Made by a program: the position numbers and the translations under genes. Under the pieces are notes generated by a model. That model was given only the letters and a program-made list of their open reading frames with translations. It did no database searches and was not told the DNA's origin. A DNA stretch of 64,000 nt from the IMG/VR virus record IMGVR_UViG_3300028591_000076, positions 32,001 through 96,000 of that record; one strand, given 5' to 3'. Positions within the stretch are counted from its first letter, which is position 1. Each line of letters begins with the position of its first letter. Positions 1 through 64,000 of the stretch are shown here, piece by piece. The DNA comes from a virus. Its lineage: Duplodnaviria; Caudoviricetes.

Positions 1-1273
1 ATGCAGAAATAGCTGCTGAGTCCATTGTTACAGATGGTGGAATTTTACCATTTATAGCAACAATTGCAAAACCAAAGTTACAGTTATTTTCATCCTTAGT
101 TACAAATGGTAAATACTCCTGAGTTGTCTTATTCCAATAAAGTAATAAAGCTCTTACTTTTTCTGGATTTTCTTCTATAGTAAATGTATATTCGCCATCT
201 TCTGGAGTATCAGTAGCATCTATAATTATAAATGCATCTCTTTCACCACTAGGTAATTTATAAATTCCCTTAGTTATGGATTTAGCTTTACCACCCTCAA
301 AAGAAGCTTGACCCTGAGATACTACTACTGTATATGTATTATCTTTTAAAAGTCCCTGAGATGCAAATGTTATTTTGAAATTATCATTTTGTTCTGATAA
401 AGATGGTATCTTGTCAGATAACAATGTACCAATTTCAGCGTCTAGAGAGTCATCATATCCTTTTACTTTATCTTTAGTAAATGTATACTCTAATGCGATA
501 ATCTTTTCAAGTGAAAGCGCAATACCTTCATTCTTATCTGCACCGTCCCATCCATATGTCGCTGCAAAGCCATCTTCTACTTTCGAAGCAACTTTACATA
601 TATGACTATAAAGAGACTCTTCTGCGTTGGAATTATAATCTATTAAATATACGCCCTTTGGAATATGCCAGTTTTCGAGTGGTAATGCTGCACCATCATA
701 GCCGTATGTGTCCTGTCTAAATCCAGTTCCACCAGTATATTGATAAAATGTAATTTTAGGTGGATGATTATGGTCTACGCCCTCTGGTAAATCACCATAG
801 AACGTAAGTACGCCCGAAAAAATATCAAGATGCCAATCACCTACACCAAAATAAATTCTATCACCAGCATCTGTTGTTAAATAATAATTATAGAGGTCTA
901 ATGCATAATTAAATGGGATAATATTTTGTAAAGGCTTTCCATTTTCATCTACAAGCTTAAATGAGTTATCCGTACCATCATCTATTTTTGTAAGGGGATA
1001 ATTCACATGTTTCGTAAATACAGGTATATATGTGGACTCATCTTTTTGCCAGGTCCATACATCACCATCATTAAAATTTTTGATTTTTATATATGTTTCA
1101 TCCTGTCTAGATGTTGGCTTTGGGATCTGGTCAGCATACATAAGAAGCTGATTTGGATTTACTGAAAATGCAGAGGTTATAGCCTCTTCAAAGAAATCTC
1201 TATTAGTTCGTGTATCTGCTACGCCCGAATAGTGCTTATATAGCTTAGTAGTTATTTGTTTTATGCTTGGCAT
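1..1273 (-). CDS. Probable virion structural protein (tail/baseplate-associated), partial; appears to run off the left edge
   Basis: Not in the ORF track. ATG at 1273 reads MPSIKQITTKLYKHYSG...GDWHLDIFSGVLTFYGDLPEG..HPPKITFYQYTGGTG. I translated about the first 200 codons by hand; the rest is assumed open. RCTAAWT motif upstream at 1331-1337. Confidence 0.65.
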   Translation of the reverse strand, partial: MPSIKQITTKLYKHYSGVADTRTNRDFFEEAITSAFSVNPNQLLMYADQIPKPTSRQDETYIKIKNFNDGDVWTWQKDESTYIPVFTKHVNYPLTKIDDGTDNSFKLVDENGKPLQNIIPFNYALDLYNYYLTTDAGDRIYFGVGDWHLDIFSGVLTFYGDLPEGVDHNHPPKITFYQYTGGTGFRQDTYGYDGAALPLENWHIPKGVYLIDYNSNAEESLYSHICKVASKVEDGFAATYGWDGADKNEGIALSLEKIIALEYTFTKDKVKGYDDSLDAEIGTLLSDKIPSLSEQNDNFKITFASQGLLKDNTYTVVVSQGQASFEGGKAKSITKGIYKLPSGERDAFIIIDATDTPEDGEYTFTIEENPEKVRALLLYWNKTTQEYLPFVTKDENNCNFGFAIVAINGKIPPSVTMDSAAISA

Positions 1274-1420
1274 TTAAAAAATTCCTTAAAAGTACTTTAT
1301 AAGGCCAATTTGGCTTATTTAATCTTATAAAATTAGTAGTAATATTCCGAATGAAGTGAAAAAGCACATAATACTAATTTATTATAATTTATTATATCTT
1401 AAATTAGAGGAAATTAAAAT

Positions 1421-2107
1421 ATGGATTTAGTAGCAGAGTTCTTTGAGTCAATTGATAATAGTGAGCCTAATGAAAATAAAGTATTATCTAAAAAAGATGG
1501 CCTACTTATTTATGGTGGTAGACTACTTATGTATGGCGATGATGCTGTAAGTGATGATATATGTACTTTACATTATGCTTTTATAGGCAAATACACACAT
1601 AAGTACCATGAAGAAAATACAGAAAAATCAAAAGACTTCTTTGTAGTATTTATTGGTGACTCTAATCATAAATATGAAGGTGGCTGGGGTCATGAGGGTT
1701 ATGGAACAGAGCCACCAGATGGGGAATCTTGGTGGAGTGAGAGTGAAATAAAGCTAACGGAATACTATTGGGGTCCTGAATTTTTTGATAACTTTGAAAA
1801 TGCTAAAAAATACTATGAACAAGACAATTTACAACATACACCAGATAACTTAGTAAGTAGTCTACATGATGACGAAGATGCATATATTGACTTAATTGAT
1901 GAGTTCAACAAAAAATATGCAGACACTGTATTTGGTGTAGCTTCAGGCGGATGCTGGGAAAATGGTGATCTTGGTGAAATTGATCTTAAGAGCGATGAAG
2001 CTGATAAAAGTAAGTTTACACTACAAGAGCCAGATGAAGATGCTGGTAGAGGTGCTTGGGCAAAATATTCCGCTTATAAATCTGGTACTGCTAAGAGGCC
2101 CTGGTAA
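1421..2107 (+). CDS. Acidic hypothetical protein, possibly an internal head protein
   Basis: ORF with GAGG RBS; N-terminal DLVAEFFES; ACTAATT upstream at 1373. Confidence 0.75.
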   Translation: MDLVAEFFESIDNSEPNENKVLSKKDGLLIYGGRLLMYGDDAVSDDICTLHYAFIGKYTHKYHEENTEKSKDFFVVFIGDSNHKYEGGWGHEGYGTEPPDGESWWSESEIKLTEYYWGPEFFDNFENAKKYYEQDNLQHTPDNLVSSLHDDEDAYIDLIDEFNKKYADTVFGVASGGCWENGDLGEIDLKSDEADKSKFTLQEPDEDAGRGAWAKYSAYKSGTAKRPW

Positions 2108-2110
2108 AAT

Positions 2111-3151
2111 ATGATTAAATTTAATGATGACGAATTAAAAAATAAAGAAAAAAATGAACTTTTTGCTAAATTTATAAAAGCTCTTAGAAAAGCAGATTTT
2201 ATAGATGATAATGGGTCAGTAAATATATCTAAAATAGCAAAAGATAGAAACTGGCCTAAAACATTAGATATAGAAAATTTTGAGATTGACTCTATAATGG
2301 CAGATGCGCTTGTTGGTAATGCTGGTGGTGACTGGCAAATGGCAACATGGTTTACAGTTTACTATAACAAGAAAAAAGATAGTGTAGACCTTATTATGTT
2401 TGAAGATGGCTCTAATGGTACTGGTAAAAAGCAATCTTTTTCAAAAGTAAAAAAAGAAATACAAAAAATCCTTTCTGGTGAAATATCAGAAAATGATGAT
2501 GATAAAAGTGAAAAATCAGAAGACAAAGATGACGCATCTTCTCATTACTTTTCTGAAGAAGAACTTAGAAAGCTAGGTAAAGAATACCTTGAAAAACTAG
2601 AAAAAGAAGAGTTAGATGAGTCCAAGTCTGGCGATACTAGAACCCTCAAAAAATATTTTAAGGAATTTAATAAAAAATTCTTTAATAATGAAATTCCAGA
2701 TATGGAAATTAAGCTAACAGGTAAGGATACGGAGCATTCTAAAGGAGTTGCAGGCTCATTTAATTACTTTAAGGATATGAAAAGTATTCATAGTAATAAA
2801 AGTGGAAAACATTTCAGCTTAGATGACTTAAGAAATAAAGGTCATAGAGATGATGAGGAAGAAAGAGCTTTTAATTACTTTGTTGAACATTCATATATTG
2901 AACTTCCTAAAGACGTAGTAGAAAAGGGTAAATATTATTTCTGTTCTGTATTACTTCATGAGATGACTCATGCTTGGGTAAATCTTTGCTCTAAGTCACA
3001 TGATAAAGACCCACATGGTCCAACTTTCAGAAAAAAGGTGGATGAAATCAATAGAAAATCTAATAATGAATATCGTGTTGCATATGAACAAGTCCCACAA
3101 GAGCTTGTTTCTGATAAGCCAATAAATGAAAGACCAGAAGATATAAATTAA
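2111..3151 (+). CDS. SprT-like zinc metalloprotease domain protein
   Basis: FNKKFFNNEIP, LLHEMTH (HExxH) and HGPTF motifs in the C-terminal half. Confidence 0.8.
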   Translation: MIKFNDDELKNKEKNELFAKFIKALRKADFIDDNGSVNISKIAKDRNWPKTLDIENFEIDSIMADALVGNAGGDWQMATWFTVYYNKKKDSVDLIMFEDGSNGTGKKQSFSKVKKEIQKILSGEISENDDDKSEKSEDKDDASSHYFSEEELRKLGKEYLEKLEKEELDESKSGDTRTLKKYFKEFNKKFFNNEIPDMEIKLTGKDTEHSKGVAGSFNYFKDMKSIHSNKSGKHFSLDDLRNKGHRDDEEERAFNYFVEHSYIELPKDVVEKGKYYFCSVLLHEMTHAWVNLCSKSHDKDPHGPTFRKKVDEINRKSNNEYRVAYEQVPQELVSDKPINERPEDIN

Positions 3152-3155
3152 ATAT

Positions 3156-3740
3156 ATGAATATTTTTGAATGCGTATATAATTCTGCTAATAATTTAAGG
3201 CTATTTGAAATGGCTGCTGAAACGGCTTATAGAAATAGAATCGCGCCAGAACTTAAAAATGCAAAGCTTGGTAAACCTTTAAACATCTCTAACGCTGGCG
3301 CGGTATTAAATAACTATAATGAAATACCAATTTTTACAGATATAAATGGTAATGAAATTACTCAATCTCAATTTGTTATCAATTTATATAATCTTGGTAT
3401 AAAGGACGGCTATGAGCCACAAAAAGTAAAAGACGCTATATTTTATTATTTATATCCAGCTAATAAAAAATTTATTATTCCAGAAAATTGGTCATATATT
3501 GAAAAGAAAAAACGTACATATGATGGTAAAGAAATAACTGTAAAAATAAACCTAACTAGATATACTAGCTTAGATATGGTCATAACTGAAATTATTAGCG
3601 CATATTTAGATAATTATAAAATTGTAGAAATAACTGATAAAAATAATCAGCTTATTTTTGAAATAAAGAAAAATAATAAGGTACTAGATGAAGTTAAAGA
3701 TAAAGAGATATTAGGTCAACTTAAATCTCAAGAGAAATAA
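3156..3740 (+). CDS. Hypothetical protein with N-terminal IFECVYN motif
   Basis: ORF in operon with the previous two; LFE|MA resembles a prohead protease site. Confidence 0.7.
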   Translation: MNIFECVYNSANNLRLFEMAAETAYRNRIAPELKNAKLGKPLNISNAGAVLNNYNEIPIFTDINGNEITQSQFVINLYNLGIKDGYEPQKVKDAIFYYLYPANKKFIIPENWSYIEKKKRTYDGKEITVKINLTRYTSLDMVITEIISAYLDNYKIVEITDKNNQLIFEIKKNNKVLDEVKDKEILGQLKSQEK

Positions 3741-4011
3741 TATCTTTATTTCCGCCATTTTTAATATAAAAATCCATAATTACATTAGCCTCTTTATTAT
3801 TTAAGCTAACACAAGTATTGATCATCTTGTATTCACTAATAGCTTTAATAATTCCATCATTTAATGGAAATACTTTAAGTTTCATTGGCGTTTCTACTTC
3901 ATGTTCTTTTTTATTGGTAATAAGGTCTATACCAAAAAGTGAATCAAATTTGCCAGTTCCCAAAATATAAGCGAATACAGCGTATTTTTTATTTAAATCT
4001 TTAATATTCAT
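3721..4011 (-). CDS. Hypothetical protein
   Basis: AAGGAG RBS; TTACATATT motif at 4033-4041. Confidence 0.7.
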   Translation of the reverse strand: MNIKDLNKKYAVFAYILGTGKFDSLFGIDLITNKKEHEVETPMKLKVFPLNDGIIKAISEYKMINTCVSLNNKEANVIMDFYIKNGGNKDIISLEI

Positions 4012-4032
4012 ATTAGTCTCCTTACATTACAT

Positions 4033-4041
4033 AATATGTAA
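4033..4041 (-). promoter_or_regulatory. TTACATATT promoter-like motif (class A)
   Basis: One of about 15 intergenic copies oriented toward the downstream gene. Confidence 0.6.
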
Positions 4042-4063
4042 AAAGTATATAGAAAATATGAAA

Positions 4064-4360
4064 TTATAAAAAATACTCGCTAGCTATATCAGGCGCATCT
4101 TCAAACCAGAATGGTATTATTTGTTGGTTAGTATCTACTAGGTCTATATAAAAAATTTTATTTTCTTTAGCAGCTCTATTCTCAATCTCTTTTCTTAATT
4201 CTAACGAATATTCGCCGACAGTATAATATCCATCAATTTTTGTAGGATATTTATGTTCATCTATAAGCTTTAATACCTGGTCCGGACTGCCAACATAATA
4301 TAGACTAGCAAGTAATTGCTGTGACATTATGCTATTTTTTAAAGTTATACTATTATTCAT
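4064..4360 (-). CDS. Small hypothetical protein, C-terminal tag DIASEYFL
   Basis: ORF in minus-strand cluster. Confidence 0.7.
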   Translation of the reverse strand: MNNSITLKNSIMSQQLLASLYYVGSPDQVLKLIDEHKYPTKIDGYYTVGEYSLELRKEIENRAAKENKIFYIDLVDTNQQIIPFWFEDAPDIASEYFL

Positions 4361-4397
4361 CTTCTAAATTCCTTTATATATGAACTCATACATTTCC

Positions 4398-4730
4398 TTA
4401 TAAAAAATAATTGTTAATTTGATCCATACTATCTTTATAAGAAAGTATTTTATGCAAAATATCTTCTACATATTCTTCTTCTTTAGGATTAAAAGAGTAA
4501 TTATGCAGGTTATTTTTACTAATAACGCTTATAATAATATGGTCCGCTTGAATAAGTTTTGTTTTACCTATCAAAGACCACTGTTCATATATAGAATGTA
4601 CGATATGTTTATAAACTAAGTATTGTTCTACACCGATGTAAACAGTTTCGTCTAGATTGTCCTTAAAAAAGCTATAAATAAGACTATCATTTTTATTTAT
4701 TAACTCTTCTATATTATTGTTTTTATTCAT
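4398..4730 (-). CDS. Small hypothetical protein, C-terminal tag QINNYFL; paralog of 4740-5042
   Basis: LIYSFFKDNLDETVYIG aligns with CLYDFLKAHAGEQVNVD. Confidence 0.7.
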   Translation of the reverse strand: MNKNNNIEELINKNDSLIYSFFKDNLDETVYIGVEQYLVYKHIVHSIYEQWSLIGKTKLIQADHIIISVISKNNLHNYSFNPKEEEYVEDILHKILSYKDSMDQINNYFL

Positions 4731-4739
4731 ATATAAACC

Positions 4740-5042
4740 TTAAGAATAATAATTATTAATATACCTTTCTTCATATATACTTCTAACCATTTTAGCTAGG
4801 TCAGCTTTTAAAAACTTATCCCATACTTCTACATCATCATCAATAAGAGCAAATTTATTTAATTTTATGTAATATACTAATAATATTCCATATTTAACAT
4901 TTGCAAGCTCATAAGTATCAGCTAACGTAAATTTTGCGTCTGAAATAAAATAAAATCTACCATCTACATTAACTTGTTCCCCAGCATGCGCTTTAAGAAA
5001 ATCATATAAACATCTATTAGTTTTCATCATTTCAGGAGTCAT
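4740..5042 (-). CDS. Small hypothetical protein, C-terminal tag YINNYYS
   Basis: ORF; paralog of 4398-4730. Confidence 0.7.
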   Translation of the reverse strand: MTPEMMKTNRCLYDFLKAHAGEQVNVDGRFYFISDAKFTLADTYELANVKYGILLVYYIKLNKFALIDDDVEVWDKFLKADLAKMVRSIYEERYINNYYS

Positions 5043-5113
5043 TTTATAATTTTCTAGTTATGAGTCTACTTTTGTATTTTCTCTCTTAAAAAAACTCATA
5101 AGTTTATCCTTAA

Positions 5114-5201
5114 AAATGTGAATTTTTTGAAATTGAAGTTATATTAATTAATGTATAGTAAGAAGGAATATAGCTTTTGGCTTGCGTAGCGCCAATTAAT
5201 A
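5114..5201 (+). repeat. Dispersed non-coding repeat, copy 1 (copy 2 at 61213-61299)
   Basis: Shared blocks aaatgtgaatttttt, tgaagttatattaattaatgtatagtaagaag and ggcttgcgtagcgccaattaata. Confidence 0.9.
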
Positions 5202-5459
5202 ATTATAATATTTTTCTATATTTGTATCATTTGTTTCGTTTATTATAAATTCGTATACAACAACACCAGAAATTGTTGTATTTAAATAATTTATTTTATA
5301 TTTTATATTATGGTCATCTAAAAAGCTTCTTATTAAAATTGCTGGAATACCATTATATCCATAATTTGCTATTAAAGATGTAAATTTATTATTAAATGCG
5401 TCTTTTAATTGAGGAAATTGCTCTAGTAAAGTTTTTTCATTAGCAGTAATATCAGCCAT
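5196..5459 (-). CDS. Small hypothetical protein, C-terminal tag NIEKYYNY; paralog of 5452-5763
   Basis: FPQLKDAFN..LDDHNIKYKI aligns with YPDLQKALN..LDKKKLNYKL. Confidence 0.7.
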   Translation of the reverse strand: MADITANEKTLLEQFPQLKDAFNNKFTSLIANYGYNGIPAILIRSFLDDHNIKYKINYLNTTISGVVVYEFIINETNDTNIEKYYNY

Positions 5460-5763
5460 AATAATAATTCTCTAACTTATCCATATTTATAAAAATTCTG
5501 TAGGACTGTATAATACCGCATGTTACTTTTTCAGCAGATAATTTATAATTTAATTTTTTCTTATCCAGTAATTCTAATATTTTTTCTTTTTGATTTGGTG
5601 CAGGTGAACCAATCATATATTCATTAAACTCAATAGGAATTACAAAAGATACATATTCACCATTTAGCGCTTTTTGTAAATCTGGATATAAGCTAATAAT
5701 ACCATTATCAGTATATCGAATATATCCATTAGAGTATTGAACGGTTAAGGGACTTTCTTCCAT
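5452..5763 (-). CDS. Small hypothetical protein, C-terminal tag KLENYYYG
   Basis: ORF; TTACATATT 8 nt upstream of the ATG; no SD. Confidence 0.7.
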   Translation of the reverse strand: MEESPLTVQYSNGYIRYTDNGIISLYPDLQKALNGEYVSFVIPIEFNEYMIGSPAPNQKEKILELLDKKKLNYKLSAEKVTCGIIQSYRIFINMDKLENYYYG

Positions 5764-5771
5764 ATGTATAT

Positions 5772-5780
5772 AATATGTAA
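5772..5780 (-). promoter_or_regulatory. TTACATATT promoter-like motif (class A), leaderless arrangement
   Basis: 8 nt before the ATG at 5763. Confidence 0.6.
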
Positions 5781-5850
5781 ATACTATTTATTTTAGTATA
5801 TAAAAGGCAATTAAGAGTTTTTACTAAATAGTATAGGAGAATTTATATTT

Positions 5851-7122
5851 ATGTTTAATGAGTCAATAATATCAGATAAAGAATATAATAAAAACTTAAA
5901 AGCTAACTTAGCACAGTCCTTAAAGGATGAGTTATATATTTTCGAAGATGAATTTAAAGATTATAAGTTAGAAGTAGAAAATCCGAAAAAGCTTGATAAA
6001 GGATTTGATGCAAAATTAAATATTTATAATAAGAAAAATGAGTTAGTAGGTTATATTGCATATTATGAAACTCACTACTTAAATATTTGCGCTTATACGG
6101 CAGATAATGATATGGTAGCACATGAAATTGGCAACTGGGGTGACCAAAGAAATATTGCAAAACTTATTAGAATTTTAATAAATCCGGATGTTACAAAAGC
6201 TATTGTTACATATGAAGCAAATATAAATTCATTAAAAGAAAATATTGATTTAGAAAAAAAGCCAGAAGCTGCATTAGAACAAGTATTTATTGGTACCGAA
6301 AAAGTTTCATCACATGATGAAGAAGATACAAAGTTAAAGGACTATTGTGATAAACTTTTACTAACAGCTGACGAAAGAGAAAAGGTTATTGATTACTTAA
6401 ATAATCGTTTTCCAAATGAATCAAAAAATGGAAATGAGTTTGCAAATGGATGTATAACTCGTAAAAAAAATATAGATGACGCTATTAAGTCTTTAAGCCT
6501 ATCCGCATTTGCTCTACAAAGAATTGAGTCTTATAAAGATGCAGAAAAAGGTAAGCAATATATTGTTCTTTTTATAAAAAATGCTCTCTTAAAAGATGAC
6601 TATCATGATCAACATCCCGCTTATAAATTAAATACCAAAGCTGAAGACCGAACTAATCCAGAATTAGATAATGCAGCTACTATTGATAGACTTCATGCTC
6701 TTATTTTTAAGAATAGGGAAAATGCGCAAAATTATTTGGATAATCATGAAGAATTTAAGAATGAAGGTTTTAAGGTAGCTAAAGTTGATATTGGCGGCTA
6801 TGAATTATGGAGCTGTCAAGATTTAGTAGATTATGAGAGCTTAAAAGAAAATATATATCTTGGTAGACAAGATAGCCTGGTATTAAAAGAAATACCTAAT
6901 AGCGTAAGACCTAAGTTCTTAAAGAAAAACGGTAAATGTTCAAATATTATATATGCTGATAAAAAAGATTATCAAAATACCTCAGATAAAAACAATATTG
7001 ATTACGAAAAAGGGTGGATATTAAAAAGAAATCCAGAACCAGAAAAACTACACAATAAATTTGCAAAGGATGAAAAGAAAGGCGTTTGGTACGGTATAGC
7101 GCCAGGTGATATTGGAGAATAA
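5851..7122 (+). CDS. Hypothetical protein, possibly virion-packaged
   Basis: 423 aa; AGGAG RBS; ACTAAAT at 5823; two SLKENI sites. Confidence 0.75.
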   Translation: MFNESIISDKEYNKNLKANLAQSLKDELYIFEDEFKDYKLEVENPKKLDKGFDAKLNIYNKKNELVGYIAYYETHYLNICAYTADNDMVAHEIGNWGDQRNIAKLIRILINPDVTKAIVTYEANINSLKENIDLEKKPEAALEQVFIGTEKVSSHDEEDTKLKDYCDKLLLTADEREKVIDYLNNRFPNESKNGNEFANGCITRKKNIDDAIKSLSLSAFALQRIESYKDAEKGKQYIVLFIKNALLKDDYHDQHPAYKLNTKAEDRTNPELDNAATIDRLHALIFKNRENAQNYLDNHEEFKNEGFKVAKVDIGGYELWSCQDLVDYESLKENIYLGRQDSLVLKEIPNSVRPKFLKKNGKCSNIIYADKKDYQNTSDKNNIDYEKGWILKRNPEPEKLHNKFAKDEKKGVWYGIAPGDIGE

Positions 7123-7129
7123 TATTAAA

Positions 7130-7151
7130 AAGGCTAGTATTAACTAGCCTT
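7130..7151. terminator. Bidirectional intrinsic terminator
   Basis: aaggctagt/actagcctt hairpin between convergent genes. Confidence 0.75.
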
Positions 7152-7154
7152 ATT

Positions 7155-7895
7155 TTATTTATAGTAAACTGCTACTTGGCACTTTCTATAAAGAGTTGCA
7201 CCATTTTCTTTCCAAAGTTTATTATTAATAGCACTTCCCCAAGTATCTTCTTTATTCATAGGATATAATTTCTTATAATCACAATATGTGCTATCTGGAA
7301 TAATATTTAATAACGAAAGTCCTTCATGACATGCTAAAACATCATGTAAACGTTTGTCACTATTAAATTTATACTCTTCTTGTAATTCTTTAAAAAATTT
7401 AGAAGACCATAATCCTTTAATAGTATTTTTTTCATCATGACATAAATGTTTACCAACTAAAATAATTTCACTTAATTTATTTTCTGGCATAGATAAAACT
7501 TTTTTAGTTGACTCTATGTCCATATTAAAGTTGTAAGTTCTAACAAACTCTTTATATTTAAACTTTGGAAGTTGCTCTTCAGCTACTATGATATTATTTC
7601 CTACAAAACCGCCATTCATAACTAAAGTATCTAATGTATTTCCAGCTTCTAAGAACTCAGCAACTTTTGTAAGCGCACCACCACAAAATACTATTTCAGT
7701 GCCTAATTGAATTTCTGGAAACTTAGCTACGCCTTTAAGAATAAATTTATTTAATCTCTGTTTTCCTTCTTCTGATATAGGTTCAGGATCACAAACAATA
7801 TAAGATAATGCGTCATATTTGAGAAGGTATTCTATTGCAATTATATCATCAATATCTTGGTCTAGGTCTGCTATATAAGCTACTTTAGTTTTCAT
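7155..7895 (-). CDS. Nucleoside hydrolase (IU-NH)-like protein
   Basis: N-terminal DLDQDIDD (DxDxxxDD), VMNGG, YNFNMD and LHDVLA motifs. Confidence 0.7.
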   Translation of the reverse strand: MKTKVAYIADLDQDIDDIIAIEYLLKYDALSYIVCDPEPISEEGKQRLNKFILKGVAKFPEIQLGTEIVFCGGALTKVAEFLEAGNTLDTLVMNGGFVGNNIIVAEEQLPKFKYKEFVRTYNFNMDIESTKKVLSMPENKLSEIILVGKHLCHDEKNTIKGLWSSKFFKELQEEYKFNSDKRLHDVLACHEGLSLLNIIPDSTYCDYKKLYPMNKEDTWGSAINNKLWKENGATLYRKCQVAVYYK

Positions 7896-7959
7896 ATTTA
7901 TAATATGTAAATTAATATATTATGGGCGCTATTATTATATATGGGAGTCATATTATTTT

Positions 7960-8652
7960 ATGTCATATTTAACACATAAAGCGGATTTTTTAGATTTTTA
8001 TGAAATGTCTAATAATAAAAAAGAGTTTATAAAAAATTTGGATTTATATGTAGATAATATTAAAGTTGTAGTTAATAATGAAGTTGACTTAATACCATAT
8101 TATCCATTTCTTATATCTTCTTCTAGTACTACCCCATCAAAAGTTGTAGTAAACTTAACAAAATGTTCATATATCGATACGCTAGAACTAGATATAATAT
8201 CATTAATGATATATCTTTGTGTAAAACAAGCTAAAAAACATAAAAATGATAAATCAAAAATTTTAGTAGATGAAGATTTTGTTAGTCAGCTTCATACTTA
8301 CCCAGAATCTATATTTATTTTAGATATTATATTAGAAAATAAACTTACAAATAAAATTCCGCTCTTTAATAGAGATGCAGCTAAATTTCATAGATATTGT
8401 AATAATTGGCTAATACCAGAATATTTTAGTAATATAAGGTCTTATGCAGCAAATAATTTAAGAATAAAATGGCTAGAATTAGCAAAGGATAATAATTATA
8501 TAGTTTCATTATATGATGCTGATAAGAACGAATTCATAAGGTATAATGAAGATGGAATATATTCAAAAATAATAAATGATGCAGTTTTAAAAATTTATTT
8601 TTATATTAATTTTCTTAAAAAGAAAAATTCATTAAAAACATTTTCAATTTAA
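7960..8652 (+). CDS. Hypothetical protein
   Basis: 230 aa ORF with GGGAG RBS. Confidence 0.7.
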   Translation: MSYLTHKADFLDFYEMSNNKKEFIKNLDLYVDNIKVVVNNEVDLIPYYPFLISSSSTTPSKVVVNLTKCSYIDTLELDIISLMIYLCVKQAKKHKNDKSKILVDEDFVSQLHTYPESIFILDIILENKLTNKIPLFNRDAAKFHRYCNNWLIPEYFSNIRSYAANNLRIKWLELAKDNNYIVSLYDADKNEFIRYNEDGIYSKIINDAVLKIYFYINFLKKKNSLKTFSI

Positions 8653-8655
8653 AAT

Positions 8656-8681
8656 AAAAGCTGCCTATTTGGCAGCTTTTT
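8656..8681. terminator. Bidirectional intrinsic terminator
   Basis: aaaagctgcc tattt ggcagctttt; near-identical hairpin at 20029-20055. Confidence 0.8.
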
Positions 8682-8688
8682 ATATTTA

Positions 8689-8916
8689 CTAAGCGAACAA
8701 TTCCTCATATATATCAAATTCAGTTTCAACTAAATTTGAAGAGTCTATTTCTGATAATTGTTCAGTATCATTATTAAACTCATTATAAGACATATCATCA
8801 AAAATATCATCAAAATAATAATTTGATGAGTTATCATCCGACTCTTCTACTTCCGTAGGACCTACAATATCTAAACTTTCCAAGTCTAATTCGTCGTATA
8901 TCTGGTCGTCGCTCAA
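8689..8916 (-). CDS. Extremely acidic small protein
   Basis: 26 D/E in 75 aa and no K, R or H; TTG start after AGAGG. Confidence 0.6.
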   Translation of the reverse strand: MSDDQIYDELDLESLDIVGPTEVEESDDNSSNYYFDDIFDDMSYNEFNNDTEQLSEIDSSNLVETEFDIYEELFA

Positions 8917-8978
8917 AATAAACCTCTTTATTTTATATTAGCCTTTACTTAATTAGGCTATATTCTTAAAAGGCATTA

Positions 8979-9842
8979 TTAGCAAATAGCAACTGGCTTA
9001 TTTAAGAAATGCGCATATTTTCTATTAGGGTTATCTACAGATTTCCAGTATTTTAGCATATAATTAAATGATACTTCAATATCGTTACCAGATTGATTAC
9101 CATCATATTTATTTGTAGACTCTATTATTTTTCCCCATGGATCATCTACTATAAGATTAGTAATAACTTTAGATAGTCCAGCAGAAGTATTATCCTCACT
9201 ATTTATCCATTTTATTAAATCATCTTCAGATGTAGCTTCAAAACCAACAATAGTAATAATATGCCCTTTTAATCCGCCCCATTGTACAGAAGTTGGAATG
9301 GCAATTCTATTTTCATATAGCTGTTTAACAATATCTTTCATTGTAGCACTAGTAGTAAATGTATCAGCTTTAGAACAGCCCATATATTCATTAAAATAAT
9401 GCGCTAGTACCTCATGTAACTCTAAAGGAGTATATGCATTTGGATCACCTTCATACCAGTTTTTCCATAATTGTGGCATTTTTTGCTTAAACCAGTTATT
9501 TTCTTTATTACATTCTGTAATAGTATAATCTGCTAAGGCATCTGGCTCTCTTTCATATGCAGACTTAGGGAAAATCCAGCCAGAATATAGCGCAGCCATT
9601 CCTAAGCTATGAACATTACAAACACAAGTCCAGTTAATTGTATTAGTACCGTATTGTCCTTTCTGTTCATGCACATATTTTGACTTTCTTTGACTATAAT
9701 TATCCTTGCCTTCTGATACGTTTAATCTAAACATTATTTTCTTCTCCTCTATACTAGTACTGCTTATAGTACTTTCTGTATTGGTAATATACTTTTTTCT
9801 TAAAATCTTAAAAATTTTTAGAATTATATCTAGTAGCTTCAT
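8979..9842 (-). CDS. Peptidase C39-like (papain-fold) protein, candidate endolysin
   Basis: YSQR..CNVHS..GHIITIVG..VDDPWG give a Cys/His/Asp triad pattern. Confidence 0.7.
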   Translation of the reverse strand: MKLLDIILKIFKILRKKYITNTESTISSTSIEEKKIMFRLNVSEGKDNYSQRKSKYVHEQKGQYGTNTINWTCVCNVHSLGMAALYSGWIFPKSAYEREPDALADYTITECNKENNWFKQKMPQLWKNWYEGDPNAYTPLELHEVLAHYFNEYMGCSKADTFTTSATMKDIVKQLYENRIAIPTSVQWGGLKGHIITIVGFEATSEDDLIKWINSEDNTSAGLSKVITNLIVDDPWGKIIESTNKYDGNQSGNDIEVSFNYMLKYWKSVDNPNRKYAHFLNKPVAIC

Positions 9843-9895
9843 CTATTTAATTTAGTAATACTGACATTTTATCAAATTAAATTACATATTTTAAT

Positions 9896-10252
9896 ATGAC
9901 TAAATTGGAAGAATATGATTTATATGGCTTATGTACAAGCTTAAATGAAACATTTCTAAAAAAAGACGGAGTAGGATTAGGTTTTTATTTTTTAATGAAT
10001 AGTCCATATTTTATAGATAATAGATGCTTAAGAAGTTATCCACAAACAAGTATACCTAAAGACAATAAATATCATCGTACTAGCCAAGCACTTATCCAAA
10101 CGTGCATTGGGCATATTAAAAATAGTAAATGTATTTTTAAAAAAATGCTTAAAAAAAATTTTAATATAGACGATAAACTTTTTGAAAGCTTAAAATGCCA
10201 TATAGATAATTATATTACTAACTTAAGCACTTATGAAAAATATTTTCTATAA
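9896..10252 (+). CDS. Small hypothetical protein, C-terminal tag YEKYFL
   Basis: TTACATATT at 9882-9890, 5 nt before the ATG. Confidence 0.7.
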   Translation: MTKLEEYDLYGLCTSLNETFLKKDGVGLGFYFLMNSPYFIDNRCLRSYPQTSIPKDNKYHRTSQALIQTCIGHIKNSKCIFKKMLKKNFNIDDKLFESLKCHIDNYITNLSTYEKYFL

Positions 10253-10282
10253 AAAAAGGACCTATTACAAGGTCCTTTTTTA
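10253..10282. terminator. Bidirectional intrinsic terminator
   Basis: aaaaaggacct/aggtccttttt hairpin. Confidence 0.8.
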
Positions 10283-10298
10283 TAAGTCAGATTAAAGA

Positions 10299-11237
10299 TT
10301 AGTCGCCAAACATCTTAGCGATATCTTCATCAGACATATTTTCATACTTATCCATATCTAATGCAATTTCATCGTCTGACTTATTAAAAATATCAAATGG
10401 GTCATCATTACCAGTATCAGCTGGCTCTTCTACTTCATTAGAAGCTGGTTCAGCTGGTTTTTCAGCTTTAGGCTCTTCTACTGGTGGCTCATTAGATACT
10501 GGTTCTTCAGTTTCTGGCTCTTCTGCAGCTGGTTCGCTAGCTGCTGGAGTATCATCATTACCTAAGAAATCATTATCTGTAATATCAGCGAATGGGTCAT
10601 CTCCCGCTGCACCTTCTGGTTCTGCATTTGCAGATTCTGCAGGTGTATTATCATTTGATGCTGGAACTACTAGAAGATCATCAGCAACTGCATCTTGTGC
10701 ATTCATTAAGATATTTGCAAGATTAGTATCACCCTTACCCATTTCGTCGACAAGAAGCTGTGCCTGTCTAAGAAGTTCAGCTACTTTGTTAGCTTTAGCT
10801 TCATCTGAAACATTTTCTGAAGCTGCTGTATCAGTTCCTGATGTAAATTCAGCTTCAAGACCAGTAGGTGTTGCTTTTCCTGGATTCTTAGCTTTCCAGT
10901 CTGCTATCATGCTATCAGCAATAGGCTGAATTGCATTAGAAATTGCAGTACGTTTACCCTGGTGCTTTACATTACCATTTCTATCAAGTCTATCTGTGTT
11001 AGCCATGTCTGGGAACATTTCATAGAACTCGTTAACTAATGCATTATATGCTTCATAAGCAGGTGTACCTTCTGCATTGTGTGAAGGATTTTTATAAAGG
11101 AATAAGAACTCAGGGTGAATTTCGCAGAATTGACGAATTTGTCTTGCATATGCCTGAGCCATTTCATTCAAATTACCTTCTTGAAGGTTACTCTTTAATG
11201 CCTCTTTATAGATATTTTCGAAAAATGTCTTATTCAT
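10299..11237 (-). CDS. Acidic Pro/Glu/Ala-rich protein, probable head-associated or internal protein
   Basis: N-terminal FFENIYKE and LNE|MA; low-complexity E/P/A tail with two DDPF motifs; AGGAG RBS. Confidence 0.7.
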   Translation of the reverse strand: MNKTFFENIYKEALKSNLQEGNLNEMAQAYARQIRQFCEIHPEFLFLYKNPSHNAEGTPAYEAYNALVNEFYEMFPDMANTDRLDRNGNVKHQGKRTAISNAIQPIADSMIADWKAKNPGKATPTGLEAEFTSGTDTAASENVSDEAKANKVAELLRQAQLLVDEMGKGDTNLANILMNAQDAVADDLLVVPASNDNTPAESANAEPEGAAGDDPFADITDNDFLGNDDTPAASEPAAEEPETEEPVSNEPPVEEPKAEKPAEPASNEVEEPADTGNDDPFDIFNKSDDEIALDMDKYENMSDEDIAKMFGD

Positions 11238-11323
11238 TTTTTTCTCCTATAGGACTCGCCCATATTATATATGAGCTTTTTATATAAAATTAGTTATTTA
11301 TAATTTAAATTAGTTTATGAATG

Positions 11324-13594
11324 CTATAAATATAGACCTAAGCTATTCATAAATGTATTAGTTTTACCCTTAATTATCTCATATGATCTTTCTAGCGCAG
11401 CTCCTGGATCCCAAACTTTTCTAGGTATAAACTCATCAGGATATGTATCTAGTAATGATATAGACGCTACAACAGAGTCAAGATTATCCTTTGCAAAATA
11501 GCCAATTTGAGATTTAGACCATGCGGAGTCTGTATAAGTAGCGCCAGACTGACAGAAAGAGTCTGTATAAACGTTTTTTCCTTTCTTATGGTCTACTTTA
11601 GTAGAGCCCGACTGTCGCTTAGCATACTCAAGTGATAACATATTATTTTTTGCCATAATATTTTTACCACAAGCCCATCTTCTATGGAAAGCATAATCTA
11701 TAAATGCATTATAAGGAACATTTACTTTATCAACTGATAATAACTCAACTTCAAAACCAAATCTTTCCAAAGCCTGCATGATAGAACGAGACTGGAATCC
11801 ATCGAAAGATACATGAGATATATTCATATGTCCTAAAGTTACTAAATCCATCAAGAAAAACTTAAATGCATCAAGGTTAATCATACCACCCTTAGGAATT
11901 ACCGGAATAGTAAAATCAGTAACATACATCTTTAACTGATTACCTTCGTCATCTAATACGGGACTCCACTCAACGTGACTTATAGCAATAGACGCAGTAT
12001 CGCCAGAAATAGCTAAGTCGACAGAAGCTGATCTTGGTGTGGATGGCTCATAATAGAAATAATAATTTTCCATTACTTTATTAAAGAATATATCTTTAAC
12101 TTGATTCCAAATTAAATGTTCTGGCTCTTCTTCTTTCAAAGCAATAATATTACTGAATACATTTCTTAAATTATTATTAAATGCATCTTCTACTACTTGT
12201 TGTTCATAGAAAATGCGGTCTGCAGCGCCAGATGGCTGTCCACATAAGTCACGCATGAACTGTATAGGGTTTTCTTGCGCCTGTATTTTATAGTTAACTT
12301 CACCATTTGGGCCCATATATAATTTTGGACACCAAATAATATCTTTCTCATTATAAGTTGCTAACTGTTCAGCATTTTCAATAACAGTTGTTGGCTTACC
12401 AGAGCCGCCTTTAAATAATGGGAATGCCACTTTTAAGTCATGCTTAACTTGACCATTCTCATCTAAAGCATGCTCAAACCCTTTAGGGAAATATTTCCAT
12501 CTTGAGCCGGTTAAAATATAATTTTTAGGGTCTTTTGGAGCAGTTTCATGAATCCATTTATCAATACTAGATTCTAAATTATTTGGGGAAGAATCAAGTA
12601 TAAATCTACCATAGTAATTACCAAACATACGAGAATCAATTCTGGAACGAAGTTTAGTAAAGAATTTCATAACATCATCAGAAGACCAGCCGTTTTCTTC
12701 AAAGAATGCTAACTCAGTTAAAATTCCAGAAATGATTGTAGAACCAATGATATCTTTATCACCTGCTACGGTTTTATAATTGACGCCACCCTGCATCGTA
12801 AGAGCGCTGGTCTTTGAAGCGGTTGTCCAAAGTAATTGATTAGCTACTTCATCTGGTGGCGCGTCTTCATCAGTAATATCCTTACTTCCACGTACTTGTT
12901 TAAAATAAGGACTAGAGTTAATTATATTAAGAATTGGTTCAAGTAAGATTTCAGAGCCTTTTTTCTGAGACCAAGCGCCCAATGCCTGAATATAAACAGT
13001 AGCTGAGCTCTGCCCAAAATACTTGTATGGATGCCACATCATTGCGAAGTGTGTAGAAATATAAAGCTGAATAATAGCAGAAAGCGCGGATTTTCCCCAT
13101 CCAATATGCAAACTTAATATTGCGTTTCTATATGGACTAAGTGGATTCATAAATTCTATAAACGCTTTTCTAACAGGTTCATATAGTGTTTCAGCTGTTG
13201 GACCTAGATATTTTTCTGTTAAGAATTCTTCTGGCGTAGGCGGCTTACATTTGAAATTAAGTCGCCAGCCTTCTGATAAAAGCTCATTTTTAAATACATC
13301 ATTTATACTATTAGTCTTTGCTAACCATTCTATAGCAGCTTTAATATTATTAAAATTTAATGCCTTAAATTCTGGCCTATTAAGAGCTTCTTCATTACCA
13401 TCGAGAATGTCTTGAAATATATATTTTAAGTTACCTAGTGTATCTGGTAATAAAACTGTATTTTCTTGGTCAAGTCCGTTATATGGTAAAATTAAGCCTT
13501 TATCTTCGCCGGATTTTACCATATCATATTTTACTTTTTCAGGGTCATCAGATATTTGAGCTGCGTCAAATAAATCTTGTCCTATATCTTTCAT
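11324..13594 (-). CDS. terL: Terminase large subunit
   Basis: Walker A IGWGKS, Walker B-like GILTE, coupling motif LDSS; RNase H-like nuclease VDLAISGD..SFDGFQS..KDNLDS; close to the portal gene. Confidence 0.9.
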   Translation of the reverse strand: MKDIGQDLFDAAQISDDPEKVKYDMVKSGEDKGLILPYNGLDQENTVLLPDTLGNLKYIFQDILDGNEEALNRPEFKALNFNNIKAAIEWLAKTNSINDVFKNELLSEGWRLNFKCKPPTPEEFLTEKYLGPTAETLYEPVRKAFIEFMNPLSPYRNAILSLHIGWGKSALSAIIQLYISTHFAMMWHPYKYFGQSSATVYIQALGAWSQKKGSEILLEPILNIINSSPYFKQVRGSKDITDEDAPPDEVANQLLWTTASKTSALTMQGGVNYKTVAGDKDIIGSTIISGILTELAFFEENGWSSDDVMKFFTKLRSRIDSRMFGNYYGRFILDSSPNNLESSIDKWIHETAPKDPKNYILTGSRWKYFPKGFEHALDENGQVKHDLKVAFPLFKGGSGKPTTVIENAEQLATYNEKDIIWCPKLYMGPNGEVNYKIQAQENPIQFMRDLCGQPSGAADRIFYEQQVVEDAFNNNLRNVFSNIIALKEEEPEHLIWNQVKDIFFNKVMENYYFYYEPSTPRSASVDLAISGDTASIAISHVEWSPVLDDEGNQLKMYVTDFTIPVIPKGGMINLDAFKFFLMDLVTLGHMNISHVSFDGFQSRSIMQALERFGFEVELLSVDKVNVPYNAFIDYAFHRRWACGKNIMAKNNMLSLEYAKRQSGSTKVDHKKGKNVYTDSFCQSGATYTDSAWSKSQIGYFAKDNLDSVVASISLLDTYPDEFIPRKVWDPGAALERSYEIIKGKTNTFMNSLGLYL

Positions 13595-13599
13595 ATCTA

Positions 13600-15807
13600 T
13601 TAAGTATTGGCAGTTTCTGGTATTTCATCCGTATTAACATCTCCACCAAGGAGGTTTGTTTTGTTTTTCGGATCGCCAGCGCCATTTTCTCCTTTTTTAT
13701 CATTTTGGTCGCCATTAGTATCACTTTGAGACTGTTCCGCTTGTTCCTTATTAGTCTCACTTGCTGGCGTATCTTGGTTATTAGATTCTTGTTTATTTTT
13801 ATTTTCCTCATTAAGTGCTTCTTGTCTAATTTTTGGAGATTTAGCTTCATCCAGTGCAACTAAGAATTCATTTATTTTATCCCAACCAATATTTTCTATA
13901 TTTCTACCCGTAAAATTTATTAAAGCCTGATCTAGACTTAATGGACTTGTCTGTCCACTATTAGGTGTTAATGAATATAATCTTACTATTAATGTTTTAT
14001 CTTCTTCTGCTAGCGGTCCATTATTAGTAGATAAAGTAGGACTTACATTTGTTGGTTGTTCATTAGCGTTATTTGTACCATTATTATTAGGCGCTACTTG
14101 TTCAGACTCATAAAATTTTTTCATAAATACATCCACTAAATCAAAGTTTGTAGACTCATTCTTTACTTGATTATCAGCTTGACTATTTGTAGAGCTTATA
14201 GTGGTATCAGTATTTTGTATATCCGAATCATCAACTTCAGCCAAAATTTTTTCTAATTCTGCTCTTTCTTCAGGAGTTAGTTCTTGGTTAGACTTAAATT
14301 TATTAGAAATCTTTTCCCAATTAATTTTACGTCTAGAGTCCCAAGCATTTTTACCAGACTGTGCTAGCTCTTTAGCTTTTTTAAATTTCTTATAAGGCAT
14401 AAGTAAGCTAGAAAAGCTAAAGTTTGAAAGGCCTATGGCATCTCTAAATGCTTTTAAGTCTTCTAAGTGGCCAACTTCAAAGAATTTATCTAAATCTTTA
14501 AAGAACTTTTCTGTTGAACTCTCATTTTCCGATTCAGTAGCTTTTAAGTTAAAGTTTGGATTACCATAAACGTCTATATTTCTATATTTTAAGTACCATT
14601 TATAATAATCAAAAAATGCAACTAAAAATTTCTTATCTATAGCTCTATATTTACTGATAACGTTAGCATTATTAAAATCAAAACGTGTAAGATATTTGCT
14701 AGATATATTATCTGGATTTTCATCTATGGATTTTATTGTAGCTTTTTCGTAAGACTCAATTCTATCAAATGTGCCTTTTAACGCTTTATTTAAATTTATA
14801 CTAGGCTCAGTAGCGCCGCTTATACATACTACCTTTGGACACCAGTTAAAATATTTTTTATAAGGTTCAGTACAGAAAATTACAATATTATTCTTATTTG
14901 CTGAGCCTCTAAGCTTTCTAATTTTTTGTAAGAAAGACATTTCATCTAGAAATCCGCCAGTTACTTTAGACTGGTTCTTATTGAAGACTTCTTTTTCAAT
15001 ACCCAGCATAGCATTGCCTTTTATAAGGCCTTGACTCTTAGGGAATATTTCAAAATTATTATAAATATTGGCTAATTCTTCTATCATTGCGCCAGCATTT
15101 GAAAATTCTTGTCCCATTTCTTTAATTGATGCTGGTACATAAATTAATGTTGACCAATCACCTTTTTTATTAGAGTATACAGTACTAGTTGACCTATCAT
15201 TTGTAGGTGACCTACCATTATTATCTTTCTTAAATTCATGATTTAACTGAATAAGTGCATTTTTCATATTTACTGCACTTGTATAAGCGTTAATAGGCCA
15301 TACAAAAATAGATGCGGCATGGTCTGCAGAATAGGATACATTCATTGATCCAATTTCATTATATGTTGAACTCTGATTTGGCGTATTAGCATTATAATTT
15401 AATCCTATATTGCTATTGTCCTGACCTATATTATTATTCTGTACAGTATTCTGAGAATTAATTATACCAGCGGGGCTAGCCTGTGTATATTGATTAGCTA
15501 GATTAGCGCTATTCATATCGCCTTCTACCAATTTCTTATTATACTTATATGGTAGCGCGCCAGTTTTATTAAATTCTTTGAACTCAGATTTCATATCTTT
15601 GGTCATAGAACTAATATCATTCTTTTCCCAAAAAATATAAAAATTGTCATATCCATTAGCTTTAGCTTTTTTAGACTCTTCCTTTAGAATAGCATAATTT
15701 GGGATGCTATCTATAGTAGAAATAAATGCATTAGAATATGCACTTTTTTGTTTTTCTATGTTATATTTATCAAAACCTTCAGTAAAAAATACAATATAAT
15801 CTTTCAT
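13600..15807 (-). CDS. Large hypothetical protein between portal and terminase, probably virion-associated
   Basis: 735 aa; N/Q-rich linkers; GCTAATT 5 nt before the ATG. Confidence 0.7.
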   Translation of the reverse strand: MKDYIVFFTEGFDKYNIEKQKSAYSNAFISTIDSIPNYAILKEESKKAKANGYDNFYIFWEKNDISSMTKDMKSEFKEFNKTGALPYKYNKKLVEGDMNSANLANQYTQASPAGIINSQNTVQNNNIGQDNSNIGLNYNANTPNQSSTYNEIGSMNVSYSADHAASIFVWPINAYTSAVNMKNALIQLNHEFKKDNNGRSPTNDRSTSTVYSNKKGDWSTLIYVPASIKEMGQEFSNAGAMIEELANIYNNFEIFPKSQGLIKGNAMLGIEKEVFNKNQSKVTGGFLDEMSFLQKIRKLRGSANKNNIVIFCTEPYKKYFNWCPKVVCISGATEPSINLNKALKGTFDRIESYEKATIKSIDENPDNISSKYLTRFDFNNANVISKYRAIDKKFLVAFFDYYKWYLKYRNIDVYGNPNFNLKATESENESSTEKFFKDLDKFFEVGHLEDLKAFRDAIGLSNFSFSSLLMPYKKFKKAKELAQSGKNAWDSRRKINWEKISNKFKSNQELTPEERAELEKILAEVDDSDIQNTDTTISSTNSQADNQVKNESTNFDLVDVFMKKFYESEQVAPNNNGTNNANEQPTNVSPTLSTNNGPLAEEDKTLIVRLYSLTPNSGQTSPLSLDQALINFTGRNIENIGWDKINEFLVALDEAKSPKIRQEALNEENKNKQESNNQDTPASETNKEQAEQSQSDTNGDQNDKKGENGAGDPKNKTNLLGGDVNTDEIPETANT

Positions 15808-15833
15808 ACTATAATTAGCTTCCTATATTCCAA

Positions 15834-18119
15834 TTAAATATGCTTTTCTTCGCCATAATTTTTAATATTTTCTCTAGCAATTTTTAATTGCTGATTTATA
15901 TTTACACCTGACTCTCTAAGAGCTGTTGCAGCAGCTGAAGCTGATAATGCAGTTTCTATAGTAGATAATTTATTATCTTTTGCAGAGGCCAATTTAGTAA
16001 TCTTTTTAGGTTTGTTAGCTCGTATACCCTGCATAAGCTCATTTACTTGCGCTTCATTTAATTTTGTTTTTCCGCCTTTTTTATTATTAGAAATAACCTT
16101 AAAAGACTCATAAACTTCTGAGCCCTCTGTTATTTTTGGTACATATAGGCAGTGTTTTTTAGTATTCGCATTATTCCAGTCGGAAAGACTATTTGACTCA
16201 ACAAAATGCATATAAATATCATCAGCAGCATTTTTATAGCGTTCTCTTATTTCTCTAAGATGTTCTAATTCACGTTCTTTCTTTTCTCTTAAATACTTTT
16301 TCTTTTTAAGATTTATTCTTTTAGACTCTGGTAATTCATCTGCTCCGCCTGCATCATCACCACCGCCCATATCATCGCCACCAAAATCATCACTACCACC
16401 GCCAAGGTCGTCACCGCCAAACTCGTCGTCGCCACCATCAGAATTTTTAGCTGGCTTTAAGAATGCTGATAATCTCATCCATTTTTGTACTTCAGTTGGG
16501 TCTAAGAATGAGTATTTAGAAAGAATATCTGTTACAACGTCTTCCGGTAAGGTATCTTCATCACTTATACCTAATACATCTTTAAGTAAGTCAACAATAG
16601 CCTGAGATAAGTCAATTGAAGACTGTCTAGCCTGACGTTTTTCATCTGACATCTCTATAGCTGGGAAGCGCATACTTAAAATAAAAGGAGTATTATAATC
16701 AAATTCACCAGTTATTGCATAGTGCATACGAATAAGCATACCTATAGTATCAAGGACTATCGACTGAATTGAGTATACATGTCTAGCAAATGGCTTATAT
16801 TGTTCCATAAGTGATATACCAGAAACATAGGTACTGCCTTCTCCACCATTTGGGTCAAGATATCCGAGTGGTATATTCGCAGCATAAGCTACACGTTTTT
16901 GGTAATTTTCCAAGTCTTCAATAAAGTCCATATCACATTTAGACTCTTTTACATCTATATCAAGAAGTTCACTTGGAACCCAAATTTTAGTATTTACGGT
17001 ATATACTTCTGAACCAGCACCCGCTGGTGAAACACCTAGATTATCATATTGTTGTCTAACATTATTTACAGTATCAAAAGCTTGAGTTGGCGTAAGTCCT
17101 TTAGGCGTTGTTACCTTATACATTGTGACCGGAAAGCTCATAGAACGAGCTAAGCCTTGTAAGGCCATAGTTGAATGTGCTTGCTTAAATGGCGCTAAAC
17201 ACTGAATTAGAGGAGGCCTTCCATATGGATAGAATTCAGAATGGTCCATATTAAATCTAAAATGAGAAATAAGCCAAGGAGGAGCGATAATACCGTCATG
17301 TAATTCATAGCCTAAAAGCTTATCATCAAACATATCAGCTAAGTTTTCAGCTTCATCCATTGACTCTTTAGATTTTAAGAGATTTACTAAATCTTTTATT
17401 TTCGAGCCTCTATCACGATTTGCTGTCATCCAACCGTCTCTTTCAGCTAGGAACTTAGCAACATGTATTGGAGAAAACTCTAGTCTTTCCATTACTGCAT
17501 TTACAGGAATAGGTTTAATTCTTTCAATACCATTAGTTCCAACTTTATGGGCCCAGAATGACTCTCCATATAGCTCAAGATCAAAACAAACTGCATTTAA
17601 GCGGGCTTGTGTAATACCCCAAGAATTCAAGAGATTATATGTATGCTCTACAAAGTTTATATTTGGAGACTCAATAGAGATTATACGGTCTTGAACATCT
17701 TGCTGAGTTGCTTCATCTGCAACTAAGTGGCAGGCTCTAGAAATAAATGGGTCATTATAATACATGAAAGAAAGCTCATTTAATCTAGCTTGTCTATCTT
17801 GAATATCATCGTAAGATACAGTTGTGTCATTTAAGTAAGCGTCTAAATAATGCTCTACTGTTGAATTTAACTTTTGACTTCTATAAACTGCGCCTTTAGC
17901 AGCATTTTTTACTCTATAAGCGTCATTATTTAGGTCTACACGAACAAATTTGATACCTGTTCTTTTTTCTATTTCAGTTTCTGGCTTTTCATTTTTATTT
18001 AATGTTCTAAAACCAAAAATGCTATTAAGCCTATTTATAAAAGATGAATTTATAATACTTGATTTCGGCTTTTGGCCTGAAATATAGATATTATCTTCAT
18101 TTAACTTTTGTTTTGCCAT
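15834..18119 (-). CDS. Portal protein (T4 gp20-like)
   Basis: LELYGESFW, HFRF...PYGRPPL, LARSMSFP motifs; G/D-rich tail after the core. Confidence 0.85.
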   Translation of the reverse strand: MAKQKLNEDNIYISGQKPKSSIINSSFINRLNSIFGFRTLNKNEKPETEIEKRTGIKFVRVDLNNDAYRVKNAAKGAVYRSQKLNSTVEHYLDAYLNDTTVSYDDIQDRQARLNELSFMYYNDPFISRACHLVADEATQQDVQDRIISIESPNINFVEHTYNLLNSWGITQARLNAVCFDLELYGESFWAHKVGTNGIERIKPIPVNAVMERLEFSPIHVAKFLAERDGWMTANRDRGSKIKDLVNLLKSKESMDEAENLADMFDDKLLGYELHDGIIAPPWLISHFRFNMDHSEFYPYGRPPLIQCLAPFKQAHSTMALQGLARSMSFPVTMYKVTTPKGLTPTQAFDTVNNVRQQYDNLGVSPAGAGSEVYTVNTKIWVPSELLDIDVKESKCDMDFIEDLENYQKRVAYAANIPLGYLDPNGGEGSTYVSGISLMEQYKPFARHVYSIQSIVLDTIGMLIRMHYAITGEFDYNTPFILSMRFPAIEMSDEKRQARQSSIDLSQAIVDLLKDVLGISDEDTLPEDVVTDILSKYSFLDPTEVQKWMRLSAFLKPAKNSDGGDDEFGGDDLGGGSDDFGGDDMGGGDDAGGADELPESKRINLKKKKYLREKKERELEHLREIRERYKNAADDIYMHFVESNSLSDWNNANTKKHCLYVPKITEGSEVYESFKVISNNKKGGKTKLNEAQVNELMQGIRANKPKKITKLASAKDNKLSTIETALSASAAATALRESGVNINQQLKIARENIKNYGEEKHI

Positions 18120-18130
18120 ATTTTAATGTC

Positions 18131-18385
18131 CTAGTATTTTATATCATCTACAAGGGGTACTTCAATTGTACTAAAACTTATTGGAATGCCCTTACGTCCA
18201 TACTCATAGATTCTTTCAATAAAATATTGAATTTCACGTACAGTTTTTTGTAAATCAGGCTTAGCTCTTGTCTCATCTGCACTATTATATAACATATAGG
18301 TATCAAGAACTTTACCACAATCAATTAGTGAAATTTTAGTCATTATTTCGTCATCTTGAGTAAAATTTATAGTTTTTAATTCCAT
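18131..18385 (-). CDS. Hypothetical protein
   Basis: ORF coupled upstream of the portal gene. Confidence 0.65.
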   Translation of the reverse strand: MELKTINFTQDDEIMTKISLIDCGKVLDTYMLYNSADETRAKPDLQKTVREIQYFIERIYEYGRKGIPISFSTIEVPLVDDIKY

Positions 18386-18387
18386 AA

Positions 18388-18894
18388 TTATTCTTTAGTT
18401 TTTTTGGTTTTCTTATCTTTCTTAGCTTCTGCGCCATGCATTATAAATCTTTGTTTATTTGCTAAATATAAATTTCTATAATTTTGGTCATCCGCTATTT
18501 CAAAACCAGAAGTTACTCCAATTGCATATATAATTCTAATATAATTTTCTATTTCAGTTCTTAATATACTTTCATATCCAATATTTAATACACCATCTTC
18601 TTGATTAGAGACTACCGCTTGTAATAAGCCATTAATAGCTTGTAATCCCATTTCGTCTTTAATAAAATTATCTGGCAACATCTGTGTAAGTTCTTTACTT
18701 TTTTCTATATCACCTACACTTTTAGAGATATTCTTAAATTTTATTATGGACATAATACCTTCATTAAAGGCTTCAGATGCAATAATTCCAATATCTGACT
18801 CTATCTTTTTTGGTGTATTAAATTTAGCATTTGTTGAAACTCTTTTAACTTCTTCTTTAAAAGCCATCGAATTTAAATATTCTGTTATACTCAA
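18388..18894 (-). CDS. Hypothetical protein
   Basis: TTG start after GAGG; ACTAATT at 18912-18918. Confidence 0.65.
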   Translation of the reverse strand: MSITEYLNSMAFKEEVKRVSTNAKFNTPKKIESDIGIIASEAFNEGIMSIIKFKNISKSVGDIEKSKELTQMLPDNFIKDEMGLQAINGLLQAVVSNQEDGVLNIGYESILRTEIENYIRIIYAIGVTSGFEIADDQNYRNLYLANKQRFIMHGAEAKKDKKTKKTKE

Positions 18895-18982
18895 AATTAA
18901 ACCTCTTTCTAAATTAGTTTAAAATTTGTTTTTTCACTAATATATAATATATATTATCTAAAATAAGGAAATACTATAGAAA

Positions 18983-20023
18983 ATGAATATTATTATACCT
19001 ACTGATGACCAAGGTAATATGACTTCGTTAGATAATCTGCATAATGCTGTTTTTCTTGCTGGACCATGTCCTAGAGAAGATTATGAGAAAAACGACGTTT
19101 GGAGAAAAGAAGCATATTCAATTTTTGAAGATATTGGCTTTGACGGTGATATTTTAAATCCAACAAATAAAAATTATGGCTTAATGAAAGACCTAACAAA
19201 GCAAACAGATTGGGAAAATGAAGCAATGCATAAAGCATCCGCTATTATTTTCTATCTTGAAAGAACTGAGAAGAATCCGGGATTTACATCAAATGTAGAA
19301 ATAGGCATGTGGCTTAAATCAAATAATATTTTTGTGTGTATTCCAGACGACTCAAGAAAAAAGAATGCAAATGCTTATATTCGTATTAAGTGTGACCAAG
19401 CTGGCATACCCGTTTTTAATACATTAGAAGAAACAATTATTGCTGTAGATGAAAGGCTTAATAGGGAAGAATCAAAAAAATGGTTTATTTCTGATACTCA
19501 TTTTAGCCAGCAAAGAACATTAGACTTTAGTAAAAGGCCATTTAGAAATGTAAGAGAAATGGATTTAGATATAATTTCTAATTGGAATAAAACTGTTAGT
19601 GTAAATGATGATGTTTATGTACTTGGCGACTTTGGGGAAAATGATAAATATCTAGACTGCCTTAATTTCAAAACATTACATTTTGTTAAAGGCAACTATG
19701 AACGTGATAAAGTTCCAGACTTAGTAGAGTCTCTAAAAAAACGAAAAAATGTAAAAGTCTATAATAATGATGAATGTAAAATAAAAGTTGGCGATTTTAA
19801 TTGTGTATTACGTCATGAGCCAATAACAGATTATAAATTAAAAGATGATGAATTTGTACTTTATGGACATATTCATGGACGTCAGTTTATAAAAAATAAA
19901 GGATTAGATGTTGGTGTTGATTGTCATAACTTTACGCCAGTATCGGAAGAAGACGTAGCGTTTTATTTAAATGCTATAGATAAAGGCTATTATGATAATC
20001 AAGTTATGAATAAAATAAACTAA
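18983..20023 (+). CDS. Fusion of nucleoside 2-deoxyribosyltransferase-like and calcineurin-like metallophosphoesterase domains
   Basis: N-terminal VFLAGP..W..WE..TSNVEIG; C-terminal SDTHF, LGDF, GNYE, HEP and GHIH. Confidence 0.8.
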   Translation: MNIIIPTDDQGNMTSLDNLHNAVFLAGPCPREDYEKNDVWRKEAYSIFEDIGFDGDILNPTNKNYGLMKDLTKQTDWENEAMHKASAIIFYLERTEKNPGFTSNVEIGMWLKSNNIFVCIPDDSRKKNANAYIRIKCDQAGIPVFNTLEETIIAVDERLNREESKKWFISDTHFSQQRTLDFSKRPFRNVREMDLDIISNWNKTVSVNDDVYVLGDFGENDKYLDCLNFKTLHFVKGNYERDKVPDLVESLKKRKNVKVYNNDECKIKVGDFNCVLRHEPITDYKLKDDEFVLYGHIHGRQFIKNKGLDVGVDCHNFTPVSEEDVAFYLNAIDKGYYDNQVMNKIN

Positions 20024-20028
20024 AATTA

Positions 20029-20055
20029 AAAAAGCTGCCTAAATGGCAGCTTTTT
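20029..20055. terminator. Bidirectional intrinsic terminator
   Basis: aaaaagctgcc taaat ggcagcttttt. Confidence 0.8.
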
Positions 20056-20057
20056 AT

Positions 20058-20600
20058 TTATAAATCATATTTTAATGCATCAATAAGCTCTTGAATATCT
20101 ATATTTTTTAAGTTTGCTTGCTGAATAATCATTTTAGCAAAATTACTAACTTCAGACCCATATACTATATCGTCGCCTATATTTTTTAATGTTATCTCTT
20201 TTCTATTAACTTCTATATAATTACTAATATAGTCTAAGGTTTCTTGTGGAATTTCAATTTTTTTGGCGGACACAACCTCATCTTTCATAATATGTCTATT
20301 ATTAGATATAGTTCTAAAAACGCCATTTGATAAAAAACATAAAATTGGCTCTGGCGAACGTAATGTAAGAACTACATAATAATTTACATTAAATTCGTCT
20401 TCTTCAAAATTATCCTTTTGCCAATCAACATATTTTTTAACTTCTTCTTCAAAAGACTTTTTTAAGCCCGACTCATAGAAACTTTTTGCGAATTTTTCAA
20501 GCGGTATTTTTTCATTATCAATTGTTACAAACTGGTCCTTTAATTGTTCAGCATATTTACCATCAAACTTAAAATTATCTAATATATCTTTTTTTGTCAT
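20058..20600 (-). CDS. Hypothetical protein
   Basis: ORF coupled to the Nudix gene. Confidence 0.65.
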   Translation of the reverse strand: MTKKDILDNFKFDGKYAEQLKDQFVTIDNEKIPLEKFAKSFYESGLKKSFEEEVKKYVDWQKDNFEEDEFNVNYYVVLTLRSPEPILCFLSNGVFRTISNNRHIMKDEVVSAKKIEIPQETLDYISNYIEVNRKEITLKNIGDDIVYGSEVSNFAKMIIQQANLKNIDIQELIDALKYDL

Positions 20601-21043
20601 TAGTAAACCTCTAATTTAGAAAAAGCCTGTTTAAGAACTACTTTTAGTGTTTTATATACATATGATTTTTCTAGGTCATCATTCTCAAAGTCAAAATATA
20701 AAAAGCTATCCATTTCAGGTTTTTGTTTACCTGTATATATGTCAGTAAAATATGAGTCACAGTAGAGCTGGTCAATAAGAATATCTTTTTCTAGATAATA
20801 AAGCTTAAGTGTATCTCCTTTTACATAAGGGTAATCGCCAATAAAAGTAAAATTATCATTAGAAATATTTAAGCCACACTCTTCTTTTACTTCTCTAATT
20901 AGAGCTTCTTTTGGGTCTTCATTTGGTTCTACATGGCCTTTTATAATATCCCAACAAAATGGTGGCTTTCTACCTGTAGCATGTGCTAATAAAATATTAT
21001 TTGTACCCTTATTTCTTAATAAAATACCTACTCTAAGTGCCAT
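20600..21043 (-). CDS. Nudix hydrolase
   Basis: Nudix box KGHVEPNEDPKEALIREVKEECGL. Confidence 0.9.
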   Translation of the reverse strand: MALRVGILLRNKGTNNILLAHATGRKPPFCWDIIKGHVEPNEDPKEALIREVKEECGLNISNDNFTFIGDYPYVKGDTLKLYYLEKDILIDQLYCDSYFTDIYTGKQKPEMDSFLYFDFENDDLEKSYVYKTLKVVLKQAFSKLEVY

Positions 21044-21054
21044 TTTTTAATTCC

Positions 21055-21495
21055 TTAAATATCTCTAAAAACTACAATTGGTAATGATTTTTTTAATAAA
21101 CTTAAAATATCAGTATCACAAAATCCATACCAAATTTTATTAATTTTCGCTAAGTCTTTTTTAGACTCACAAACATAAATTGTTTCAACTTCACAACATC
21201 CACAACAAATGCACTTCTTAAATTCAGTTTGTTCTAACTTGTTAATAACATCTGAAACGGTCAATATTGAGAGACGTTCATAGATAGAGTCATCTCCCGT
21301 ATAGTCATCCATATAGTTATTATCAAAAGTTAGATGGTCTTTCTCTTCTTGGATAGACTGTGCTATATCAAATCCGTTGCAAGAGGGACAGCCATCACCA
21401 TCTTGAAACGCGATATATGCATTCGGTAAATTTAAATTTTTTAAGATTGCATAAATATTCTTATTAGAAATATCTTTAATATCAATTTCTTTCAT
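21055..21495 (-). CDS. Cys-rich hypothetical protein
   Basis: GCPSC and CICCGCC motifs; AAGGAG RBS; two TTACATATT copies at 21513 and 21533. Confidence 0.7.
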   Translation of the reverse strand: MKEIDIKDISNKNIYAILKNLNLPNAYIAFQDGDGCPSCNGFDIAQSIQEEKDHLTFDNNYMDDYTGDDSIYERLSILTVSDVINKLEQTEFKKCICCGCCEVETIYVCESKKDLAKINKIWYGFCDTDILSLLKKSLPIVVFRDI

Positions 21496-21553
21496 AAAAA
21501 TCTCCTTTTTAAAATATGTAATAATCTATAATAATATGTAAGCATAAATAGAA

Positions 21554-21584
21554 AAGTCCTATAAACTTATAATTTATAGGACTT
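21554..21584 (-). terminator. Intrinsic terminator after the RNA ligase
   Basis: aagtcctataaa/tttataggactt hairpin. Confidence 0.7.
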
Positions 21585-21603
21585 ATAATCTGATAATCTT
21601 AAA

Positions 21604-22866
21604 TTACCATTCTACTTTAGCTTTTACGCCTAAATCATTCATAATAGGAAGGTAAATATCAGTATATCCTTTTTTAAGATTTATCATTTTTTCTTTAATC
21701 ATTTTAGCAATTGGTTTTCCATCAGCAGCTGAAAAATAAATATTTCTTAAATTTGGCTTAACCTGACCATTTACAAATTCCGCAAAATGTTTTCTATTAT
21801 GTTTTGAGTCATTATCCCAAACATCAATAGCATAAGCAACTTCAGCATCTAATTTTTTATTGAACTCAACTAACTGCTTTACTTGCGCATCTATTTTATC
21901 TTTAAGCTCTGGCGCATTTGGAAGAATATCATCATACTGCTCAGATATAACTAAACGCCAAATACCTTCAGGATTATCATTGTCTCTAACGAATTTCATA
22001 TTAAGATATGATGGCGACTTCATTTTTACACGAGTCCAATTTTCCTCATCAACAACAACAAATCCTTCATTTTCAATGCCATTCATTTTCGAAAGCGCTT
22101 CAAGAATATCTTCGCGCTTATTAAGGTCCCAGCGTTTTGGAATATCAAATGGTATACCAAACATTGTGGCTACTTCTTCTGGGCTATGCTCAATACCTTC
22201 AGCGTCTCTAGCCCCATGGAACCAAAGCTTAGTATCTGAATATTTTACAATAATACGATTTTGTGGAGAGGTAAGCTCAAACATTAGAGTCCAACCATCT
22301 GGCACTTTATCAAGCCAACTAGCAACTACATGGAAGTCTATTCTCTTATTATCTTTATCAGTAAGAATATTACAAACAGCATTTGGATCAGCATTAGCTA
22401 TTGCGGAAGACATTAAATCAAAGTAGTCTTTAACTGTTTCAGTTTCATAGTCAAGTGGAGTAAAAAGGCCCGTTCCGCCATTAGTTACCCAATAGTCTCG
22501 TCCTTTATACTTAAAACACTTATTTAATTGACCATCCACTTTAAGCTCTGTTTTAAGTTTTTTAGAGTCCCAGTTAATTTTGTCTGCGTGTGGGTCGTTA
22601 ATATCAAAGAACTTAAGATAAGGAGCACAAATTACATTTACAGTCCCATCAGGAAGAACTTCAACTACAGTACCACGGCACTGTTTAACAATTTTATTAC
22701 TTAAGTCAGAAGAAAACAAATTATAAACTAGCATCCACCAAGTAGGATGATTTTCAAATTGCTTTATTGCTTGTAAATTATATGGCGCTTTTTTAAGTTT
22801 ATCAACCCAAGCATTATTTTTAAAATTTTTCTTAATAAATTCTTCCAACTCTTCAAAATTTTTCAT
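21604..22866 (-). CDS. RNA ligase (T4 Rnl1-like)
   Basis: CRG..KFF, ELKVDGQ (motif I), FELTSPQNRIIVKY, EGFVV, RVKMKSPSY; ATG at 22866 follows AAGGAG (the track starts at 22875). Confidence 0.85.
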   Translation of the reverse strand: MKNFEELEEFIKKNFKNNAWVDKLKKAPYNLQAIKQFENHPTWWMLVYNLFSSDLSNKIVKQCRGTVVEVLPDGTVNVICAPYLKFFDINDPHADKINWDSKKLKTELKVDGQLNKCFKYKGRDYWVTNGGTGLFTPLDYETETVKDYFDLMSSAIANADPNAVCNILTDKDNKRIDFHVVASWLDKVPDGWTLMFELTSPQNRIIVKYSDTKLWFHGARDAEGIEHSPEEVATMFGIPFDIPKRWDLNKREDILEALSKMNGIENEGFVVVDEENWTRVKMKSPSYLNMKFVRDNDNPEGIWRLVISEQYDDILPNAPELKDKIDAQVKQLVEFNKKLDAEVAYAIDVWDNDSKHNRKHFAEFVNGQVKPNLRNIYFSAADGKPIAKMIKEKMINLKKGYTDIYLPIMNDLGVKAKVEW

Positions 22867-22887
22867 AAAAACCACTCCTTTGCTATA

Positions 22888-23151
22888 TTATATAATCTTT
22901 TTCATATATAACTTATAGCCGCTATAATTTCTATTCACTAAGTCTAACGCTTCTTCATATGAATAATGAATAGCACCATCAATGCCATTCGCGTCTTCTT
23001 CTACATTATAAACTTTGGTAGGACACCAATCTGGATGTACAGAATTATGCGTAAAAATAAATCTATTATATCCTAGTTCATCTGGCTTATCTGTTTCTGC
23101 AATAATAATATATTTAGAATTATCCATAATAAATTTCCTCAATATTGGCAT
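22888..23151 (-). CDS. Hypothetical protein
   Basis: ORF; true start is probably the internal Met (MDNSK). Confidence 0.6.
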   Translation of the reverse strand: MPILRKFIMDNSKYIIIAETDKPDELGYNRFIFTHNSVHPDWCPTKVYNVEEDANGIDGAIHYSYEEALDLVNRNYSGYKLYMKKII

Positions 23152-23527
23152 TATTATATAAATGTTCTAAAAATTTAATAGTATGTTCTTCATCTACTAA
23201 TGTATAATATTTATTTGTTTCAAAGTTTATATTACTATTATTGTTACTTAATTCACAAACTAAAAACTGTCCCATAGGATCAGAGTCTAGCATTTCCTTA
23301 TCGGCATATTTTCTAAAAATAAAAAATATAGAGGTATTTGACATATTTAACTTAGCATTATATATAATTTGATAGGGCCCAATGTTAAAATAGTTATCAA
23401 TACCGTCCTTTGATATGCTAATTAAATATTCTAAGTAATTTCTATAAATTTCTTTATTAGATAATATATTATTTTTAATTTTTTGAAATAAATATTCATT
23501 AGCGGCAGACTCTACTTGCGAAAACAT
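23120..23527 (-). CDS. Small hypothetical protein, KFL paralog family, C-terminal tag IEEIYYG
   Basis: GQFLVCEL..FETNKY..IKFLEHLYN aligns with 23639-24037. Confidence 0.75.
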   Translation of the reverse strand: MFSQVESAANEYLFQKIKNNILSNKEIYRNYLEYLISISKDGIDNYFNIGPYQIIYNAKLNMSNTSIFFIFRKYADKEMLDSDPMGQFLVCELSNNNSNINFETNKYYTLVDEEHTIKFLEHLYNNANIEEIYYG

Positions 23528-23638
23528 TTATTCTCCATAAAAAATCTTATTTCAATATTATTTATAATATGTAGGATATACTGTGCTAGTGTGAATGGAT
23601 ATTTTGCTAAAGACTAAATATTCTTTTAAATTATATAA

Positions 23639-24037
23639 TTAAAAATATTCTTGTAATATTGAGTTTTTATATTGCTTTAAGTTATATAAATCATCCAAAA
23701 ATTTTAGTATTAGTCTTTCTTCACTCTCTGAAATATAGCGGTTACCCTCAAAATCTACTTTGATATTATTTAACTCAAACCATAAAAACTGTCCAAATAC
23801 TTCTTCATTATCTCTATTAAGAGGACCAAAAGCAAAAAAAGTAAAGGTTTTGGTAATAGAATTATAATTCCACTTTATTTCAAATTCATTAAAAAATAAA
23901 GATTTACAATCATCACCTATACAGTCTATTCCAATTGCTCTATATAATATTGCTGAATAAGCTTTTTCTCTAGAAGTTATTTTTTTATAGATTTCTTTCG
24001 CTAACTGCTCATTTTCCATTATAGTATGCGTAAACAT
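23639..24037 (-). CDS. Small hypothetical protein, KFL paralog family, C-terminal tag ILQEYF
   Basis: GQFLWFEL..FEGNRY..LKFLDDLYN. Confidence 0.75.
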   Translation of the reverse strand: MFTHTIMENEQLAKEIYKKITSREKAYSAILYRAIGIDCIGDDCKSLFFNEFEIKWNYNSITKTFTFFAFGPLNRDNEEVFGQFLWFELNNIKVDFEGNRYISESEERLILKFLDDLYNLKQYKNSILQEYF

Positions 24038-24038
24038 T

Positions 24039-24419
24039 CTAATCTGCCTTTTCTAACTTTACTTTAAGAGGTTTAGCTGGAATATTTTCAAATTCAGTAT
24101 TTACCATACAAACTATATCTTCTAGAATATTCCTGCTCATCGGATAATTCTGTATATATAAATAAGAAGCTAATCCAATCTTTTTCTCATCATTCTTAAA
24201 AATTGCTCTAAAATATGGTAACATATAAGAATAATATGATATATATGCACGTGCTAAATTTGTTGATGAGTCTAATTCTGCATCAAGTTCAGAAGTTTTT
24301 ATTTTTGTAACACAGCCTGATGATTTTGACCTTATAATTTGCTCTATTATAGTTTTTAGATTAACTATAAAAAGAATTACTGTAATTGCTATAATTACTA
24401 ATGATAATAATTGGTCCAT
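24039..24419 (-). CDS. Membrane-anchored hypothetical protein
   Basis: N-terminal hydrophobic helix LLSLVIIAITVILFIV. Confidence 0.65.
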   Translation of the reverse strand: MDQLLSLVIIAITVILFIVNLKTIIEQIIRSKSSGCVTKIKTSELDAELDSSTNLARAYISYYSYMLPYFRAIFKNDEKKIGLASYLYIQNYPMSRNILEDIVCMVNTEFENIPAKPLKVKLEKAD

Positions 24420-24421
24420 TT

Positions 24422-24769
24422 TTATTCTCCATAATAATCGTCTACTTTATTTTCAAACTTAATATAACTTAAGAATTTAGACAAGAGTCTATCTTCTCTT
24501 TCTGTTTCTATATCAGAAAAAAAGCCAGATGCTAAATTATAACTTAAAAAAGTTTGCATTCCAAAGTTTACTAAAACTTTATCAGCCTGTCTATAATCAG
24601 GATGTACATACATAAGAATACTAAAAGGACCAAGCTTTTTCTCATAAAATGCTTGAAAAGAACCCTCATATAAAAGATTTATAATTTTAGCATTCTTAAA
24701 ATCTAGCTTAGAAATATAAACTTCTATTAAGTCTCGATCTTCGAATGGCATAAAAAAACCTGTACCCAT
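24422..24769 (-). CDS. Small hypothetical protein, KFL family, C-terminal tag KVDDYYGE
   Basis: EDRLLSKFLSY near the C-terminus. Confidence 0.7.
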   Translation of the reverse strand: MGTGFFMPFEDRDLIEVYISKLDFKNAKIINLLYEGSFQAFYEKKLGPFSILMYVHPDYRQADKVLVNFGMQTFLSYNLASGFFSDIETEREDRLLSKFLSYIKFENKVDDYYGE

Positions 24770-24773
24770 AATA

Positions 24774-25181
24774 TTAAAAATAATTACTAGCGATACTTAT
24801 AGAATGCATTATCGCATTTTTATCTCTATAAAATATAACTGTAAATTTTTTCTTAAATACCTTTATAAAAGTACATTCCATATTATTAGACTTCTTAAAA
24901 ATACTAACTTGAGAAAGATAGCCCTCATTTAATAATCTTCCAATACTACAATCTTTATAATATTTTGCATAGCGCTCATAATTTAAAAATGTAGTAACTT
25001 TATATTTATCATCTAAGGGTACAGAGTATTTTGTTAGGCCATATCCATCATCAAATATTTTTTCTGTACTCATTTCATTATCATTAAAAGTATTATCAAT
25101 CTTAAAATCTGATAAAGTTAAAGACTCTAAAAACTCTGCAATTTGATTTATTTCATTTATGTCTTCTATGCTATTAAACAT
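24774..25181 (-). CDS. Small hypothetical protein, C-terminal tag SIASNYF
   Basis: ORF in operon. Confidence 0.7.
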   Translation of the reverse strand: MFNSIEDINEINQIAEFLESLTLSDFKIDNTFNDNEMSTEKIFDDGYGLTKYSVPLDDKYKVTTFLNYERYAKYYKDCSIGRLLNEGYLSQVSIFKKSNNMECTFIKVFKKKFTVIFYRDKNAIMHSISIASNYF

Positions 25182-25187
25182 ATTATT

Positions 25188-25589
25188 TTATTCGTTAAGA
25201 CAAATATAATATTTACTATCTTCGCCTTGTATTATTTGTAAATTATGACCATTTTTACAAGTAAAGCCCCATATAGCTTCTACTTTGGAATTATTAGTAT
25301 CTTCCCAAGCGCATTTTGTTTCTACATCAATATCAGTCACTACATTTTCATATGTATCTACTTTTTGCGCTGTAACTTTAATGCATTGTGGCACATCATC
25401 TACGGTAAATCGCCATTTTATACCAGTTGATCTTTCCAAAGAAAATTTTAAATAGTATGTATAAAGGTCATCTATATCAAAAAGTGAAGCCTTATCAATA
25501 GTAGTAAAATTAAATTGACCACATAAATTTGATAAGTAACAATCATTATTATTACTATTTCCTTGTGCTAATAGCGTGTCCATACCCAT
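25188..25589 (-). CDS. Hypothetical protein
   Basis: ORF with GAGG RBS. Confidence 0.65.
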   Translation of the reverse strand: MGMDTLLAQGNSNNNDCYLSNLCGQFNFTTIDKASLFDIDDLYTYYLKFSLERSTGIKWRFTVDDVPQCIKVTAQKVDTYENVVTDIDVETKCAWEDTNNSKVEAIWGFTCKNGHNLQIIQGEDSKYYICLNE

Positions 25590-25594
25590 TACCT

Positions 25595-25954
25595 CTATTC
25601 ATAATATTCCATTTCTGAAAGATGCATATAAAATTGACTTAAGAACTTTAATACAAGCGTTTTATTAGGCCCAGAAATAAATGTGCATTCTTCTTTATCT
25701 GAGAATCTAGAAATTCCATAATAAATAACTTGTTCTTCATTATGGAATACTCTAAATTCATAAGTAAAGTTTTTGCTATAGCTATCTATAATACCTTTAA
25801 CCTTAAAACTACCAATATCAAATTCTAAATCTGAATTTTTTACTTTCTCTATGAAAAAATCAAAAACTTTATCTTCGCTTTTATTAAAAAATTCTTTTAT
25901 TTCTTCATAAGCACTCTTATCTATTAAGCAATTAATTTTTAATGGATATGCCAT
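25595..25954 (-). CDS. Small hypothetical protein, KFL family, C-terminal tag EMEYYE
   Basis: LVLKFLSQFY near the C-terminus. Confidence 0.7.
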   Translation of the reverse strand: MAYPLKINCLIDKSAYEEIKEFFNKSEDKVFDFFIEKVKNSDLEFDIGSFKVKGIIDSYSKNFTYEFRVFHNEEQVIYYGISRFSDKEECTFISGPNKTLVLKFLSQFYMHLSEMEYYE

Positions 25955-25957
25955 AAA

Positions 25958-26778
25958 CTAGTCATCCGTAGGAATTACTTTTTCAATATATTCCTTATCT
26001 TGAGTAAAAATTGGAATTTCCTCATCGATTTCCCACCGTGAGCGATTTATTTTTTCATCAAATACATGAATTACACAAGAACCCCGTTTTTCTACAGTCT
26101 TACGGTCATTCCAGTTAATATTCTTTTCTTCATGAAGTTTATCTTGAAGCTGTGAATTATTTAAGCCCTGTATTTGCTTCTGTGAAAAATTCGCTTGAGC
26201 AAGTCCCTGAATTGAATTACGAGTTGCATCATTCTGACGCCAAATGAAATAATTAACAATTTCATTTTCTGGAATATTAAATGCTCTAGCATCAAAATAT
26301 CCACCTAATTCAGTTTTCTTTAAAAGGACATTTTTGTAAAAACGTTCATCTTCATCTTCACGAAAATTATCCTCAACTCTTTCTTTATAGAACTTCTCTA
26401 CCAAGTCTGCCCAATTCTTATTAAAGTACATTGTGGCCATTGACGCAGCGACAGAACAAATTTTCTGAACAGAATAATCAAACCATGCATCGGTCTGTAA
26501 ACTATCATAGTCAGTCAAAAGTAATGAAATTTCGTCAGACTCTACATATCCTATCTTACATCCTTGAATATGCTCACAAAGGTCCTTAGTAGTTAATTGC
26601 ATTACTTCAATAAAAAGTGGGTCATAAGGTTTTCTTAAACCCTTACAAAAACTATGAAAATGACCTAATGACACCCGTCAATACGAATAATGACGGGTGT
26701 CCTACGAGTTAAATATGTCTTAGAGCGGTTTTCGTAGAAATCCTTCATACGATCCCCGAGTGAGTCTCTTACAGCCAT
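25958..26778 (-). CDS. thg1: tRNA(His) guanylyltransferase Thg1/TLP, split by an 8-nt insert containing TAG (recoded gene or pseudogene)
   Basis: ATG at 26778 after AAGGAGGAG gives MAVRDSLGDRMKDFYE..RTPVIIRIDGCH then TAG at 26665-26667. The downstream frame continues HFHSFCKGLRKPYD..GYVESDEISLL..QKICS..FDARAF..WRQNDATRNS. Confidence 0.9.
26670..26701 (-). other. GC-rich hairpin inside thg1, ending on the codon before the internal stop
   Basis: GACACCCGTCA pairs perfectly with TGACGGGTGTC; the loop region can form UA-UUCG-UA. Confidence 0.85.
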
Positions 26779-26813
26779 AAGAACTCTCCTCCTTATATAA
26801 TCTTATTTATAAT

Positions 26814-26822
26814 AATATGTAA
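26814..26822 (-). promoter_or_regulatory. TTACATATT promoter-like motif (class A) heading the thg1 operon
   Basis: Exact motif copy upstream of the RBS. Confidence 0.6.
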
Positions 26823-26845
26823 ATTGTCTTAAAAATATATATTTA

Positions 26846-27649
26846 TTATATATTTTTTCCATTATTCATATAAATAGATTCTCCAGCGTTTACTTCATTA
26901 GCATTTAATGCGCCGGATATCCTAATATCATTATCAGCAGATATTGTCTCAGCTTTTACCGTTCCTTTTACTGTAAGGTCTTGACCAATATTTAAGTCGT
27001 TTCCTTCAACATTACCACCAATGGTTACTTCGTCGTTAGTTTCTATATCTTTTGCTTTAAGATTACCGCCAACATTAAGAGTACTAGTATCTAAATCTCC
27101 AAGTGTAGCATTTCCTGAAACTTCAAATTTGTCATCTACTTGAATATCACCATCTGTTTTTAAATCTCCAGTAACATTTATATTTCCAGATGAACTTATA
27201 TTACCAGTAATACTATCTGCTGTTATAGTTAAATCACCATCACAATCAATATCGCCACAAATATTTTTTGCGGTCAAATTAAATGACTCATCACAGCTAA
27301 TAGAGCCCACACTTCCTTCAACCTGAATATTAAGCTCAGAAATAAATAAGTTCATATCATTATCTTTTTCTTTTTCTATTATAATAGGCTGTGGCTGTTC
27401 TGGTAGAGTAGACTTTTTTGAGTCTTTTTCAAGATTTATTTTATCCGACTCAATCGACACATTATAGTCTTTTAAATGTTTTAAATAAGCAGTAACATTT
27501 TCATTATTCGCATAAATCTTTTCACCATCATAGCTTAATGAGCTAATATTGTCATCAATAGGCACAAGCTCATCTAAGTACTGACCATTTATTTTAATCC
27601 TACCATGAATATCCGATAATGTAAAGTTCTTATTTTTCCAAAATCCCAT
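26846..27649 (-). CDS. Beta-helix protein, bactofilin / polymer-forming cytoskeletal-like
   Basis: Repeating [ILV]-x-[VI]-x-G-[ND]-[ILV] units in the C-terminal half. Confidence 0.6.
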   Translation of the reverse strand: MGFWKNKNFTLSDIHGRIKINGQYLDELVPIDDNISSLSYDGEKIYANNENVTAYLKHLKDYNVSIESDKINLEKDSKKSTLPEQPQPIIIEKEKDNDMNLFISELNIQVEGSVGSISCDESFNLTAKNICGDIDCDGDLTITADSITGNISSSGNINVTGDLKTDGDIQVDDKFEVSGNATLGDLDTSTLNVGGNLKAKDIETNDEVTIGGNVEGNDLNIGQDLTVKGTVKAETISADNDIRISGALNANEVNAGESIYMNNGKNI

Positions 27650-27652
27650 TTT

Positions 27653-27859
27653 TTACTCCAGCGATGATAAAGTAATTATATCTATAATTGGATATGTTTT
27701 TCCATTATAGCTATATTTATATGAATTATTTAAAATAAATTTTTTCTTTTTTTCTGCTCTATGTGAGGTAGGACAATAGCCTATTAGTGTACTAACCTCC
27801 TGAACACCAGAACTAGATGCTATCCTATCTGTTCTTTTAAGTATATAAATTGATTTCAT
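27653..27859 (-). CDS. Hypothetical protein
   Basis: Translationally coupled ORF. Confidence 0.55.
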   Translation of the reverse strand: MKSIYILKRTDRIASSSGVQEVSTLIGYCPTSHRAEKKKKFILNNSYKYSYNGKTYPIIDIITLSSLE

Positions 27860-28815
27860 TAATTTATCCAGCTCTCCTCATGTTTTATAAGATATTCCAT
27901 TGCAGCCATACCTGCATTATATTTATCTTTCTTATAATCCTCATATACTTTTAAAAGTGCTTTATGTTTAGCCTCATCATCTTCCATTTTATATATATCA
28001 TTTTGACGAGTTAAATAACATTCATCATCATCTGATAAATCAATATATTTCTTTAAGAGTTTTCTATATGTCCAAATCTCATGAAGAGTTTTAATTCTAC
28101 CATCTACCAAAGATTTTAAGTTATCAGATAACTTAATATAATCTTCTGGTGTAATTTCAAAGGTCTCATATTGTAAAAAAGCTTTTGCTACTTCTTTTTG
28201 TGATATACCACAAAAGCTTACAATTTTATTAATTATAGCGTCTATATTTAATGAATTATAAAATGCTTCTGAACTATTTAATAGCTTTTCTTTATAATCT
28301 TGTACATCTTCAGTTTCTAGTGTTTCCCAATTTGCAATTACTTTCTTAGTTTTACCCTCTACTGGGACATCTACAAAATATCCAATTTTAAGTTGGTCTT
28401 TATCTTTTAATAAATAAAAAGATGATCCCGTATAATCTCCACTTGCTGGCTTACTACAAATATAATATCGGTCTTTTGAGGATTTTAAAAATTCCTTAAT
28501 AGATTTTTCTATAAATGGTAATTTTTTTTCATATGAGACATTATCATCTATTAGCTTATATCCATCAATAGCTCTTTTATAATGATAATCATATTTTCTT
28601 ATGCTATTATACATTTGTCTACATTTAATCTCCATAAAACCAAACATAGACATACCACCAGACCAGGTATCATTTAAAACCCAAAGATTACCTTGATACA
28701 TATCTTTTTCTTTTCTAAAGCGAAAATAATATTCTGTTTCAAAAAACTGTTCAACTATTCTCTTTAATTCTTGAAATGGCTTTTTAATAGCTGTGATTAT
28801 CCCATAAAATTTCAT
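27859..28815 (-). CDS. Hypothetical protein
   Basis: 318 aa ORF downstream of Sir2. Confidence 0.7.
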   Translation of the reverse strand: MKFYGIITAIKKPFQELKRIVEQFFETEYYFRFRKEKDMYQGNLWVLNDTWSGGMSMFGFMEIKCRQMYNSIRKYDYHYKRAIDGYKLIDDNVSYEKKLPFIEKSIKEFLKSSKDRYYICSKPASGDYTGSSFYLLKDKDQLKIGYFVDVPVEGKTKKVIANWETLETEDVQDYKEKLLNSSEAFYNSLNIDAIINKIVSFCGISQKEVAKAFLQYETFEITPEDYIKLSDNLKSLVDGRIKTLHEIWTYRKLLKKYIDLSDDDECYLTRQNDIYKMEDDEAKHKALLKVYEDYKKDKYNAGMAAMEYLIKHEESWIN

Positions 28816-28819
28816 ACTA

Positions 28820-29566
28820 TTACCTTACAATAATTTTTTCAAAAACTTCTTTCATATCTCTATGAATAACTAAATCAGCCATAGAATCAACTTCTGTTTC
28901 TTGCAGGTTAAGAATAACAAATTTCTCACCCCTAAAATACCTAAGTAAGCTATTTGCAGGATGTACTACTAATGAAGTACCAGCAACAATAAGCATATCT
29001 GCGTTTTTTAGAGCTTTAACAGACTTATCCCAAGCATCACTCGGTAAATTTTCTTCATACAATGTTACGTCAGGTTTTATAACAGACCCACAATCACAGA
29101 TAGGAATACCATCTTCATTTCTTCTTTCAAATAAATCGCTAATAGAATATTCCTTATTACAGCCCTGTCTAACACAATGGTTTGTAAAAGTAGTTCCATG
29201 AACTTGATAAACTTCTTTTGATCCTGCATCCTGATGTAATGTATCAATATTCTGGGTTATAATTGCTTTTAATTTTCCAATAGCCTCTAACTCAGCTAAC
29301 TTTTTATGAATAATATTTGGCTCAATTTTTTGGCCATTCATAAGTATCTTATCAAAATAAAATTTATAAAAAAGCTCAGTTTCTTTTTTCCAACAAGTAT
29401 GAGATAAAATATATTCTGGCGCTTTATTTCCATAATTTTGAGCATATAGTCCATTTGGACTTCTAAAATCAGGAATACCAGAAGCCGTAGAAACACCAGC
29501 TCCGCCAAAAAATACTATATTCTTACTATCGTCTATATATTTCTGTAATTGTTCAATATCTGTCAT
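28820..29566 (-). CDS. cobB: Sir2/CobB-family NAD-dependent deacylase
   Basis: GAGVSTASGIPDFR, TQNID, VHG, four Zn-binding Cys, GTSLVVHPA. Confidence 0.93.
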   Translation of the reverse strand: MTDIEQLQKYIDDSKNIVFFGGAGVSTASGIPDFRSPNGLYAQNYGNKAPEYILSHTCWKKETELFYKFYFDKILMNGQKIEPNIIHKKLAELEAIGKLKAIITQNIDTLHQDAGSKEVYQVHGTTFTNHCVRQGCNKEYSISDLFERRNEDGIPICDCGSVIKPDVTLYEENLPSDAWDKSVKALKNADMLIVAGTSLVVHPANSLLRYFRGEKFVILNLQETEVDSMADLVIHRDMKEVFEKIIVR

Positions 29567-29602
29567 AAATTACCTTTATTAAATATGTAATAATTATTTA
29601 AT

Positions 29603-29923
29603 TTACGCTTGTTTACTTAAAGCTTGTGCCATTAAATCATTGCCATCTCTAAATGGAGAATTAGAGCCTAAAACGTCCTCAGAATTTGTCATTATAACTT
29701 CATTTGGATTATTTGTTTTATTTGTTTGTAATGTTCTTAATGCCATAAAACTATTCTGGAAATTTACAAAATCTGTATTTCTTTTTATATCAACTTGTTG
29801 CTGAATAAGTTTTATTTTTGTAATATCATCCATATCAGAATGTAATATAGCAAGTTCAGTTTTATATATTTCTTTTTCTTCCATCTTAGTCCTCATCAAA
29901 TTCAGGCTCTCTAGTATCTTCAC
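29603..29923 (-). CDS. Hypothetical protein (start uncertain)
   Basis: ORF; true start is probably MEEKE. Confidence 0.55.
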   Translation of the reverse strand: MKILESLNLMRTKMEEKEIYKTELAILHSDMDDITKIKLIQQQVDIKRNTDFVNFQNSFMALRTLQTNKTNNPNEVIMTNSEDVLGSNSPFRDGNDLMAQALSKQA

Positions 29924-30482
29924 AACATTTTATTTCTTTAACTTTTACTGTTTTATAATAAGAATCACTAATATCAAAACCAAATTCTCTTCGTGATCTT
30001 ATTTTTTCTAATTCCTTCATACGACTCTTAATTTCTTCTAAATTAAAATTATCTAGTAGATATCTAACCACAGAGTTTACTACATTATTTACTATAGACG
30101 TATCAGAATAGCTATTTACCCAAATAGGCTTAATTGTCCATTCTCTTTTACCATTTACATTTTTTATTTTATAATAATTCGATAAAATATGGTCTCCCTC
30201 ACGATGAGTATTCCTTAACGCGCCATAGATATTACGTCCAAAACAATTTTTCCAATTTTCATTTCTAAAGCGTATACCATCAAAAGATGGCCTAATATCT
30301 ACTATCATACCAGACATACCTACATGTACATGGTCTTCTGGCGCCCATGTTGGACTAACGGCACTACCAAAAATAAAATTTATATCTGCTTCTTTATCAG
30401 CTGTTGCTTTATTTATTAAAAAATATGCACCCTGTACTGTACTAATAATATCCTTTAATCTCTTAACTTCCTTTTTAGTCAT
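29886..30482 (-). CDS. Hypothetical protein
   Basis: 198 aa ORF in operon. Confidence 0.65.
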   Translation of the reverse strand: MTKKEVKRLKDIISTVQGAYFLINKATADKEADINFIFGSAVSPTWAPEDHVHVGMSGMIVDIRPSFDGIRFRNENWKNCFGRNIYGALRNTHREGDHILSNYYKIKNVNGKREWTIKPIWVNSYSDTSIVNNVVNSVVRYLLDNFNLEEIKSRMKELEKIRSRREFGFDISDSYYKTVKVKEIKCCEDTREPEFDED

Positions 30483-30493
30483 ATCTATATATC

Positions 30494-30844
30494 CTACCTA
30501 ATATAATAATTATATTTATAATCTAGATGATAATTATCACCAGATAAAGCAACATGTTTATCATAAATTTTTACTAAAAAACTTTTATCCCAGCCTAATA
30601 CCCTATCAAAAAATTCATTTTCGCCCTGTAAATCTTCCATTTGTATTAGAAAAAAATTTTCAATGCTATAGAGAAAAAAACCTAATAAGTCACTTTCCTT
30701 ATTATTAAAATCATTAAATAAAAATTCTGAAAATAGCTCTTTATACTTTTTATTATTTCGCTTACTAAAAATATAAATAAAAAAGCCATTAGTATCATCA
30801 TCTTTTTCTAAATTTACAATATAGCTAGACAGCTCAACAGTCAT
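30494..30844 (-). CDS. Small hypothetical protein, C-terminal YKYNYYIR
   Basis: Coupled ORF. Confidence 0.65.
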   Translation of the reverse strand: MTVELSSYIVNLEKDDDTNGFFIYIFSKRNNKKYKELFSEFLFNDFNNKESDLLGFFLYSIENFFLIQMEDLQGENEFFDRVLGWDKSFLVKIYDKHVALSGDNYHLDYKYNYYIR

Positions 30845-31113
30845 TAGTTGCTCCCATAATACATATTATATAAATTTATATCACTAGTTTCAGTTATTGT
30901 AATATCGGATATAACTATATCCTCTTCTGAAAGATGTAATTTATATACTAATAAAGTAAAGTCATAAACACCGATCGCTGTTTTAGCTGCGCCATGAGAT
31001 GCAAAAACTCTAGCATTTTGTAAATTTTCTACTAGGCATATTTCTGAGCCAGAGCCAGCTATATATTTATTACCTATTCTAACAACGCATTTTCTATCGT
31101 TTCTCTTTTTCAT
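30844..31113 (-). CDS. Small hypothetical protein, C-terminal LYNMYYGSN
   Basis: Coupled ORF. Confidence 0.65.
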   Translation of the reverse strand: MKKRNDRKCVVRIGNKYIAGSGSEICLVENLQNARVFASHGAAKTAIGVYDFTLLVYKLHLSEEDIVISDITITETSDINLYNMYYGSN

Positions 31114-31532
31114 TATATAAGTTTTCCTTTGATATCATTCGATAGTTTTTTCGCCATTTCTAAATCAAACCAAATTTCTGACTTAAAGATTTTTTTATTA
31201 TATCTAGTAAAATAATTATCCCAAATATTAAGATATATTAAATTATCTAATTCTGATAATTCCAATAATTCAGAAAAACATGTACATTTTAAGTAAACAC
31301 TATCGTTATATACGAAAGGATTATTTAAGTAATCACAAAGTTTTAAAATAGACTCTTTTCTAAGAAGAATACAATCCCATGTAGTATATTTTTTCCTATT
31401 TTTAAACTTCTTATTAATAATTGAAATACCATATAATTCGGGTGTATCATTATTATTAAAAATTGTTAAAACGCGGTCTTCAATTTCTACTTGAGTAAGT
31501 ATATTAGCTGAATTATCTACTTTCTTGAACAT
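31113..31532 (-). CDS. Hypothetical protein
   Basis: Coupled ORF. Confidence 0.65.
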   Translation of the reverse strand: MFKKVDNSANILTQVEIEDRVLTIFNNNDTPELYGISIINKKFKNRKKYTTWDCILLRKESILKLCDYLNNPFVYNDSVYLKCTCFSELLELSELDNLIYLNIWDNYFTRYNKKIFKSEIWFDLEMAKKLSNDIKGKLI

Positions 31533-31541
31533 ATAATCCTA

Positions 31542-31964
31542 TTAATAAGCCGTTGTGGACTCTACAAAAGAATAATATAAAGTATAAATAGGCTTATCTT
31601 CATCTTCATACCATACTTTATATCCATGTAAATCGCCAATGCCGTAATCTACAAAAGTTTCTTTTTTATTATCTGCTCCTCCCAAATTATCCATTATCTT
31701 AATAGCATCTATAAGTACATTTTTCTTAGTAGGTAAAATACTATCATTATTAAACTTATCAAAATTAAATTCAATAAGAACGTCTTGCCTACCATCTGGA
31801 TATTTTGGTAAAGACTTTATTAACTCTTCTTCATCATAATTTAAGTCTCTATTTTCAGCTTCAGCAGTTGCATATATATCTAAAATTGAGCTAATAGTAT
31901 AAACTCTATAATCAAAGTCTAAATTAAAAAGGTTCTGCCTAGCATTATAAATTGTACTATCCAT
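31542..31964 (-). CDS. Hypothetical protein
   Basis: ORF in operon. Confidence 0.65.
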   Translation of the reverse strand: MDSTIYNARQNLFNLDFDYRVYTISSILDIYATAEAENRDLNYDEEELIKSLPKYPDGRQDVLIEFNFDKFNNDSILPTKKNVLIDAIKIMDNLGGADNKKETFVDYGIGDLHGYKVWYEDEDKPIYTLYYSFVESTTAY

Positions 31965-31984
31965 ACTTTTTATATTTGCAAATT

Positions 31985-32506
31985 TTAAAGATAACCCAAA
32001 TATTTTATAGTATTACTAGTTGGAAAAATTTCATAAATTTTAAACATACATTCAGACCAGTCAAGAGAAACCACAAAAACATAAATACCATCTGTTACAA
32101 AATATACAGTATTACTTTGACTTATAAAATTCTTAAATTGATCATTGTTGATATAATATTCATATGTGCCTGGTGGAGTATCATTTAATATTTCTGTAAA
32201 TCCAAAATCTGATAATGCCTTTAATAAAAGCTCATCTTCATCTTCGTCATATTCTAAGTCTTTTATAACTCTTAATAGCTCATCAAATTTTGTAGACGTA
32301 TTAAAATGTATATTTAAGGGTCGTTTTTCACTATTATTAGAAGCAACTATATAAGAAAAATATTTTTTAGCATCTTCTAATTCTTTTTCTTCTTTAGAAG
32401 AAAAATCTAACAGAAAAGATACCTTTCTTCTACTAAGAAAGCTTATTAAGTAAGACGTTTCAACTAGGTCAGTAAAATATTCTAAAGTTACCATTTTATC
32501 GATCAA
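31985..32506 (-). CDS. Hypothetical protein
   Basis: ORF in operon. Confidence 0.65.
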   Translation of the reverse strand: MIDKMVTLEYFTDLVETSYLISFLSRRKVSFLLDFSSKEEKELEDAKKYFSYIVASNNSEKRPLNIHFNTSTKFDELLRVIKDLEYDEDEDELLLKALSDFGFTEILNDTPPGTYEYYINNDQFKNFISQSNTVYFVTDGIYVFVVSLDWSECMFKIYEIFPTSNTIKYLGYL

Positions 32507-32744
32507 TAATTTTATCTATTTCCGCTAAAACTCTAGAAAGACGAATGTTTTTAATAATCTTATTTTTCAAAGGTATTTCACAAAAGAAGATATTATTCTT
32601 CCAGTCTTTCTTTACAATATAATTTTCTCCCATATTCTTAAAAGCTACAGTAGTAAAATCTGTACCCTTATCCTCTGGGAGTCCGTTATATGAATAGAAA
32701 TTCCAGCCGTCAAGGCAGGTCATATTAATAACTTCACAATTCAT
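32496..32744 (-). CDS. Hypothetical protein
   Basis: ORF in operon. Confidence 0.6.
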   Translation of the reverse strand: MNCEVINMTCLDGWNFYSYNGLPEDKGTDFTTVAFKNMGENYIVKKDWKNNIFFCEIPLKNKIIKNIRLSRVLAEIDKIIDR

Positions 32745-32747
32745 AAA

Positions 32748-33929
32748 TTATATTCCAAGTCGTTTCATCTTTGCTTCTAGCAAAGCTTTTTCTCGTAGCA
32801 CTTTTTCTACTTCTATTTTATGCCACTCTTCTGCGCTATAAATAAGTGATCCTAAGCCAGACCCAAAAGCGTAATTTACATGTCCTCTATGGGATGGTAA
32901 CCATTTTTCCTTAAATATTTTATCTGCTTCTTCTTTAGACGCAGCCATAATATGAGCCTTTTTATGATGTATAGTATGCTTATTGTAGTGATTTTCATCT
33001 TCAACAATATCAAATAAATACTCTTTTACAGAAATATCTTCTTTATCAACCAAGCTTTTTATAGCGTCTTTTAATTCTGGTAGATTCTTAAATTCCTTAA
33101 GATTATCAACTTCAGTGAAATAAGCGGTATTTCTATTTAAGATACGTTTAATATAATTATTTATGTCAAACTTATACGACGTTTCTATTACGGGCTCAAT
33201 AGTATTAATTATACTATTATTATCTATAATAGTATTTATTACCCTTTTAATTGCATCACTAAATTTTCTATATGTAAAAATATCTCTATCAGGGTCACTC
33301 TTTTTTGTATGCTTTTCTCTAACTACAAAAGAAGAATATATATCCCTTTTATAATCTAGCATATATTTACCATTATAGTATGTTATGACTATATCAGTAT
33401 CATTTATAGACGATTTACAATCAAATTTAAATCTTATAGTAAAATGTCTATAATAGTAATCTTTATCAATACTATTAGCATTATTTACAGTAGAAATTAA
33501 TTTTGATAAGAAATCTGACATATCAAAATCATAATTTTCATAATTTTCAGCTTCTTCACTAAGACCATTAAATGATTTAACTACTGATTTTACAAGTTCA
33601 TAATCTTTATATAAGTATCCCTTATAAATTTTAAGGCCGCCGATAGTTTTATATTCAAGGTGTGCATTATTTCCGTCAGTACCAGAATATCCATATTCAT
33701 TTATATTAAATGCAACTCTACCTGTACGGTCCATTAATACCAATAAATGAATATAATCTGGGTCTACTTTAACCTTAGAGTCCAAATATTGTTGTCCACC
33801 TAGTGAAACGCTATTATTTGCTATAAATTTCGTAAAATCAAAATCATAATTTTCTTTTATAGTATCATATGTAGCTATATAATTTTTTAATTCATCTATA
33901 TTATAAACAGTAATATTTGAGTTCATCAA
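32748..33929 (-). CDS. Hypothetical protein
   Basis: 393 aa ORF with AGGAG RBS. Confidence 0.7.
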   Translation of the reverse strand: MMNSNITVYNIDELKNYIATYDTIKENYDFDFTKFIANNSVSLGGQQYLDSKVKVDPDYIHLLVLMDRTGRVAFNINEYGYSGTDGNNAHLEYKTIGGLKIYKGYLYKDYELVKSVVKSFNGLSEEAENYENYDFDMSDFLSKLISTVNNANSIDKDYYYRHFTIRFKFDCKSSINDTDIVITYYNGKYMLDYKRDIYSSFVVREKHTKKSDPDRDIFTYRKFSDAIKRVINTIIDNNSIINTIEPVIETSYKFDINNYIKRILNRNTAYFTEVDNLKEFKNLPELKDAIKSLVDKEDISVKEYLFDIVEDENHYNKHTIHHKKAHIMAASKEEADKIFKEKWLPSHRGHVNYAFGSGLGSLIYSAEEWHKIEVEKVLREKALLEAKMKRLGI

Positions 33930-33936
33930 ATGTCTC

Positions 33937-34287
33937 CTAGATATTTTTTAATAAATTTTTTAAGCCATCAAATCGTTTTTTCTCTTTATACTCATCTTCT
34001 TCATAGAATGTCTCGTCTGACTCATCATATACTGGTAATGCTTCAGAAAGATATCCTATTGCTTTTTCCCATGCTTCGTCTATATTATTAGCTTTATATA
34101 AAATAGGCTGACATCGAATAGTTTCATCATAGCAACTACCTTCAAAAATAAGGTCCGTTTTCATAAAAACATTAAGCTCTGGAATATATTCTACTCGTAC
34201 TCCAGCGCTTGTATCTGAGTCATCTTCATCTATTTCATAAAAGTGATTAGTATAAAATTCTTTTTTTATATCTGCTAGCTTATACAT
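33937..34287 (-). CDS. Acidic hypothetical protein, first gene of a long minus-strand operon
   Basis: TTACATATT at 34294-34302, 6 nt before the ATG. Confidence 0.7.
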   Translation of the reverse strand: MYKLADIKKEFYTNHFYEIDEDDSDTSAGVRVEYIPELNVFMKTDLIFEGSCYDETIRCQPILYKANNIDEAWEKAIGYLSEALPVYDESDETFYEEDEYKEKKRFDGLKNLLKNI

Positions 34288-34392
34288 AATTATAATATGT
34301 AATAATTACTAAAGTTTGCGTTTAGATTTTTAGATCTTTGGCTAATTAATCAGAGAAAATTAATTAATTATTTTTATAAGGAACTTTTATCT

Positions 34393-34881
34393 ATGGACTA
34401 TAAGGATGAAAAAGAGGTCTTTCATAGACCAACAACCTTATTTCAACAGAAAATAAACGATATTATGAAAAATAATCCCACTAAAGATATGATTCTTAAT
34501 CTAGTAGAACTTCAGCTTTACAAAAATGCTGGTAAAGATGAAGACAAATTAGTATATGTAGAATTATATAATTTATTAGGTATAGATAAGTTTATGGAAG
34601 TCATGGATATTTTAGCTGGAAAAACAATTAAATTCCCGCCAAAAGATGACTTTAAGGAAACTGTTGAGATAGCGTTAAGTTATTATTACAGGTACTTTAT
34701 GCACATGTCTTGGGACGAAATAAAAGAAAAAATGGGTGACCAAGATATGCCATCAGTCAAGTATGGTATAAAAGTACAGCAGCTTGAAAGATTTATGGAA
34801 TATATCGGTGATAAAATACGCGTTCGTATTGAAAAAGATATTACTAAAAAACTTGACGAAACTAAAAAGGAGGAAGAATAA
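34393..34881 (+). CDS. Mor/C-like transcription regulator
   Basis: ELYNLLGIDKFMEVMDILAGKTIKFP resembles the Mor dimerisation motif, followed by a possible HTH. Confidence 0.5.
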   Translation: MDYKDEKEVFHRPTTLFQQKINDIMKNNPTKDMILNLVELQLYKNAGKDEDKLVYVELYNLLGIDKFMEVMDILAGKTIKFPPKDDFKETVEIALSYYYRYFMHMSWDEIKEKMGDQDMPSVKYGIKVQQLERFMEYIGDKIRVRIEKDITKKLDETKKEEE

Positions 34882-35477
34882 TGGATGATAGGTCATTAGA
34901 AGAAATTATTCCTCCAGAAGGAATTCCTACAGAACAAGTAAAAGCTGAAATTATGGATTTAGAAAAGGCTAGGGAAATCTTAGCTAGGCCTACTTCAACA
35001 CCTGATGTGGCTGAAGCTAGAATTGATGATCCATTAACCAAAGTAGAAGAGTCTCTTGCAAATTATATATCAAGAAGATCAGAGATAGATATTGAGCGCA
35101 ATGACTTCTCTAAACTAATAATGCAAAAAATAGCAGATAGAATTGATAGTCTTAATACTGAGCAATTACTAACATTATTCGGTACTGATAGAGTTACAGG
35201 TACTGATATGATGTCTAAATTTATGGGACCAACTGCTCAAATTATTTCTACAAAGCAGCAAGCTAAAATTGCGGCTGAGGGAAGACGAGCAGCAGCTCTA
35301 GAAAAATCTGGTGGCGCAGGCGTTCAAATAGCAATAGGCAATGTTGGTAATAATCCAGCAGCTATGCAAGCAGCTAACCAAGATGCGCCACAAAGTGCAT
35401 TACAGGGCATGACAATGTTCTACCAGATAGCTTCAGCTATTCAAAGAATGGAAGATAAGAAAAAAGAAGAAGAATAA
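34881..35477 (+). CDS. Hypothetical helical protein
   Basis: Coupled ORF with AGGAGG RBS. Confidence 0.7.
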   Translation: MDDRSLEEIIPPEGIPTEQVKAEIMDLEKAREILARPTSTPDVAEARIDDPLTKVEESLANYISRRSEIDIERNDFSKLIMQKIADRIDSLNTEQLLTLFGTDRVTGTDMMSKFMGPTAQIISTKQQAKIAAEGRRAAALEKSGGAGVQIAIGNVGNNPAAMQAANQDAPQSALQGMTMFYQIASAIQRMEDKKKEEE

Positions 35478-35484
35478 CCTTAAT

Positions 35485-35515
35485 AATGGGATAGCAAAAG
35501 CTATCCCATTTTTTT
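35485..35515 (+). terminator. Intrinsic terminator
   Basis: aatgggatagc aaaa gctatcccatt followed by a T run. Confidence 0.85.
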
Positions 35516-35541
35516 AATTATCACCAGCTAATTAAGTTACT

Positions 35542-35823
35542 ATGGATAACTATATTAAAACATTTAACTTAAAGATGAACTTTATTATTAGTATGGTAAA
35601 TACATTTGGCGCGTATAGGGTAGATGCTAGCTGGTTTGATATTTCCGTAACTAGTGACAATAATAATATACCTAAAAAAGGCCTACATGAGTATGGTACG
35701 TCCTTTAAGATGATTTCTCTACTAGATAAATATAAACCTGAATTTAATAAAATACTAGATTCTAATAATATAATATTCGAAAAGTCAAAAAAAAGTTTTA
35801 TATTTAAACTTAACAAAATCTAA
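35542..35823 (+). CDS. Hypothetical protein
   Basis: ORF with GCTAATT upstream. Confidence 0.55.
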   Translation: MDNYIKTFNLKMNFIISMVNTFGAYRVDASWFDISVTSDNNNIPKKGLHEYGTSFKMISLLDKYKPEFNKILDSNNIIFEKSKKSFIFKLNKI

Positions 35824-35866
35824 TAAAAGTGGCAGACTAATTATATATGCTAAACGGGAGACGATT

Positions 35867-36586
35867 ATGAAAAAGATATTTAATACTATCTTGCTAGTAT
35901 TTTTATCAACTATGTTATATTCTTCTGACATATCTCAGTTCAATATAACGTCGGGTTCAGTAATAGATATAAACGGTACAGTTTTTATTCAAAAGCCAGA
36001 ACTAAATAAAAAAATTAGGCTTCTAAAAGGCACTAAAATAGAGGCAGGTGATAAGGTTTTAACAGGATTTAATGGTTTTATTACATTAAAAGTAGAAGAT
36101 GTTACGGTAGATGTTGACCCATTATCGATAATAATATTAAATTCTGCTGTTTACCATAATGGTAGATTTCGTAATATTTGGACGCTAGAAAAAGGTACAA
36201 TACATGTTGTTTTTAATTCTGCAAATTATATTAGTCCAAGACTTATCTTTAATACAACTGAAAATGCTATATTTGTTTCTGGCACAGAATTTTATTTGAA
36301 TGAAAAAGGCTTAGTAACTGTAATAAAAGGCCAAGTAGAAGTATTTTTACTAAAGGACTGGACAGAATATAAAATATTGGAAGAAACCCTTCCTGATACA
36401 TTTCAGAAAGTACATGAAGGAACAATTGGCGGAACAAAACTACCACAATATATTATTGACCCTATAAATAAAAATGATACTAATAAGATACCTGATGTAC
36501 CTTCAAAGGAAATTCCTAATATTCCTTCGCAAAATCAGCCAGCAATATTACCAAATGATGAAGAAAAATATATTTTAGAGGATTAA
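35867..36586 (+). CDS. Secreted FecR-domain protein
   Basis: Signal peptide; G.KIEAGDKVLTGFNG, LEKGTI, VSGTEF and VTVIKGQVEV. Confidence 0.8.
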   Translation: MKKIFNTILLVFLSTMLYSSDISQFNITSGSVIDINGTVFIQKPELNKKIRLLKGTKIEAGDKVLTGFNGFITLKVEDVTVDVDPLSIIILNSAVYHNGRFRNIWTLEKGTIHVVFNSANYISPRLIFNTTENAIFVSGTEFYLNEKGLVTVIKGQVEVFLLKDWTEYKILEETLPDTFQKVHEGTIGGTKLPQYIIDPINKNDTNKIPDVPSKEIPNIPSQNQPAILPNDEEKYILED

Positions 36587-36596
36587 GTGATTTAAT

Positions 36597-37487
36597 ATGA
36601 AAGCAATAGAGCTTATTACACAATCAATAAATAATGGCCATGGTGGCCTAATACTATCGATATTTATCGTAGTAACTATTCTTATTATAGCATCTTTTCT
36701 TTTTATATTAAATGCTCTAAGTAAAATTCCTCTTAAGGGCTCTAAATTTAAGTTTGGAAAGGCAGAATGGTCTAATAGTGATAATGAAAATTCTGAAAGT
36801 AAACAAGAAAATAATACTGATACGATAAGCCCAATAAATAATACAAAAACTATTGATAGCAAATTTATCTCATTTATACAAATAATTATATCAGAGTCGG
36901 TTCTAACTGGATATGAAAAATGTAAGATAAGAGCAGATTTATTTAATAATCAAATGAATAGCCTAATTGAAAGTTTTAGCTATATGGAGTCTCGTATTTT
37001 AGCAAAGTATACAGAAATCGGTGGTAAAAATTATGAAATTGCTAGAATACTATTAGACCATAGTATAAAAACAAAGATTATTGAGCCTATAAGAAAAATA
37101 TTTGTTTTAGATAGACTAGCCGAAAAAAGCCTAGATGATTTTATTGAAAGACAAAGAAGCTTATCTGATGGCGCATACATAAGTATATATCAAGATATTG
37201 AAAGACATATGGTGGGTAACTCAAATAATTATGATGAGCCACTATTAAAAGCTATAGAGTCATATAAAGAAGATTTTAGGCGAACAATAGTAAACTCATT
37301 AGAAAGCGCACATAAAACAGCAAGAAATTTCTTAGAAAATATTAATAATGAAGATAATTTATTGAATAAGCATATAAATAATTATATTAGGTCGTATCTG
37401 GCTAACAATAATATAAGCTTGCCAACAAACTGGCTGGACCCAGAGCGTAGTACACCACCAGCAGCAGATACTATCGGGGAGAAGTAA
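36597..37487 (+). CDS. Single-pass membrane protein with a large soluble helical domain
   Basis: One TM segment LILSIFIVVTILIIASFLFIL. Confidence 0.7.
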   Translation: MKAIELITQSINNGHGGLILSIFIVVTILIIASFLFILNALSKIPLKGSKFKFGKAEWSNSDNENSESKQENNTDTISPINNTKTIDSKFISFIQIIISESVLTGYEKCKIRADLFNNQMNSLIESFSYMESRILAKYTEIGGKNYEIARILLDHSIKTKIIEPIRKIFVLDRLAEKSLDDFIERQRSLSDGAYISIYQDIERHMVGNSNNYDEPLLKAIESYKEDFRRTIVNSLESAHKTARNFLENINNEDNLLNKHINNYIRSYLANNNISLPTNWLDPERSTPPAADTIGEK

Positions 37488-37488
37488 T

Positions 37489-38259
37489 ATGAATTCCAAA
37501 AACGGCCCTTTAATATTTTGCTTAATTGAACTTTTATTTTTCACAATATTCGCCGTTAGATTAACAGTAACAAGTATCATTGAGAGGCGTAAACGTAAGC
37601 ATCCCCTAATACCACAAACTGGATTCTGGTTTTATATCTTTTTTATTTTAAGTAGCATTTCTTATAGTATAGTAAGTATACTAATGATAGAATGCTATTT
37701 TAAGATAAACTCTAATATATTAGATTATTTTAAGAATTTATTATATACATCTTCATTTATATATCTTCAAATTTACTGTTATAAAACTGCCACAATTCCA
37801 GATGGTAAAAATTTCTATAAAGGAAATGTTTTAAAAAACTCAAAAAAGAATGATGAATTAGAAAAATGGATATACACATCATCAATTCTTATTACTGTGA
37901 CGCAAACATTAGCTATTGGGCTATCGCCAATATTCTTGTCGGTATCATTATTAAAGGTAGAAGTAATATCTTGGATTGCTATATTATTTTCGGTAATTAC
38001 TTTAATTAAAATTTTTAGATTTGCAAAAAGTGGTAAATTAATAATAAAAAGATGGCTTATATACGCATCATTCTCACTTTTTATTGTTCCTTTATCATTC
38101 TGTGTAAATTTATTTTCACAATTTGTTGATTTGCTCACCTATGGCGTTTTCTGGGGATTATTATTAAGAGGAATATTCATGGCCTTCAGAATATGCCAAT
38201 TATTCATAATTGCATGGTGTTCTTTATCAAATTCTGATATGAGGTTGTTATATGATTGA
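37489..38259 (+). CDS. Polytopic membrane protein (about 7 TM)
   Basis: Seven hydrophobic segments by eye. Confidence 0.75.
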   Translation: MNSKNGPLIFCLIELLFFTIFAVRLTVTSIIERRKRKHPLIPQTGFWFYIFFILSSISYSIVSILMIECYFKINSNILDYFKNLLYTSSFIYLQIYCYKTATIPDGKNFYKGNVLKNSKKNDELEKWIYTSSILITVTQTLAIGLSPIFLSVSLLKVEVISWIAILFSVITLIKIFRFAKSGKLIIKRWLIYASFSLFIVPLSFCVNLFSQFVDLLTYGVFWGLLLRGIFMAFRICQLFIIAWCSLSNSDMRLLYD

Positions 38260-39175
38260 GGGTATAGTTGCAATCGCATTCATGTTAATAGCACTGTTAG
38301 TTAGAGCGTTAAATGATGCGTATATTTATATATATGTATTTAATGCTCTAATCTCTTTAAGTATAGTATATATCCTTTTCTGTCGTGTGTTTATGTTTAC
38401 TTGCAAAGATAAGGTAGGTAAAGCTAACCATAGATATCTATTTTTATGTGTATTCTATACATTCTTAATAATTGAAGGTTTCTTAGCATTATTATTTTTC
38501 TCAGGCGAATTAGAGTGGACTTATCCAAATATTCTAAAGCCCGCACAAATCTTAATGTACTCAATTTCTATTATTATGTTTCTATATGTAAAAATAAATG
38601 ACCTTAAAAAATGTTTTATATATGGAAAAACATATCTTACATTAGAAATTATAGACTTTGTAATAATTCTTATATATTTACTATTTGATTATTTGGTTAC
38701 ACCACAAAGTATAGATAACAACCCAGCTATTATGAATGTTGCTGTATTTTTTATGATTACGTTAGCAATTATAAATAAATATAGACTATCTATGATGGAC
38801 TATTGGGAACATAAAAAAATACTTTTATTAAAAATTGATCAAAGAATAAAACATAAAAAAACAAAAACGCTAATTGATCCCAAAATAAAAGATATAAATC
38901 GAGACCAAATAATGGTAGAATGCAGATACGTTCTAGATTATGCGCCAATACGTGTAATTGAAATGAATCTACTAATAAGTCAGCTAAGAGCTGTTTTATT
39001 AAAAAATGGATTATCATTAGAAGATACAACTGAAACTATATCAGAATTTAGCTCGGTTATAATAAGAAACTTAATGAAAAGAAAATATGATTTTTATATA
39101 TTACCAAATTATATATTAAATAAATTATATAGAATAAACAAAAATAGTATAAAAGAAAGAAGACAGCTTCAGTAA
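38252..39175 (+). CDS. Polytopic membrane protein (about 6 TM) with a C-terminal soluble domain
   Basis: Six hydrophobic segments, then about 130 aa of basic tail; 8-nt overlap with the previous gene. Confidence 0.75.
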   Translation: MIEGIVAIAFMLIALLVRALNDAYIYIYVFNALISLSIVYILFCRVFMFTCKDKVGKANHRYLFLCVFYTFLIIEGFLALLFFSGELEWTYPNILKPAQILMYSISIIMFLYVKINDLKKCFIYGKTYLTLEIIDFVIILIYLLFDYLVTPQSIDNNPAIMNVAVFFMITLAIINKYRLSMMDYWEHKKILLLKIDQRIKHKKTKTLIDPKIKDINRDQIMVECRYVLDYAPIRVIEMNLLISQLRAVLLKNGLSLEDTTETISEFSSVIIRNLMKRKYDFYILPNYILNKLYRINKNSIKERRQLQ

Positions 39176-39212
39176 TTCTTCTTTACTAAATATAAATAGG
39201 AAACTATAATAT

Positions 39213-39683
39213 ATGAAGAGGGTTTTTAGTATAATATTTTTATTACTAAATTTTTCTATTTTCAATGCTTTTCCACAAGGATATAGTCCTAAAGAAGCAT
39301 TTACATATAAAGTGAAATCATGGGTAAATCCGTGCCCATCAGTAAGATATTCTTCAAAAGACTGCGTAGTATGGATATACTACAGCCCTGTATATAATCA
39401 AGCTAGAATATACTATGTTTGTAATAGATATAGATATGAAGAAAGCGATGCTAGAAATACATGGCGCGAAATAGTAGATAATATTATGAGATGCAAATAT
39501 CCAGAATTATCTACTAAAAGGTATTATAAATATAGAATAATCCCTTCACCAAGCTTTTCTCTTAAATTTGCTCATAAACTTATTGATGATAAAAATATTG
39601 GAGCGCCAGATAGTATTATTAACTTTGGTGATGAACGTGATATAGTAGCATTCTGGGAAGCAGAAGTTCAATTTAGTAATTAA
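39213..39683 (+). CDS. Secreted hypothetical protein
   Basis: Signal peptide MKRVFSIIFLLLNFSIFNA. Confidence 0.7.
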   Translation: MKRVFSIIFLLLNFSIFNAFPQGYSPKEAFTYKVKSWVNPCPSVRYSSKDCVVWIYYSPVYNQARIYYVCNRYRYEESDARNTWREIVDNIMRCKYPELSTKRYYKYRIIPSPSFSLKFAHKLIDDKNIGAPDSIINFGDERDIVAFWEAEVQFSN

Positions 39684-39711
39684 AAAATCCCAAGCATAAC
39701 CTGGGATTTTT
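39683..39711. terminator. Bidirectional intrinsic terminator
   Basis: aaaaatccca/tgggattttt hairpin. Confidence 0.75.
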
Positions 39712-39745
39712 AGAAAATTTTATAATTATTTTTAATTAAAGGCTT

Positions 39746-40087
39746 TTACTTACTTCTATATTTATTATATAAAATTTTTGCGAACTCTTCAATAAGCTCT
39801 TTTGTTTCTGGCCTTCCATCTAAGAAAGTTTTATATTCCTTCCAATTTTTTCTATCAAATTTATCATGTGAATAATGAGATAAATTTGGAAGACTTTCAT
39901 CTGCCATACAGTGATTTCTTACATAAAACACAAATTGTTCAAAATTCTGCATTTTACTAAGCCAATGTGTCTTTTGTGATATTTTACCTAGCTCGTTTCT
40001 TTTTGAGAGCCAGTTTCTACTACCACGATTAGCTTTACCTGCTTTTGACTTACCAAAAGCGATATTTTTAGAATATGACCTACTCAC
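39746..40087 (-). CDS. Small basic hypothetical protein
   Basis: GTG start after AGGAG. Confidence 0.6.
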   Translation of the reverse strand: MSRSYSKNIAFGKSKAGKANRGSRNWLSKRNELGKISQKTHWLSKMQNFEQFVFYVRNHCMADESLPNLSHYSHDKFDRKNWKEYKTFLDGRPETKELIEEFAKILYNKYRSK

Positions 40088-40120
40088 TAAGCAAATCTCC
40101 TATTATATAGGATATTAGCA

Positions 40121-40387
40121 TTATTTTATATTATTTTCTAATATTTCTTTAATCTTTGTATAGAATAATTCTATTTTATTGTCGTCATAAAAACAGTCAT
40201 AATTAGAAGCTCTTACTTCTTCTTCAAAATCATTATATGCATTAGGATAATTTTCAGCTAAAAAATCACAGGTAACATTAAATGTAGCTTGACCATAGCG
40301 ATAAGACTTATTACCACGCGCTTTTTCTTCTCTAAAATGCTTATCTGATGCATCTCGAATTGACTGAATAATGTTTTCTATATACAT
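40121..40387 (-). CDS. Hypothetical protein
   Basis: AAGGAG RBS; TTACATATT at 40407-40415. Confidence 0.7.
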   Translation of the reverse strand: MYIENIIQSIRDASDKHFREEKARGNKSYRYGQATFNVTCDFLAENYPNAYNDFEEEVRASNYDCFYDDNKIELFYTKIKEILENNIK

Positions 40388-40427
40388 AGTAGAACTCCTT
40401 TAATATAATATGTAAAAATTAAAGGAA

Positions 40428-42404
40428 TTATATATTTGGTTCTTCCCATTCATAACTTATATATTCCCATGGAAGCTCACAAATCCTAGTATCTATTTTA
40501 TTAGATTCTGCTTCTGTACAAGGATACTTAACACATTCAATATCACAATTATATGAAAAATCATAGTGTACACGTGATGGTATATTACTATTCTTATATG
40601 CATCATATAATAAAGTACGAATAGAACAGTCCTGGAATTTATAATTTAATTCACTTAACTCTTCCATCTCTGAAGGATTAATACGTAATTTATTAAACTT
40701 TCCTTTAAGGAATACTAAAGTTTTAATATTATTAGAATATTCTTGTCCTAATATATCTTTAATATATTTAACAAATGTTGGTATATCAAAATATCCATTA
40801 TTACCTGCATGGCATTTTTCTGGTGATATATAGCAGTTATTAAAATTAAATACTAAACTTTTATCATCTCTCGAAGAAAATGATTGCTTTAAGTCTTCTT
40901 TTGTCCAAGACTCAATATCAGCCATATTAAGTACTGAATAATTAAGCTTATCTACTATGCTCTCTGGAAAATAAAAATTATATAAATCGTCCCATAAATG
41001 TGCTTCGCCATAATCTGGTAGCTTATAAAAAGCTTTATTATAGTCACAGTCTGGGTTTTCTTTTACTACATCTAATGCTTGTTTTGCTAACTCGCGTATA
41101 TTCCAGCCAAATACTTCCTTAAATAGTCTAGGTTCGATACAATGACTTGCGTTATCATCTTGATTCCATGCTTTCCATGCGCCATTTTCATATGCGTCTA
41201 ATGGACTACCATAATATAAAGTTTCTATCTGGATCATCCATTTTCTATTATTAGCTTCTGGATTAGCGTCTTTACTAAAGGCAAGAATAAAAAGATTATA
41301 TTTACTTACATACTGTTTCCAATACTCATCATTCTTTTCATAACCAATGCACCATTTCGCGGTCTGTCCGCCACATTTAGCTGAGTCCATCCACTTACAT
41401 GCTTCCCATGTCATAGGCATTACGAATATAAACTTATCATTTTCTAATTCTGGTAACATTACAAAATCACAGTGGCTCATAGGAATACCCGCAATGCTAC
41501 CTATTAAACCTGTATCAAAAAATACTTTATTTGCATCTATTTTTTTAGCAATATGTCTTTCTTTGCGCGAGCCACCTTTATTTTTCCATGTATAATAAGC
41601 ATCTACAATTTTAGCTATTTCTGTAATACCACTTTCAAAATACTTATCATCTGACCAATGTTCTCTATCATAATGTAATAACTTCTGCCAATCTATTTTA
41701 GTATTGCCTATTGCGCCACTATCTATAAACTTTATTAACTCTTCATATTGTGGTAATGGCTTTTGCGCAAAATTGGTTTTATACATTATATCTAGACGAC
41801 TATCTTCATCATAGCTTAAATCATCATACCAAGGTTTTAAAAATCGCTCTTTTGATGCTTCACGTAAGTAATTTAGAGTAGACTCATTAAGAGATGTATC
41901 CGAAATAATACTTAAAACTCTTTCTAAAAAATCTTTTTGAACTTCATTACTATTAGGGTCTGACCAAATACCCGGTATAGAACATAAAGCAATTTCAATA
42001 CAGTTTTTATCTTTCCAATTATGCTCTGTAGCTGCTGACTGACCAGTATATAAGGTCCAGTCCGAATTATCATTATCTTTTAATGAATTAAGTATTTCAT
42101 CTGAGTCTAATAAATCTATAAAATATAGTAAGCTCTTATTTAATGGAAAATACCCAACTGTGTCTGGTACAGTAATACTAATATATGTTCCATCGCCCTT
42201 ATTATCACAAGTTAACTCAAATTCAGCAGCATTATGGTTTTCTTCTTTTGAAGCGAAAATTTGTTTATCGCTAGCCCATTTATGTAATGCGTCATTTACT
42301 TTTTTTATAAGGTCTTGCATTTCATCATTAGACTTTTTTAAGTCTGTAGAATTATTATAAATTGATTCAAAAATGTTAAAAGTCATATTTTTATTACGTA
42401 CCAT
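40428..42404 (-). CDS. Large hypothetical protein, probably virion-packaged
   Basis: N-terminal NIFESIYN; LNE|S and LRE|A sites; central ACKW..GQTAKWCIG; ACTAATT at 42409. Confidence 0.7.
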   Translation of the reverse strand: MVRNKNMTFNIFESIYNNSTDLKKSNDEMQDLIKKVNDALHKWASDKQIFASKEENHNAAEFELTCDNKGDGTYISITVPDTVGYFPLNKSLLYFIDLLDSDEILNSLKDNDNSDWTLYTGQSAATEHNWKDKNCIEIALCSIPGIWSDPNSNEVQKDFLERVLSIISDTSLNESTLNYLREASKERFLKPWYDDLSYDEDSRLDIMYKTNFAQKPLPQYEELIKFIDSGAIGNTKIDWQKLLHYDREHWSDDKYFESGITEIAKIVDAYYTWKNKGGSRKERHIAKKIDANKVFFDTGLIGSIAGIPMSHCDFVMLPELENDKFIFVMPMTWEACKWMDSAKCGGQTAKWCIGYEKNDEYWKQYVSKYNLFILAFSKDANPEANNRKWMIQIETLYYGSPLDAYENGAWKAWNQDDNASHCIEPRLFKEVFGWNIRELAKQALDVVKENPDCDYNKAFYKLPDYGEAHLWDDLYNFYFPESIVDKLNYSVLNMADIESWTKEDLKQSFSSRDDKSLVFNFNNCYISPEKCHAGNNGYFDIPTFVKYIKDILGQEYSNNIKTLVFLKGKFNKLRINPSEMEELSELNYKFQDCSIRTLLYDAYKNSNIPSRVHYDFSYNCDIECVKYPCTEAESNKIDTRICELPWEYISYEWEEPNI

Positions 42405-42432
42405 AAAAAATTAGTAACGAATTTAAAATAAA

Positions 42433-42456
42433 AAAAGCCCAAATATTTGGGCTTTT
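42433..42456 (-). terminator. Intrinsic terminator
   Basis: aaaagcccaaa ta tttgggctttt. Confidence 0.75.
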
Positions 42457-42474
42457 AACTAAAATAAATATATT

Positions 42475-42702
42475 TTAGCTTCTTACATATCTTTCAGCTT
42501 CTTCAAATGAATTAAATGTATGAAGCTGTCCAGTTTTCAATGCGTTAAAACATTCGTAGTCACAGTGAGAGTCATTGTTTGGGAATTCTCTCATCTTACC
42601 ATTTTTACTAACTGCGAAGTATTTAACGATATCATTATGACCGTCATTTACGTCACCAGCATAAATAGTATTCTTATTTTTACCAATAGTGTAATATTTC
42701 AT
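42475..42702 (-). CDS. Hypothetical protein
   Basis: AGGAG RBS. Confidence 0.6.
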   Translation of the reverse strand: MKYYTIGKNKNTIYAGDVNDGHNDIVKYFAVSKNGKMREFPNNDSHCDYECFNALKTGQLHTFNSFEEAERYVRS

Positions 42703-42721
42703 TAGTTTTACTCCTATTAAA

Positions 42722-43291
42722 TTAGTCCCAGAATGTTGGGTCTACATCATCTTCGTCATTTATATCAGTATCATCTAATATTTCCTCATCAGACTCATTA
42801 GATTCTACGTCATTATTTAATATGCCTTGAGCAATATCTGCTGCTTTCTCAATATTTGCGTTATCTTCATCTGTCAAGTTAGATAAGTCTACATAATCAT
42901 TATTAAGAAGTGCGTCTCTAACCTGATATACAATATCAGCTACCTGATCAGCTGACATATCTGGGAAGAAGAATACTAATGAATGTGAAAGTTCTGCTGT
43001 AATCATTGATACAGCGTCTGAGAAATCATCGCTATCTAAACTATTCTCATATGCAGCTATATAAGTATCCTTAATTGCCTTAATTGCAAATTCAATATTA
43101 TCATCTATACCATTCTTAGTTAGAATTTCACGTATCTTTGGTTCAGCATGTGCAAACTCATCTTCTAACATATTATCTGTTGCACCAATAGCATTAGCTG
43201 CAGCTTCAGCAGCTGGATTAGAGTCAAAAAACTCTGCTACATAATCTGTTTCTTCTACTGGAGCATCTACTACTTTATTTTCAGTATCCAT
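42722..43291 (-). CDS. Highly acidic hypothetical protein
   Basis: DYVAEFFDS; acidic tail ending DDVDPTFWD. Confidence 0.7.
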   Translation of the reverse strand: MDTENKVVDAPVEETDYVAEFFDSNPAAEAAANAIGATDNMLEDEFAHAEPKIREILTKNGIDDNIEFAIKAIKDTYIAAYENSLDSDDFSDAVSMITAELSHSLVFFFPDMSADQVADIVYQVRDALLNNDYVDLSNLTDEDNANIEKAADIAQGILNNDVESNESDEEILDDTDINDEDDVDPTFWD

Positions 43292-43357
43292 ATACTAATC
43301 CCCTAATAAACTTTATAATTAAGCTTATTAAATTAGTATTATGTAACAAAAATAATT

Positions 43358-43381
43358 AAAGGTCCCATTTAGGGACCTTTT
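43358..43381 (-). terminator. Intrinsic terminator after recA
   Basis: aaaggtccc attta gggaccttt. Confidence 0.75.
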
Positions 43382-43396
43382 AAGTATGTATAAGTA

Positions 43397-44575
43397 TTAT
43401 TCTACATCACTTTCGGCTTCTGTTGAAGCTGCTTCTAATGCTTCTTTAGCTAATTCTGCAACTTCCGCTTTCTCTTCAGCTGTAGGCGCCGTTAGTCTAA
43501 TACCAGCAGCAGCTGCATCTTCTTTCTCTGGATCAACATTATCAGCGTCAAGTTCACTATTTACAAGCAACTTAGCTGTTACTTGTTCCTTAAGTTTAGC
43601 ATATAATTCTTTTTGTTCTGGCTGTGTAATCCATTCAAGTAAGTTTGCGGCACCACGAATTTTACCATCAGGCAAGAAATCAGCTTTATAAACGCCACCT
43701 GGACATTTTTCAATAATATTAAGCTTAGTTAGGAACTCAAAATATTCATCGTCAGACTTAAATCCACCATCAAAATAGAGATTCATAATAGCGTCTCTAT
43801 TTGGTACTGAAGTCTTATTCTTATAATTACGAACACGAATTTGAATACCTACAACTTCATCACCATTTTTAATCTGTTCCATCTTCTGAACACGACATCT
43901 AGTAGATGAGAAGAATTTAAGTGCTGTACCACCAGTAACACTTGGTAAGAATGCTCCAATTTGCATATTGGCTCTTTCCTGTGATACAACAAGAAGAGGG
44001 AACTTATAATTAGAACAGAGAACATTAAAGCGCTTATAAACTTCCTTTAATGTATTAGCTGCTTTAGCTCCATTAAAACCAGTAGCACCAATTTCTGATT
44101 CTGCATCCAAATTTGTTGGAGCTGCTGCGTCAGAGTCTAAGATTACACAACAAACTGAGTTTGTTTTTACTAGCTCTTCAGTAATAGCACAGGCCTCTTC
44201 CAATGTATCAGACTGCAAAAGAACAAAATGGTCTTCATCCGTATTTAAGCCAAGCTTATTAGCATAATTCGGATCAAATGTTCTTTCGAAGTCCATATAG
44301 ACTACTACTTGCTTTTCTTTATATTCATCACAAACCTGTGGAATTTTTTTCTGTAACTGTCCCGCGATATATGAGAATGTTGATGACTTTCCTGAACTTT
44401 CAGGACCAAATAAGTTATGAATTCTATCATAACTAAATCCGCCAAACATATATGTTAGCTGTGGCGAGTCAAAGGTAATCTTATGAATTAAAGTATTTGC
44501 ATTTGCTGCTACTATTGCTTTTGCATGGTCTTTTGTCACTTTTTCTAGCGCTTTCTTAAAATCTTTTAATGCCAT
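43397..44575 (-). CDS. recA: RecA/UvsX-like recombinase
   Basis: GPESSGKS, YMDFERTFDPNYANKLG, ILDS, TGGTALKFFSS, KNKT. Confidence 0.93.
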   Translation of the reverse strand: MALKDFKKALEKVTKDHAKAIVAANANTLIHKITFDSPQLTYMFGGFSYDRIHNLFGPESSGKSSTFSYIAGQLQKKIPQVCDEYKEKQVVVYMDFERTFDPNYANKLGLNTDEDHFVLLQSDTLEEACAITEELVKTNSVCCVILDSDAAAPTNLDAESEIGATGFNGAKAANTLKEVYKRFNVLCSNYKFPLLVVSQERANMQIGAFLPSVTGGTALKFFSSTRCRVQKMEQIKNGDEVVGIQIRVRNYKNKTSVPNRDAIMNLYFDGGFKSDDEYFEFLTKLNIIEKCPGGVYKADFLPDGKIRGAANLLEWITQPEQKELYAKLKEQVTAKLLVNSELDADNVDPEKEDAAAAGIRLTAPTAEEKAEVAELAKEALEAASTEAESDVE

Positions 44576-44661
44576 TTACTAATGGTCTCCTATATTCTAT
44601 AGTTATTATATTTTATATAGAATATATTAGCAATGCTATAGAAAATTAAATTATAAGAAAG

Positions 44662-45213
44662 CTATAGTGTGCTGATATCGCCATCACTAGAAATATTTAT
44701 TAAACATTTACATTTAGAACATCTAAAACGTCCAGGCTTATATATTTTTATTATTTTATTACACTCAGGACAATTTTTAGTAATATTCATAAAATTATTA
44801 GGACAGCCATTTTTTATATAATTTTTTGCTTCTTCAAGATTATTTTTTATTATAAAATATTGGTTAAAACCTAAGAGGTCTAGTAATTCATTAATCTTAT
44901 CATTAAGATTAATAAAAATTAACACACCATTTTTATCTTTACATGCTTTATAAACATAAGTAAAAGAGCCTATACCAGTAGAAGATACAAAATTTAATTT
45001 TGCACAATCCATAATAATATTGCTATATGTATTTAAGAGCTTATTTGTACTTTCCAAGAAAAAGTCAGAATTATAAGTATCTATAAATCCATCACAAACT
45101 ATCTCAATAGTATCATCAAAAATTTCATTTATAGTTATTTTTAAACTATCATTTTTTTCATTATAGAATTCTTGTGTAATATTACTTAGCATATCATAGT
45201 TAGCGTAAAACAT
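44662..45213 (-). CDS. STAS-domain anti-sigma factor antagonist with C-terminal Zn ribbon (spirochaete type)
   Basis: GFIDTYNS..LNFVSSTGIG..LLDLLGF, then CPEC..GRFRCSKC. Confidence 0.85.
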   Translation of the reverse strand: MFYANYDMLSNITQEFYNEKNDSLKITINEIFDDTIEIVCDGFIDTYNSDFFLESTNKLLNTYSNIIMDCAKLNFVSSTGIGSFTYVYKACKDKNGVLIFINLNDKINELLDLLGFNQYFIIKNNLEEAKNYIKNGCPNNFMNITKNCPECNKIIKIYKPGRFRCSKCKCLINISSDGDISTL

Positions 45214-45247
45214 CTTAAAATGTTCTCATGCTATTACTAAATATATT

Positions 45248-45895
45248 ATGTTAACTACTTATAACCATATTTTTGAGAAAATTTACAATAATGCTAAAAG
45301 CTTAAAACGACTAAGACTACTAGTATTAGAAAATAAAAAGCTAAGCTCATATAAGTATGGTTATCCCTATAAACCGGACCTAATAAGTATAGATGAAGAA
45401 GCAGATTACTATACATCTCTTACCACTGAAGAACTAGATAAATTTCAAATGGGTAACTGCTGGGATTTTACGCATTATTACTGTAAATGGGCAGATGAAC
45501 ATAATATGAGACATTATGGTATTTTTATGGCCGCATTTAGTGAAAAAGGAAATCTTGTAGAAACACATGCTTTTCCAGTTATAAAAATAGATGACCAAAA
45601 TTTCTGGGCAGAAAGCGCTTGGCAAGATTATAAGGGCTTATACGAGTTTAATACTAGAACAGACTTAATCAGTTATGTTTTTAGCATTTGGAGTAAAAAA
45701 GTTATTGGAAATTATGATGATAAAATAGATTTTGCTATTTGGAAATATCAAGCAGAATTATTAAAATATGAAAGTATTGATGCGGACGAATTTATAAAGC
45801 AGATATGCTGGAATGATGGCGTGGAAATTGATGAGTCTAGACTTCTATCTGATGTAAAGCCAATAAATAAATGGAATATCACCTCGCCTGAATAA
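45248..45895 (+). CDS. Transglutaminase/papain-like protein with N-terminal IFEKIYN motif
   Basis: GNCWD..THAF..WAE triad pattern; ACTAAAT 5 nt before the ATG. Confidence 0.6.
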   Translation: MLTTYNHIFEKIYNNAKSLKRLRLLVLENKKLSSYKYGYPYKPDLISIDEEADYYTSLTTEELDKFQMGNCWDFTHYYCKWADEHNMRHYGIFMAAFSEKGNLVETHAFPVIKIDDQNFWAESAWQDYKGLYEFNTRTDLISYVFSIWSKKVIGNYDDKIDFAIWKYQAELLKYESIDADEFIKQICWNDGVEIDESRLLSDVKPINKWNITSPE

Positions 45896-45970
45896 TTATG
45901 TATTTCTACTTTTCATAACATATTTTAAGTAGAGATATTTATTATAGGAATATCAAGTGAGGGTAAAAAT

Positions 45971-46165
45971 ATGGAAAAACCATTTAGAATTACAGTAAAG
46001 GCACTAAAAAAGTGGCTTAATACCGTTAGCGATGACGCGGAAGTATATGTTGATAAATATACAAATATGCATGCAAAAGAGTTTATTTCAGTTCGTGAAT
46101 ATGACGAACAGGGTAAAGCAACAGATAAAGAAATTTTAGTGTCGTCTATTGAGGCTACTATTTAA
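45971..46165 (+). CDS. Small hypothetical protein
   Basis: GAGGG RBS; ITVKALKKWL..SDDAEVYV. Confidence 0.6.
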   Translation: MEKPFRITVKALKKWLNTVSDDAEVYVDKYTNMHAKEFISVREYDEQGKATDKEILVSSIEATI

Positions 46166-46932
46166 TAGCTAGTTTTAATAATATTTCTTTTTAGATAATC
46201 TAAATATTTCTTAATAGCATCCCAGTCTATGAGTTGCATAATATCTGCATAGTCTGACCAATATTTTGCTGTTTTATATTTTTCTAAAGACTCCTGATTT
46301 GGAATCCAAATTTTTTCAACATTTGTTCCTATGAGCGATGACTCACAAAGTCTTGGCGGCTCGTGACATAAACATATAATATTCTTTAAGTATATACATG
46401 CTTCAAATGCTTGATTTCCTATTTTTTTAAGTTCCTTATTAAGGGTTATACTTGTAATGCCTGTAGATGCAAAGCAATGATGACCTATACCTTCTATATT
46501 TCCTAAATTGACATTTTCTAAATGAAAACATCCATTAAATGTATTATCTTTTAATAGTTTAAGGTCCGGACCAGCATTAAATTCTTTAAGATTTGTAAAT
46601 TCAAATGCGCTAGAGCCTATTGATCTTACATTTTCAAATTCAAATGTTTCTAATGCTGAACAAAAATAAAAGGCCTTATCGCCGATAATTTGTGGAAGTC
46701 CGCCAAAATTTGTTAGTGATGTACAGCTTGAAAAAGCTTTTTCACCTATTGTATTTACAGTTGGCCTACAAAGAAATATATGTACTTTACTACCTTCAAA
46801 CTCATTTGGAAGTATAGCTGTTCTTTTACTTTTTGTAAAATCTGCAATAAAATTATAATTAAATCTATTTGCCTTTTTAATATCTTTATCTGATACTATA
46901 GTAAATACTTTTTCTTTCAAAATAAACCTCAA
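46162..46932 (-). CDS. BspA-type leucine-rich repeat protein
   Basis: Repeats of IGxxAFxxCxxL; ends with KYKTAKYWSDY cap. Confidence 0.85.
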   Translation of the reverse strand: MRFILKEKVFTIVSDKDIKKANRFNYNFIADFTKSKRTAILPNEFEGSKVHIFLCRPTVNTIGEKAFSSCTSLTNFGGLPQIIGDKAFYFCSALETFEFENVRSIGSSAFEFTNLKEFNAGPDLKLLKDNTFNGCFHLENVNLGNIEGIGHHCFASTGITSITLNKELKKIGNQAFEACIYLKNIICLCHEPPRLCESSLIGTNVEKIWIPNQESLEKYKTAKYWSDYADIMQLIDWDAIKKYLDYLKRNIIKTSY

Positions 46933-46996
46933 TAACTAAAGATACTTATTTAAAAATTAACAATCCTGCTACTATTTTTTAAAAGGATAGAAATTT

Positions 46997-47695
46997 ATGT
47001 CATCTTTAGTTCCACATGATATTAAGCTATTTACAAATTCATTATCATTAAATATGCGTGTTTTTCGTGAGCTCAAAAATTATTTATGTCCAAAAGGTCA
47101 TCAGCCTTATTATGGCCATATTATAAAATCTGAAATATTTTATGGTAAATCTTCATTACAAATTATAGAAATGCTATATAAGATTTATAAGTTATGCTGC
47201 ATTGGAAATGTACATAAAGCTCTTAATTTTTCAGAAAACACACGCCTATCTGTTGGTATAATTGTTGATAGAAAGAGTGACTTTGATAAGATAATAAATT
47301 CTATTATTGACTTAAGTAGCGCTTTAGGATATTTCTGTATTAATACGCCAACGAATAATACTGTTACACTAACTTTTAATGATAATGTAATTAGCCTTGA
47401 GCCAATTACCAGAGAAAGTGACCTAATAGGGAGTACATATATTGGAATTATGAGTTCTAATATTAGTTGGTCTCCAGCAAAAGTTCGATTAGTATTAAGA
47501 GCGCTTAATCGAATAGAGTCCAGATTAGGCCCATCTGAACATAAGTTTGCTTTAATAGAAATGCTCACTAGTGATTTAGATAAACATGAATACTTAAAAA
47601 GCATTATAGACTCGTTTGGTACTGATATTTATATTACTGTATCAAATGAATATAAACAGCTTACATTAGAAGAAATTGATAGCTATTTCGAATAG
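46997..47695 (+). CDS. Truncated, degenerate paralog of the terminase ATPase domain, C-terminal tag EIDSYFE
   Basis: PY..II..EIFYGKSSL..LY, DLIGSTYI and NRIESRLG align with TerL PY..IL..HIGWGKSAL..LY, DIIGSTII and SRIDSRMFG. Confidence 0.75.
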   Translation: MSSLVPHDIKLFTNSLSLNMRVFRELKNYLCPKGHQPYYGHIIKSEIFYGKSSLQIIEMLYKIYKLCCIGNVHKALNFSENTRLSVGIIVDRKSDFDKIINSIIDLSSALGYFCINTPTNNTVTLTFNDNVISLEPITRESDLIGSTYIGIMSSNISWSPAKVRLVLRALNRIESRLGPSEHKFALIEMLTSDLDKHEYLKSIIDSFGTDIYITVSNEYKQLTLEEIDSYFE

Positions 47696-47725
47696 AACTT
47701 TTAATTAAATTACGCTAATTATATT

Positions 47726-48367
47726 ATGACAGTAGATATCAATGAATATGATGAACTCAAAAAGCGCTTTTTTGAAGATTTTGCAAAAGAATATAATATA
47801 AAACTTAATAAAATCCAAGAAGGTGATGCGCAGCCTCAACCTCAAGATGATGCGCAAGATAACACAGAGCCAAAAGTTATAACAGTAACTGATGAACCAA
47901 CGCCTGTTTTACCTGAGCCAGAAAATATTGTACAGGGCGTAGCAGAAGATACTAGATTACAAAACGAACCGCTTAAAGCTGAAGGTTCTACTTCTATTGT
48001 ATTTGAACAGGGTAATTATGGACAATTACAAAACTCTGTTAAAGCTTTAGTAAGAAAACCTGGAATTATATCTAGAACATTTTTACCACTTGTAGAAAAA
48101 GCACTTATAGAACTTCTTGGAACATCTTCATCTTATAAGCGAACAAATTTTGAATTTAATATTTCTCTCATAAATGGTCAAATTCAGTATGTAGTTACTT
48201 GTATTTATAGTGTTGATTTATTTATCGGTACAGATATTGAAAAATCCGCAGTAGAACATGACCAAAATTATATTATTGAAACTATATCTGTTGTACCAGA
48301 AATAAAAATTAAGGATGTAAAAATTGATACGTCCACAGGACTTGTACGAATACAGGTTATAATCTAA
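47726..48367 (+). CDS. Hypothetical protein, probably structural
   Basis: GCTAATT 5 nt before the ATG; upstream of the baseplate wedge. Confidence 0.65.
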   Translation: MTVDINEYDELKKRFFEDFAKEYNIKLNKIQEGDAQPQPQDDAQDNTEPKVITVTDEPTPVLPEPENIVQGVAEDTRLQNEPLKAEGSTSIVFEQGNYGQLQNSVKALVRKPGIISRTFLPLVEKALIELLGTSSSYKRTNFEFNISLINGQIQYVVTCIYSVDLFIGTDIEKSAVEHDQNYIIETISVVPEIKIKDVKIDTSTGLVRIQVII

Positions 48368-48376
48368 TTAAATATC

Positions 48377-48400
48377 AGCCAGCGAAAAGCTGGCTTTTTT
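48377..48400 (+). terminator. Intrinsic terminator
   Basis: agccagc gaaaa gctggct followed by a T run. Confidence 0.8.
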
Positions 48401-48490
48401 ATTGCTAAATAAACTTCACTAATTTCATATAGAATATTTTTCTAATCTAACTATAATTTAAGTAATATCACCAGTTAGGGGAGTTTTTTC

Positions 48491-51133
48491 TTGAAAAGAT
48501 TTGATTATGAGTCAGTAAAGAGTCGACTTATTGCTAGAGCAAAAATAAACGCTGACTCAGCTACAATATTAGATGACTCAGCTTTTAATAATGTATTAGA
48601 CGTATTCTCAGAGGGTATATCTGAGGCTGCTAGATACCTAGAATATAATACTATGGAAAAGAAATGGACAAATGCTCAAAATATGCCATCTCTTACACAT
48701 ATGGGTAAACTTATAGGTAGAAAGCGAAAAAGACCTGTTTCGTCTATTGGTTATGTAGTTGTATCTCATACTGATGCTAATGGAAATAACAGACTTGCTA
48801 ACTATGGTAAATATTTTTTTGACTTAGACCAAGCATCTGATTACGATAACATTATACAAGAAACAAACTCAAATTATATTGAAAGATCAGCATTAGTACC
48901 ATGGACTTGCTCTGACGTATATACAATTCCAAAAGGAACTATATTTAAATCTGCGAATGGCACACAGTTCATATCTACACAGGCTGTATCTACTAGACTT
49001 CTTTCTAATGCTTATAAGGATATTTCCGCATCTAGCTCAAAACTTGAAGATTTTATATCAGCGGGTGGATGGGACGGTATAAAATATGTTAAAGTACCAG
49101 TAATTCAAGGTATACAAATTGAAACTGCATTAGGAACAACTAGAGGAGTACGCTTTGAGTCATTCGCGTTAAATGCAGAAAATGTGGAAGATGCATCAAA
49201 TACAATTTCTAAAAATTACTTTTCTATTGAAGTAACTCCTGCTACTGCAAATGCAAAAACAGAAGTTTGGGCAGAAATACCTAATATAAGACTCGCTGGC
49301 CCTTATGATAAAGTTTATGAAACTAAGCTATCTGAAGATGGTACTTTTATAATAATTAAATTTGGCGATGGAATTTCTGGATATATGCCGCCTAGAGGCT
49401 CAACTATAGTTTGTAAATATCTAGAAACATTAGGATCAAAAGGAAATATTGAAGCTACTGGCCAAATTCAGGATATGACATTCCCAACTGGCTATAAAAT
49501 GATTGACCCAAGAACTAATACTATAAGTACTTTCTTGTCTTGTACAAATATAACATCTATATCTGGTGGTAGAGATATCGAAGATGAAGATGAGTATAGA
49601 CTAAATGCGCCAACTTCATATTTGAGCTCTTATACAACTGCTGTTAAGTCAGCTTATGAAAAGAAAATTAAAGAAGCTAGTCCTGTTCTATTAGGAAAAC
49701 TAAAATGTTTCTCTGATACGAACTTCAATGCTAGCCAAATAGATACAACTTTTGATGAAAATGTTTATGATGAACTTGTTAATGAAGTATCAATTATAAA
49801 TAATACATTAAAGGTTACTGCTATTAGAGCTAATGGCAAAAAATTTGATAATGCTACAGTTGATGAAGAATTTATTAAACCTATCATTAAAACTATAGGT
49901 GATATTAAAGGACCAAATGATGCTATTAGTTATATTGAGCCAAACTTCATAAAAATATCGCCTTCTGTTAAGATAAATACTTATGACTTAAATACAACTG
50001 AAGAAGATATCAAAAATGAGGTTGCTACTTCTATTCAAACTAAATATAGTATTTTCAATACAGACTTTAAGACACCTCTATATGCTTCTGAAATTAACCA
50101 CTTGGCATCTATATTCAAATATACCGACTCAGTAAATATGTTTATTGAAGCGCTCGCTAATGTGTCATTTGACGAAGATAAAATTTTATTATTAAATACA
50201 GGCGCATCTACTAATACGGCCGGTATTTCATTAAAAGATACATCTTGGGATAATAGGTCTACAGACTCTATTGGTACACTTCTCGCTATACCTTTTAATT
50301 TTGATAAAGTTTATTCATCTAATAAGTATAAACAGGGATTTAAGAACTATAAAGTAAATAGTAGATACCTCTTAAAAGTTGACTTACACTTTATAAATAA
50401 TTCATCTAAAGAAGCTAATTCTAGAACATTCTTCTTATATGATAATAGAATTGATACCGCTAATAATACTACGCTAGAAGAAGCAAAAGGTATGACAATA
50501 GATAACATGCCTGTTGTACATAAAAACTCATTAGATACAGATATGAGCTCTAAAATTGGTATTTCTTCATTATGGTATCCAGATGAAACAAAAGATGATT
50601 TCAATAGACGCCAAGTTAGAATTGCTCAGTTCCCTTATATTACAAGTATTACAGATGAAGAGTTCATGAGTAAAGCTAAGTCTTGGACTACTACTCCATT
50701 TGAAAATAGGCCATTTGAAGTTGATGAAAATGGCGAAAAGAAACGTTATAACTCATCTGAAGTAGCATCAGACTTAAGACGGCCACTTACAGAGGGTGGT
50801 GACACATCTAGAATTTGTTATAAAAAGAATACTAACTGGATCCCTTATGTTGATATAGTATATAATGAGAATTATGAAGATTCTTCTTCAGTTCTTTATG
50901 CAAATGGATATTTTATCTTACCATTAAGTTATTTAGGTCTAAATAGTAGCATAAATACAACTACTGAAGCATTATGCTATAAAACTTTAAGTTCACTATT
51001 AAAGCAATTTATTGAACTAAAAGTTTATGCATTACCAGTACAAGATGATATTGAGCCTCAAAACTGGCAAGATATAGTATTCTGTGATGATGATGATATT
51101 AAAGTTGAACGTGTACTAAAATATAAAGAGTAA
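48491..51133 (+). CDS. Baseplate wedge subunit (T4 gp6 / baseplate J-like)
   Basis: FDYESVKSRL, TIPKGTIF, IKFGDGISG..P..G....KYLETLGSKGN and GGRDIEDEDEYRLNAP. Confidence 0.85.
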   Translation: MKRFDYESVKSRLIARAKINADSATILDDSAFNNVLDVFSEGISEAARYLEYNTMEKKWTNAQNMPSLTHMGKLIGRKRKRPVSSIGYVVVSHTDANGNNRLANYGKYFFDLDQASDYDNIIQETNSNYIERSALVPWTCSDVYTIPKGTIFKSANGTQFISTQAVSTRLLSNAYKDISASSSKLEDFISAGGWDGIKYVKVPVIQGIQIETALGTTRGVRFESFALNAENVEDASNTISKNYFSIEVTPATANAKTEVWAEIPNIRLAGPYDKVYETKLSEDGTFIIIKFGDGISGYMPPRGSTIVCKYLETLGSKGNIEATGQIQDMTFPTGYKMIDPRTNTISTFLSCTNITSISGGRDIEDEDEYRLNAPTSYLSSYTTAVKSAYEKKIKEASPVLLGKLKCFSDTNFNASQIDTTFDENVYDELVNEVSIINNTLKVTAIRANGKKFDNATVDEEFIKPIIKTIGDIKGPNDAISYIEPNFIKISPSVKINTYDLNTTEEDIKNEVATSIQTKYSIFNTDFKTPLYASEINHLASIFKYTDSVNMFIEALANVSFDEDKILLLNTGASTNTAGISLKDTSWDNRSTDSIGTLLAIPFNFDKVYSSNKYKQGFKNYKVNSRYLLKVDLHFINNSSKEANSRTFFLYDNRIDTANNTTLEEAKGMTIDNMPVVHKNSLDTDMSSKIGISSLWYPDETKDDFNRRQVRIAQFPYITSITDEEFMSKAKSWTTTPFENRPFEVDENGEKKRYNSSEVASDLRRPLTEGGDTSRICYKKNTNWIPYVDIVYNENYEDSSSVLYANGYFILPLSYLGLNSSINTTTEALCYKTLSSLLKQFIELKVYALPVQDDIEPQNWQDIVFCDDDDIKVERVLKYKE

Positions 51134-51137
51134 AAAT

Positions 51138-51165
51138 AAAGCGTCCTATTTATAGGGCGCTTTTT
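51138..51165. terminator. Bidirectional intrinsic terminator
   Basis: aaagcgtcctat/atagggcgcttt hairpin. Confidence 0.75.
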
Positions 51166-51169
51166 AATT

Positions 51170-51697
51170 TTAAAAATCATTATAATAATTATCTAAAATA
51201 TAATTTTCCCATTCGACCCGAATTCGCTTTTTTACTAGCTTAGACGCAAGCCTATTATCCTTATCATTTTTAATTTCCATAAAAAGCAAATTATCACTAA
51301 TACTATTTATAAAACCATCTTCAAGCTTATCGAAAATATTATACATTATACGTATAATTGGAAGTCTACGTTCTGAAAAAGAAGTTTGATACATGCATGG
51401 ACAAGAAATTAAATTGCCTTTAGAATAATAAGTACTATAGCTAAAATAATAATAACTACTAAAAGTAAATGGATATAACATCTCAATTAAGCTATATAAA
51501 CTATGTTCAGCTGATATTTCAAGAGTAGGTATATCTAAAACTTTTAAGTCTGATGTTAATACCCATGTTTCATTATCAACTGAGATATTACTAATAACAT
51601 CTTTTAGTATATCAAATATTGACTTCTTTTCTATACTAAAAGGCTTTTCATTTATTTCAGCTTTTTTAGATTTATAATTGTCTACTTTCTTTTCCAT
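51170..51697 (-). CDS. Hypothetical protein, C-terminal tag ILDNYYNDF
   Basis: 175 aa ORF. Confidence 0.65.
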   Translation of the reverse strand: MEKKVDNYKSKKAEINEKPFSIEKKSIFDILKDVISNISVDNETWVLTSDLKVLDIPTLEISAEHSLYSLIEMLYPFTFSSYYYFSYSTYYSKGNLISCPCMYQTSFSERRLPIIRIMYNIFDKLEDGFINSISDNLLFMEIKNDKDNRLASKLVKKRIRVEWENYILDNYYNDF

Positions 51698-51747
51698 AAA
51701 AAAAATAGCCCATTAAATAATGGGCATAAAATTAAACTTTAGCTAAA

Positions 51748-52257
51748 TTAAGCGATCTTACACTGACAGCTAGCCATAACCTTCATAGCAGCTGCATGTC
51801 CTTCTCCTGAAAGACCTGAACAGCCCTTTTCAAGAACTGTTACATCAACTTCACCAAGCGCTTTAATTGTGAGAGCATTTGAGCAAACACAAATTTCTGA
51901 GACTGTTCCGCAAATTGTTACTTCGTCACCAGGCTCAATATACTCATCCCAGGCCGTATATCCGAAATTTCCCTTATCAATGATAAGTATATCATCATCA
52001 ATAAGCTCTGCGAGTTCTGGTACGATTTCCCAGCCTTCTGACCCTTTTACACAATGCTTTACTGGAAGGTATTTTCCTTCCATAGTTTCCATATAATTTT
52101 CAGCATGAGTATCACGTGTAAAGATGATATTATCACCATTTTTCTTTGCTTCAATGAGTTTTTCCTTGATATAAGGAATTGTTGCAGCTGCAGCTGGATT
52201 TGCCAAAGCGCCCGTTACAAAATCTTTCTGCATGTCGATTACAATAAAATGTTTCAT
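51748..52257 (-). CDS. pncA: Nicotinamidase / isochorismatase-family cysteine hydrolase
   Basis: IDMQKDF, RDTH, HCVKGSEGW, DK and GTVSEICV; TTACATATT at 52289. Confidence 0.85.
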   Translation of the reverse strand: MKHFIVIDMQKDFVTGALANPAAAATIPYIKEKLIEAKKNGDNIIFTRDTHAENYMETMEGKYLPVKHCVKGSEGWEIVPELAELIDDDILIIDKGNFGYTAWDEYIEPGDEVTICGTVSEICVCSNALTIKALGEVDVTVLEKGCSGLSGEGHAAAMKVMASCQCKIA

Positions 52258-52355
52258 TTGTTACCTCTATAAAATATTCTTTTTATAAAATATGTAAGAT
52301 ATTTTAATTATGTATACTATTATATTTGAAATTAGAAAGTTTAAACTAAATAAAT

Positions 52356-53123
52356 ATGAATTACCAATTTTATAATGAAGACTGTTTTGAAAGAATGAAA
52401 AAAATAAAAAGTGGTACAATACCACTTATATTAACTGACCCACCTTATGGAATTTCGTTCCAAAATTTGGACTGGGATAATATACCGGATTATTACAACT
52501 TTCTTATAAAACTATTCTCGGAATTTAAGCGTATACTTACTGATAATGGTGCAATTTGGTTTTTCTGTGCGCCAACAATGATGGATATCATAAATAAAGC
52601 AATTTTGGATTCTGGCCTCATAAATAACTTAAATTTCTGGAAGTCTATCTCTAGACAAAAAGGTCGTGGGTCTAAGAAAAAACCAAAATCACAAAGAGAA
52701 GATATATTACTTATTACTAAATCTGATAAATTTACATTTAATAATTTATCAGATATCTTTAAGTATGATGAAACGGTAACTAATACACTAGACATTACTA
52801 AAGGTGAAGTAGTAAGGCCTATTTTTAATATAAACGATAAAGTTTTTTATTTCAAAATGCCTTATTATTTATCGACTACAGAGAAAATGTTCCATTCATG
52901 CCAAAAAAGTATTCTTCTACTTTACTCGCTAATAGTTAACTTTTCAAAAGAAAATGATACTGTTTTTGACCCATTCGCTGGGTCTGGATCTTGTGGTATT
53001 TCATCATTATTAGCAAATAGAAATTTTATAGGATGCGAATTAGATACAGATATGTATAATAAAGCGCTAGAATGGAAAAATAAATTTAATTTTGATACAT
53101 ATAGGGAAACATTTCTAAAATGA
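52356..53123 (+). CDS. DNA N4/N6 methyltransferase (beta class)
   Basis: TDPPY precedes DPFAGSGS..GCELD. Confidence 0.9.
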   Translation: MNYQFYNEDCFERMKKIKSGTIPLILTDPPYGISFQNLDWDNIPDYYNFLIKLFSEFKRILTDNGAIWFFCAPTMMDIINKAILDSGLINNLNFWKSISRQKGRGSKKKPKSQREDILLITKSDKFTFNNLSDIFKYDETVTNTLDITKGEVVRPIFNINDKVFYFKMPYYLSTTEKMFHSCQKSILLLYSLIVNFSKENDTVFDPFAGSGSCGISSLLANRNFIGCELDTDMYNKALEWKNKFNFDTYRETFLK

Positions 53124-53638
53124 ATATAGCAATAGACTTTTATAATAAAAATAAAGATTATAATAATTTTGATACTGTTATTATTATCCATAGTAGAGAA
53201 GACTATTATAATGTAAAACAACATTTAAGTAATTTTAATGAATTTAAGGAACATGCTTTTACAATAAATTGGAATAATAGCTTTTTTGATATTACGGTAT
53301 TTTCAAAAGCCAAAACTATTAAATATGCATCTACTAAGCTTTTAAGAAATGTGCTTGCGCCTTATGTTGTAAAAGACGAAAATGGTATACCTCAGCCTAG
53401 AGGATGGTTCTATGGAGATAATGGATTACCACAAAGATATACTGGCGTTTCTAATTCAATGTATTTCAGTAAAAGTACATGGGATAAGACATTTTCTGTA
53501 CCATTCCTATACTTGTTAACTCTAATGTTCACTAATTTAGATGATGCTATATCATCTAATATAGAAGATTATAGTGTCATATCTAATAAAAATAATGATT
53601 TTATGCAATATGCAGAACATCATTTTATTATTGAATAA
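53120..53638 (+). CDS. Hypothetical protein, possibly a decayed methyltransferase paralog
   Basis: ATGA-coupled to the MTase; LYLLTLMFTNLDD resembles the MTase LYSLIVNFSKEND; no catalytic motifs. Confidence 0.5.
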   Translation: MNIAIDFYNKNKDYNNFDTVIIIHSREDYYNVKQHLSNFNEFKEHAFTINWNNSFFDITVFSKAKTIKYASTKLLRNVLAPYVVKDENGIPQPRGWFYGDNGLPQRYTGVSNSMYFSKSTWDKTFSVPFLYLLTLMFTNLDDAISSNIEDYSVISNKNNDFMQYAEHHFIIE

Positions 53639-53707
53639 GCTGAAGATTTTTTAGTAAATTCACTAATTATTTATTAAATATATATTTAATTATAAGGAAG
53701 ATAAATC

Positions 53708-54628
53708 ATGAGTCTTGATATAAACAGATTACTTGATCAAATGGATGACGCTCGCGACGCCACTCTAAACTTGATAGACAAATTCAAGAAAATATCAGAT
53801 CTTGCAAAAGATTTTGATGGTACTATTGCAGAAACAGTACCCCTCCAAATTAAAAAAGATATTGAAATCATTACAGAACTTACAGATGGCCAGGGCCAAA
53901 ACTCAATTTCTAGCTTAATTTCTTTAATTGAAAATGTTCCAGTTGGACAAGTTAGAACACGTAGAGCTGTAAGAACAACTCTAGACCCACAAGCAGCTAC
54001 TCAAAATGTAAATGCTGCGCCTACTATTGATACTACGCCTGATACTTCTGGTGGTGTACAGTCCGCTGTTGCCGCGGAAGCTGCTGGTAATCCAGCTCCA
54101 GTTGCTGAGTCTACTAAACGTTCTAGCGCGCTTTCTGAATACCTAAAAGAAGGTAAAAAGAAAGAAATGCAAGCTAGATATATTGCTAATACTATAAATC
54201 TTGGACAAGTTCTTGAGGGAACACAGCAGGATTCTCCATATGGCAATAGTATGAATGAAATGGTAAGTCCTGACTTACATTATAACTTAAATAAAATTCT
54301 TGAAGGTGCTGGTGATGGCGTACAAGAAATCAGTAATGCATTTGATACTTCATTAAAGAGCAATATGGCTCAAATGCGTGAGTCAGTTGCAAGATTACAT
54401 GAAAATGATAATGCAGAGCCAACGCCTGATTGGAGAAAAGCTGCTCAGTCAGTACATATGAACGAGTCATTAAATGGATTTGATGGTATGTTTGGTGGAG
54501 CAAGACGTAGAAATAATGATGTTTCTGGCATGTCTTTCAGAGATATGTTTAAGGGCGGCATAGTTGACCCATTACAGAATGTAAATGTTGTTGATAATGC
54601 ATGGAATGATGGTTCTTATCATAAATAA
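53708..54628 (+). CDS. Probable head-associated or core protein
   Basis: Many h-x-E sites (VAES, LKEG, VLEG, MRES, LHEN, MNES); ACTAATT upstream. Confidence 0.6.
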   Translation: MSLDINRLLDQMDDARDATLNLIDKFKKISDLAKDFDGTIAETVPLQIKKDIEIITELTDGQGQNSISSLISLIENVPVGQVRTRRAVRTTLDPQAATQNVNAAPTIDTTPDTSGGVQSAVAAEAAGNPAPVAESTKRSSALSEYLKEGKKKEMQARYIANTINLGQVLEGTQQDSPYGNSMNEMVSPDLHYNLNKILEGAGDGVQEISNAFDTSLKSNMAQMRESVARLHENDNAEPTPDWRKAAQSVHMNESLNGFDGMFGGARRRNNDVSGMSFRDMFKGGIVDPLQNVNVVDNAWNDGSYHK

Positions 54629-54648
54629 TAGTTAAAAACCTAAAAATA

Positions 54649-54672
54649 AAAAGCCAGCTTTTAGCTGGCTTT
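54649..54672. terminator. Bidirectional intrinsic terminator
   Basis: aaagccagct ttt agctggcttt. Confidence 0.8.
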
Positions 54673-54678
54673 ATTTAT

Positions 54679-54933
54679 TTATAAATCTGAAAAATATTCA
54701 GGCTTATTTTTTAATGTACATGTAGCTATTTTTTCAAGTGGTACCTTATATGTAATTTCAGCATTTGAAGACCCTATATAAAGACATTTATCAGCTTCGT
54801 CTATAAATAGTTCTCCATAAGATAAACTATCGTATTTGTCTAAAAAATTTGATATATCCCCTCTAGCTATTAAATTCTTATATCTTGAATACGTACTATT
54901 GCCTGTCATATTTTTAATCTCGGAAATAATCAT
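54679..54933 (-). CDS. Small protein with Mtd_N-like GEL motif, C-terminal KPEYFSDL
   Basis: LSYGELFIDEADKCLYIG. Confidence 0.6.
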   Translation of the reverse strand: MIISEIKNMTGNSTYSRYKNLIARGDISNFLDKYDSLSYGELFIDEADKCLYIGSSNAEITYKVPLEKIATCTLKNKPEYFSDL

Positions 54934-55441
54934 CTATTTCCTTTTGTAAAAGTGACTCCTTTTCTGTTAGCTCTAATTCTCTTTCTATATCGTCTATGCT
55001 TACTTTCCTAAAAGCATTCTGAATAAATATATCGCCATTAGCATCTTTATAAAGCATTATTTTTGTAGTCTTGTCAAAAATAAATGAGTCATTAGCATAA
55101 TTATCTAAAATATCTTTAGTAATTTTTTCTTCAGTATAAACTGAAGAAGGTATTTTATAATTATAACCAGAATAAGTATATACTGGCGCTGTCCAGCTTG
55201 ACTGATTATAAATCAAGTTACCATTAAGATTGATAGAGCTACCTGTATTTGGGGTAGACGTTACCGAAGTAGAAGAAGTTATAGTAGACGTAGCTGCTGA
55301 GCTGCTAATGCCATCTACCATTAAGCTATTAGCTGTTATGCTTCGCACATATTCATCAATTGATAAACTATTATCTTCCGCTGATATAGCGTAATTATCA
55401 TCTAATGTATAATTCTTTATTTTTTCTCTAATAGATGTCAT
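54914..55441 (-). CDS. Ser/Thr-rich hypothetical protein, C-terminal tag QKEIDDYFRD
   Basis: ORF; FIFDKTTKIMLYKD weakly resembles its neighbour. Confidence 0.65.
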   Translation of the reverse strand: MTSIREKIKNYTLDDNYAISAEDNSLSIDEYVRSITANSLMVDGISSSAATSTITSSTSVTSTPNTGSSINLNGNLIYNQSSWTAPVYTYSGYNYKIPSSVYTEEKITKDILDNYANDSFIFDKTTKIMLYKDANGDIFIQNAFRKVSIDDIERELELTEKESLLQKEIDDYFRD

Positions 55442-55523
55442 ATAATGATATTAGCAGATATTAAAAATTTTTAGTTCGCTAACTAATTTTTTAAAGATAT
55501 AAAGAGTATCTTTAAGGAATTAT

Positions 55524-55970
55524 ATGGAAATAAAAATTGATAAAGCTTTCTTCACTAAGCTTATAGTAGTAGTTATTTTATGTATGATATGTTTTTGTTT
55601 AGGCAGATTCTTAAGATTTTCTGATAAGTCTGGCAATGCACAGAACTTAGTAGATGGAATAACTATAAGTCAAGAAACCGCTAAAAAGATGGCACAAAAA
55701 TTGAATATTGGTGAAGCGGCATTAAAATCTGCGGATTTATATGAAAAGGCTGTTATAGAAAGTCTAGATACCCTTAGTGAGTCTAATGAAAAAGGCCTTG
55801 AATGTATGAATATGTTGAATGAGGCCTTTATCGCAAATAAAAATATAACAGAAAAATATAAGTCATTAAAAACTGACGTTATTGTAAATGAGCTTAAAAA
55901 AGCACAAGAGCAAGCACTTGTCTATGAAAAGCTATTTAATGACTATAAAGCATTAGAGGAAGAAAAATAA
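55524..55970 (+). CDS. Membrane-anchored coiled-coil protein
   Basis: N-terminal TM followed by a helical segment. Confidence 0.7.
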   Translation: MEIKIDKAFFTKLIVVVILCMICFCLGRFLRFSDKSGNAQNLVDGITISQETAKKMAQKLNIGEAALKSADLYEKAVIESLDTLSESNEKGLECMNMLNEAFIANKNITEKYKSLKTDVIVNELKKAQEQALVYEKLFNDYKALEEEK

Positions 55971-56720
55971 ATGAAAAAATTAGCCTCAATAATATTATCT
56001 TTTATATTACTAAACTTTGTAGCTTCATTTGTATTATATGCAAATGAAATGGAAGAAGTTCATGAATTTGATGATATACTAGAAGAATTAAATTCTGAGG
56101 ACTTAAATGTAGAAATTAGAGAGCTTAATAGAATTACTAAAAAAATTACTGATAAATCTATTGCAATTTCTAAGGCTGATATAGAAGTACCAGAATTTAA
56201 GGAAATAGATGAAAACGCTGAATTATCTACAAGAATAAATGCAATTACTGATATGTTTATTATTTATAAACAGTTTAATTTAGATGTTTTAGAAGCTAAG
56301 GATATTAATGAACAAAATGCCTTAGAAATAACATCCTATGTTGCTGAGCTCTTTGAACATATGGGTAAAGTTTCCAAAATTATTAAAAAAATTGAAAAAA
56401 GTGCAAATGAAAATGTAAGTATTGCATTAGCAGAGTGGAAAAAAGTCGCTGAAGATAATGAAGCCCTTCAAAAACAGCTTGAAATAGACAGGGTACTGGC
56501 TGAAAAATTAGCAGAAGAAGTTGCAGCTTTATCTAAAGTTAAAAATAGAGTTAGAAAAGCTGCATATGTTGAGTTAGGAATTGGCTTACCAACTCTAATT
56601 TTAGGATGTTTACCTATCTGGACTGATGAACAAAAAAATATTCAAAACTTACTTTTAGGTATTGGTGGGTCATTAACTGCAGCTGGTGGTGTAAGCTTTG
56701 TTTTTACAATTACATTTTAG
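55971..56720 (+). CDS. Signal peptide, coiled coil and C-terminal hydrophobic hairpin
   Basis: MKKLASIILSF..; C-terminal LGIGLPTLILG and LLLGIGGSLTAAGGVSFVF. Confidence 0.7.
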   Translation: MKKLASIILSFILLNFVASFVLYANEMEEVHEFDDILEELNSEDLNVEIRELNRITKKITDKSIAISKADIEVPEFKEIDENAELSTRINAITDMFIIYKQFNLDVLEAKDINEQNALEITSYVAELFEHMGKVSKIIKKIEKSANENVSIALAEWKKVAEDNEALQKQLEIDRVLAEKLAEEVAALSKVKNRVRKAAYVELGIGLPTLILGCLPIWTDEQKNIQNLLLGIGGSLTAAGGVSFVFTITF

Positions 56721-56728
56721 GATAAAAT

Positions 56729-57286
56729 ATGAACACAAAATTAGATAATAAAATAATAAATGATAGATGCTTATTAAAATACTTACCTATAAATCAAGTA
56801 TATAATATCGTAAATGATTATGAATATGATTTATGTTATGAGGCGCTTTTTGAAAAAGGGTCGGTAGACTTATATGAAAACTTAAGTGACTGGTTTGGAA
56901 TATTTATATATGACTCAAAAGGTGAAAAGCATCTAGTTGGCCTTTTATGTACTAATGATAACTATCATACTGAATTTAAGTTAGAAGATAAAAATCCAAT
57001 ACACTTATCAGAAATAGAAATTGAGCCAAAATTTAGAGGTGAAAACTTTACAAACTCTAATAAAATTCATGCTTTTTCTAAGGCTATGTCTACTTGGGAA
57101 AAAGGCGCTAAAAAAGCTGGATATAACTTATTAACTTTACAAGCGCTAGATGAAACAAAAATTCCATTATATGAGCATGTAGGATTTCATAAAGTAGATT
57201 ATACTATATATAAACCAATTATTAAAGAATATGGACATGAAAAGTTCTATAATGAAGAACATCCATTTATGATTAAGGAAATATAA
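56729..57286 (+). CDS. GNAT-family acetyltransferase
   Basis: IHLSEIEIEPKFRGEN..LTLQALD..PLYEHVGF. Confidence 0.7.
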   Translation: MNTKLDNKIINDRCLLKYLPINQVYNIVNDYEYDLCYEALFEKGSVDLYENLSDWFGIFIYDSKGEKHLVGLLCTNDNYHTEFKLEDKNPIHLSEIEIEPKFRGENFTNSNKIHAFSKAMSTWEKGAKKAGYNLLTLQALDETKIPLYEHVGFHKVDYTIYKPIIKEYGHEKFYNEEHPFMIKEI

Positions 57287-57287
57287 T

Positions 57288-57902
57288 ATGACTGATGAAG
57301 AAATTAAACAAATTGAAGCAGACTTAGATGAATTATACAATACTAAAAAACAATTATCCCCTCTTACAAGATATATGTATGAAAATAATTGTGAATATAT
57401 CGCTAGTGGTACTGCTAGGTCAGTATATAAATTAAATGATGATAAAGTATTAAAAATCGCAAAAAATAAAAAAGGTATTGCTCAAAATAACGTTGAAGCT
57501 GACTGGGCTTTAAGAAATTATGGTATAATAGCCGACTGGTATGATATATCTGATAATGGTATTTGGATTGAAAGTGAATTTTGTAAAAAAGCTAAAAAGT
57601 CCGACTTCTATGAACTTACTGGATTAAAATTTGATTGGTTTCAAGAAGCTGTAAGATATAATTATTTCTATTTACACCCTTGTCGTTACTTTGGTGTTTC
57701 TAAACCAGAAGGATACGATGAAGAAGTAGAAAAGGAAGACTCCTTCTTAGTAAGTATAGAGTCATATATGGCTGATTTTGATGTTCCATTTGGTGACCTA
57801 TGTAGAATATCTAGCTATGGCATAAATCATAATAATGAAATTGTGTTAGTAGATTACGGACTAAATAGGTCAGTGGAAGAAGAATTCTATAAAAGAAAAT
57901 AA
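57288..57902 (+). CDS. Protein kinase-like protein
   Basis: IASGTARSVY, VLKIAK, QNNVE, GDL..SYG and LVDYG. Confidence 0.75.
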   Translation: MTDEEIKQIEADLDELYNTKKQLSPLTRYMYENNCEYIASGTARSVYKLNDDKVLKIAKNKKGIAQNNVEADWALRNYGIIADWYDISDNGIWIESEFCKKAKKSDFYELTGLKFDWFQEAVRYNYFYLHPCRYFGVSKPEGYDEEVEKEDSFLVSIESYMADFDVPFGDLCRISSYGINHNNEIVLVDYGLNRSVEEEFYKRK

Positions 57903-58322
57903 CTATTTTTCAACTAAACTTTTTTCTAAATCGGCTCTCTCAGATTTTGTTAAATAACTAACAACGCCTGTTAAATCATTATTATACATGTATTCTAACA
58001 TTGCATTTTTTATAGAGTCTTGCCATCCTGAATATAAATAAGCTGGATAATTTTGCTTATCTATACAGGGTCTCGTTATAGTAAATATATCCTTATCTGC
58101 ATAAACGCCTCGATATGCAGATGCTACTTCATGAAAATTATAGCCTATCTTTATTTTATTTTTAGGATAAGACATTACTTCATCAGCTATTTCTACTAGT
58201 AATTCTTCACTTAAGCTAATAACTATTACCCGCTTATGTTTTGGAGAATAATAATCCTCAAAAAAGTTATATAATTCTGATAAAAATAGAGCGGGATGAA
58301 TATAATATTTATCTATTGCCAT
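57903..58322 (-). CDS. Hypothetical protein
   Basis: Coupled ORF. Confidence 0.6.
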   Translation of the reverse strand: MAIDKYYIHPALFLSELYNFFEDYYSPKHKRVIVISLSEELLVEIADEVMSYPKNKIKIGYNFHEVASAYRGVYADKDIFTITRPCIDKQNYPAYLYSGWQDSIKNAMLEYMYNNDLTGVVSYLTKSERADLEKSLVEK

Positions 58323-58810
58323 TATTTCTTAAAATAAGAGTAAGGATTTAGTATATCAATATCTTCAGATAAGGAAGCTGATTTCTGAATAGCATCTTTA
58401 ATAGAAAAGTTTGCATCTTGAGCAACTTGCATAAGTTGCTTTAACTTTTCTTGTTCAAGAATTTCTATATTTCCATGTTCATCTTCTTTAAGCTTTACAC
58501 CATTAACTTCAAATTCACCTATTGAGAGGTCTCCAACAAATACTGCTGCGTCCCAACCTTCACTATCCGGATTTATAGCAAATGGTACGTCTGAAGTAGA
58601 AAATTCATTATCACCAAGATATAAAGTAAGTACTAATCTTTTTCCTTTAGACTTATCTATCATCCCTGATACTGGACTTGACCCATCGTCTTTTTTTATA
58701 TAAAAAGACTCTGTTATAAATGCATTTTTTCCTAAATGTTCTTCTGATACTAAAACTAAACGTGACCACTCATCACGTCTACATATATCTAATGCTTCTT
58801 TATATGTCAT
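58322..58810 (-). CDS. Hypothetical protein (ends PYSYFKK)
   Basis: Coupled ORF. Confidence 0.65.
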   Translation of the reverse strand: MTYKEALDICRRDEWSRLVLVSEEHLGKNAFITESFYIKKDDGSSPVSGMIDKSKGKRLVLTLYLGDNEFSTSDVPFAINPDSEGWDAAVFVGDLSIGEFEVNGVKLKEDEHGNIEILEQEKLKQLMQVAQDANFSIKDAIQKSASLSEDIDILNPYSYFKK

Positions 58811-59413
58811 TTAATTTAACCCATATTTCTTTGTTAAAGAGTCTTTTGATGATTTCTTATATTTATTACGCTTAGCTATTATTTTAATCTTATTTATAAT
58901 TTTACCAAAAATAGTCTTTGCTGGCATATTCATTTCTTCAAGATCAAAAATATCTCTACTATAAATTTTAGGGTCAATATATCTACTCTTGTAGCCCTTA
59001 TCACACCACTCAAAAATCTTATTATCCAATTCTTTTCTATCTTTACGCATATCAGCTAGTGCCCTTTCAATTTCAGGCTGTAAAGCAGACTCTTCAAATT
59101 TAGTCATCTTAATTTTTCCAAAATCAATTGGAAGTTTCTCATGATTAAATGTCAAGTCTTTAAGATTTTCAATATCTTTTTTAAGAACTGGGTATGTATA
59201 TACTTTATTTGGCTTTCTAAGCATAAAATATGGATAAAGTGTTTTATCCTTTACATCCATGCTGCAAACATTATCTTTAACTTTTTTATTTATTTTATTT
59301 GATAGAATAATACATAAATTATTCATATCTAATTCTGGAGATGTAATAACTTCTGTTACTAAGTCCATATCCTTTATGGCATTATTAAAACTCTCATTTA
59401 TTTCTAATTGCAT
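58811..59413 (-). CDS. Hypothetical protein
   Basis: 200 aa ORF. Confidence 0.65.
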   Translation of the reverse strand: MQLEINESFNNAIKDMDLVTEVITSPELDMNNLCIILSNKINKKVKDNVCSMDVKDKTLYPYFMLRKPNKVYTYPVLKKDIENLKDLTFNHEKLPIDFGKIKMTKFEESALQPEIERALADMRKDRKELDNKIFEWCDKGYKSRYIDPKIYSRDIFDLEEMNMPAKTIFGKIINKIKIIAKRNKYKKSSKDSLTKKYGLN

Positions 59414-59473
59414 TCTATATTACCCCATAGTACATTCTATAGTAATATATTAGGATATTATTTAAAATATTAA

Positions 59474-59492
59474 AGGTCCCAAAAAGGGACCT
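59474..59492 (-). terminator. Probable terminator after clpP
   Basis: aggtccc aaaaa gggacct. Confidence 0.65.
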
Positions 59493-59520
59493 CTTATACT
59501 TTATTAAATTATATATTTTT

Positions 59521-60126
59521 TTACTTTCGCGCAGTCAAAATATGGTCTACAATACCATAATCAATTGCTTCCTGTGCACCCATAAAGTGATCACGTTCAC
59601 AATCTTTATAAATTTCTTCGTAAGTCTTACCAGTATCTGCTGCAAGATAATCATACAAGAACTTCTTGAGTCTGTTAATTTCCTCTGCAACAATGTTGAT
59701 ATCTGTTGCCTGACCCTGAGCGCCACCAGAAGGCTGGTGAATCATTACACGGCTTGATGGAAGAATATATCTCTTTCCTTTTGTTCCACCCGCAAGAAGT
59801 ACTGAGCCCATTGATGCAGCCTGACCCATACAAATTGTTTGAATGTCACATTTAACATACTTCATAGTATCATAAATAGCAAGACCAGCTGTTACAACGC
59901 CACCCGGTGAATTAATATACATCTTAATATCCTTTTCAGGATTTTCAGATTCAAGGAACAAAAGCTGTGCTACAATAGCATCAGCCATCTGGTCATTAAC
60001 CTCTCCATCAACAAAGATAATTCGGTCTTTGAGAAGTCTTGAATAAATATCGTAACTTCTTTCACCCGTACTTGTGGACTCAACTACATATGGTACCACA
60101 GATGCTCTTTCTCTCATATCTGACAT
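59521..60126 (-). CDS. clpP: ATP-dependent Clp protease proteolytic subunit
   Basis: [24 protein letters not shown] (Ser), MIHQP (His), ERD (Asp); TTACATATT at 60154. Confidence 0.95.
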
Positions 60127-60194
60127 TTAAGTCTCCTATAATTATTTATTAAAAATATGTAATTATCTTAGTCTATACGTAATAAATTAAAAAA

Positions 60195-60425
60195 TTACTT
60201 TATATCAGGATCACCAGTAAAATAATTATTTGCCTTATTATTAAAAGCGACAGTCTTAGCTAATTCTACTTCTAAGTCTGATACTCTTCGTGTAAGGTCC
60301 ATATTTATAGACTCTAAATAGTGTACTTTTTGATTTAATGTATATATAATATCTGACAAATCTCTTATACTTATATCATAAGAAGTTTTTTGATTTAAGT
60401 CTTCGTCACTTAAGTAATTATTCAT
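60195..60425 (-). CDS. Small coiled-coil protein, near-terminal ANNYF
   Basis: Heptad LNQKVHYLE..LTRRVSDLE. Confidence 0.6.
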   Translation of the reverse strand: MNNYLSDEDLNQKTSYDISIRDLSDIIYTLNQKVHYLESINMDLTRRVSDLEVELAKTVAFNNKANNYFTGDPDIK

Positions 60426-60427
60426 AT

Positions 60428-60841
60428 TTAATTAAAATATTTATCCTCTGGATTATTTGCTAAATCTGATTTATCAGAAATATTATTAAGTACCCAATTA
60501 TATTGTTCATTATATGAAGCAACGTAATCATCTCTTTCTAACTTTGGCTTTGTCTTAAATAATTTTAAGTATTCGCAAACTCGCTTTATCTTAAAAATTT
60601 CAAAGATATTATAACTCGCTTTTACATTAGCCGAATATCTATCATTTCCTAAATATAAAATATTATCTTCATTAAGCTTATGCGTATTTGTTAAAAGAGT
60701 AACGGCATCAGATATAATATTTTTATTATATCCTAATAATTTTGGTAATTGTGATGTATTATAAAATAGTTCTTTTATTGTTACATTCTTTTCTTTAAGA
60801 AAATTAAATATAGCAATATCGCGGTCTTGATTTTCTATCAT
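60428..60841 (-). CDS. Small hypothetical protein, C-terminal tag PEDKYFN
   Basis: ORF in operon. Confidence 0.65.
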   Translation of the reverse strand: MIENQDRDIAIFNFLKEKNVTIKELFYNTSQLPKLLGYNKNIISDAVTLLTNTHKLNEDNILYLGNDRYSANVKASYNIFEIFKIKRVCEYLKLFKTKPKLERDDYVASYNEQYNWVLNNISDKSDLANNPEDKYFN

Positions 60842-60849
60842 ACTAATTC

Positions 60850-61104
60850 CTAAGATACTATTATATTATCTTCAGGTAAGCCGGAATTAGCAATATATGT
60901 TAGTAAAAGTTCCTCATTCCTTGAATAAGGATTAACAGTAATAGTCATATTATTCTTGATAAGATATTTAATACCCTCATCTAATGGCATAATCTTATCA
61001 TTAGTCCAAGCTGCTTCTTTCTTATTTAATAAAATACTAGTCTTAGGACTATCAATATCAATAACATATTGCTCAATAATCTCATCTAAATCCATCATAC
61101 GCAT
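60850..61104 (-). CDS. Hypothetical protein
   Basis: GAGAGG RBS; TTACATATT copies at 61140 and 61177. Confidence 0.65.
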   Translation of the reverse strand: MRMMDLDEIIEQYVIDIDSPKTSILLNKKEAAWTNDKIMPLDEGIKYLIKNNMTITVNPYSRNEELLLTYIANSGLPEDNIIVS

Positions 61105-61212
61105 TACCTCTCAACTACATTTCTTGTCACCCCATTAAAAATATGTAAATTAAAAAAATTATGCATAAAATATAATAATATGTAATTAAACATTTATAAA
61201 ATATGAGTGTTT

Positions 61213-61299
61213 AAATGTGAATTTTTTTAAAATGAAGTTATATTAATTAATGTATAGTAAGAAGAGATATTACTTAGGCTTGCGTAGCGCCAATTAATA
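61213..61299 (+). repeat. Dispersed non-coding repeat, copy 2
   Basis: Same blocks and same orientation as 5114-5201. Confidence 0.9.
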
Positions 61300-61330
61300 T
61301 ATATTTTTAATTTTTAAAAACTAATTACTT

Positions 61331-61522
61331 ATGTTATCTTGGACCAGATTAAAAAGAAATATTGAAGGCCTAGAACTTTGGAAAGTGGGAGATTATAGGT
61401 TTCTAGTATGTAATTCTTATTTGCATTATTTTAAATTTTTTAAAAATTTTAGTAGTGCAAATAATCATTTTTATTCTGTGAAACTTGAATATAATAATGG
61501 TAATTTTACTTATACTTTGTAG
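61331..61522 (+). CDS. Possible small protein
   Basis: ACTAATT 4 nt before the ATG; short. Confidence 0.4.
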   Translation: MLSWTRLKRNIEGLELWKVGDYRFLVCNSYLHYFKFFKNFSSANNHFYSVKLEYNNGNFTYTL

Positions 61523-61817
61523 CTTATTATTTATTTTTAATATAATTCTTATTTTATATTTATTTAATAAAATTAAAAAGAAAATTTCTAATATAAATAA
61601 AGATATTATTTCTATAAATCAGCGTCTACAGAATTTAGATAATAGGGTATCTATTAACGAAAATGATTTTGATGAAACTATAAAAAAGAATGTTCAGTAT
61701 TTAGAACAAAATATTGTTGCGCTAAAATACGAATTTACTATAAAACTTATAGATGACATAAGAAATAATATTAAAACTTTAGTTAATACAGAGTTAGAAA
61801 AACAAAAATCTAAATAA
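61485..61817 (+). CDS. Membrane-anchored coiled-coil protein
   Basis: N-terminal TM followed by heptads. Confidence 0.6.
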   Translation: MNIIMVILLILCSLLFIFNIILILYLFNKIKKKISNINKDIISINQRLQNLDNRVSINENDFDETIKKNVQYLEQNIVALKYEFTIKLIDDIRNNIKTLVNTELEKQKSK

Positions 61818-61822
61818 TTTAT

Positions 61823-63397
61823 ATGATAGAAATATTAAATTATGGTCAATTTCTTGATTTGGAAAGACCAAAGAATATACATAATACTAAACTTTTATGT
61901 CATTGTCCTAAATGCGGAAAAACACATATAAGGCCTTACAGTGACCTCTTAAAATCTAAAGAATATATTTATTGTCGTAGGCATAAACAGCAAAGAAGTT
62001 ATGAACAAAAATATGGTCCAGGTGTAACCTGTGCTATGAAAGTGCCCGGAGCAGCCGAAAAATATAAGCAAACAAAAAAAGAAAAATATGGCGAAAATTG
62101 GGGTAAAGAATGGTACGAAGCACAAAAAGAGCGTGTAAAAAATATAATGGGAGTAGAAAACCCCGCTAAAGACCCGGGCCATTGGTTAAAAAGTTTAACT
62201 TCGATGACAGAAAGATATGGCTCGGTAGAAAGAGCCTATCAAAAAAGACAGGCTAATATTGAATTAACTGCAGAAAAAAATTATGGGTCTTATGAAAATT
62301 ATGTTAAAGTAAGATTACATAATCAAATAGAGTCTTTACAAGAAATATATTGTGATAGTTCTATAGATAATATAAATAATACCACAAAGCAGAAAGATAT
62401 AAGATTTGATAAGTATTTATCATCTATTCAGATGTTTGATGATGTTAGAATATCTTATAAAAATGATAAATATATATTTAAGTGCTTAAAATGTAATTCT
62501 GAATATTCTATTTCATACGAAAATAGAATATATAAATGCCCAAAATGTAATATGGGCATTAAACCTCGTGGCATGATTAATTCAATAAATAATTATATAA
62601 AATCACTTAATTTATCATCTAAGTTAGATGAAATGGTATTACCAGGTTATAATGTAGATATATTTATTGAAAGTAAAAATGTTGCTATAGACGTTTTATC
62701 CGTGTATACTCATTCTAATATAAACCAAAATAATAATAGTGATAAAGTAGATTTTTTTACTAAAAATGGTTACACTTTAATATCTATAATGGAAGATGAC
62801 TGGTATAATCATCAAGATGCGGTAAAAAGTAAAATAAAAAGAATCTTAGGACTTACGGAATCTAATGTAGATGGCTTATCTGGATATGTAAATAAAATAA
62901 CGCCATCCGAATATGAAGATTTCTGTGATATGAACCATAATTGGGGTAAAGGAGCTGCGAGTCTTAAATTAGGCTTAAGAGTATCCGGTGTACTTATAGC
63001 TGTTCTTGGTCTTTCCGCGCCGCGTTATAGACGAAATTATACTTGGGAAGTTACTAGATTTTGTATTAAAAAAGGCTATACAGTAGAAAATGCTATGAGG
63101 TCTTTTTTAATGTGGCTTATAAAAGATGATGAATATGTAAGTTTAATTTATTATCAGGACAAGCGATGGCCAGATGATACAGATAATGCGTTAGAATATA
63201 TAGAAGATATTCCCGCAACAGCATATTATTGGAAAGAAGATAGTAGATTATATCCATGGTCAGTTTTACGACGTAATTATATAAAATCTAAGAAAAACTT
63301 CAATTTTGAAGCGGACTTAACAGTTAAAGAAAACTTATTAAAAGAAGGCTATAATATTATATATGATTGTGGCTATAAAATATTTACGTATGAATAA
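61823..63397 (+). CDS. Hef-like freestanding homing endonuclease
   Basis: CxxC Zn modules, repeated T..EKYG DNA-binding units, Vsr/PD-(D/E)xK-like VDIFIESKNVAID..H..IMEDDW, C-terminal WEVTRFC..IYDCG. Confidence 0.75.
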   Translation: MIEILNYGQFLDLERPKNIHNTKLLCHCPKCGKTHIRPYSDLLKSKEYIYCRRHKQQRSYEQKYGPGVTCAMKVPGAAEKYKQTKKEKYGENWGKEWYEAQKERVKNIMGVENPAKDPGHWLKSLTSMTERYGSVERAYQKRQANIELTAEKNYGSYENYVKVRLHNQIESLQEIYCDSSIDNINNTTKQKDIRFDKYLSSIQMFDDVRISYKNDKYIFKCLKCNSEYSISYENRIYKCPKCNMGIKPRGMINSINNYIKSLNLSSKLDEMVLPGYNVDIFIESKNVAIDVLSVYTHSNINQNNNSDKVDFFTKNGYTLISIMEDDWYNHQDAVKSKIKRILGLTESNVDGLSGYVNKITPSEYEDFCDMNHNWGKGAASLKLGLRVSGVLIAVLGLSAPRYRRNYTWEVTRFCIKKGYTVENAMRSFLMWLIKDDEYVSLIYYQDKRWPDDTDNALEYIEDIPATAYYWKEDSRLYPWSVLRRNYIKSKKNFNFEADLTVKENLLKEGYNIIYDCGYKIFTYE

Positions 63398-63413
63398 CTT
63401 TTAAAGTCATCAT

Positions 63414-63420
63414 ACTAATT
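63414..63420 (+). promoter_or_regulatory. RCTAAWT promoter-like motif (class B, putative late)
   Basis: One of about 20 copies upstream of structural-looking units. Confidence 0.5.
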
Positions 63421-63570
63421 TATTAAGCATTTAAAAAGATTTTCTTTTTAATACTTAAATGAATAGGGCACTACAGGTCCTAAGTTATAGAAATATAACA
63501 AACACGCTTAAAATGAATAAATGCTAAAAGTGTGATATGTAAGATCAATTATTTATAGGTTAAAACAACT

Positions 63571-64000
63571 ATGCAAAAATTTTCAGAATTCTTAAATGAC
63601 TATAAAGAGTTCAAGTTAAAAGAACACAATTCTTCAGAATTTGACAAGTACGACATGATGTACGTTCGTGAAAGCTATGCAGCTTTAGTAAAAGCAGAAA
63701 GAGACGCTAAAAGAATCAAAGAATCTAAAGCAGCTCAGAAAAACGATGAACCAGCTAAAGAGTCAGCTAAAGAACCAGTAAAAGAGACAGCTTTCCAGAA
63801 AGCACTCAAAGAGTTCGCAGCTTTCAAAGAGTCAAAGGGATATGGCCCAGTAACAAGAGCAGAAAGACTCAAGATTTTCGAAAAAACACGTACTACTAAA
63901 GATAAGGTAGTAGAATCAAAGGTTACTGTACAAGGCGTTTTCAACAAACTTGCTGAATCTAAGAAATGTGTTGCTCTTGCTCAGAAAAGACTTTCAGAAG
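63571..64000 (+). CDS. Probable prohead core/scaffold protein (or capsid precursor N-terminus), partial; runs off the right edge
   Basis: Not in the ORF track. Reads MQKFSEFLNDYKEFKLKE..VRES..IKES..AKES..FKES..VVES..LAES, open to the window end, with many C-ending codons suggesting high expression. Confidence 0.7.
   Translation, partial: MQKFSEFLNDYKEFKLKEHNSSEFDKYDMMYVRESYAALVKAERDAKRIKESKAAQKNDEPAKESAKEPVKETAFQKALKEFAAFKESKGYGPVTRAERLKIFEKTRTTKDKVVESKVTVQGVFNKLAESKKCVALAQKRLSE

Follow-up and report, generated by a model that had tools for sequence, protein, structure and literature searches.

A recurrent C-terminal tyrosine-aromatic tail on small, mostly unrelated proteins of an uncultured gut phage

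The closest described systems are short peptides found at or near the ends of proteins. The PIP box has the consensus Q-x-x-[ILM]-x-x-[FY]-[FY] (PMC6881253), and the T4 proteins gp43, gp33 and gp55 have interchangeable hydrophobic-acidic C-termini on variable linkers (PMC2988020). The AAA+ proteases recognize terminal degrons and adaptor tails, such as the ssrA tag and the C-terminal ClpX-binding peptide of SspB (PMC9963277, PMC10638403), and the alpha-pockets of the human 20S proteasome prefer Y-[F/Y]-X-COOH, with ..SYYT as an optimised form (PMC12352868; bioRxiv 10.1101/2021.04.28.441858). The tail considered here was seen in a window of 64,000 nucleotides, which is part of a 239,841-bp virus record from an uncultured gut phage of about 240 kb. 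No published description of it was found in the literature.

Enrichment of the tail at the C-terminus

A greedy ORF set of the whole record gave 288 proteins, and 55 of these have Y-[YF] within the last eight residues, as against 10.6 expected from internal windows; shuffles matched for composition gave 12.1 +/- 3.2 (z 13). The contrast is sharper when Y[YF] has to start at position -3 or -4, with 40 proteins against 3.5 +/- 1.9 (z 20) and a maximum of 9 among 500 shuffles. An unbiased dipeptide scan of the last six residues singled out YF (30 versus 3.9, p 5e-17) and YY (20 versus 4.1), with the flanking NY and EE also standing out more weakly. The strong effect is limited to small proteins: 44 of the 119 proteins of up to 150 aa (37%) carry the last-eight motif where 6.3 were expected, compared with 11 of 169 longer ones against 5.8. 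Aromatic residues are abundant across the AT-rich proteome of this phage. At the N-terminus the control count was 8 proteins with Y[YF], and the rejected, non-coding ORFs had Y[YF] at -3/-4 in 12 of 486 cases, with no peak.

The C-terminal tag is therefore a confirmed and very strong observation, as an initial annotation of the window had proposed from a list of 20 C-termini, all of which are present in the sequence at the coordinates given for them. About 10 of the 55 scored carriers are chance occurrences that cannot all be separated from the genuine ones, which number about 45 and are small, mutually unrelated accessory proteins. The carriers and relevant neighbours in the window are as follows.

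4064..4360, minus strand: carrier, 98 aa, tail ..IASEYFL; first of a five-gene tagged array with its TTACATATT head at window 5780
4398..4730, minus strand: carrier, 110 aa, tail ..INNYFL
4740..5042, minus strand: carrier, 100 aa, tail ..INNYYS
5196..5459, minus strand: carrier, 87 aa, tail ..IEKYYNY
5452..5763, minus strand: carrier, 103 aa, tail ..LENYYYG
7155..7895, minus strand: nucleoside hydrolase-like protein ending ..VYYK
9896..10252, plus strand: carrier, 118 aa, tail ..YEKYFL; next comes a terminator-like hairpin and no gene start
23120..23527, minus strand: carrier, 135 aa, tail ..IEEIYYG; alpha/beta domain model
23639..24037, minus strand: carrier, 132 aa, tail ..LQEYF; distantly paralogous to 23120..23527
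24422..24769, minus strand: carrier, 115 aa, tail ..VDDYYGE
24774..25181, minus strand: carrier, 135 aa, tail ..IASNYF
25188..25589, minus strand: last-eight scorer, tail ..KYYICLNE; chance carrier
25595..25954, minus strand: carrier, 119 aa, tail ..EMEYYE; first gene past Thg1, in the post-Thg1 array
30494..30844, minus strand: carrier, 116 aa, tail ..YNYYIR
30844..31113, minus strand: carrier, 89 aa, tail ..NMYYGSN
46997..47695, plus strand: carrier, 232 aa, tail ..IDSYFE
51170..51697, minus strand: carrier, 175 aa, tail ..LDNYYNDF
54679..54933, minus strand: carrier, 84 aa, tail ..PEYFSDL
54914..55441, minus strand: carrier, 175 aa, PIP-like tail ..QKEIDDYFRD
58322..58810, minus strand: carrier, 162 aa, tail ..PYSYFKK
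59521..60126, minus strand: ClpP (279 bits Pfam, 333 bits NCBIfam), with its own TTACATATT site 36 nt upstream
60428..60841, minus strand: carrier, 137 aa, family A10, helical model

The nucleoside hydrolase-like protein is probably one of the roughly ten chance carriers, and the scorer at 25188..25589 was set aside because its motif is lost in orthologs. The protein at 60195..60425 (minus strand, tail ..ANNYFTGDPDIK), previously counted as a carrier, probably has no tag: its motif sits seven residues before the C-terminus, and a 43%-identical ortholog lacks it. The opposite correction applies to 58322..58810, earlier rated weak, as orthologs that are 78% and 95% identical to it keep the tail.

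Shape, conservation and carriers of the tail

The consensus is [ILVM]-x(2,3)-Y-[YF(W)]-x(0,3)-COOH. Of the C-terminal copies, 70% have a residue of the [ILVM] group at Y-3 or Y-4, versus 41% of internal Y[YF] (p 1e-4), and polar residues occupy Y-1 and Y-2 in 78% versus 41%. The motif is longer than the h-x-x-Y-[YF] first proposed, with two possible places for the hydrophobic residue and the polar pair before the tyrosine. One residue trails Y[YF] in 22 proteins, two in 18, three in 5, none in 3 and four in 1. Position Y-6 is most often E, Y, L, D or N, with no enrichment of Gln. The hydrophobic spacing of i, i+3/4, i+4/5 matches the end of an amphipathic helix.

Related phages keep the tag; its loss in them had been named as grounds for rejecting it. 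The aligned Y-[YF] was retained in 12 of 13 valid ortholog pairs at a mean identity of about 42%, with YF and YY interchanging between orthologs and the trailing length shifting from 0 to 3. In 23120..23527 the I, E, Y and Y are invariant across 12 orthologs and the final residue is G, E or R. Homologs of 24422..24769 (30-34% identity) end in ..NINKYFGE, and orthologs of 24774..25181 (36-39%) end in ..LDNYFRVN or ..LDNYFSIN, so that the tag is retained while the trailing length goes from 0 to 3. The orthologs of 54679..54933 (42-51%) and 54914..55441 (38-43%) end in ..KEYFSED and ..STVDEYFGK, respectively. Family A10 has an invariant N-P-E-D-x-Y-[FY]-N after a polar linker with indels, which is its most variable segment. 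The relatives' own unique genes are also tagged, one of them as Y-W, and array members without the tag remain untagged in relatives. In the distant relative G001, which has 76 proteins in common with the tag-rich phage and no more, YF was found at -3/-4 in 8 proteins versus 1.7 expected (0 of 500 shuffles reached 8), partly at the syntenic post-Thg1 locus. The tag of 30494..30844 is retained in L026/L029 and not in G001, and 30844..31113 has orthologs ending in ..NNYYGE at 49-51% identity and, in G001, ..GGYF at 29%. An identical copy of one carrier was found on a 351-kb contig.

Selection acts on the peptide and not on the nucleic acid, preserving the tail as the remainder of each protein diverges. 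A DNA-level origin had been raised at the outset, with TATTWT at gene ends in all frames as its mark; the hexamer TAYTWY peaks in frame only, at -12 (19) and -9 (22) from the stop versus about 2.6, and neighbouring offsets hold 0-3 occurrences. The choice of TAT/TAC and TTT/TTC at the tag is that of the genome as a whole, and third codon positions flanking it hold 0.02-0.05 bit. A nucleic-acid or translation-termination signal that merely resembles a peptide motif, which would suit a fixed spacing between motif and stop codon, is extremely unlikely and already largely refuted by these neutral synonymous codons and uninformative flanking positions. The distance to the stop in fact varies from 0 to 3 codons and differs even between orthologs, the sequence 3' of the carriers is not constant (gene starts, overlaps or terminators), and non-coding ORFs show no peak.

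The annotation's view that the tag is common to mostly unrelated small proteins also stood. With tag-trimmed sequences, 46 of the 55 carriers were singletons in phmmer, HMMs built per array failed to reach other arrays, and 48 of 54 carriers lack a Pfam/PHROG family. Structure models of modest confidence, whose alignments were shallow (15 and 7 rows), predict different fold classes for two carrier families with the tag exposed on a tail: the 23120..23527 family is alpha/beta (pLDDT 76, tag on a low-confidence tail of pLDDT 52) and the 60428..60841 family all-helical (pLDDT 66, tail residues 120-137 below 50). Low pLDDT in these tails is not proof of disorder. In both models the tag lies past the last core helix and is modelled as a short helical turn. 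The carriers occupy hypervariable accessory arrays. As had been noted for the window, most of them lie downstream of the TTACATATT motif and structural proteins almost never have the tag: of the 38 carriers assignable to a motif class, 36 sit in TTACATATT-headed (class A) units and 2 in the ACTAATT class (Fisher p 1.2e-9), which heads baseplate and giant structural genes.

Possible readers of the tail

Enriched, conserved and selected as a peptide, the tail looks like an address tag for one common partner. At a probability of roughly 55%, it is a short linear recognition peptide, selected at the protein level, on the flexible end of about 45 unrelated small non-structural accessory proteins. 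The hydrophobic residue and the two aromatics would line the same side of a short helical turn with polar or acidic flanks. This turn would plug a hydrophobic pocket in one common partner, and the pocket would take nothing but chain ends, which may be why the motif is confined to about five residues from the C-terminus. The variable domain of each carrier would give its own function and the constant tail the common address. Because the trailing length varies, a pocket that anchors the carboxylate is less likely. No partner was found, so the binding is inferred. Since the tag is on 8 proteins of G001, the reader is most likely either one of the 76 shared phage proteins or a host protein, and the partner type that best fits an end-restricted aromatic tail is a ring-shaped proteostasis machine.

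One such machine would be an AAA+ protease, either host Clp or Lon or the phage ClpP with a 423-aa AAA ATPase ending in I-G-F, for which the tail could be a terminal degron or adaptor handle. As degrons, the tails would make early accessory proteins short-lived, as a timer; as adaptors, the carriers would deliver bound host proteins for degradation. The ClpP at 59521..60126 is bona fide, with carriers on both sides in conserved gene order, and is a candidate reader or partner of the tag. The ATPase is of the classic clade (best PDB matches VAT, Rpt and Cdc48) and its C-terminal [IV]-G-F is invariant in 20 phage homologs, a tripeptide that PMC8745299 describes as the docking element of Clp ATPases for ClpP. 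The tag-rich lineage has ClpP, this ATPase and Hsp70, all three of which the tag-poor G001 lacks, and a pore-engaged degron needs an exposed tail no more than 5 residues from the end. However, G001 retains its 8 genuine tags without ClpP or the ATPase, none of the 14 small proteins in the 20 kb covered of distant ATPase-bearing phages (L031/L032) is tagged, and no Clp-type AAA_2 unfoldase is encoded in the record, where gene absences are provisional. The tail is also dissimilar to known LAA-type degrons and, as ClpP belongs to the promoter class of the carriers, there is no obvious timing switch. The protease reading is thus possible but doubtful.

An autonomous structural or self-association motif, in which the Tyr pair would cap or pack the final helix or join carriers into oligomers, no common reader being needed, would suit the amphipathic spacing, the modelled helical turn and the frequency of aromatic residues. 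It is unlikely, because enrichment is confined to Y-[YF] and not seen for other hydrophobic pairs, and the same dipeptide occurs on different predicted folds, outside the folded core, after variable linkers with indels and in one gene class. Large phages package many proteins, and capsid proteins are common to both tag-bearing lineages, so a virion packaging or ejection signal, comparable at the C-terminus to the T4 capsid-targeting sequence or to encapsulin cargo peptides, was considered. Capsid targeting or cargo loading would go with co-expression with the capsid; 36 carriers belong to the non-structural promoter-motif class against 2 in the other, and the carriers sit in hypervariable arrays, which makes packaging very improbable. 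Docking on a sliding clamp through a PIP-box-like or T4 gp45-type tail was the part of the initial interpretation that found no support, while the protein-level tag on mostly unrelated small proteins held. The PIP core spacing h-x-x-aromatic-aromatic is present in about half of the tails and the T4 tails offer a parallel, but PIP position 1 shows no excess of Gln, [ILVM] is divided between Y-3 and Y-4, and the full consensus is matched only by 54914..55441 and its ortholog. No gp45, PCNA or beta-clamp family (PF09116, PF02916, PF00712, PF00705) gave a match at E<=1 in the 240-kb record, estimated to be 76% complete. The replisome genes are of the PolA/DnaB type, and dozens of early ORFans on a replication clamp would be without precedent, leaving the clamp a very small chance.

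Implications and comparison with described systems

To our knowledge, no block of unknown function in virology is larger than the small, fast-evolving ORFans of phages. In one phage, about 37% of the small proteins share a selectable handle, which is an experimental entry point to them and could reveal one hub through which dozens of uncharacterised proteins act. The tag separates true accessory effectors from other ORFs and is possibly portable as a tag in the host. If the hub were a protease or chaperone, phages would organise host takeover via a degron/adaptor library, a principle known from eukaryotic viruses, for which no description in phages was found in the literature. More broadly, though the odds are against it, huge phages might use lineage-specific terminal tags and co-evolving readers as proteome-wide address codes. 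Dozens of accessory proteins that evolve fast would then go to one hub as exchangeable cargo or adaptors, and the tail here would mimic the way in which Y-Phi/HbYX plugs into a proteostasis machine of ring shape. Eukaryotic viruses hijack degradation machinery through motifs, and bacterial viruses would have a counterpart to this.

Like the PIP box, the tail has a hydrophobic-x-x-aromatic-aromatic core of the kind often placed near the C-terminus, where such cores form a short helical turn in a hydrophobic pocket; it differs in having no conserved Gln, a spacing of h-x-x or h-x-x-x and no PCNA-type partner detected. The HbYX/Y-Phi tails of proteasome activators are likewise end-restricted and aromatic and dock between ring subunits. 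The single trailing residue they require, with a free carboxylate in register, is present in 22 of 49 phage tails (27 have 0, 2, 3 or 4), orthologs shift register, and the phage carriers are small and monomer-sized rather than ring activators. Within the two phage genomes covered, G000 (this phage) and G001, the 20S proteasome/HslV family (PF00227) had no match. The AAA+ degrons are likewise C-terminal peptides exposed on a flexible tail, by which diverse proteins are committed to a single machine, and this phage has ClpP and an unfoldase-like ATPase, but the tail sequence resembles neither LAA-type degrons nor the SspB tail and its register varies. The T4 clamp tails differ in belonging to three proteins of known function, as against about 45 ORFans, and in being Leu/Phe-rich where the consensus here is Tyr-aromatic, with the clamp gene not found. 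In both phages, a short hydrophobic-plus-acidic C-terminal epitope sits on a divergent, flexible linker of variable length across unrelated proteins, and in T4 these tails are mutually interchangeable (PMC2988020).

A terminal tag on unrelated proteins

The tag hydrophobic-x(2,3)-Y-[YF]-x(0,3) is a robust, selected, protein-level C-terminal feature on around 45 unrelated accessory proteins of this phage. All of the C-termini from which the initial annotation had proposed such a tag were found in the sequence, and the enrichment over composition-matched background that it set as a test is present across the 239,841-bp virus record, of which the window is positions 32001-96000. In a set of 288 non-overlapping ORFs of at least 50 amino acids, covering 94% of the record, 55 proteins have Y[YF] within their last eight residues, against 10.6 expected from internal windows and 12.1 ± 3.2 from composition-matched shuffles. 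Twenty-two proteins have the dipeptide beginning at position -3 and 19 have it at -4, against about 1.8 expected for each position (combined, 40 against 3.5 ± 1.9 in shuffles, z 20). An unbiased scan of residues and dipeptides singled out Tyr at -3 and -4, YF and YY, with weaker signals from the flanking dipeptides NY and EE and from Glu at -6. Most of the effect is borne by small proteins of up to 150 amino acids, 44 of 119 being tagged against 6.3 expected. The surroundings of the dipeptide are also distinctive, with [ILVM] at Y-3 or Y-4 in 70% of C-terminal and 41% of internal copies (p 1e-4) and polar residues at Y-1 and Y-2 in 78% and 41%, respectively.

The alternative of a DNA element, with TATTWT equally common in all frames at gene ends, is not what was found, as the signal is in frame only and codon use is neutral. 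Counts of the hexamer TAYTWY rise to a peak in the reading frame alone, at -12 and -9 relative to the stop; tag tyrosines are encoded by TAT in 88% of cases (89.5% genome-wide) and TTT use at the tag is 90% (83% genome-wide). Third codon positions around the tag hold 0.02-0.05 bit of information and first and second positions 0.4-0.6 bit, the sequence context 3' of tagged genes varies, and rejected non-coding ORFs have no tag peak. Recent recombination at 3' ends was rejected as the route by which the tag spread, because nucleotide conservation is absent outside the two codons. Wrongly read C-termini, through suppressor tRNAs or an altered genetic code, were likewise set aside: ARAGORN found no tRNA genes in the whole 240-kb record, and 33 of 49 carriers (proteins ending in the tag) stop at TAA. 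The lack of tRNA genes is unusual for a phage of this size.

Carriers share no detectable relationship. Among the 55, BLAST at 1e-3 left 47 as singletons and phmmer, with the last 10 residues trimmed, left 46; HMMs built from each of five tandem arrays matched nothing outside their own array, and 48 of 54 carriers have no Pfam or PHROG family. AlphaFold placed two carrier families in different fold classes, the models being indicative only, with shallow alignments: one has two helices, five strands and one helix (pLDDT 76, pTM 0.73) and the other is all-helical (pLDDT 66), and in both the final core helix is followed by a tail of pLDDT 52 or below 50 that carries the tag. A Foldseek search of a carrier model against the PDB gave nothing at E ≤ 0.001 (best TM around 0.3), and a protein atlas search with carrier 54914-55441 gave sub-threshold matches only. 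The proposal that mostly unrelated proteins share the tag is thus supported by sequence comparison and, in two families, by fold class. The few enzymes among the carriers (a DHFR fusion, a deoxyribonucleotidase, a nucleoside hydrolase and homing endonucleases) fit the roughly 10 carriers expected by chance.

Gene classes and conservation

The record has a G+C content of 29% and an estimated completeness of 76%, and an identical carrier on a second, 351,527-bp metagenomic contig indicates that it is partial; a 312-kb contig has a carrier of 91% identity. Kinship to known phages is only distant, the terminase being around 23% identical to its best GenBank phage matches (megablast, tblastn). The phage encodes a PolA fragment, a DnaB-like helicase, RecA, Thg1, SIR2 and RNA ligase, together with anaerobic ribonucleotide reductase, thymidylate synthase and flagellin.

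Two upstream motifs divide the genes of the record. TTACATATT occurs 36 times, and at around 27 of these sites a gene starts 9-50 nt further on. ACTAATT(W) is 15-18-fold enriched upstream of genes, often stops about 5 nt short of an ATG that lacks a Shine-Dalgarno sequence, and heads baseplate, large or giant, and structural genes; a possible role is that of a late promoter for leaderless or near-leaderless mRNAs. The T4-type late promoter TATAAATA has 10 sites and is not systematically used.

Examples of the enriched motif ACTAATT
Upstream of window 48491
Upstream of genome 113160-120410

When each gene was assigned by walking along its transcription unit to the nearest upstream motif, tagged genes divided 36 to 2 between TTACATATT and ACTAATT, and untagged genes 76 to 98 (Fisher p 1.2e-9). 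Most carriers had been described as lying downstream of TTACATATT, which this confirms for 36 of the 38 assigned. Carriers are therefore non-structural accessory genes, probably early or middle, a class that argues against a packaging signal.

Animal gut metagenomes are the source of the relatives, the closer of which were traced through homologous proteins on ENA and Logan contigs. Carrier 23120-23527 belongs to a 12-member family in which I129, E130, Y133 and Y134 are invariant and the last residue is variable. In the family of 60428-60841, variability is highest ahead of the tag, where there are indels, while N-P-E-D-x-Y-[FY]-N is invariant and YF and YY alternate. Fourteen ortholog pairs below 70% identity (mean 42%) were compared, of which one is a frameshift-split gene; the aligned Y-[YF] is kept in 12 of the remaining 13, including pairs of 30-43% identity with altered trailing length, where an average rate of change would keep both residues in about one-fifth to one-quarter of pairs. 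Homologs thus do conserve the tag. Genes found only in relatives also end in it, once as Y-W, and array members without the tag here are without it in relatives. In one relative (L029:9570-10000), an apparent frameshift divides the ortholog of window 24422-24769 between two ORFs, and the downstream piece keeps the tag. Close relatives also carry five to seven radical-SAM genes clustered beside the post-Thg1 array (L026:13342-20405, L029:11760-20405), with no counterpart here.

An IMG/VR search for further relatives returned only a 9.8-kb fragment and G001, a 258-kb phage with a 73% identical terminase and 76 proteins in common. Under the loose last-eight rule, G001 has no overall enrichment (16 against 12 expected); YF at -3/-4 is found in 8 proteins against 1.7 expected, a count matched in 0 of 500 shuffles. 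The form h-x-x-Y-F-[NDE] is common to all eight, two of which follow Thg1 immediately, a position that carriers also occupy in this phage. The tag is therefore older than the divergence of the two phages and has multiplied in the lineage of the present one.

Candidate readers

The initial annotation had suggested a single hub, such as a clamp, a ClpP adaptor or a chaperone. The clamp lead is not supported, as no clamp of any type was detected in the 240-kb record (estimated 76% complete) and Gln is not enriched at the PIP-box position of the tail. No protease of the proteasome or HslV type was found in this phage or in G001. The phage does encode a proteostasis set of DnaK (946 bits), GroEL, ClpP and two AAA ATPases, together with a 95%-identical counterpart of a protein that, in a close relative, has a weak Pfam hit to HSP20 small heat-shock proteins. 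The best matches of DnaK are three Spirochaetales MAGs (gut or rumen), by a narrow margin.

Proteostasis genes and neighbours
Window 59521-60126: ClpP
Genome 141837-143717: DnaK
Genome 144934-145464: HSP20-like protein
Genome 100151-101833: GroEL
Genome 99842-100141, minus strand: 99-aa neighbour of GroEL, conserved at this position in both phages
Genome 148272-149543 (L005:12272-13540, plus strand): AAA423, a 423-aa classic-clade AAA ATPase with tail ..K-T-I-G-F

AAA423 has VAT, Rpt and Cdc48 as its closest solved relatives. All 20 phage homologs share its C-terminal [IV]-G-F, followed by 0-2 residues, and the ending is also frequent among distant bacterial WHD+AAA homologs. Bacterial homologs of AAA423 have no adjoining peptidase, and no relative of AAA423 was found in the GTDB genome collection. 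In distant phages (L031, L032, L038 and L039: 1-9924), a protein of around 4,300-4,450 aa with no Pfam family lies just upstream of the IGF-ended ATPase. In one account, IGF is the motif that Clp ATPases use for docking on ClpP (PMC8745299). The ending suggests a putative phage unfoldase-ClpP pair, and the ClpX loop tripeptide here takes the place that HbYX has in PAN and Rpt, which may amount to a new mode of unfoldase docking on ClpP.

As partners of the tag, these proteins fare less well. The ClpP is a genuine one, and carriers flank it in a conserved gene order, but G001 has tags while lacking ClpP, AAA423 and DnaK, and in distant phages with AAA423 none of 14 small proteins is tagged in the 20 kb available. 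This double dissociation makes all three weak reader candidates. A complex prediction that paired the N-terminal region of AAA423 (residues 1-175; alignment of 13 rows) and carrier 23120-23527 (alignment of 12 rows), run with no controls, scored 0.00 and weighs neither for nor against such binding. The reader is more likely a host protein or one common to both lineages, and the candidates among shared proteins include GroEL, 73% identical in G001, and its 99-aa neighbour. The latter is not GroES-like; its N-terminal D-P-D-Y-[FY], YF in one phage and YY in the other, resembles the tag and is a lead only.

Likeness to known terminal peptides

The most likely mechanism is that the exposed terminal turn would dock into one common partner. 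No account of a proteome-wide terminal tag in a phage turned up in literature searches, and this one is neither a canonical PIP box nor an LAA-type degron. In formal terms its most frequent register, Y-[YF]-X-COOH, equals the Y-Phi motif favoured by human 20S alpha-pockets (PMC12352868; bioRxiv 10.1101/2021.04.28.441858); unlike those activator tails, half of the phage tails break register, and no such ring was found to be encoded. The T4 clamp-binding tails differ in having a clamp to bind, which was not found in this phage, but share the architecture of a domain, a variable linker and a hydrophobic-acidic terminal peptide on unrelated proteins (PMC2988020).

Follow-up and report, generated by a model that had tools for sequence, protein, structure and literature searches.

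To our knowledge, gene 60 of phage T4 is the only well-studied natural case of translational bypass in bacteria and phages. In this topoisomerase gene, matched Gly codons flank a gap of 47 nt (a displacement of 50 nt), a UAG follows the take-off codon, and a stem-loop lies on the 5' side (Huang et al. 1988; Bonocora et al. 2011; 10.1101/2022.08.31.505936). Homologs of the gene 60 bypass have been found in topoisomerase genes only, and work on MobA and the bypass cassette has assigned roles in bypass to the stop codon at take-off and to the matched codons (10.1101/2022.08.31.505936). For the 5' stem-loop, re-pairing of the exiting mRNA has been proposed as the driver of forward movement (10.1101/2024.12.09.627546).

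Three other systems are relevant. As summarised in 10.1101/2022.08.31.505936, Weiss et al. (1987) and O'Connor et al. (1989) described short hops in Escherichia coli, in which a peptidyl-tRNA beside a slow A-site codon re-pairs with a matching codon a few bases 3', in any frame. For the terminase gene of Streptomyces phage Hau3, a UUA-triggered bypass is a candidate explanation of a 10-nt frame-breaking insert; the A-site codon is slow, and a 5' stem-loop has been proposed as a stimulator (Antonov et al. 2023, PMC10732093). In the mitochondria of Magnusiomyces capitatus, there are byp elements, mobile frame-breaking inserts that are read by matched-codon bypass (Lang et al. 2014 and Nosek et al. 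2015, as cited in 10.1101/2022.08.31.505936).

Here, a candidate for a much shorter bypass was analysed in thg1 of an uncultured gut jumbo phage, where 8 additional nucleotides, with a stop codon first, interrupt the gene. On the minus strand of the window (the whole 64,000-nt stretch of phage DNA that was analysed), the thg1 mRNA reads CAT-TAG-GT-CAT at 26670-26660, immediately 3' of an 11-bp hairpin. The features are as follows.

26785 to 26793, minus strand: Shine-Dalgarno sequence AAGGAGGAG, read directly, 5' of the thg1 ATG at 26778
26668 to 26778, minus strand: first piece of thg1, 37 codons, MAVRDSLGDRMKDFYENRSKTYLTRRTPVIIRIDGCH, matching Pfam Thg1 profile positions 2-27
26670 to 26701, minus strand: 5' hairpin, arms 26701-26691 and 26680-26670, 10-nt loop 26690-26681
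26668 to 26670, minus strand: putative take-off codon CAT (His37), CAT in 19 of 19 insert-bearing loci
26665 to 26667, minus strand: stop codon TAG, adjoining the take-off codon on its 3' side, TAG in 19 of 19 loci
26663 to 26664, minus strand: variable gap bases, GT in the window and TT, AG, G or GTT in relatives
26660 to 26662, minus strand: putative landing codon CAT, 8 nt 3' of the take-off codon, CAY in 19 of 19 loci
25958 to 26659, minus strand: second piece of thg1, 233 codons, beginning FHSFCKGL, with the stop at 25958-25960, matching Pfam Thg1 profile positions 27-130 at 76.1 bits

The first piece carries the conserved RIDG motif and ends in GAC GGG TGT CAT before the TAG, and the landing CAT is the first codon of a 234-codon frame that ends at 25958. 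Joining CAT to CAT would give 270 aa with the junction RIDGCHFHSF. The insert thus lies between His37 and Phe38, in the conserved active-site stretch RIDGCH/FH, and in DNA alignments with continuous relatives it is an insertion of exactly 8 nt. GGAGG-like motifs also precede the start codon in related loci. The coordinates of the initial annotation, its 37-codon ORF with a strong Shine-Dalgarno sequence, the TAG, the 8-nt CAT-to-CAT spacing and the 270-aa join all agreed with our rereading.

Contigs of the probable source DNA run, at a depth of 25, contain the insert with 0 differences, as does a 514-nt contig from an RNA library of another study. This comparison was based on assembled contigs of two separately assembled runs, and an assembly error was excluded by the unchanged insert in both. 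The RNA-library contig may stem from contaminating DNA.

The gene product is a bacterial-type Thg1-like protein (TLP), which we take to be a tRNA 5'-end repair or guanylyltransferase enzyme. The second piece scores above the cut-off of Pfam PF04446 (Thg1; 29.2 bits), and a profile search of the genome gave 78.8 bits; the Thg1C domain PF14413 reached 19.4 bits, under its cut-off of 26.3. The continuous relative P0014, which has identical junction residues, aligns to the Bacillus thuringiensis TLP 4KGK (E = 1.4e-60), RIDGaHFH included. A total of 5009 homologs of the second piece were found, and in the close ones RIDGCHFHSF stands in an unbroken gene. In GenBank, tblastn gave 162 matches, all below 60% identity, and those listed are all single-piece; no close relative among cultured phages was found by this search. 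The interruption divides the motif of the metal-binding Asp, RIDG..FH, leaving RIDGCH in the first piece and FHSF in the second, and the motif is unbroken only upon a hop.

Like T4 gene 60 with MobA, thg1 has matched codons, a UAG after take-off and a 5' stem-loop. In both systems, about 110 to 140 nt of the gene precede the insert, which interrupts a conserved active-site stretch, the product (predicted for thg1) aligns colinearly with uninterrupted homologs, and some alleles retain the insert after loss of the nuclease gene; as in the T4 system, a Mob-family HNH gene lies directly 5' in some thg1 relatives. However, His codons take the place of Gly codons, and the thg1 gap is only 4 to 6 nt (a displacement of 7 to 9 nt), too short for an A-site take-off stem-loop or an internal Shine-Dalgarno sequence. 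In keeping with this, neither a stem-loop 3' of the take-off codon nor a Shine-Dalgarno-like sequence before the landing codon was seen in thg1. No mRNA signal is evident other than the 5' hairpin, which, in contrast to the 5' stem-loop of gene 60, is strongly conserved. Unlike gene 60 in its T4 setting, thg1 is not split by a nuclease gene, and the insert has no sequence homology to the gene 60 cassette. The N-terminal peptide also varies among insert-bearing alleles (MAVRD, MVSDK, MVVDK and MAEKD), and a shared MAVR N-terminus as a nascent-peptide signal was rejected on this ground. Membership in the gene 60/MobA cassette family was therefore rejected on the basis of the gene, the gap of 4 to 6 nt and the variable N-terminal peptide; by analogy, thg1 resembles gene 60 in its apparent mechanism and its mobile-element setting only.

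The other systems differ in other respects. The E. coli hops are synthetic or accidental and of low efficiency, whereas the thg1 site is natural, conserved in many phage lineages and equipped with a dedicated covarying hairpin. The Hau3 case, unlike thg1, involves a rare sense codon tied to host development, is found in very few genes and has no homing endonuclease (PMC10732093). The byp elements are GC-cluster-like mitochondrial sequences of 27 to 55 nt; each genome has 81 copies, and the A-site codon is an unassigned sense codon. No published description of a thg1 hop was found.

We consider it probable, from the comparative sequence data given below, that the gene encodes a TLP with a short noncoding insert that is read by a CAT-to-CAY ribosome hop. 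When the ribosome reaches CAU, peptidyl-tRNA-His would occupy the P site, and UAG, which is decoded slowly, would stand in the A site. The anticodon would then release CAU, the mRNA would slide by 8 nt (7 or 9 nt in relatives), and the same tRNA-His would re-pair with the next CAY. Decoding would restart at UUU to give the 270-aa protein, colinear with uninterrupted relatives, and ribosomes that do not hop would terminate and release the 37-aa peptide. The 3' arm of the hairpin would be inside the ribosome at take-off, and forward movement would most likely be driven by the hairpin as its arms re-pair in the mRNA emerging from the exit channel.

The hairpin has a perfect 11-bp stem (G26701-A26691 with T26680-C26670), and its 3' arm ends on the C of the take-off CAT, as initially described. 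Its minimum free energy is -21.6 kcal/mol (z = -4.96), and 0 of 200 shuffled sequences folded as well. In this genome of 30% GC, the stem is built from rare codons (CCC, 3.5% of Pro codons; GTC, 2.4% of Val; GGG, 3.1% of Gly), which bears out the earlier remark on unusual GC-rich codons; given the amino acids, the probability of the six stem codons is about 2e-6. A UUCG tetraloop, which had also been suggested, is absent from the predicted fold and is not conserved, the loops in relatives being UUAUUAGAAU, UAAUCAGACU or UUAUCCGCAU.

Covariation was analysed in 11 alleles. Overall, 92.6% of cells were paired, and the core 9 bp were paired in 100%. Two pairs show compensatory double changes and three are kept by G.U pairing. 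A C-G pair is replaced by G-C in 5 of the 11 alleles at the cost of a Pro-to-Ala change, and G-C is replaced by A-U in L015. The G.U pairs occur in L010, L014, L016 and L028 and can form only in the sense-strand RNA. Folding energies were -13.3 to -19.3 kcal/mol for insert alleles versus -2.7 to -7.4 kcal/mol for close continuous alleles, and 77 distant continuous alleles averaged -4.9 kcal/mol. As judged by these predicted folds, the hairpin is restricted to insert-bearing alleles.

The search for relatives of the first piece used residues 1 to 42 of a continuous relative. An equivalent interruption at the identical codon was found in 19 fetched loci, which occupy at least seven separate places on the gene tree, and in 15 protein clusters (first pieces of 33 to 37 aa ending in DGCH). 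The interrupted alleles share the pattern CAT-TAG-N(1-3)-CAY-TTY-CAY. In 19 of 19 loci, the TAG-adjacent take-off codon and the landing codon are non-overlapping codons of the same tRNA (His), and TTY CAY follows the landing CAY, which is CAC in several relatives. The gap bases vary freely, with CAT, TAG and CAY invariant; even the L018 clade has both AG and GT. The displacement is 7 nt in L015, 8 nt in the window, L014, L009/10, L011 and L018-27, and 9 nt, in frame, in L016, L017 and L028, and the frame relation of the two ORFs accordingly differs among relatives (+1, +2 or 0). The hop-joined products of complete genes would be 252 to 299 aa long and colinear with continuous relatives.

Because at least 15 related alleles have a 7-, 8- or 9-nt version behind the same covarying hairpin, a hop between His codons is the most likely reading, and because there are three frame relations, one peptidyl-tRNA-His hop would alone account for all alleles. 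The alignment of thg1 across related phages thus displayed both a conserved insert and a covarying stem. The programmed CAT-to-CAT hop aided by the adjoining hairpin, as proposed in the initial annotation, is the reading best supported by the comparative data, namely the 7/8/9-nt conservation, the matched His codons with TAG, the stem covariation and the selection on both halves described below. The regulatory role implied there by the word "controlling" found no support.

Of the 120 best clusters, 115 have a continuous thg1. Among 80 IMG/VR thg1 loci of at most 60% identity, 78 were continuous, and the remaining two, L063 and L064, have one extra C. The hop insert occurred in 0 of these 80 loci, the 11 flagged by the motif filter being sequence variants except L063/L064. 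A pattern scan of IMG/VR for the hop motif gave no match, and that of JGI metagenome contigs gave two, both due to chance and outside thg1. Insert state changes at least nine times on the gene tree and differs between near-twins of 96 to 99% amino acid identity. Since most relatives are continuous, the insert is dispensable, and it is often gained or lost. Continuous close relatives had been named beforehand as an observation that would speak against the hop; most relatives are indeed of this kind, but with the insert present in many others this does not decide the matter.

Selection on the two halves was then considered. In the L018 clade, all of whose members carry the insert, the second piece has a pS of 0.20, a pN of 0.014 and a pN/pS of 0.067, and the 20 codons from the landing codon to the first Met contain four variable sites, all synonymous. 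Between the window and L014, both insert-bearing, pN/pS is 0.08 to 0.15, with 0.08 for the first piece; across insert-bearing lineages the first piece has a pN/pS of 0.23. These substitution patterns indicate that both gene halves are under purifying selection, in line with the earlier impression that both look intact. Because insert state flips between near-twins, conservation between lineages could date partly from a continuous state. The nucleotide identity of the first versus the second piece was dropped as evidence of co-conversion because the first piece is better conserved in all pairs, continuous pairs included.

The alternative that survives best, though we regard it as improbable, is that the gene is inactive, the insert being a repair scar of homing cleavage or a slippage footprint and the alleles recent pseudogenes. 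It fits the predominance of continuous relatives, the flips of insert state among near-identical alleles, the endonuclease genes and recombination breakpoints at the site, and the likeness of GTCATT-AG-GTCATT to a small duplication. However, independent scars would not all yield CAT-TAG-N(1-3)-CAY together with a tuned hairpin. The recent-pseudogene alternative of the initial annotation is further contradicted by the 20% synonymous divergence at low pN/pS in the all-insert L018 clade, by its purely synonymous changes in the 20 codons after the landing codon, and by the low pN/pS between the window and L014.

Very unlikely is another form of recoding, in which a +2/-1 shift at CAU-UAG (8-nt alleles), a +1 shift (7 nt) or UAG readthrough (9 nt) would add one to three residues within RIDGCH..FH. 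A stop codon in the A site stimulates +1 frameshifting, and the 9-nt alleles are in frame. Yet a single conserved site would need three mechanisms, and the three frame relations exclude the fixed -1 shift that had been listed as an option. There is no slippery heptamer (X XXY YYZ), and tRNA-His could not re-pair at +1, +2 or -1 (AUU, UUA and UCA). The codons that would be added vary non-conservatively (GGT, GTT, AGC and AGG), and the continuous relatives inspected have the RIDG-xx-FH spacing without an added residue. Reading TAG as sense in the window leads to TAA 10 codons on, with the second piece out of frame. TAG terminates 24 of 169 long ORFs in the genome and is thus a genuine stop in this phage, and aragorn found no tRNA genes, suppressor tRNA included, in the 240-kb record.

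Just as improbable is a split enzyme, in which the second piece would be initiated on its own and assemble non-covalently with the 37-aa peptide. There are known cases of genes split by Mob elements with halves that remain able to assemble (10.1101/2022.08.31.505936), and in the window the second frame has a GTG 4 codons 5' of the landing codon, with the next ATG 20 codons 3'. However, the GTG is missing from alleles with GGC-TGT, and among the insert alleles there is no conserved start codon in the landing frame 5' of the first Met and no conserved Shine-Dalgarno sequence before the landing codon. The 20 codons before the next ATG are under purifying selection in the landing frame, and the matched His codons and conserved TAG would be left without a role. 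Least probable of all is removal of the gap from the RNA by phage RNA ligase and end-healing enzymes, or a fast reversible slipped-strand DNA switch: a 6-nt direct repeat flanks the window insert and insert state changes often on the tree, but the RNA-library contig retains the insert, and neither run was reported to show a joint or an indel. Many alleles lack the repeat (CAT...CAC, gap AG), 10 L018-clade contigs from different samples all keep the insert, and neither model requires matched codons or a stop.

As to the origin of the insert, we lean slightly toward the view that it belongs, together with the 5' part of thg1, to a homing cassette with a Mob-family HNH endonuclease, or descends from one, the homing site being just 5' of thg1. 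Genes of phrog_655/HNH type lie directly 5' of thg1 in L010 (L010/L009) and L022, which are insert alleles, and in L006, which is continuous (E = 1e-32 to 1e-35). The L010 and L022 endonucleases share 80% identity, and that of L010 is 31% identical to T4 MobE over 208 aa. Two pairs, L010/L005 and window/L006, are mosaic, with breakpoints no more than about 30 nt from the hop site. No endonuclease gene adjoins thg1 in the genome of the window or in most insert-bearing loci. The insert would disrupt the nuclease target in the conserved stretch, much as the target of MobA is disrupted by the 50-nt gap, and the window phage would have retained the insert with no endonuclease gene at the site. This immunity role is an analogy, not a result, because the endonuclease-bearing L006 has a continuous thg1. 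The mobile-element footprint suggested earlier is partly borne out in the likeness to a Mob-type cassette, though not in the form foreseen.

A second hop candidate was found in the same genome, in a metallophosphoesterase gene that reads CAT-TAG-GTAAG-CAC. A hop there would restore ISDLH/FFHAN, where the continuous relative P0171 has ISDTHFFHSN. In a genome-wide scan for matched-codon gaps, loose settings gave 268 matches, nearly all off-frame ORFs, and strict settings left four non-trivial ones; two of the strict matches, G000 211735 and 183449, were rejected as ordinary genes with their own ATG. A gap of TGA + 8 nt in polA was also rejected as a hop, since matched codons are missing and the gap is immediately followed by an ATG, which gives polA the look of a split gene.

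Founding members of the Thg1 family act on G-1 of tRNA-His. Both putative hop sites of this genome take off and land on His codons beside UAG, and one would govern an enzyme that acts on tRNA 5' ends. It is conceivable, although unlikely, that the hop works as a tRNA-His-specific regulatory gate and not only as a tolerated scar, with its efficiency set by the state of this tRNA (G-1, damage or charging). If so, phage tRNA-repair enzymes would be under feedback control by a hairpin, a stop and a repeated codon.

In general, the thg1 hop is most likely a short natural counterpart of the T4 gene 60 bypass. If so, a natural hop may need no more than a stop, a repeated codon and a hairpin directly behind the take-off codon. 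Together with the stem variants, the naturally occurring 7-, 8- and 9-nt gaps would then provide a ready mutant set for the model of pairing in the exiting mRNA, on a substrate much simpler than gene 60. Genes that are called split or truncated may be intact; here, the calls are an ORF of 36 to 37 aa and a "Thg1" of 197 to 238 aa. As a second, unrelated family, the thg1 alleles would mean that ribosome hopping was taken up by homing-endonuclease cassettes on more than one occasion.

The stretch under study comes from a 239.8-kb IMG/VR virus record (G000:C1:32001-96000; ~76% complete, 30% GC) obtained from a sheep-gut sample. The gene for its Thg1-like tRNA 5'-end repair protein (thg1) is interrupted as follows:

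Upstream of ATG 26778, minus strand: ribosome-binding site AAGGAGGAG, read in the sequence
From ATG 26778, minus strand: first piece of thg1, 37 codons, ending ...ATT GAC GGG TGT CAT
G26701-A26691 and T26680-C26670, minus strand: perfectly paired hairpin arms, the 3' arm reaching into the take-off codon CAT by one base (its C)
26667-26665, minus strand: TAG stop ending the first piece
Between TAG and the second CAT, minus strand: gap bases GT
26662-26660, minus strand: second CAT, first codon of a 234-codon frame running to 25958

In the Pfam Thg1 profile, the first piece matches positions 2-27 and the second positions 27-130 (76 bits); thus, the break is clean and lies within the Thg1 domain. 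Joining the two CAT codons gives a 270-aa product that reads RIDGCHFHSFCKGLRKPYDP, and the nearest database proteins (78-89% identity, 266-279 aa) are continuous and carry the exact RIDGCHFHSFC. When the DNA was aligned with that of four of these relatives, the window showed a precise 8-nt insertion. The initial annotation had kept an assembly error as an alternative, which is excluded by matching contigs from two runs. Contigs at depth 25 from the DNA run that is probably the source span 25900-27300 with no differences to the window, in a comparison that minor variants could escape. In an RNA-seq library of another study, where DNA carry-over is possible, a 514-nt contig (26451-26964) likewise shows no differences, no indel, and no joint.

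The gene upstream of thg1 (26846-27649, minus strand) encodes a 267-aa bactofilin-like beta-solenoid protein (PF04519, 33.8 bits) with a weak tail-fibre PHROG match and is kept in the related loci L005, L006, and L014. The record encodes a tRNA-end repair enzyme, yet aragorn found no tRNA genes in its 240 kb. Its 169 long ORFs end in TAA (134), TAG (24), or TGA (11).

The interruption is conserved and occurs with three gap lengths. When the N-terminus of a continuous relative was used as the query, 15 distinct clusters of 33-37-aa proteins were obtained, all ending in ...R[IL]DGCH, and several "short" thg1 homologs proved to correspond to the second piece of an interrupted gene. At 19/19 interrupted loci read as DNA, CAT TAG is followed by one to three bases and then CAY TTY CAY. 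Counted from take-off to landing codon, the displacements are as follows:

7 nt: L015 (TAG G)
8 nt: the window, L014, L009/L010, L011, and L018-L027 (TAG GT, TT, or AG)
9 nt, in frame: L016, L017, and L028 (TAG GTT)

The joined products of all complete genes are 252-299 aa long and colinear with continuous relatives. Other irregularities were seen near this site. Two distant IMG/VR homologs from different samples (L063:2281-2560 and L064:2281-2560) have a C added behind the GAC codon of RIDG (ATTGACCGGAAAGGC); this shifts the remaining gene to the +1 frame, at a point just two codons away from where the window's clade has its hop site. The short N-terminal ORFs P0150, P0161, P0164, P0166, P0168, and P0170 end nearby but differently (...RIDG, ...IIRC, ...IIRL), and in P0164 the N-terminus is fused to the C-terminal tail; they may represent other ways in which the gene is interrupted or deleted here.

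Both pieces carry marks of selection. Across insert lineages, the first piece has a pN/pS of 0.23 and the 20 codons following the landing codon have one of 0.22; between the window and L014, the ratios were 0.08 and 0.15 for the first and second pieces. Since different lineages frequently switch insert state, a test within the L018 clade, all contigs of which carry the insert, is more telling. For its nine complete genes, the second piece gave a pS of 0.20 and a pN of 0.014 (ratio, 0.067), and in all ten contigs of the clade the four variable sites between landing and the first Met were synonymous in the landing frame (20 codons). Among the insert loci compared, the landing frame has no conserved start codon upstream of that Met. 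Together, these results indicate that the stretch directly after the gap is probably translated in the landing frame and that the first piece is maintained too.

The 11-bp stem ending at the take-off codon, first described in the window, holds across insert-bearing relatives. In the window, the hairpin has an MFE of -21.6 kcal/mol (z = -4.96), and its GC-rich codons, said to be unusual here, are indeed rare in the record (share of the codon family: CCC 3.5%, GTC 2.4%, GGG 3.1%); given the peptide, the six stem codons would come together by chance with a probability of ~2e-6. Across 11 distinct insert alleles, pairing holds in 92.6% of cells, with the 9-bp core paired in 11/11. One C-G pair becomes G-C in five alleles through a Pro-to-Ala change coupled with a synonymous Gly change, a G-C pair becomes A-U in L015, and three pairs are maintained by G.U, pairing only in sense RNA. 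The pattern points to a stem maintained by covariation, and the proposed UUCG tetraloop is not conserved. The 33-nt segment folds at -13.3 to -19.3 kcal/mol in insert alleles versus -2.7 to -7.4 in four close continuous relatives, the only close ones available as DNA, and a mean of -4.9 for 77 distant continuous ones. Many continuous alleles have Ser-Asn in place of the 5'-arm Thr-Pro or Thr-Ala, making pairing impossible.

From these signals and their conservation, we infer a ribosomal hop from CAT to CAY. When CAU occupies the P site, the A site holds UAG; termination would then be slow and the anticodon of peptidyl-tRNA-His could let go. At take-off, the 3' arm of the hairpin would lie inside the ribosome and the 5' arm outside; 3'-arm bases leaving the exit channel would then pair one by one, pulling the mRNA by about the hop length until CAY reaches the P site. 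Pairing of exiting mRNA has been proposed as the forward driver for gene 60 (10.1101/2024.12.09.627546); the thg1 setting is far simpler. Re-pairing of peptidyl-tRNA-His would explain the 7-, 8-, and 9-nt forms alike and why CAT, TAG, and CAY are invariant while the gap bases differ, even inside one clade. Readthrough would fit the 9-nt form only. The -1 frameshift, an alternative in the initial annotation, is ruled out, as is any frameshift of fixed sign, because no single shift accommodates all three frame relations.

A strict scan of the record found only two hop-like sites, both CAT-TAG-...-CAY. The second lies in a metallophosphoesterase gene 16.7 kb before the window start:

G000:C1:14611-15338, minus strand: metallophosphoesterase gene with a gap (also at L109:2612-3339)

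It reads ...ATT TCT GAC TTA CAT TAG GTAAG CAC TTT TTT CAT, an 11-nt displacement directly after the DxH motif. A hop would give ISDLH|FFHANIIKYCNRPYD with all phosphoesterase motifs present, colinear with the continuous P0171 (82% identity), which reads ISDTHFFHSNIIRYCGRPYD. In six relatives, as in this record, the called protein is a truncated one of 202 aa. CTTAC/GTAAG could pair as a 5-bp stem whose loop contains the stop, a layout unlike that of thg1. A PolA-like fragment outside the window (G000:C1:1369-2666, plus strand; ...DFGSLQ TGA TTCTT ATG CGT...) seems more likely to be a split gene with its own start than a hop, since it has no matched codons and ATG follows directly.

Insert alleles are spread over a tree of 127 sequences, whose well-supported branches require no fewer than nine changes of state; most of these alleles have a near-twin without the insert (96-99% aa identity). 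L010 (insert) and L005 (continuous) share 73% nucleotide identity before the hop site and 92-100% after it. The window and L006 are ~90% identical in both flanks, but L006 has an extra 260-aa gene and differs in the 5' segment of thg1; the match is regained ~28 nt before TAG. Both pairs thus show a mosaic breakpoint at the hop site. The extra gene of L006 matches homing endonucleases (phrog_655/HNH), as do the immediate upstream neighbours of thg1 in L010 and L022 (E values of 1e-32 to 1e-35 for the three). The L010 and L022 enzymes, both beside insert alleles, are 80% identical; that of L006, 41-43% identical to them, neighbours a continuous thg1 with a divergent 5' module. The L010 enzyme shares 31% identity over 208 aa with T4 MobE, which places it, like MobA, in the Mob family. 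In L006 (1159-2060), this second Mob-like endonuclease type travels with the divergent module (MS..DCLGDRMKRYEL.SKSYLMRRSNV) and no insert; since the module also heads P0108, of a different thg1 clade, it appears mobile too.

The endonuclease gene and thg1 insert of relatives have the same layout as T4 mobA/gene 60, where a 50-nt gap shields the genome that carries the element against its nuclease and is retained by some phages that have lost the nuclease gene (10.1101/2022.08.31.505936). By analogy, the insert has a putative immunity role in blocking nuclease cleavage. No endonuclease gene adjoins thg1 in the window's phage; on this reading, its allele would be nuclease-free and insert-retaining. 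The 2022 preprint by Manning and Atkins states that topoisomerase genes were the only ones in which bypass of the gene 60 type was found (10.1101/2022.08.31.505936); the other short-gap phage candidate is the Hau3 terminase, with 10-nt inserts (PMC10732093). No account of a thg1 hop came up in full-text literature searches. Judged from sequence, we rate the thg1 case as probable programmed bypassing of a known kind, in a Mob-type cassette; what is new is the gene, the minimal gap, the His codons, and the conserved 5' hairpin.
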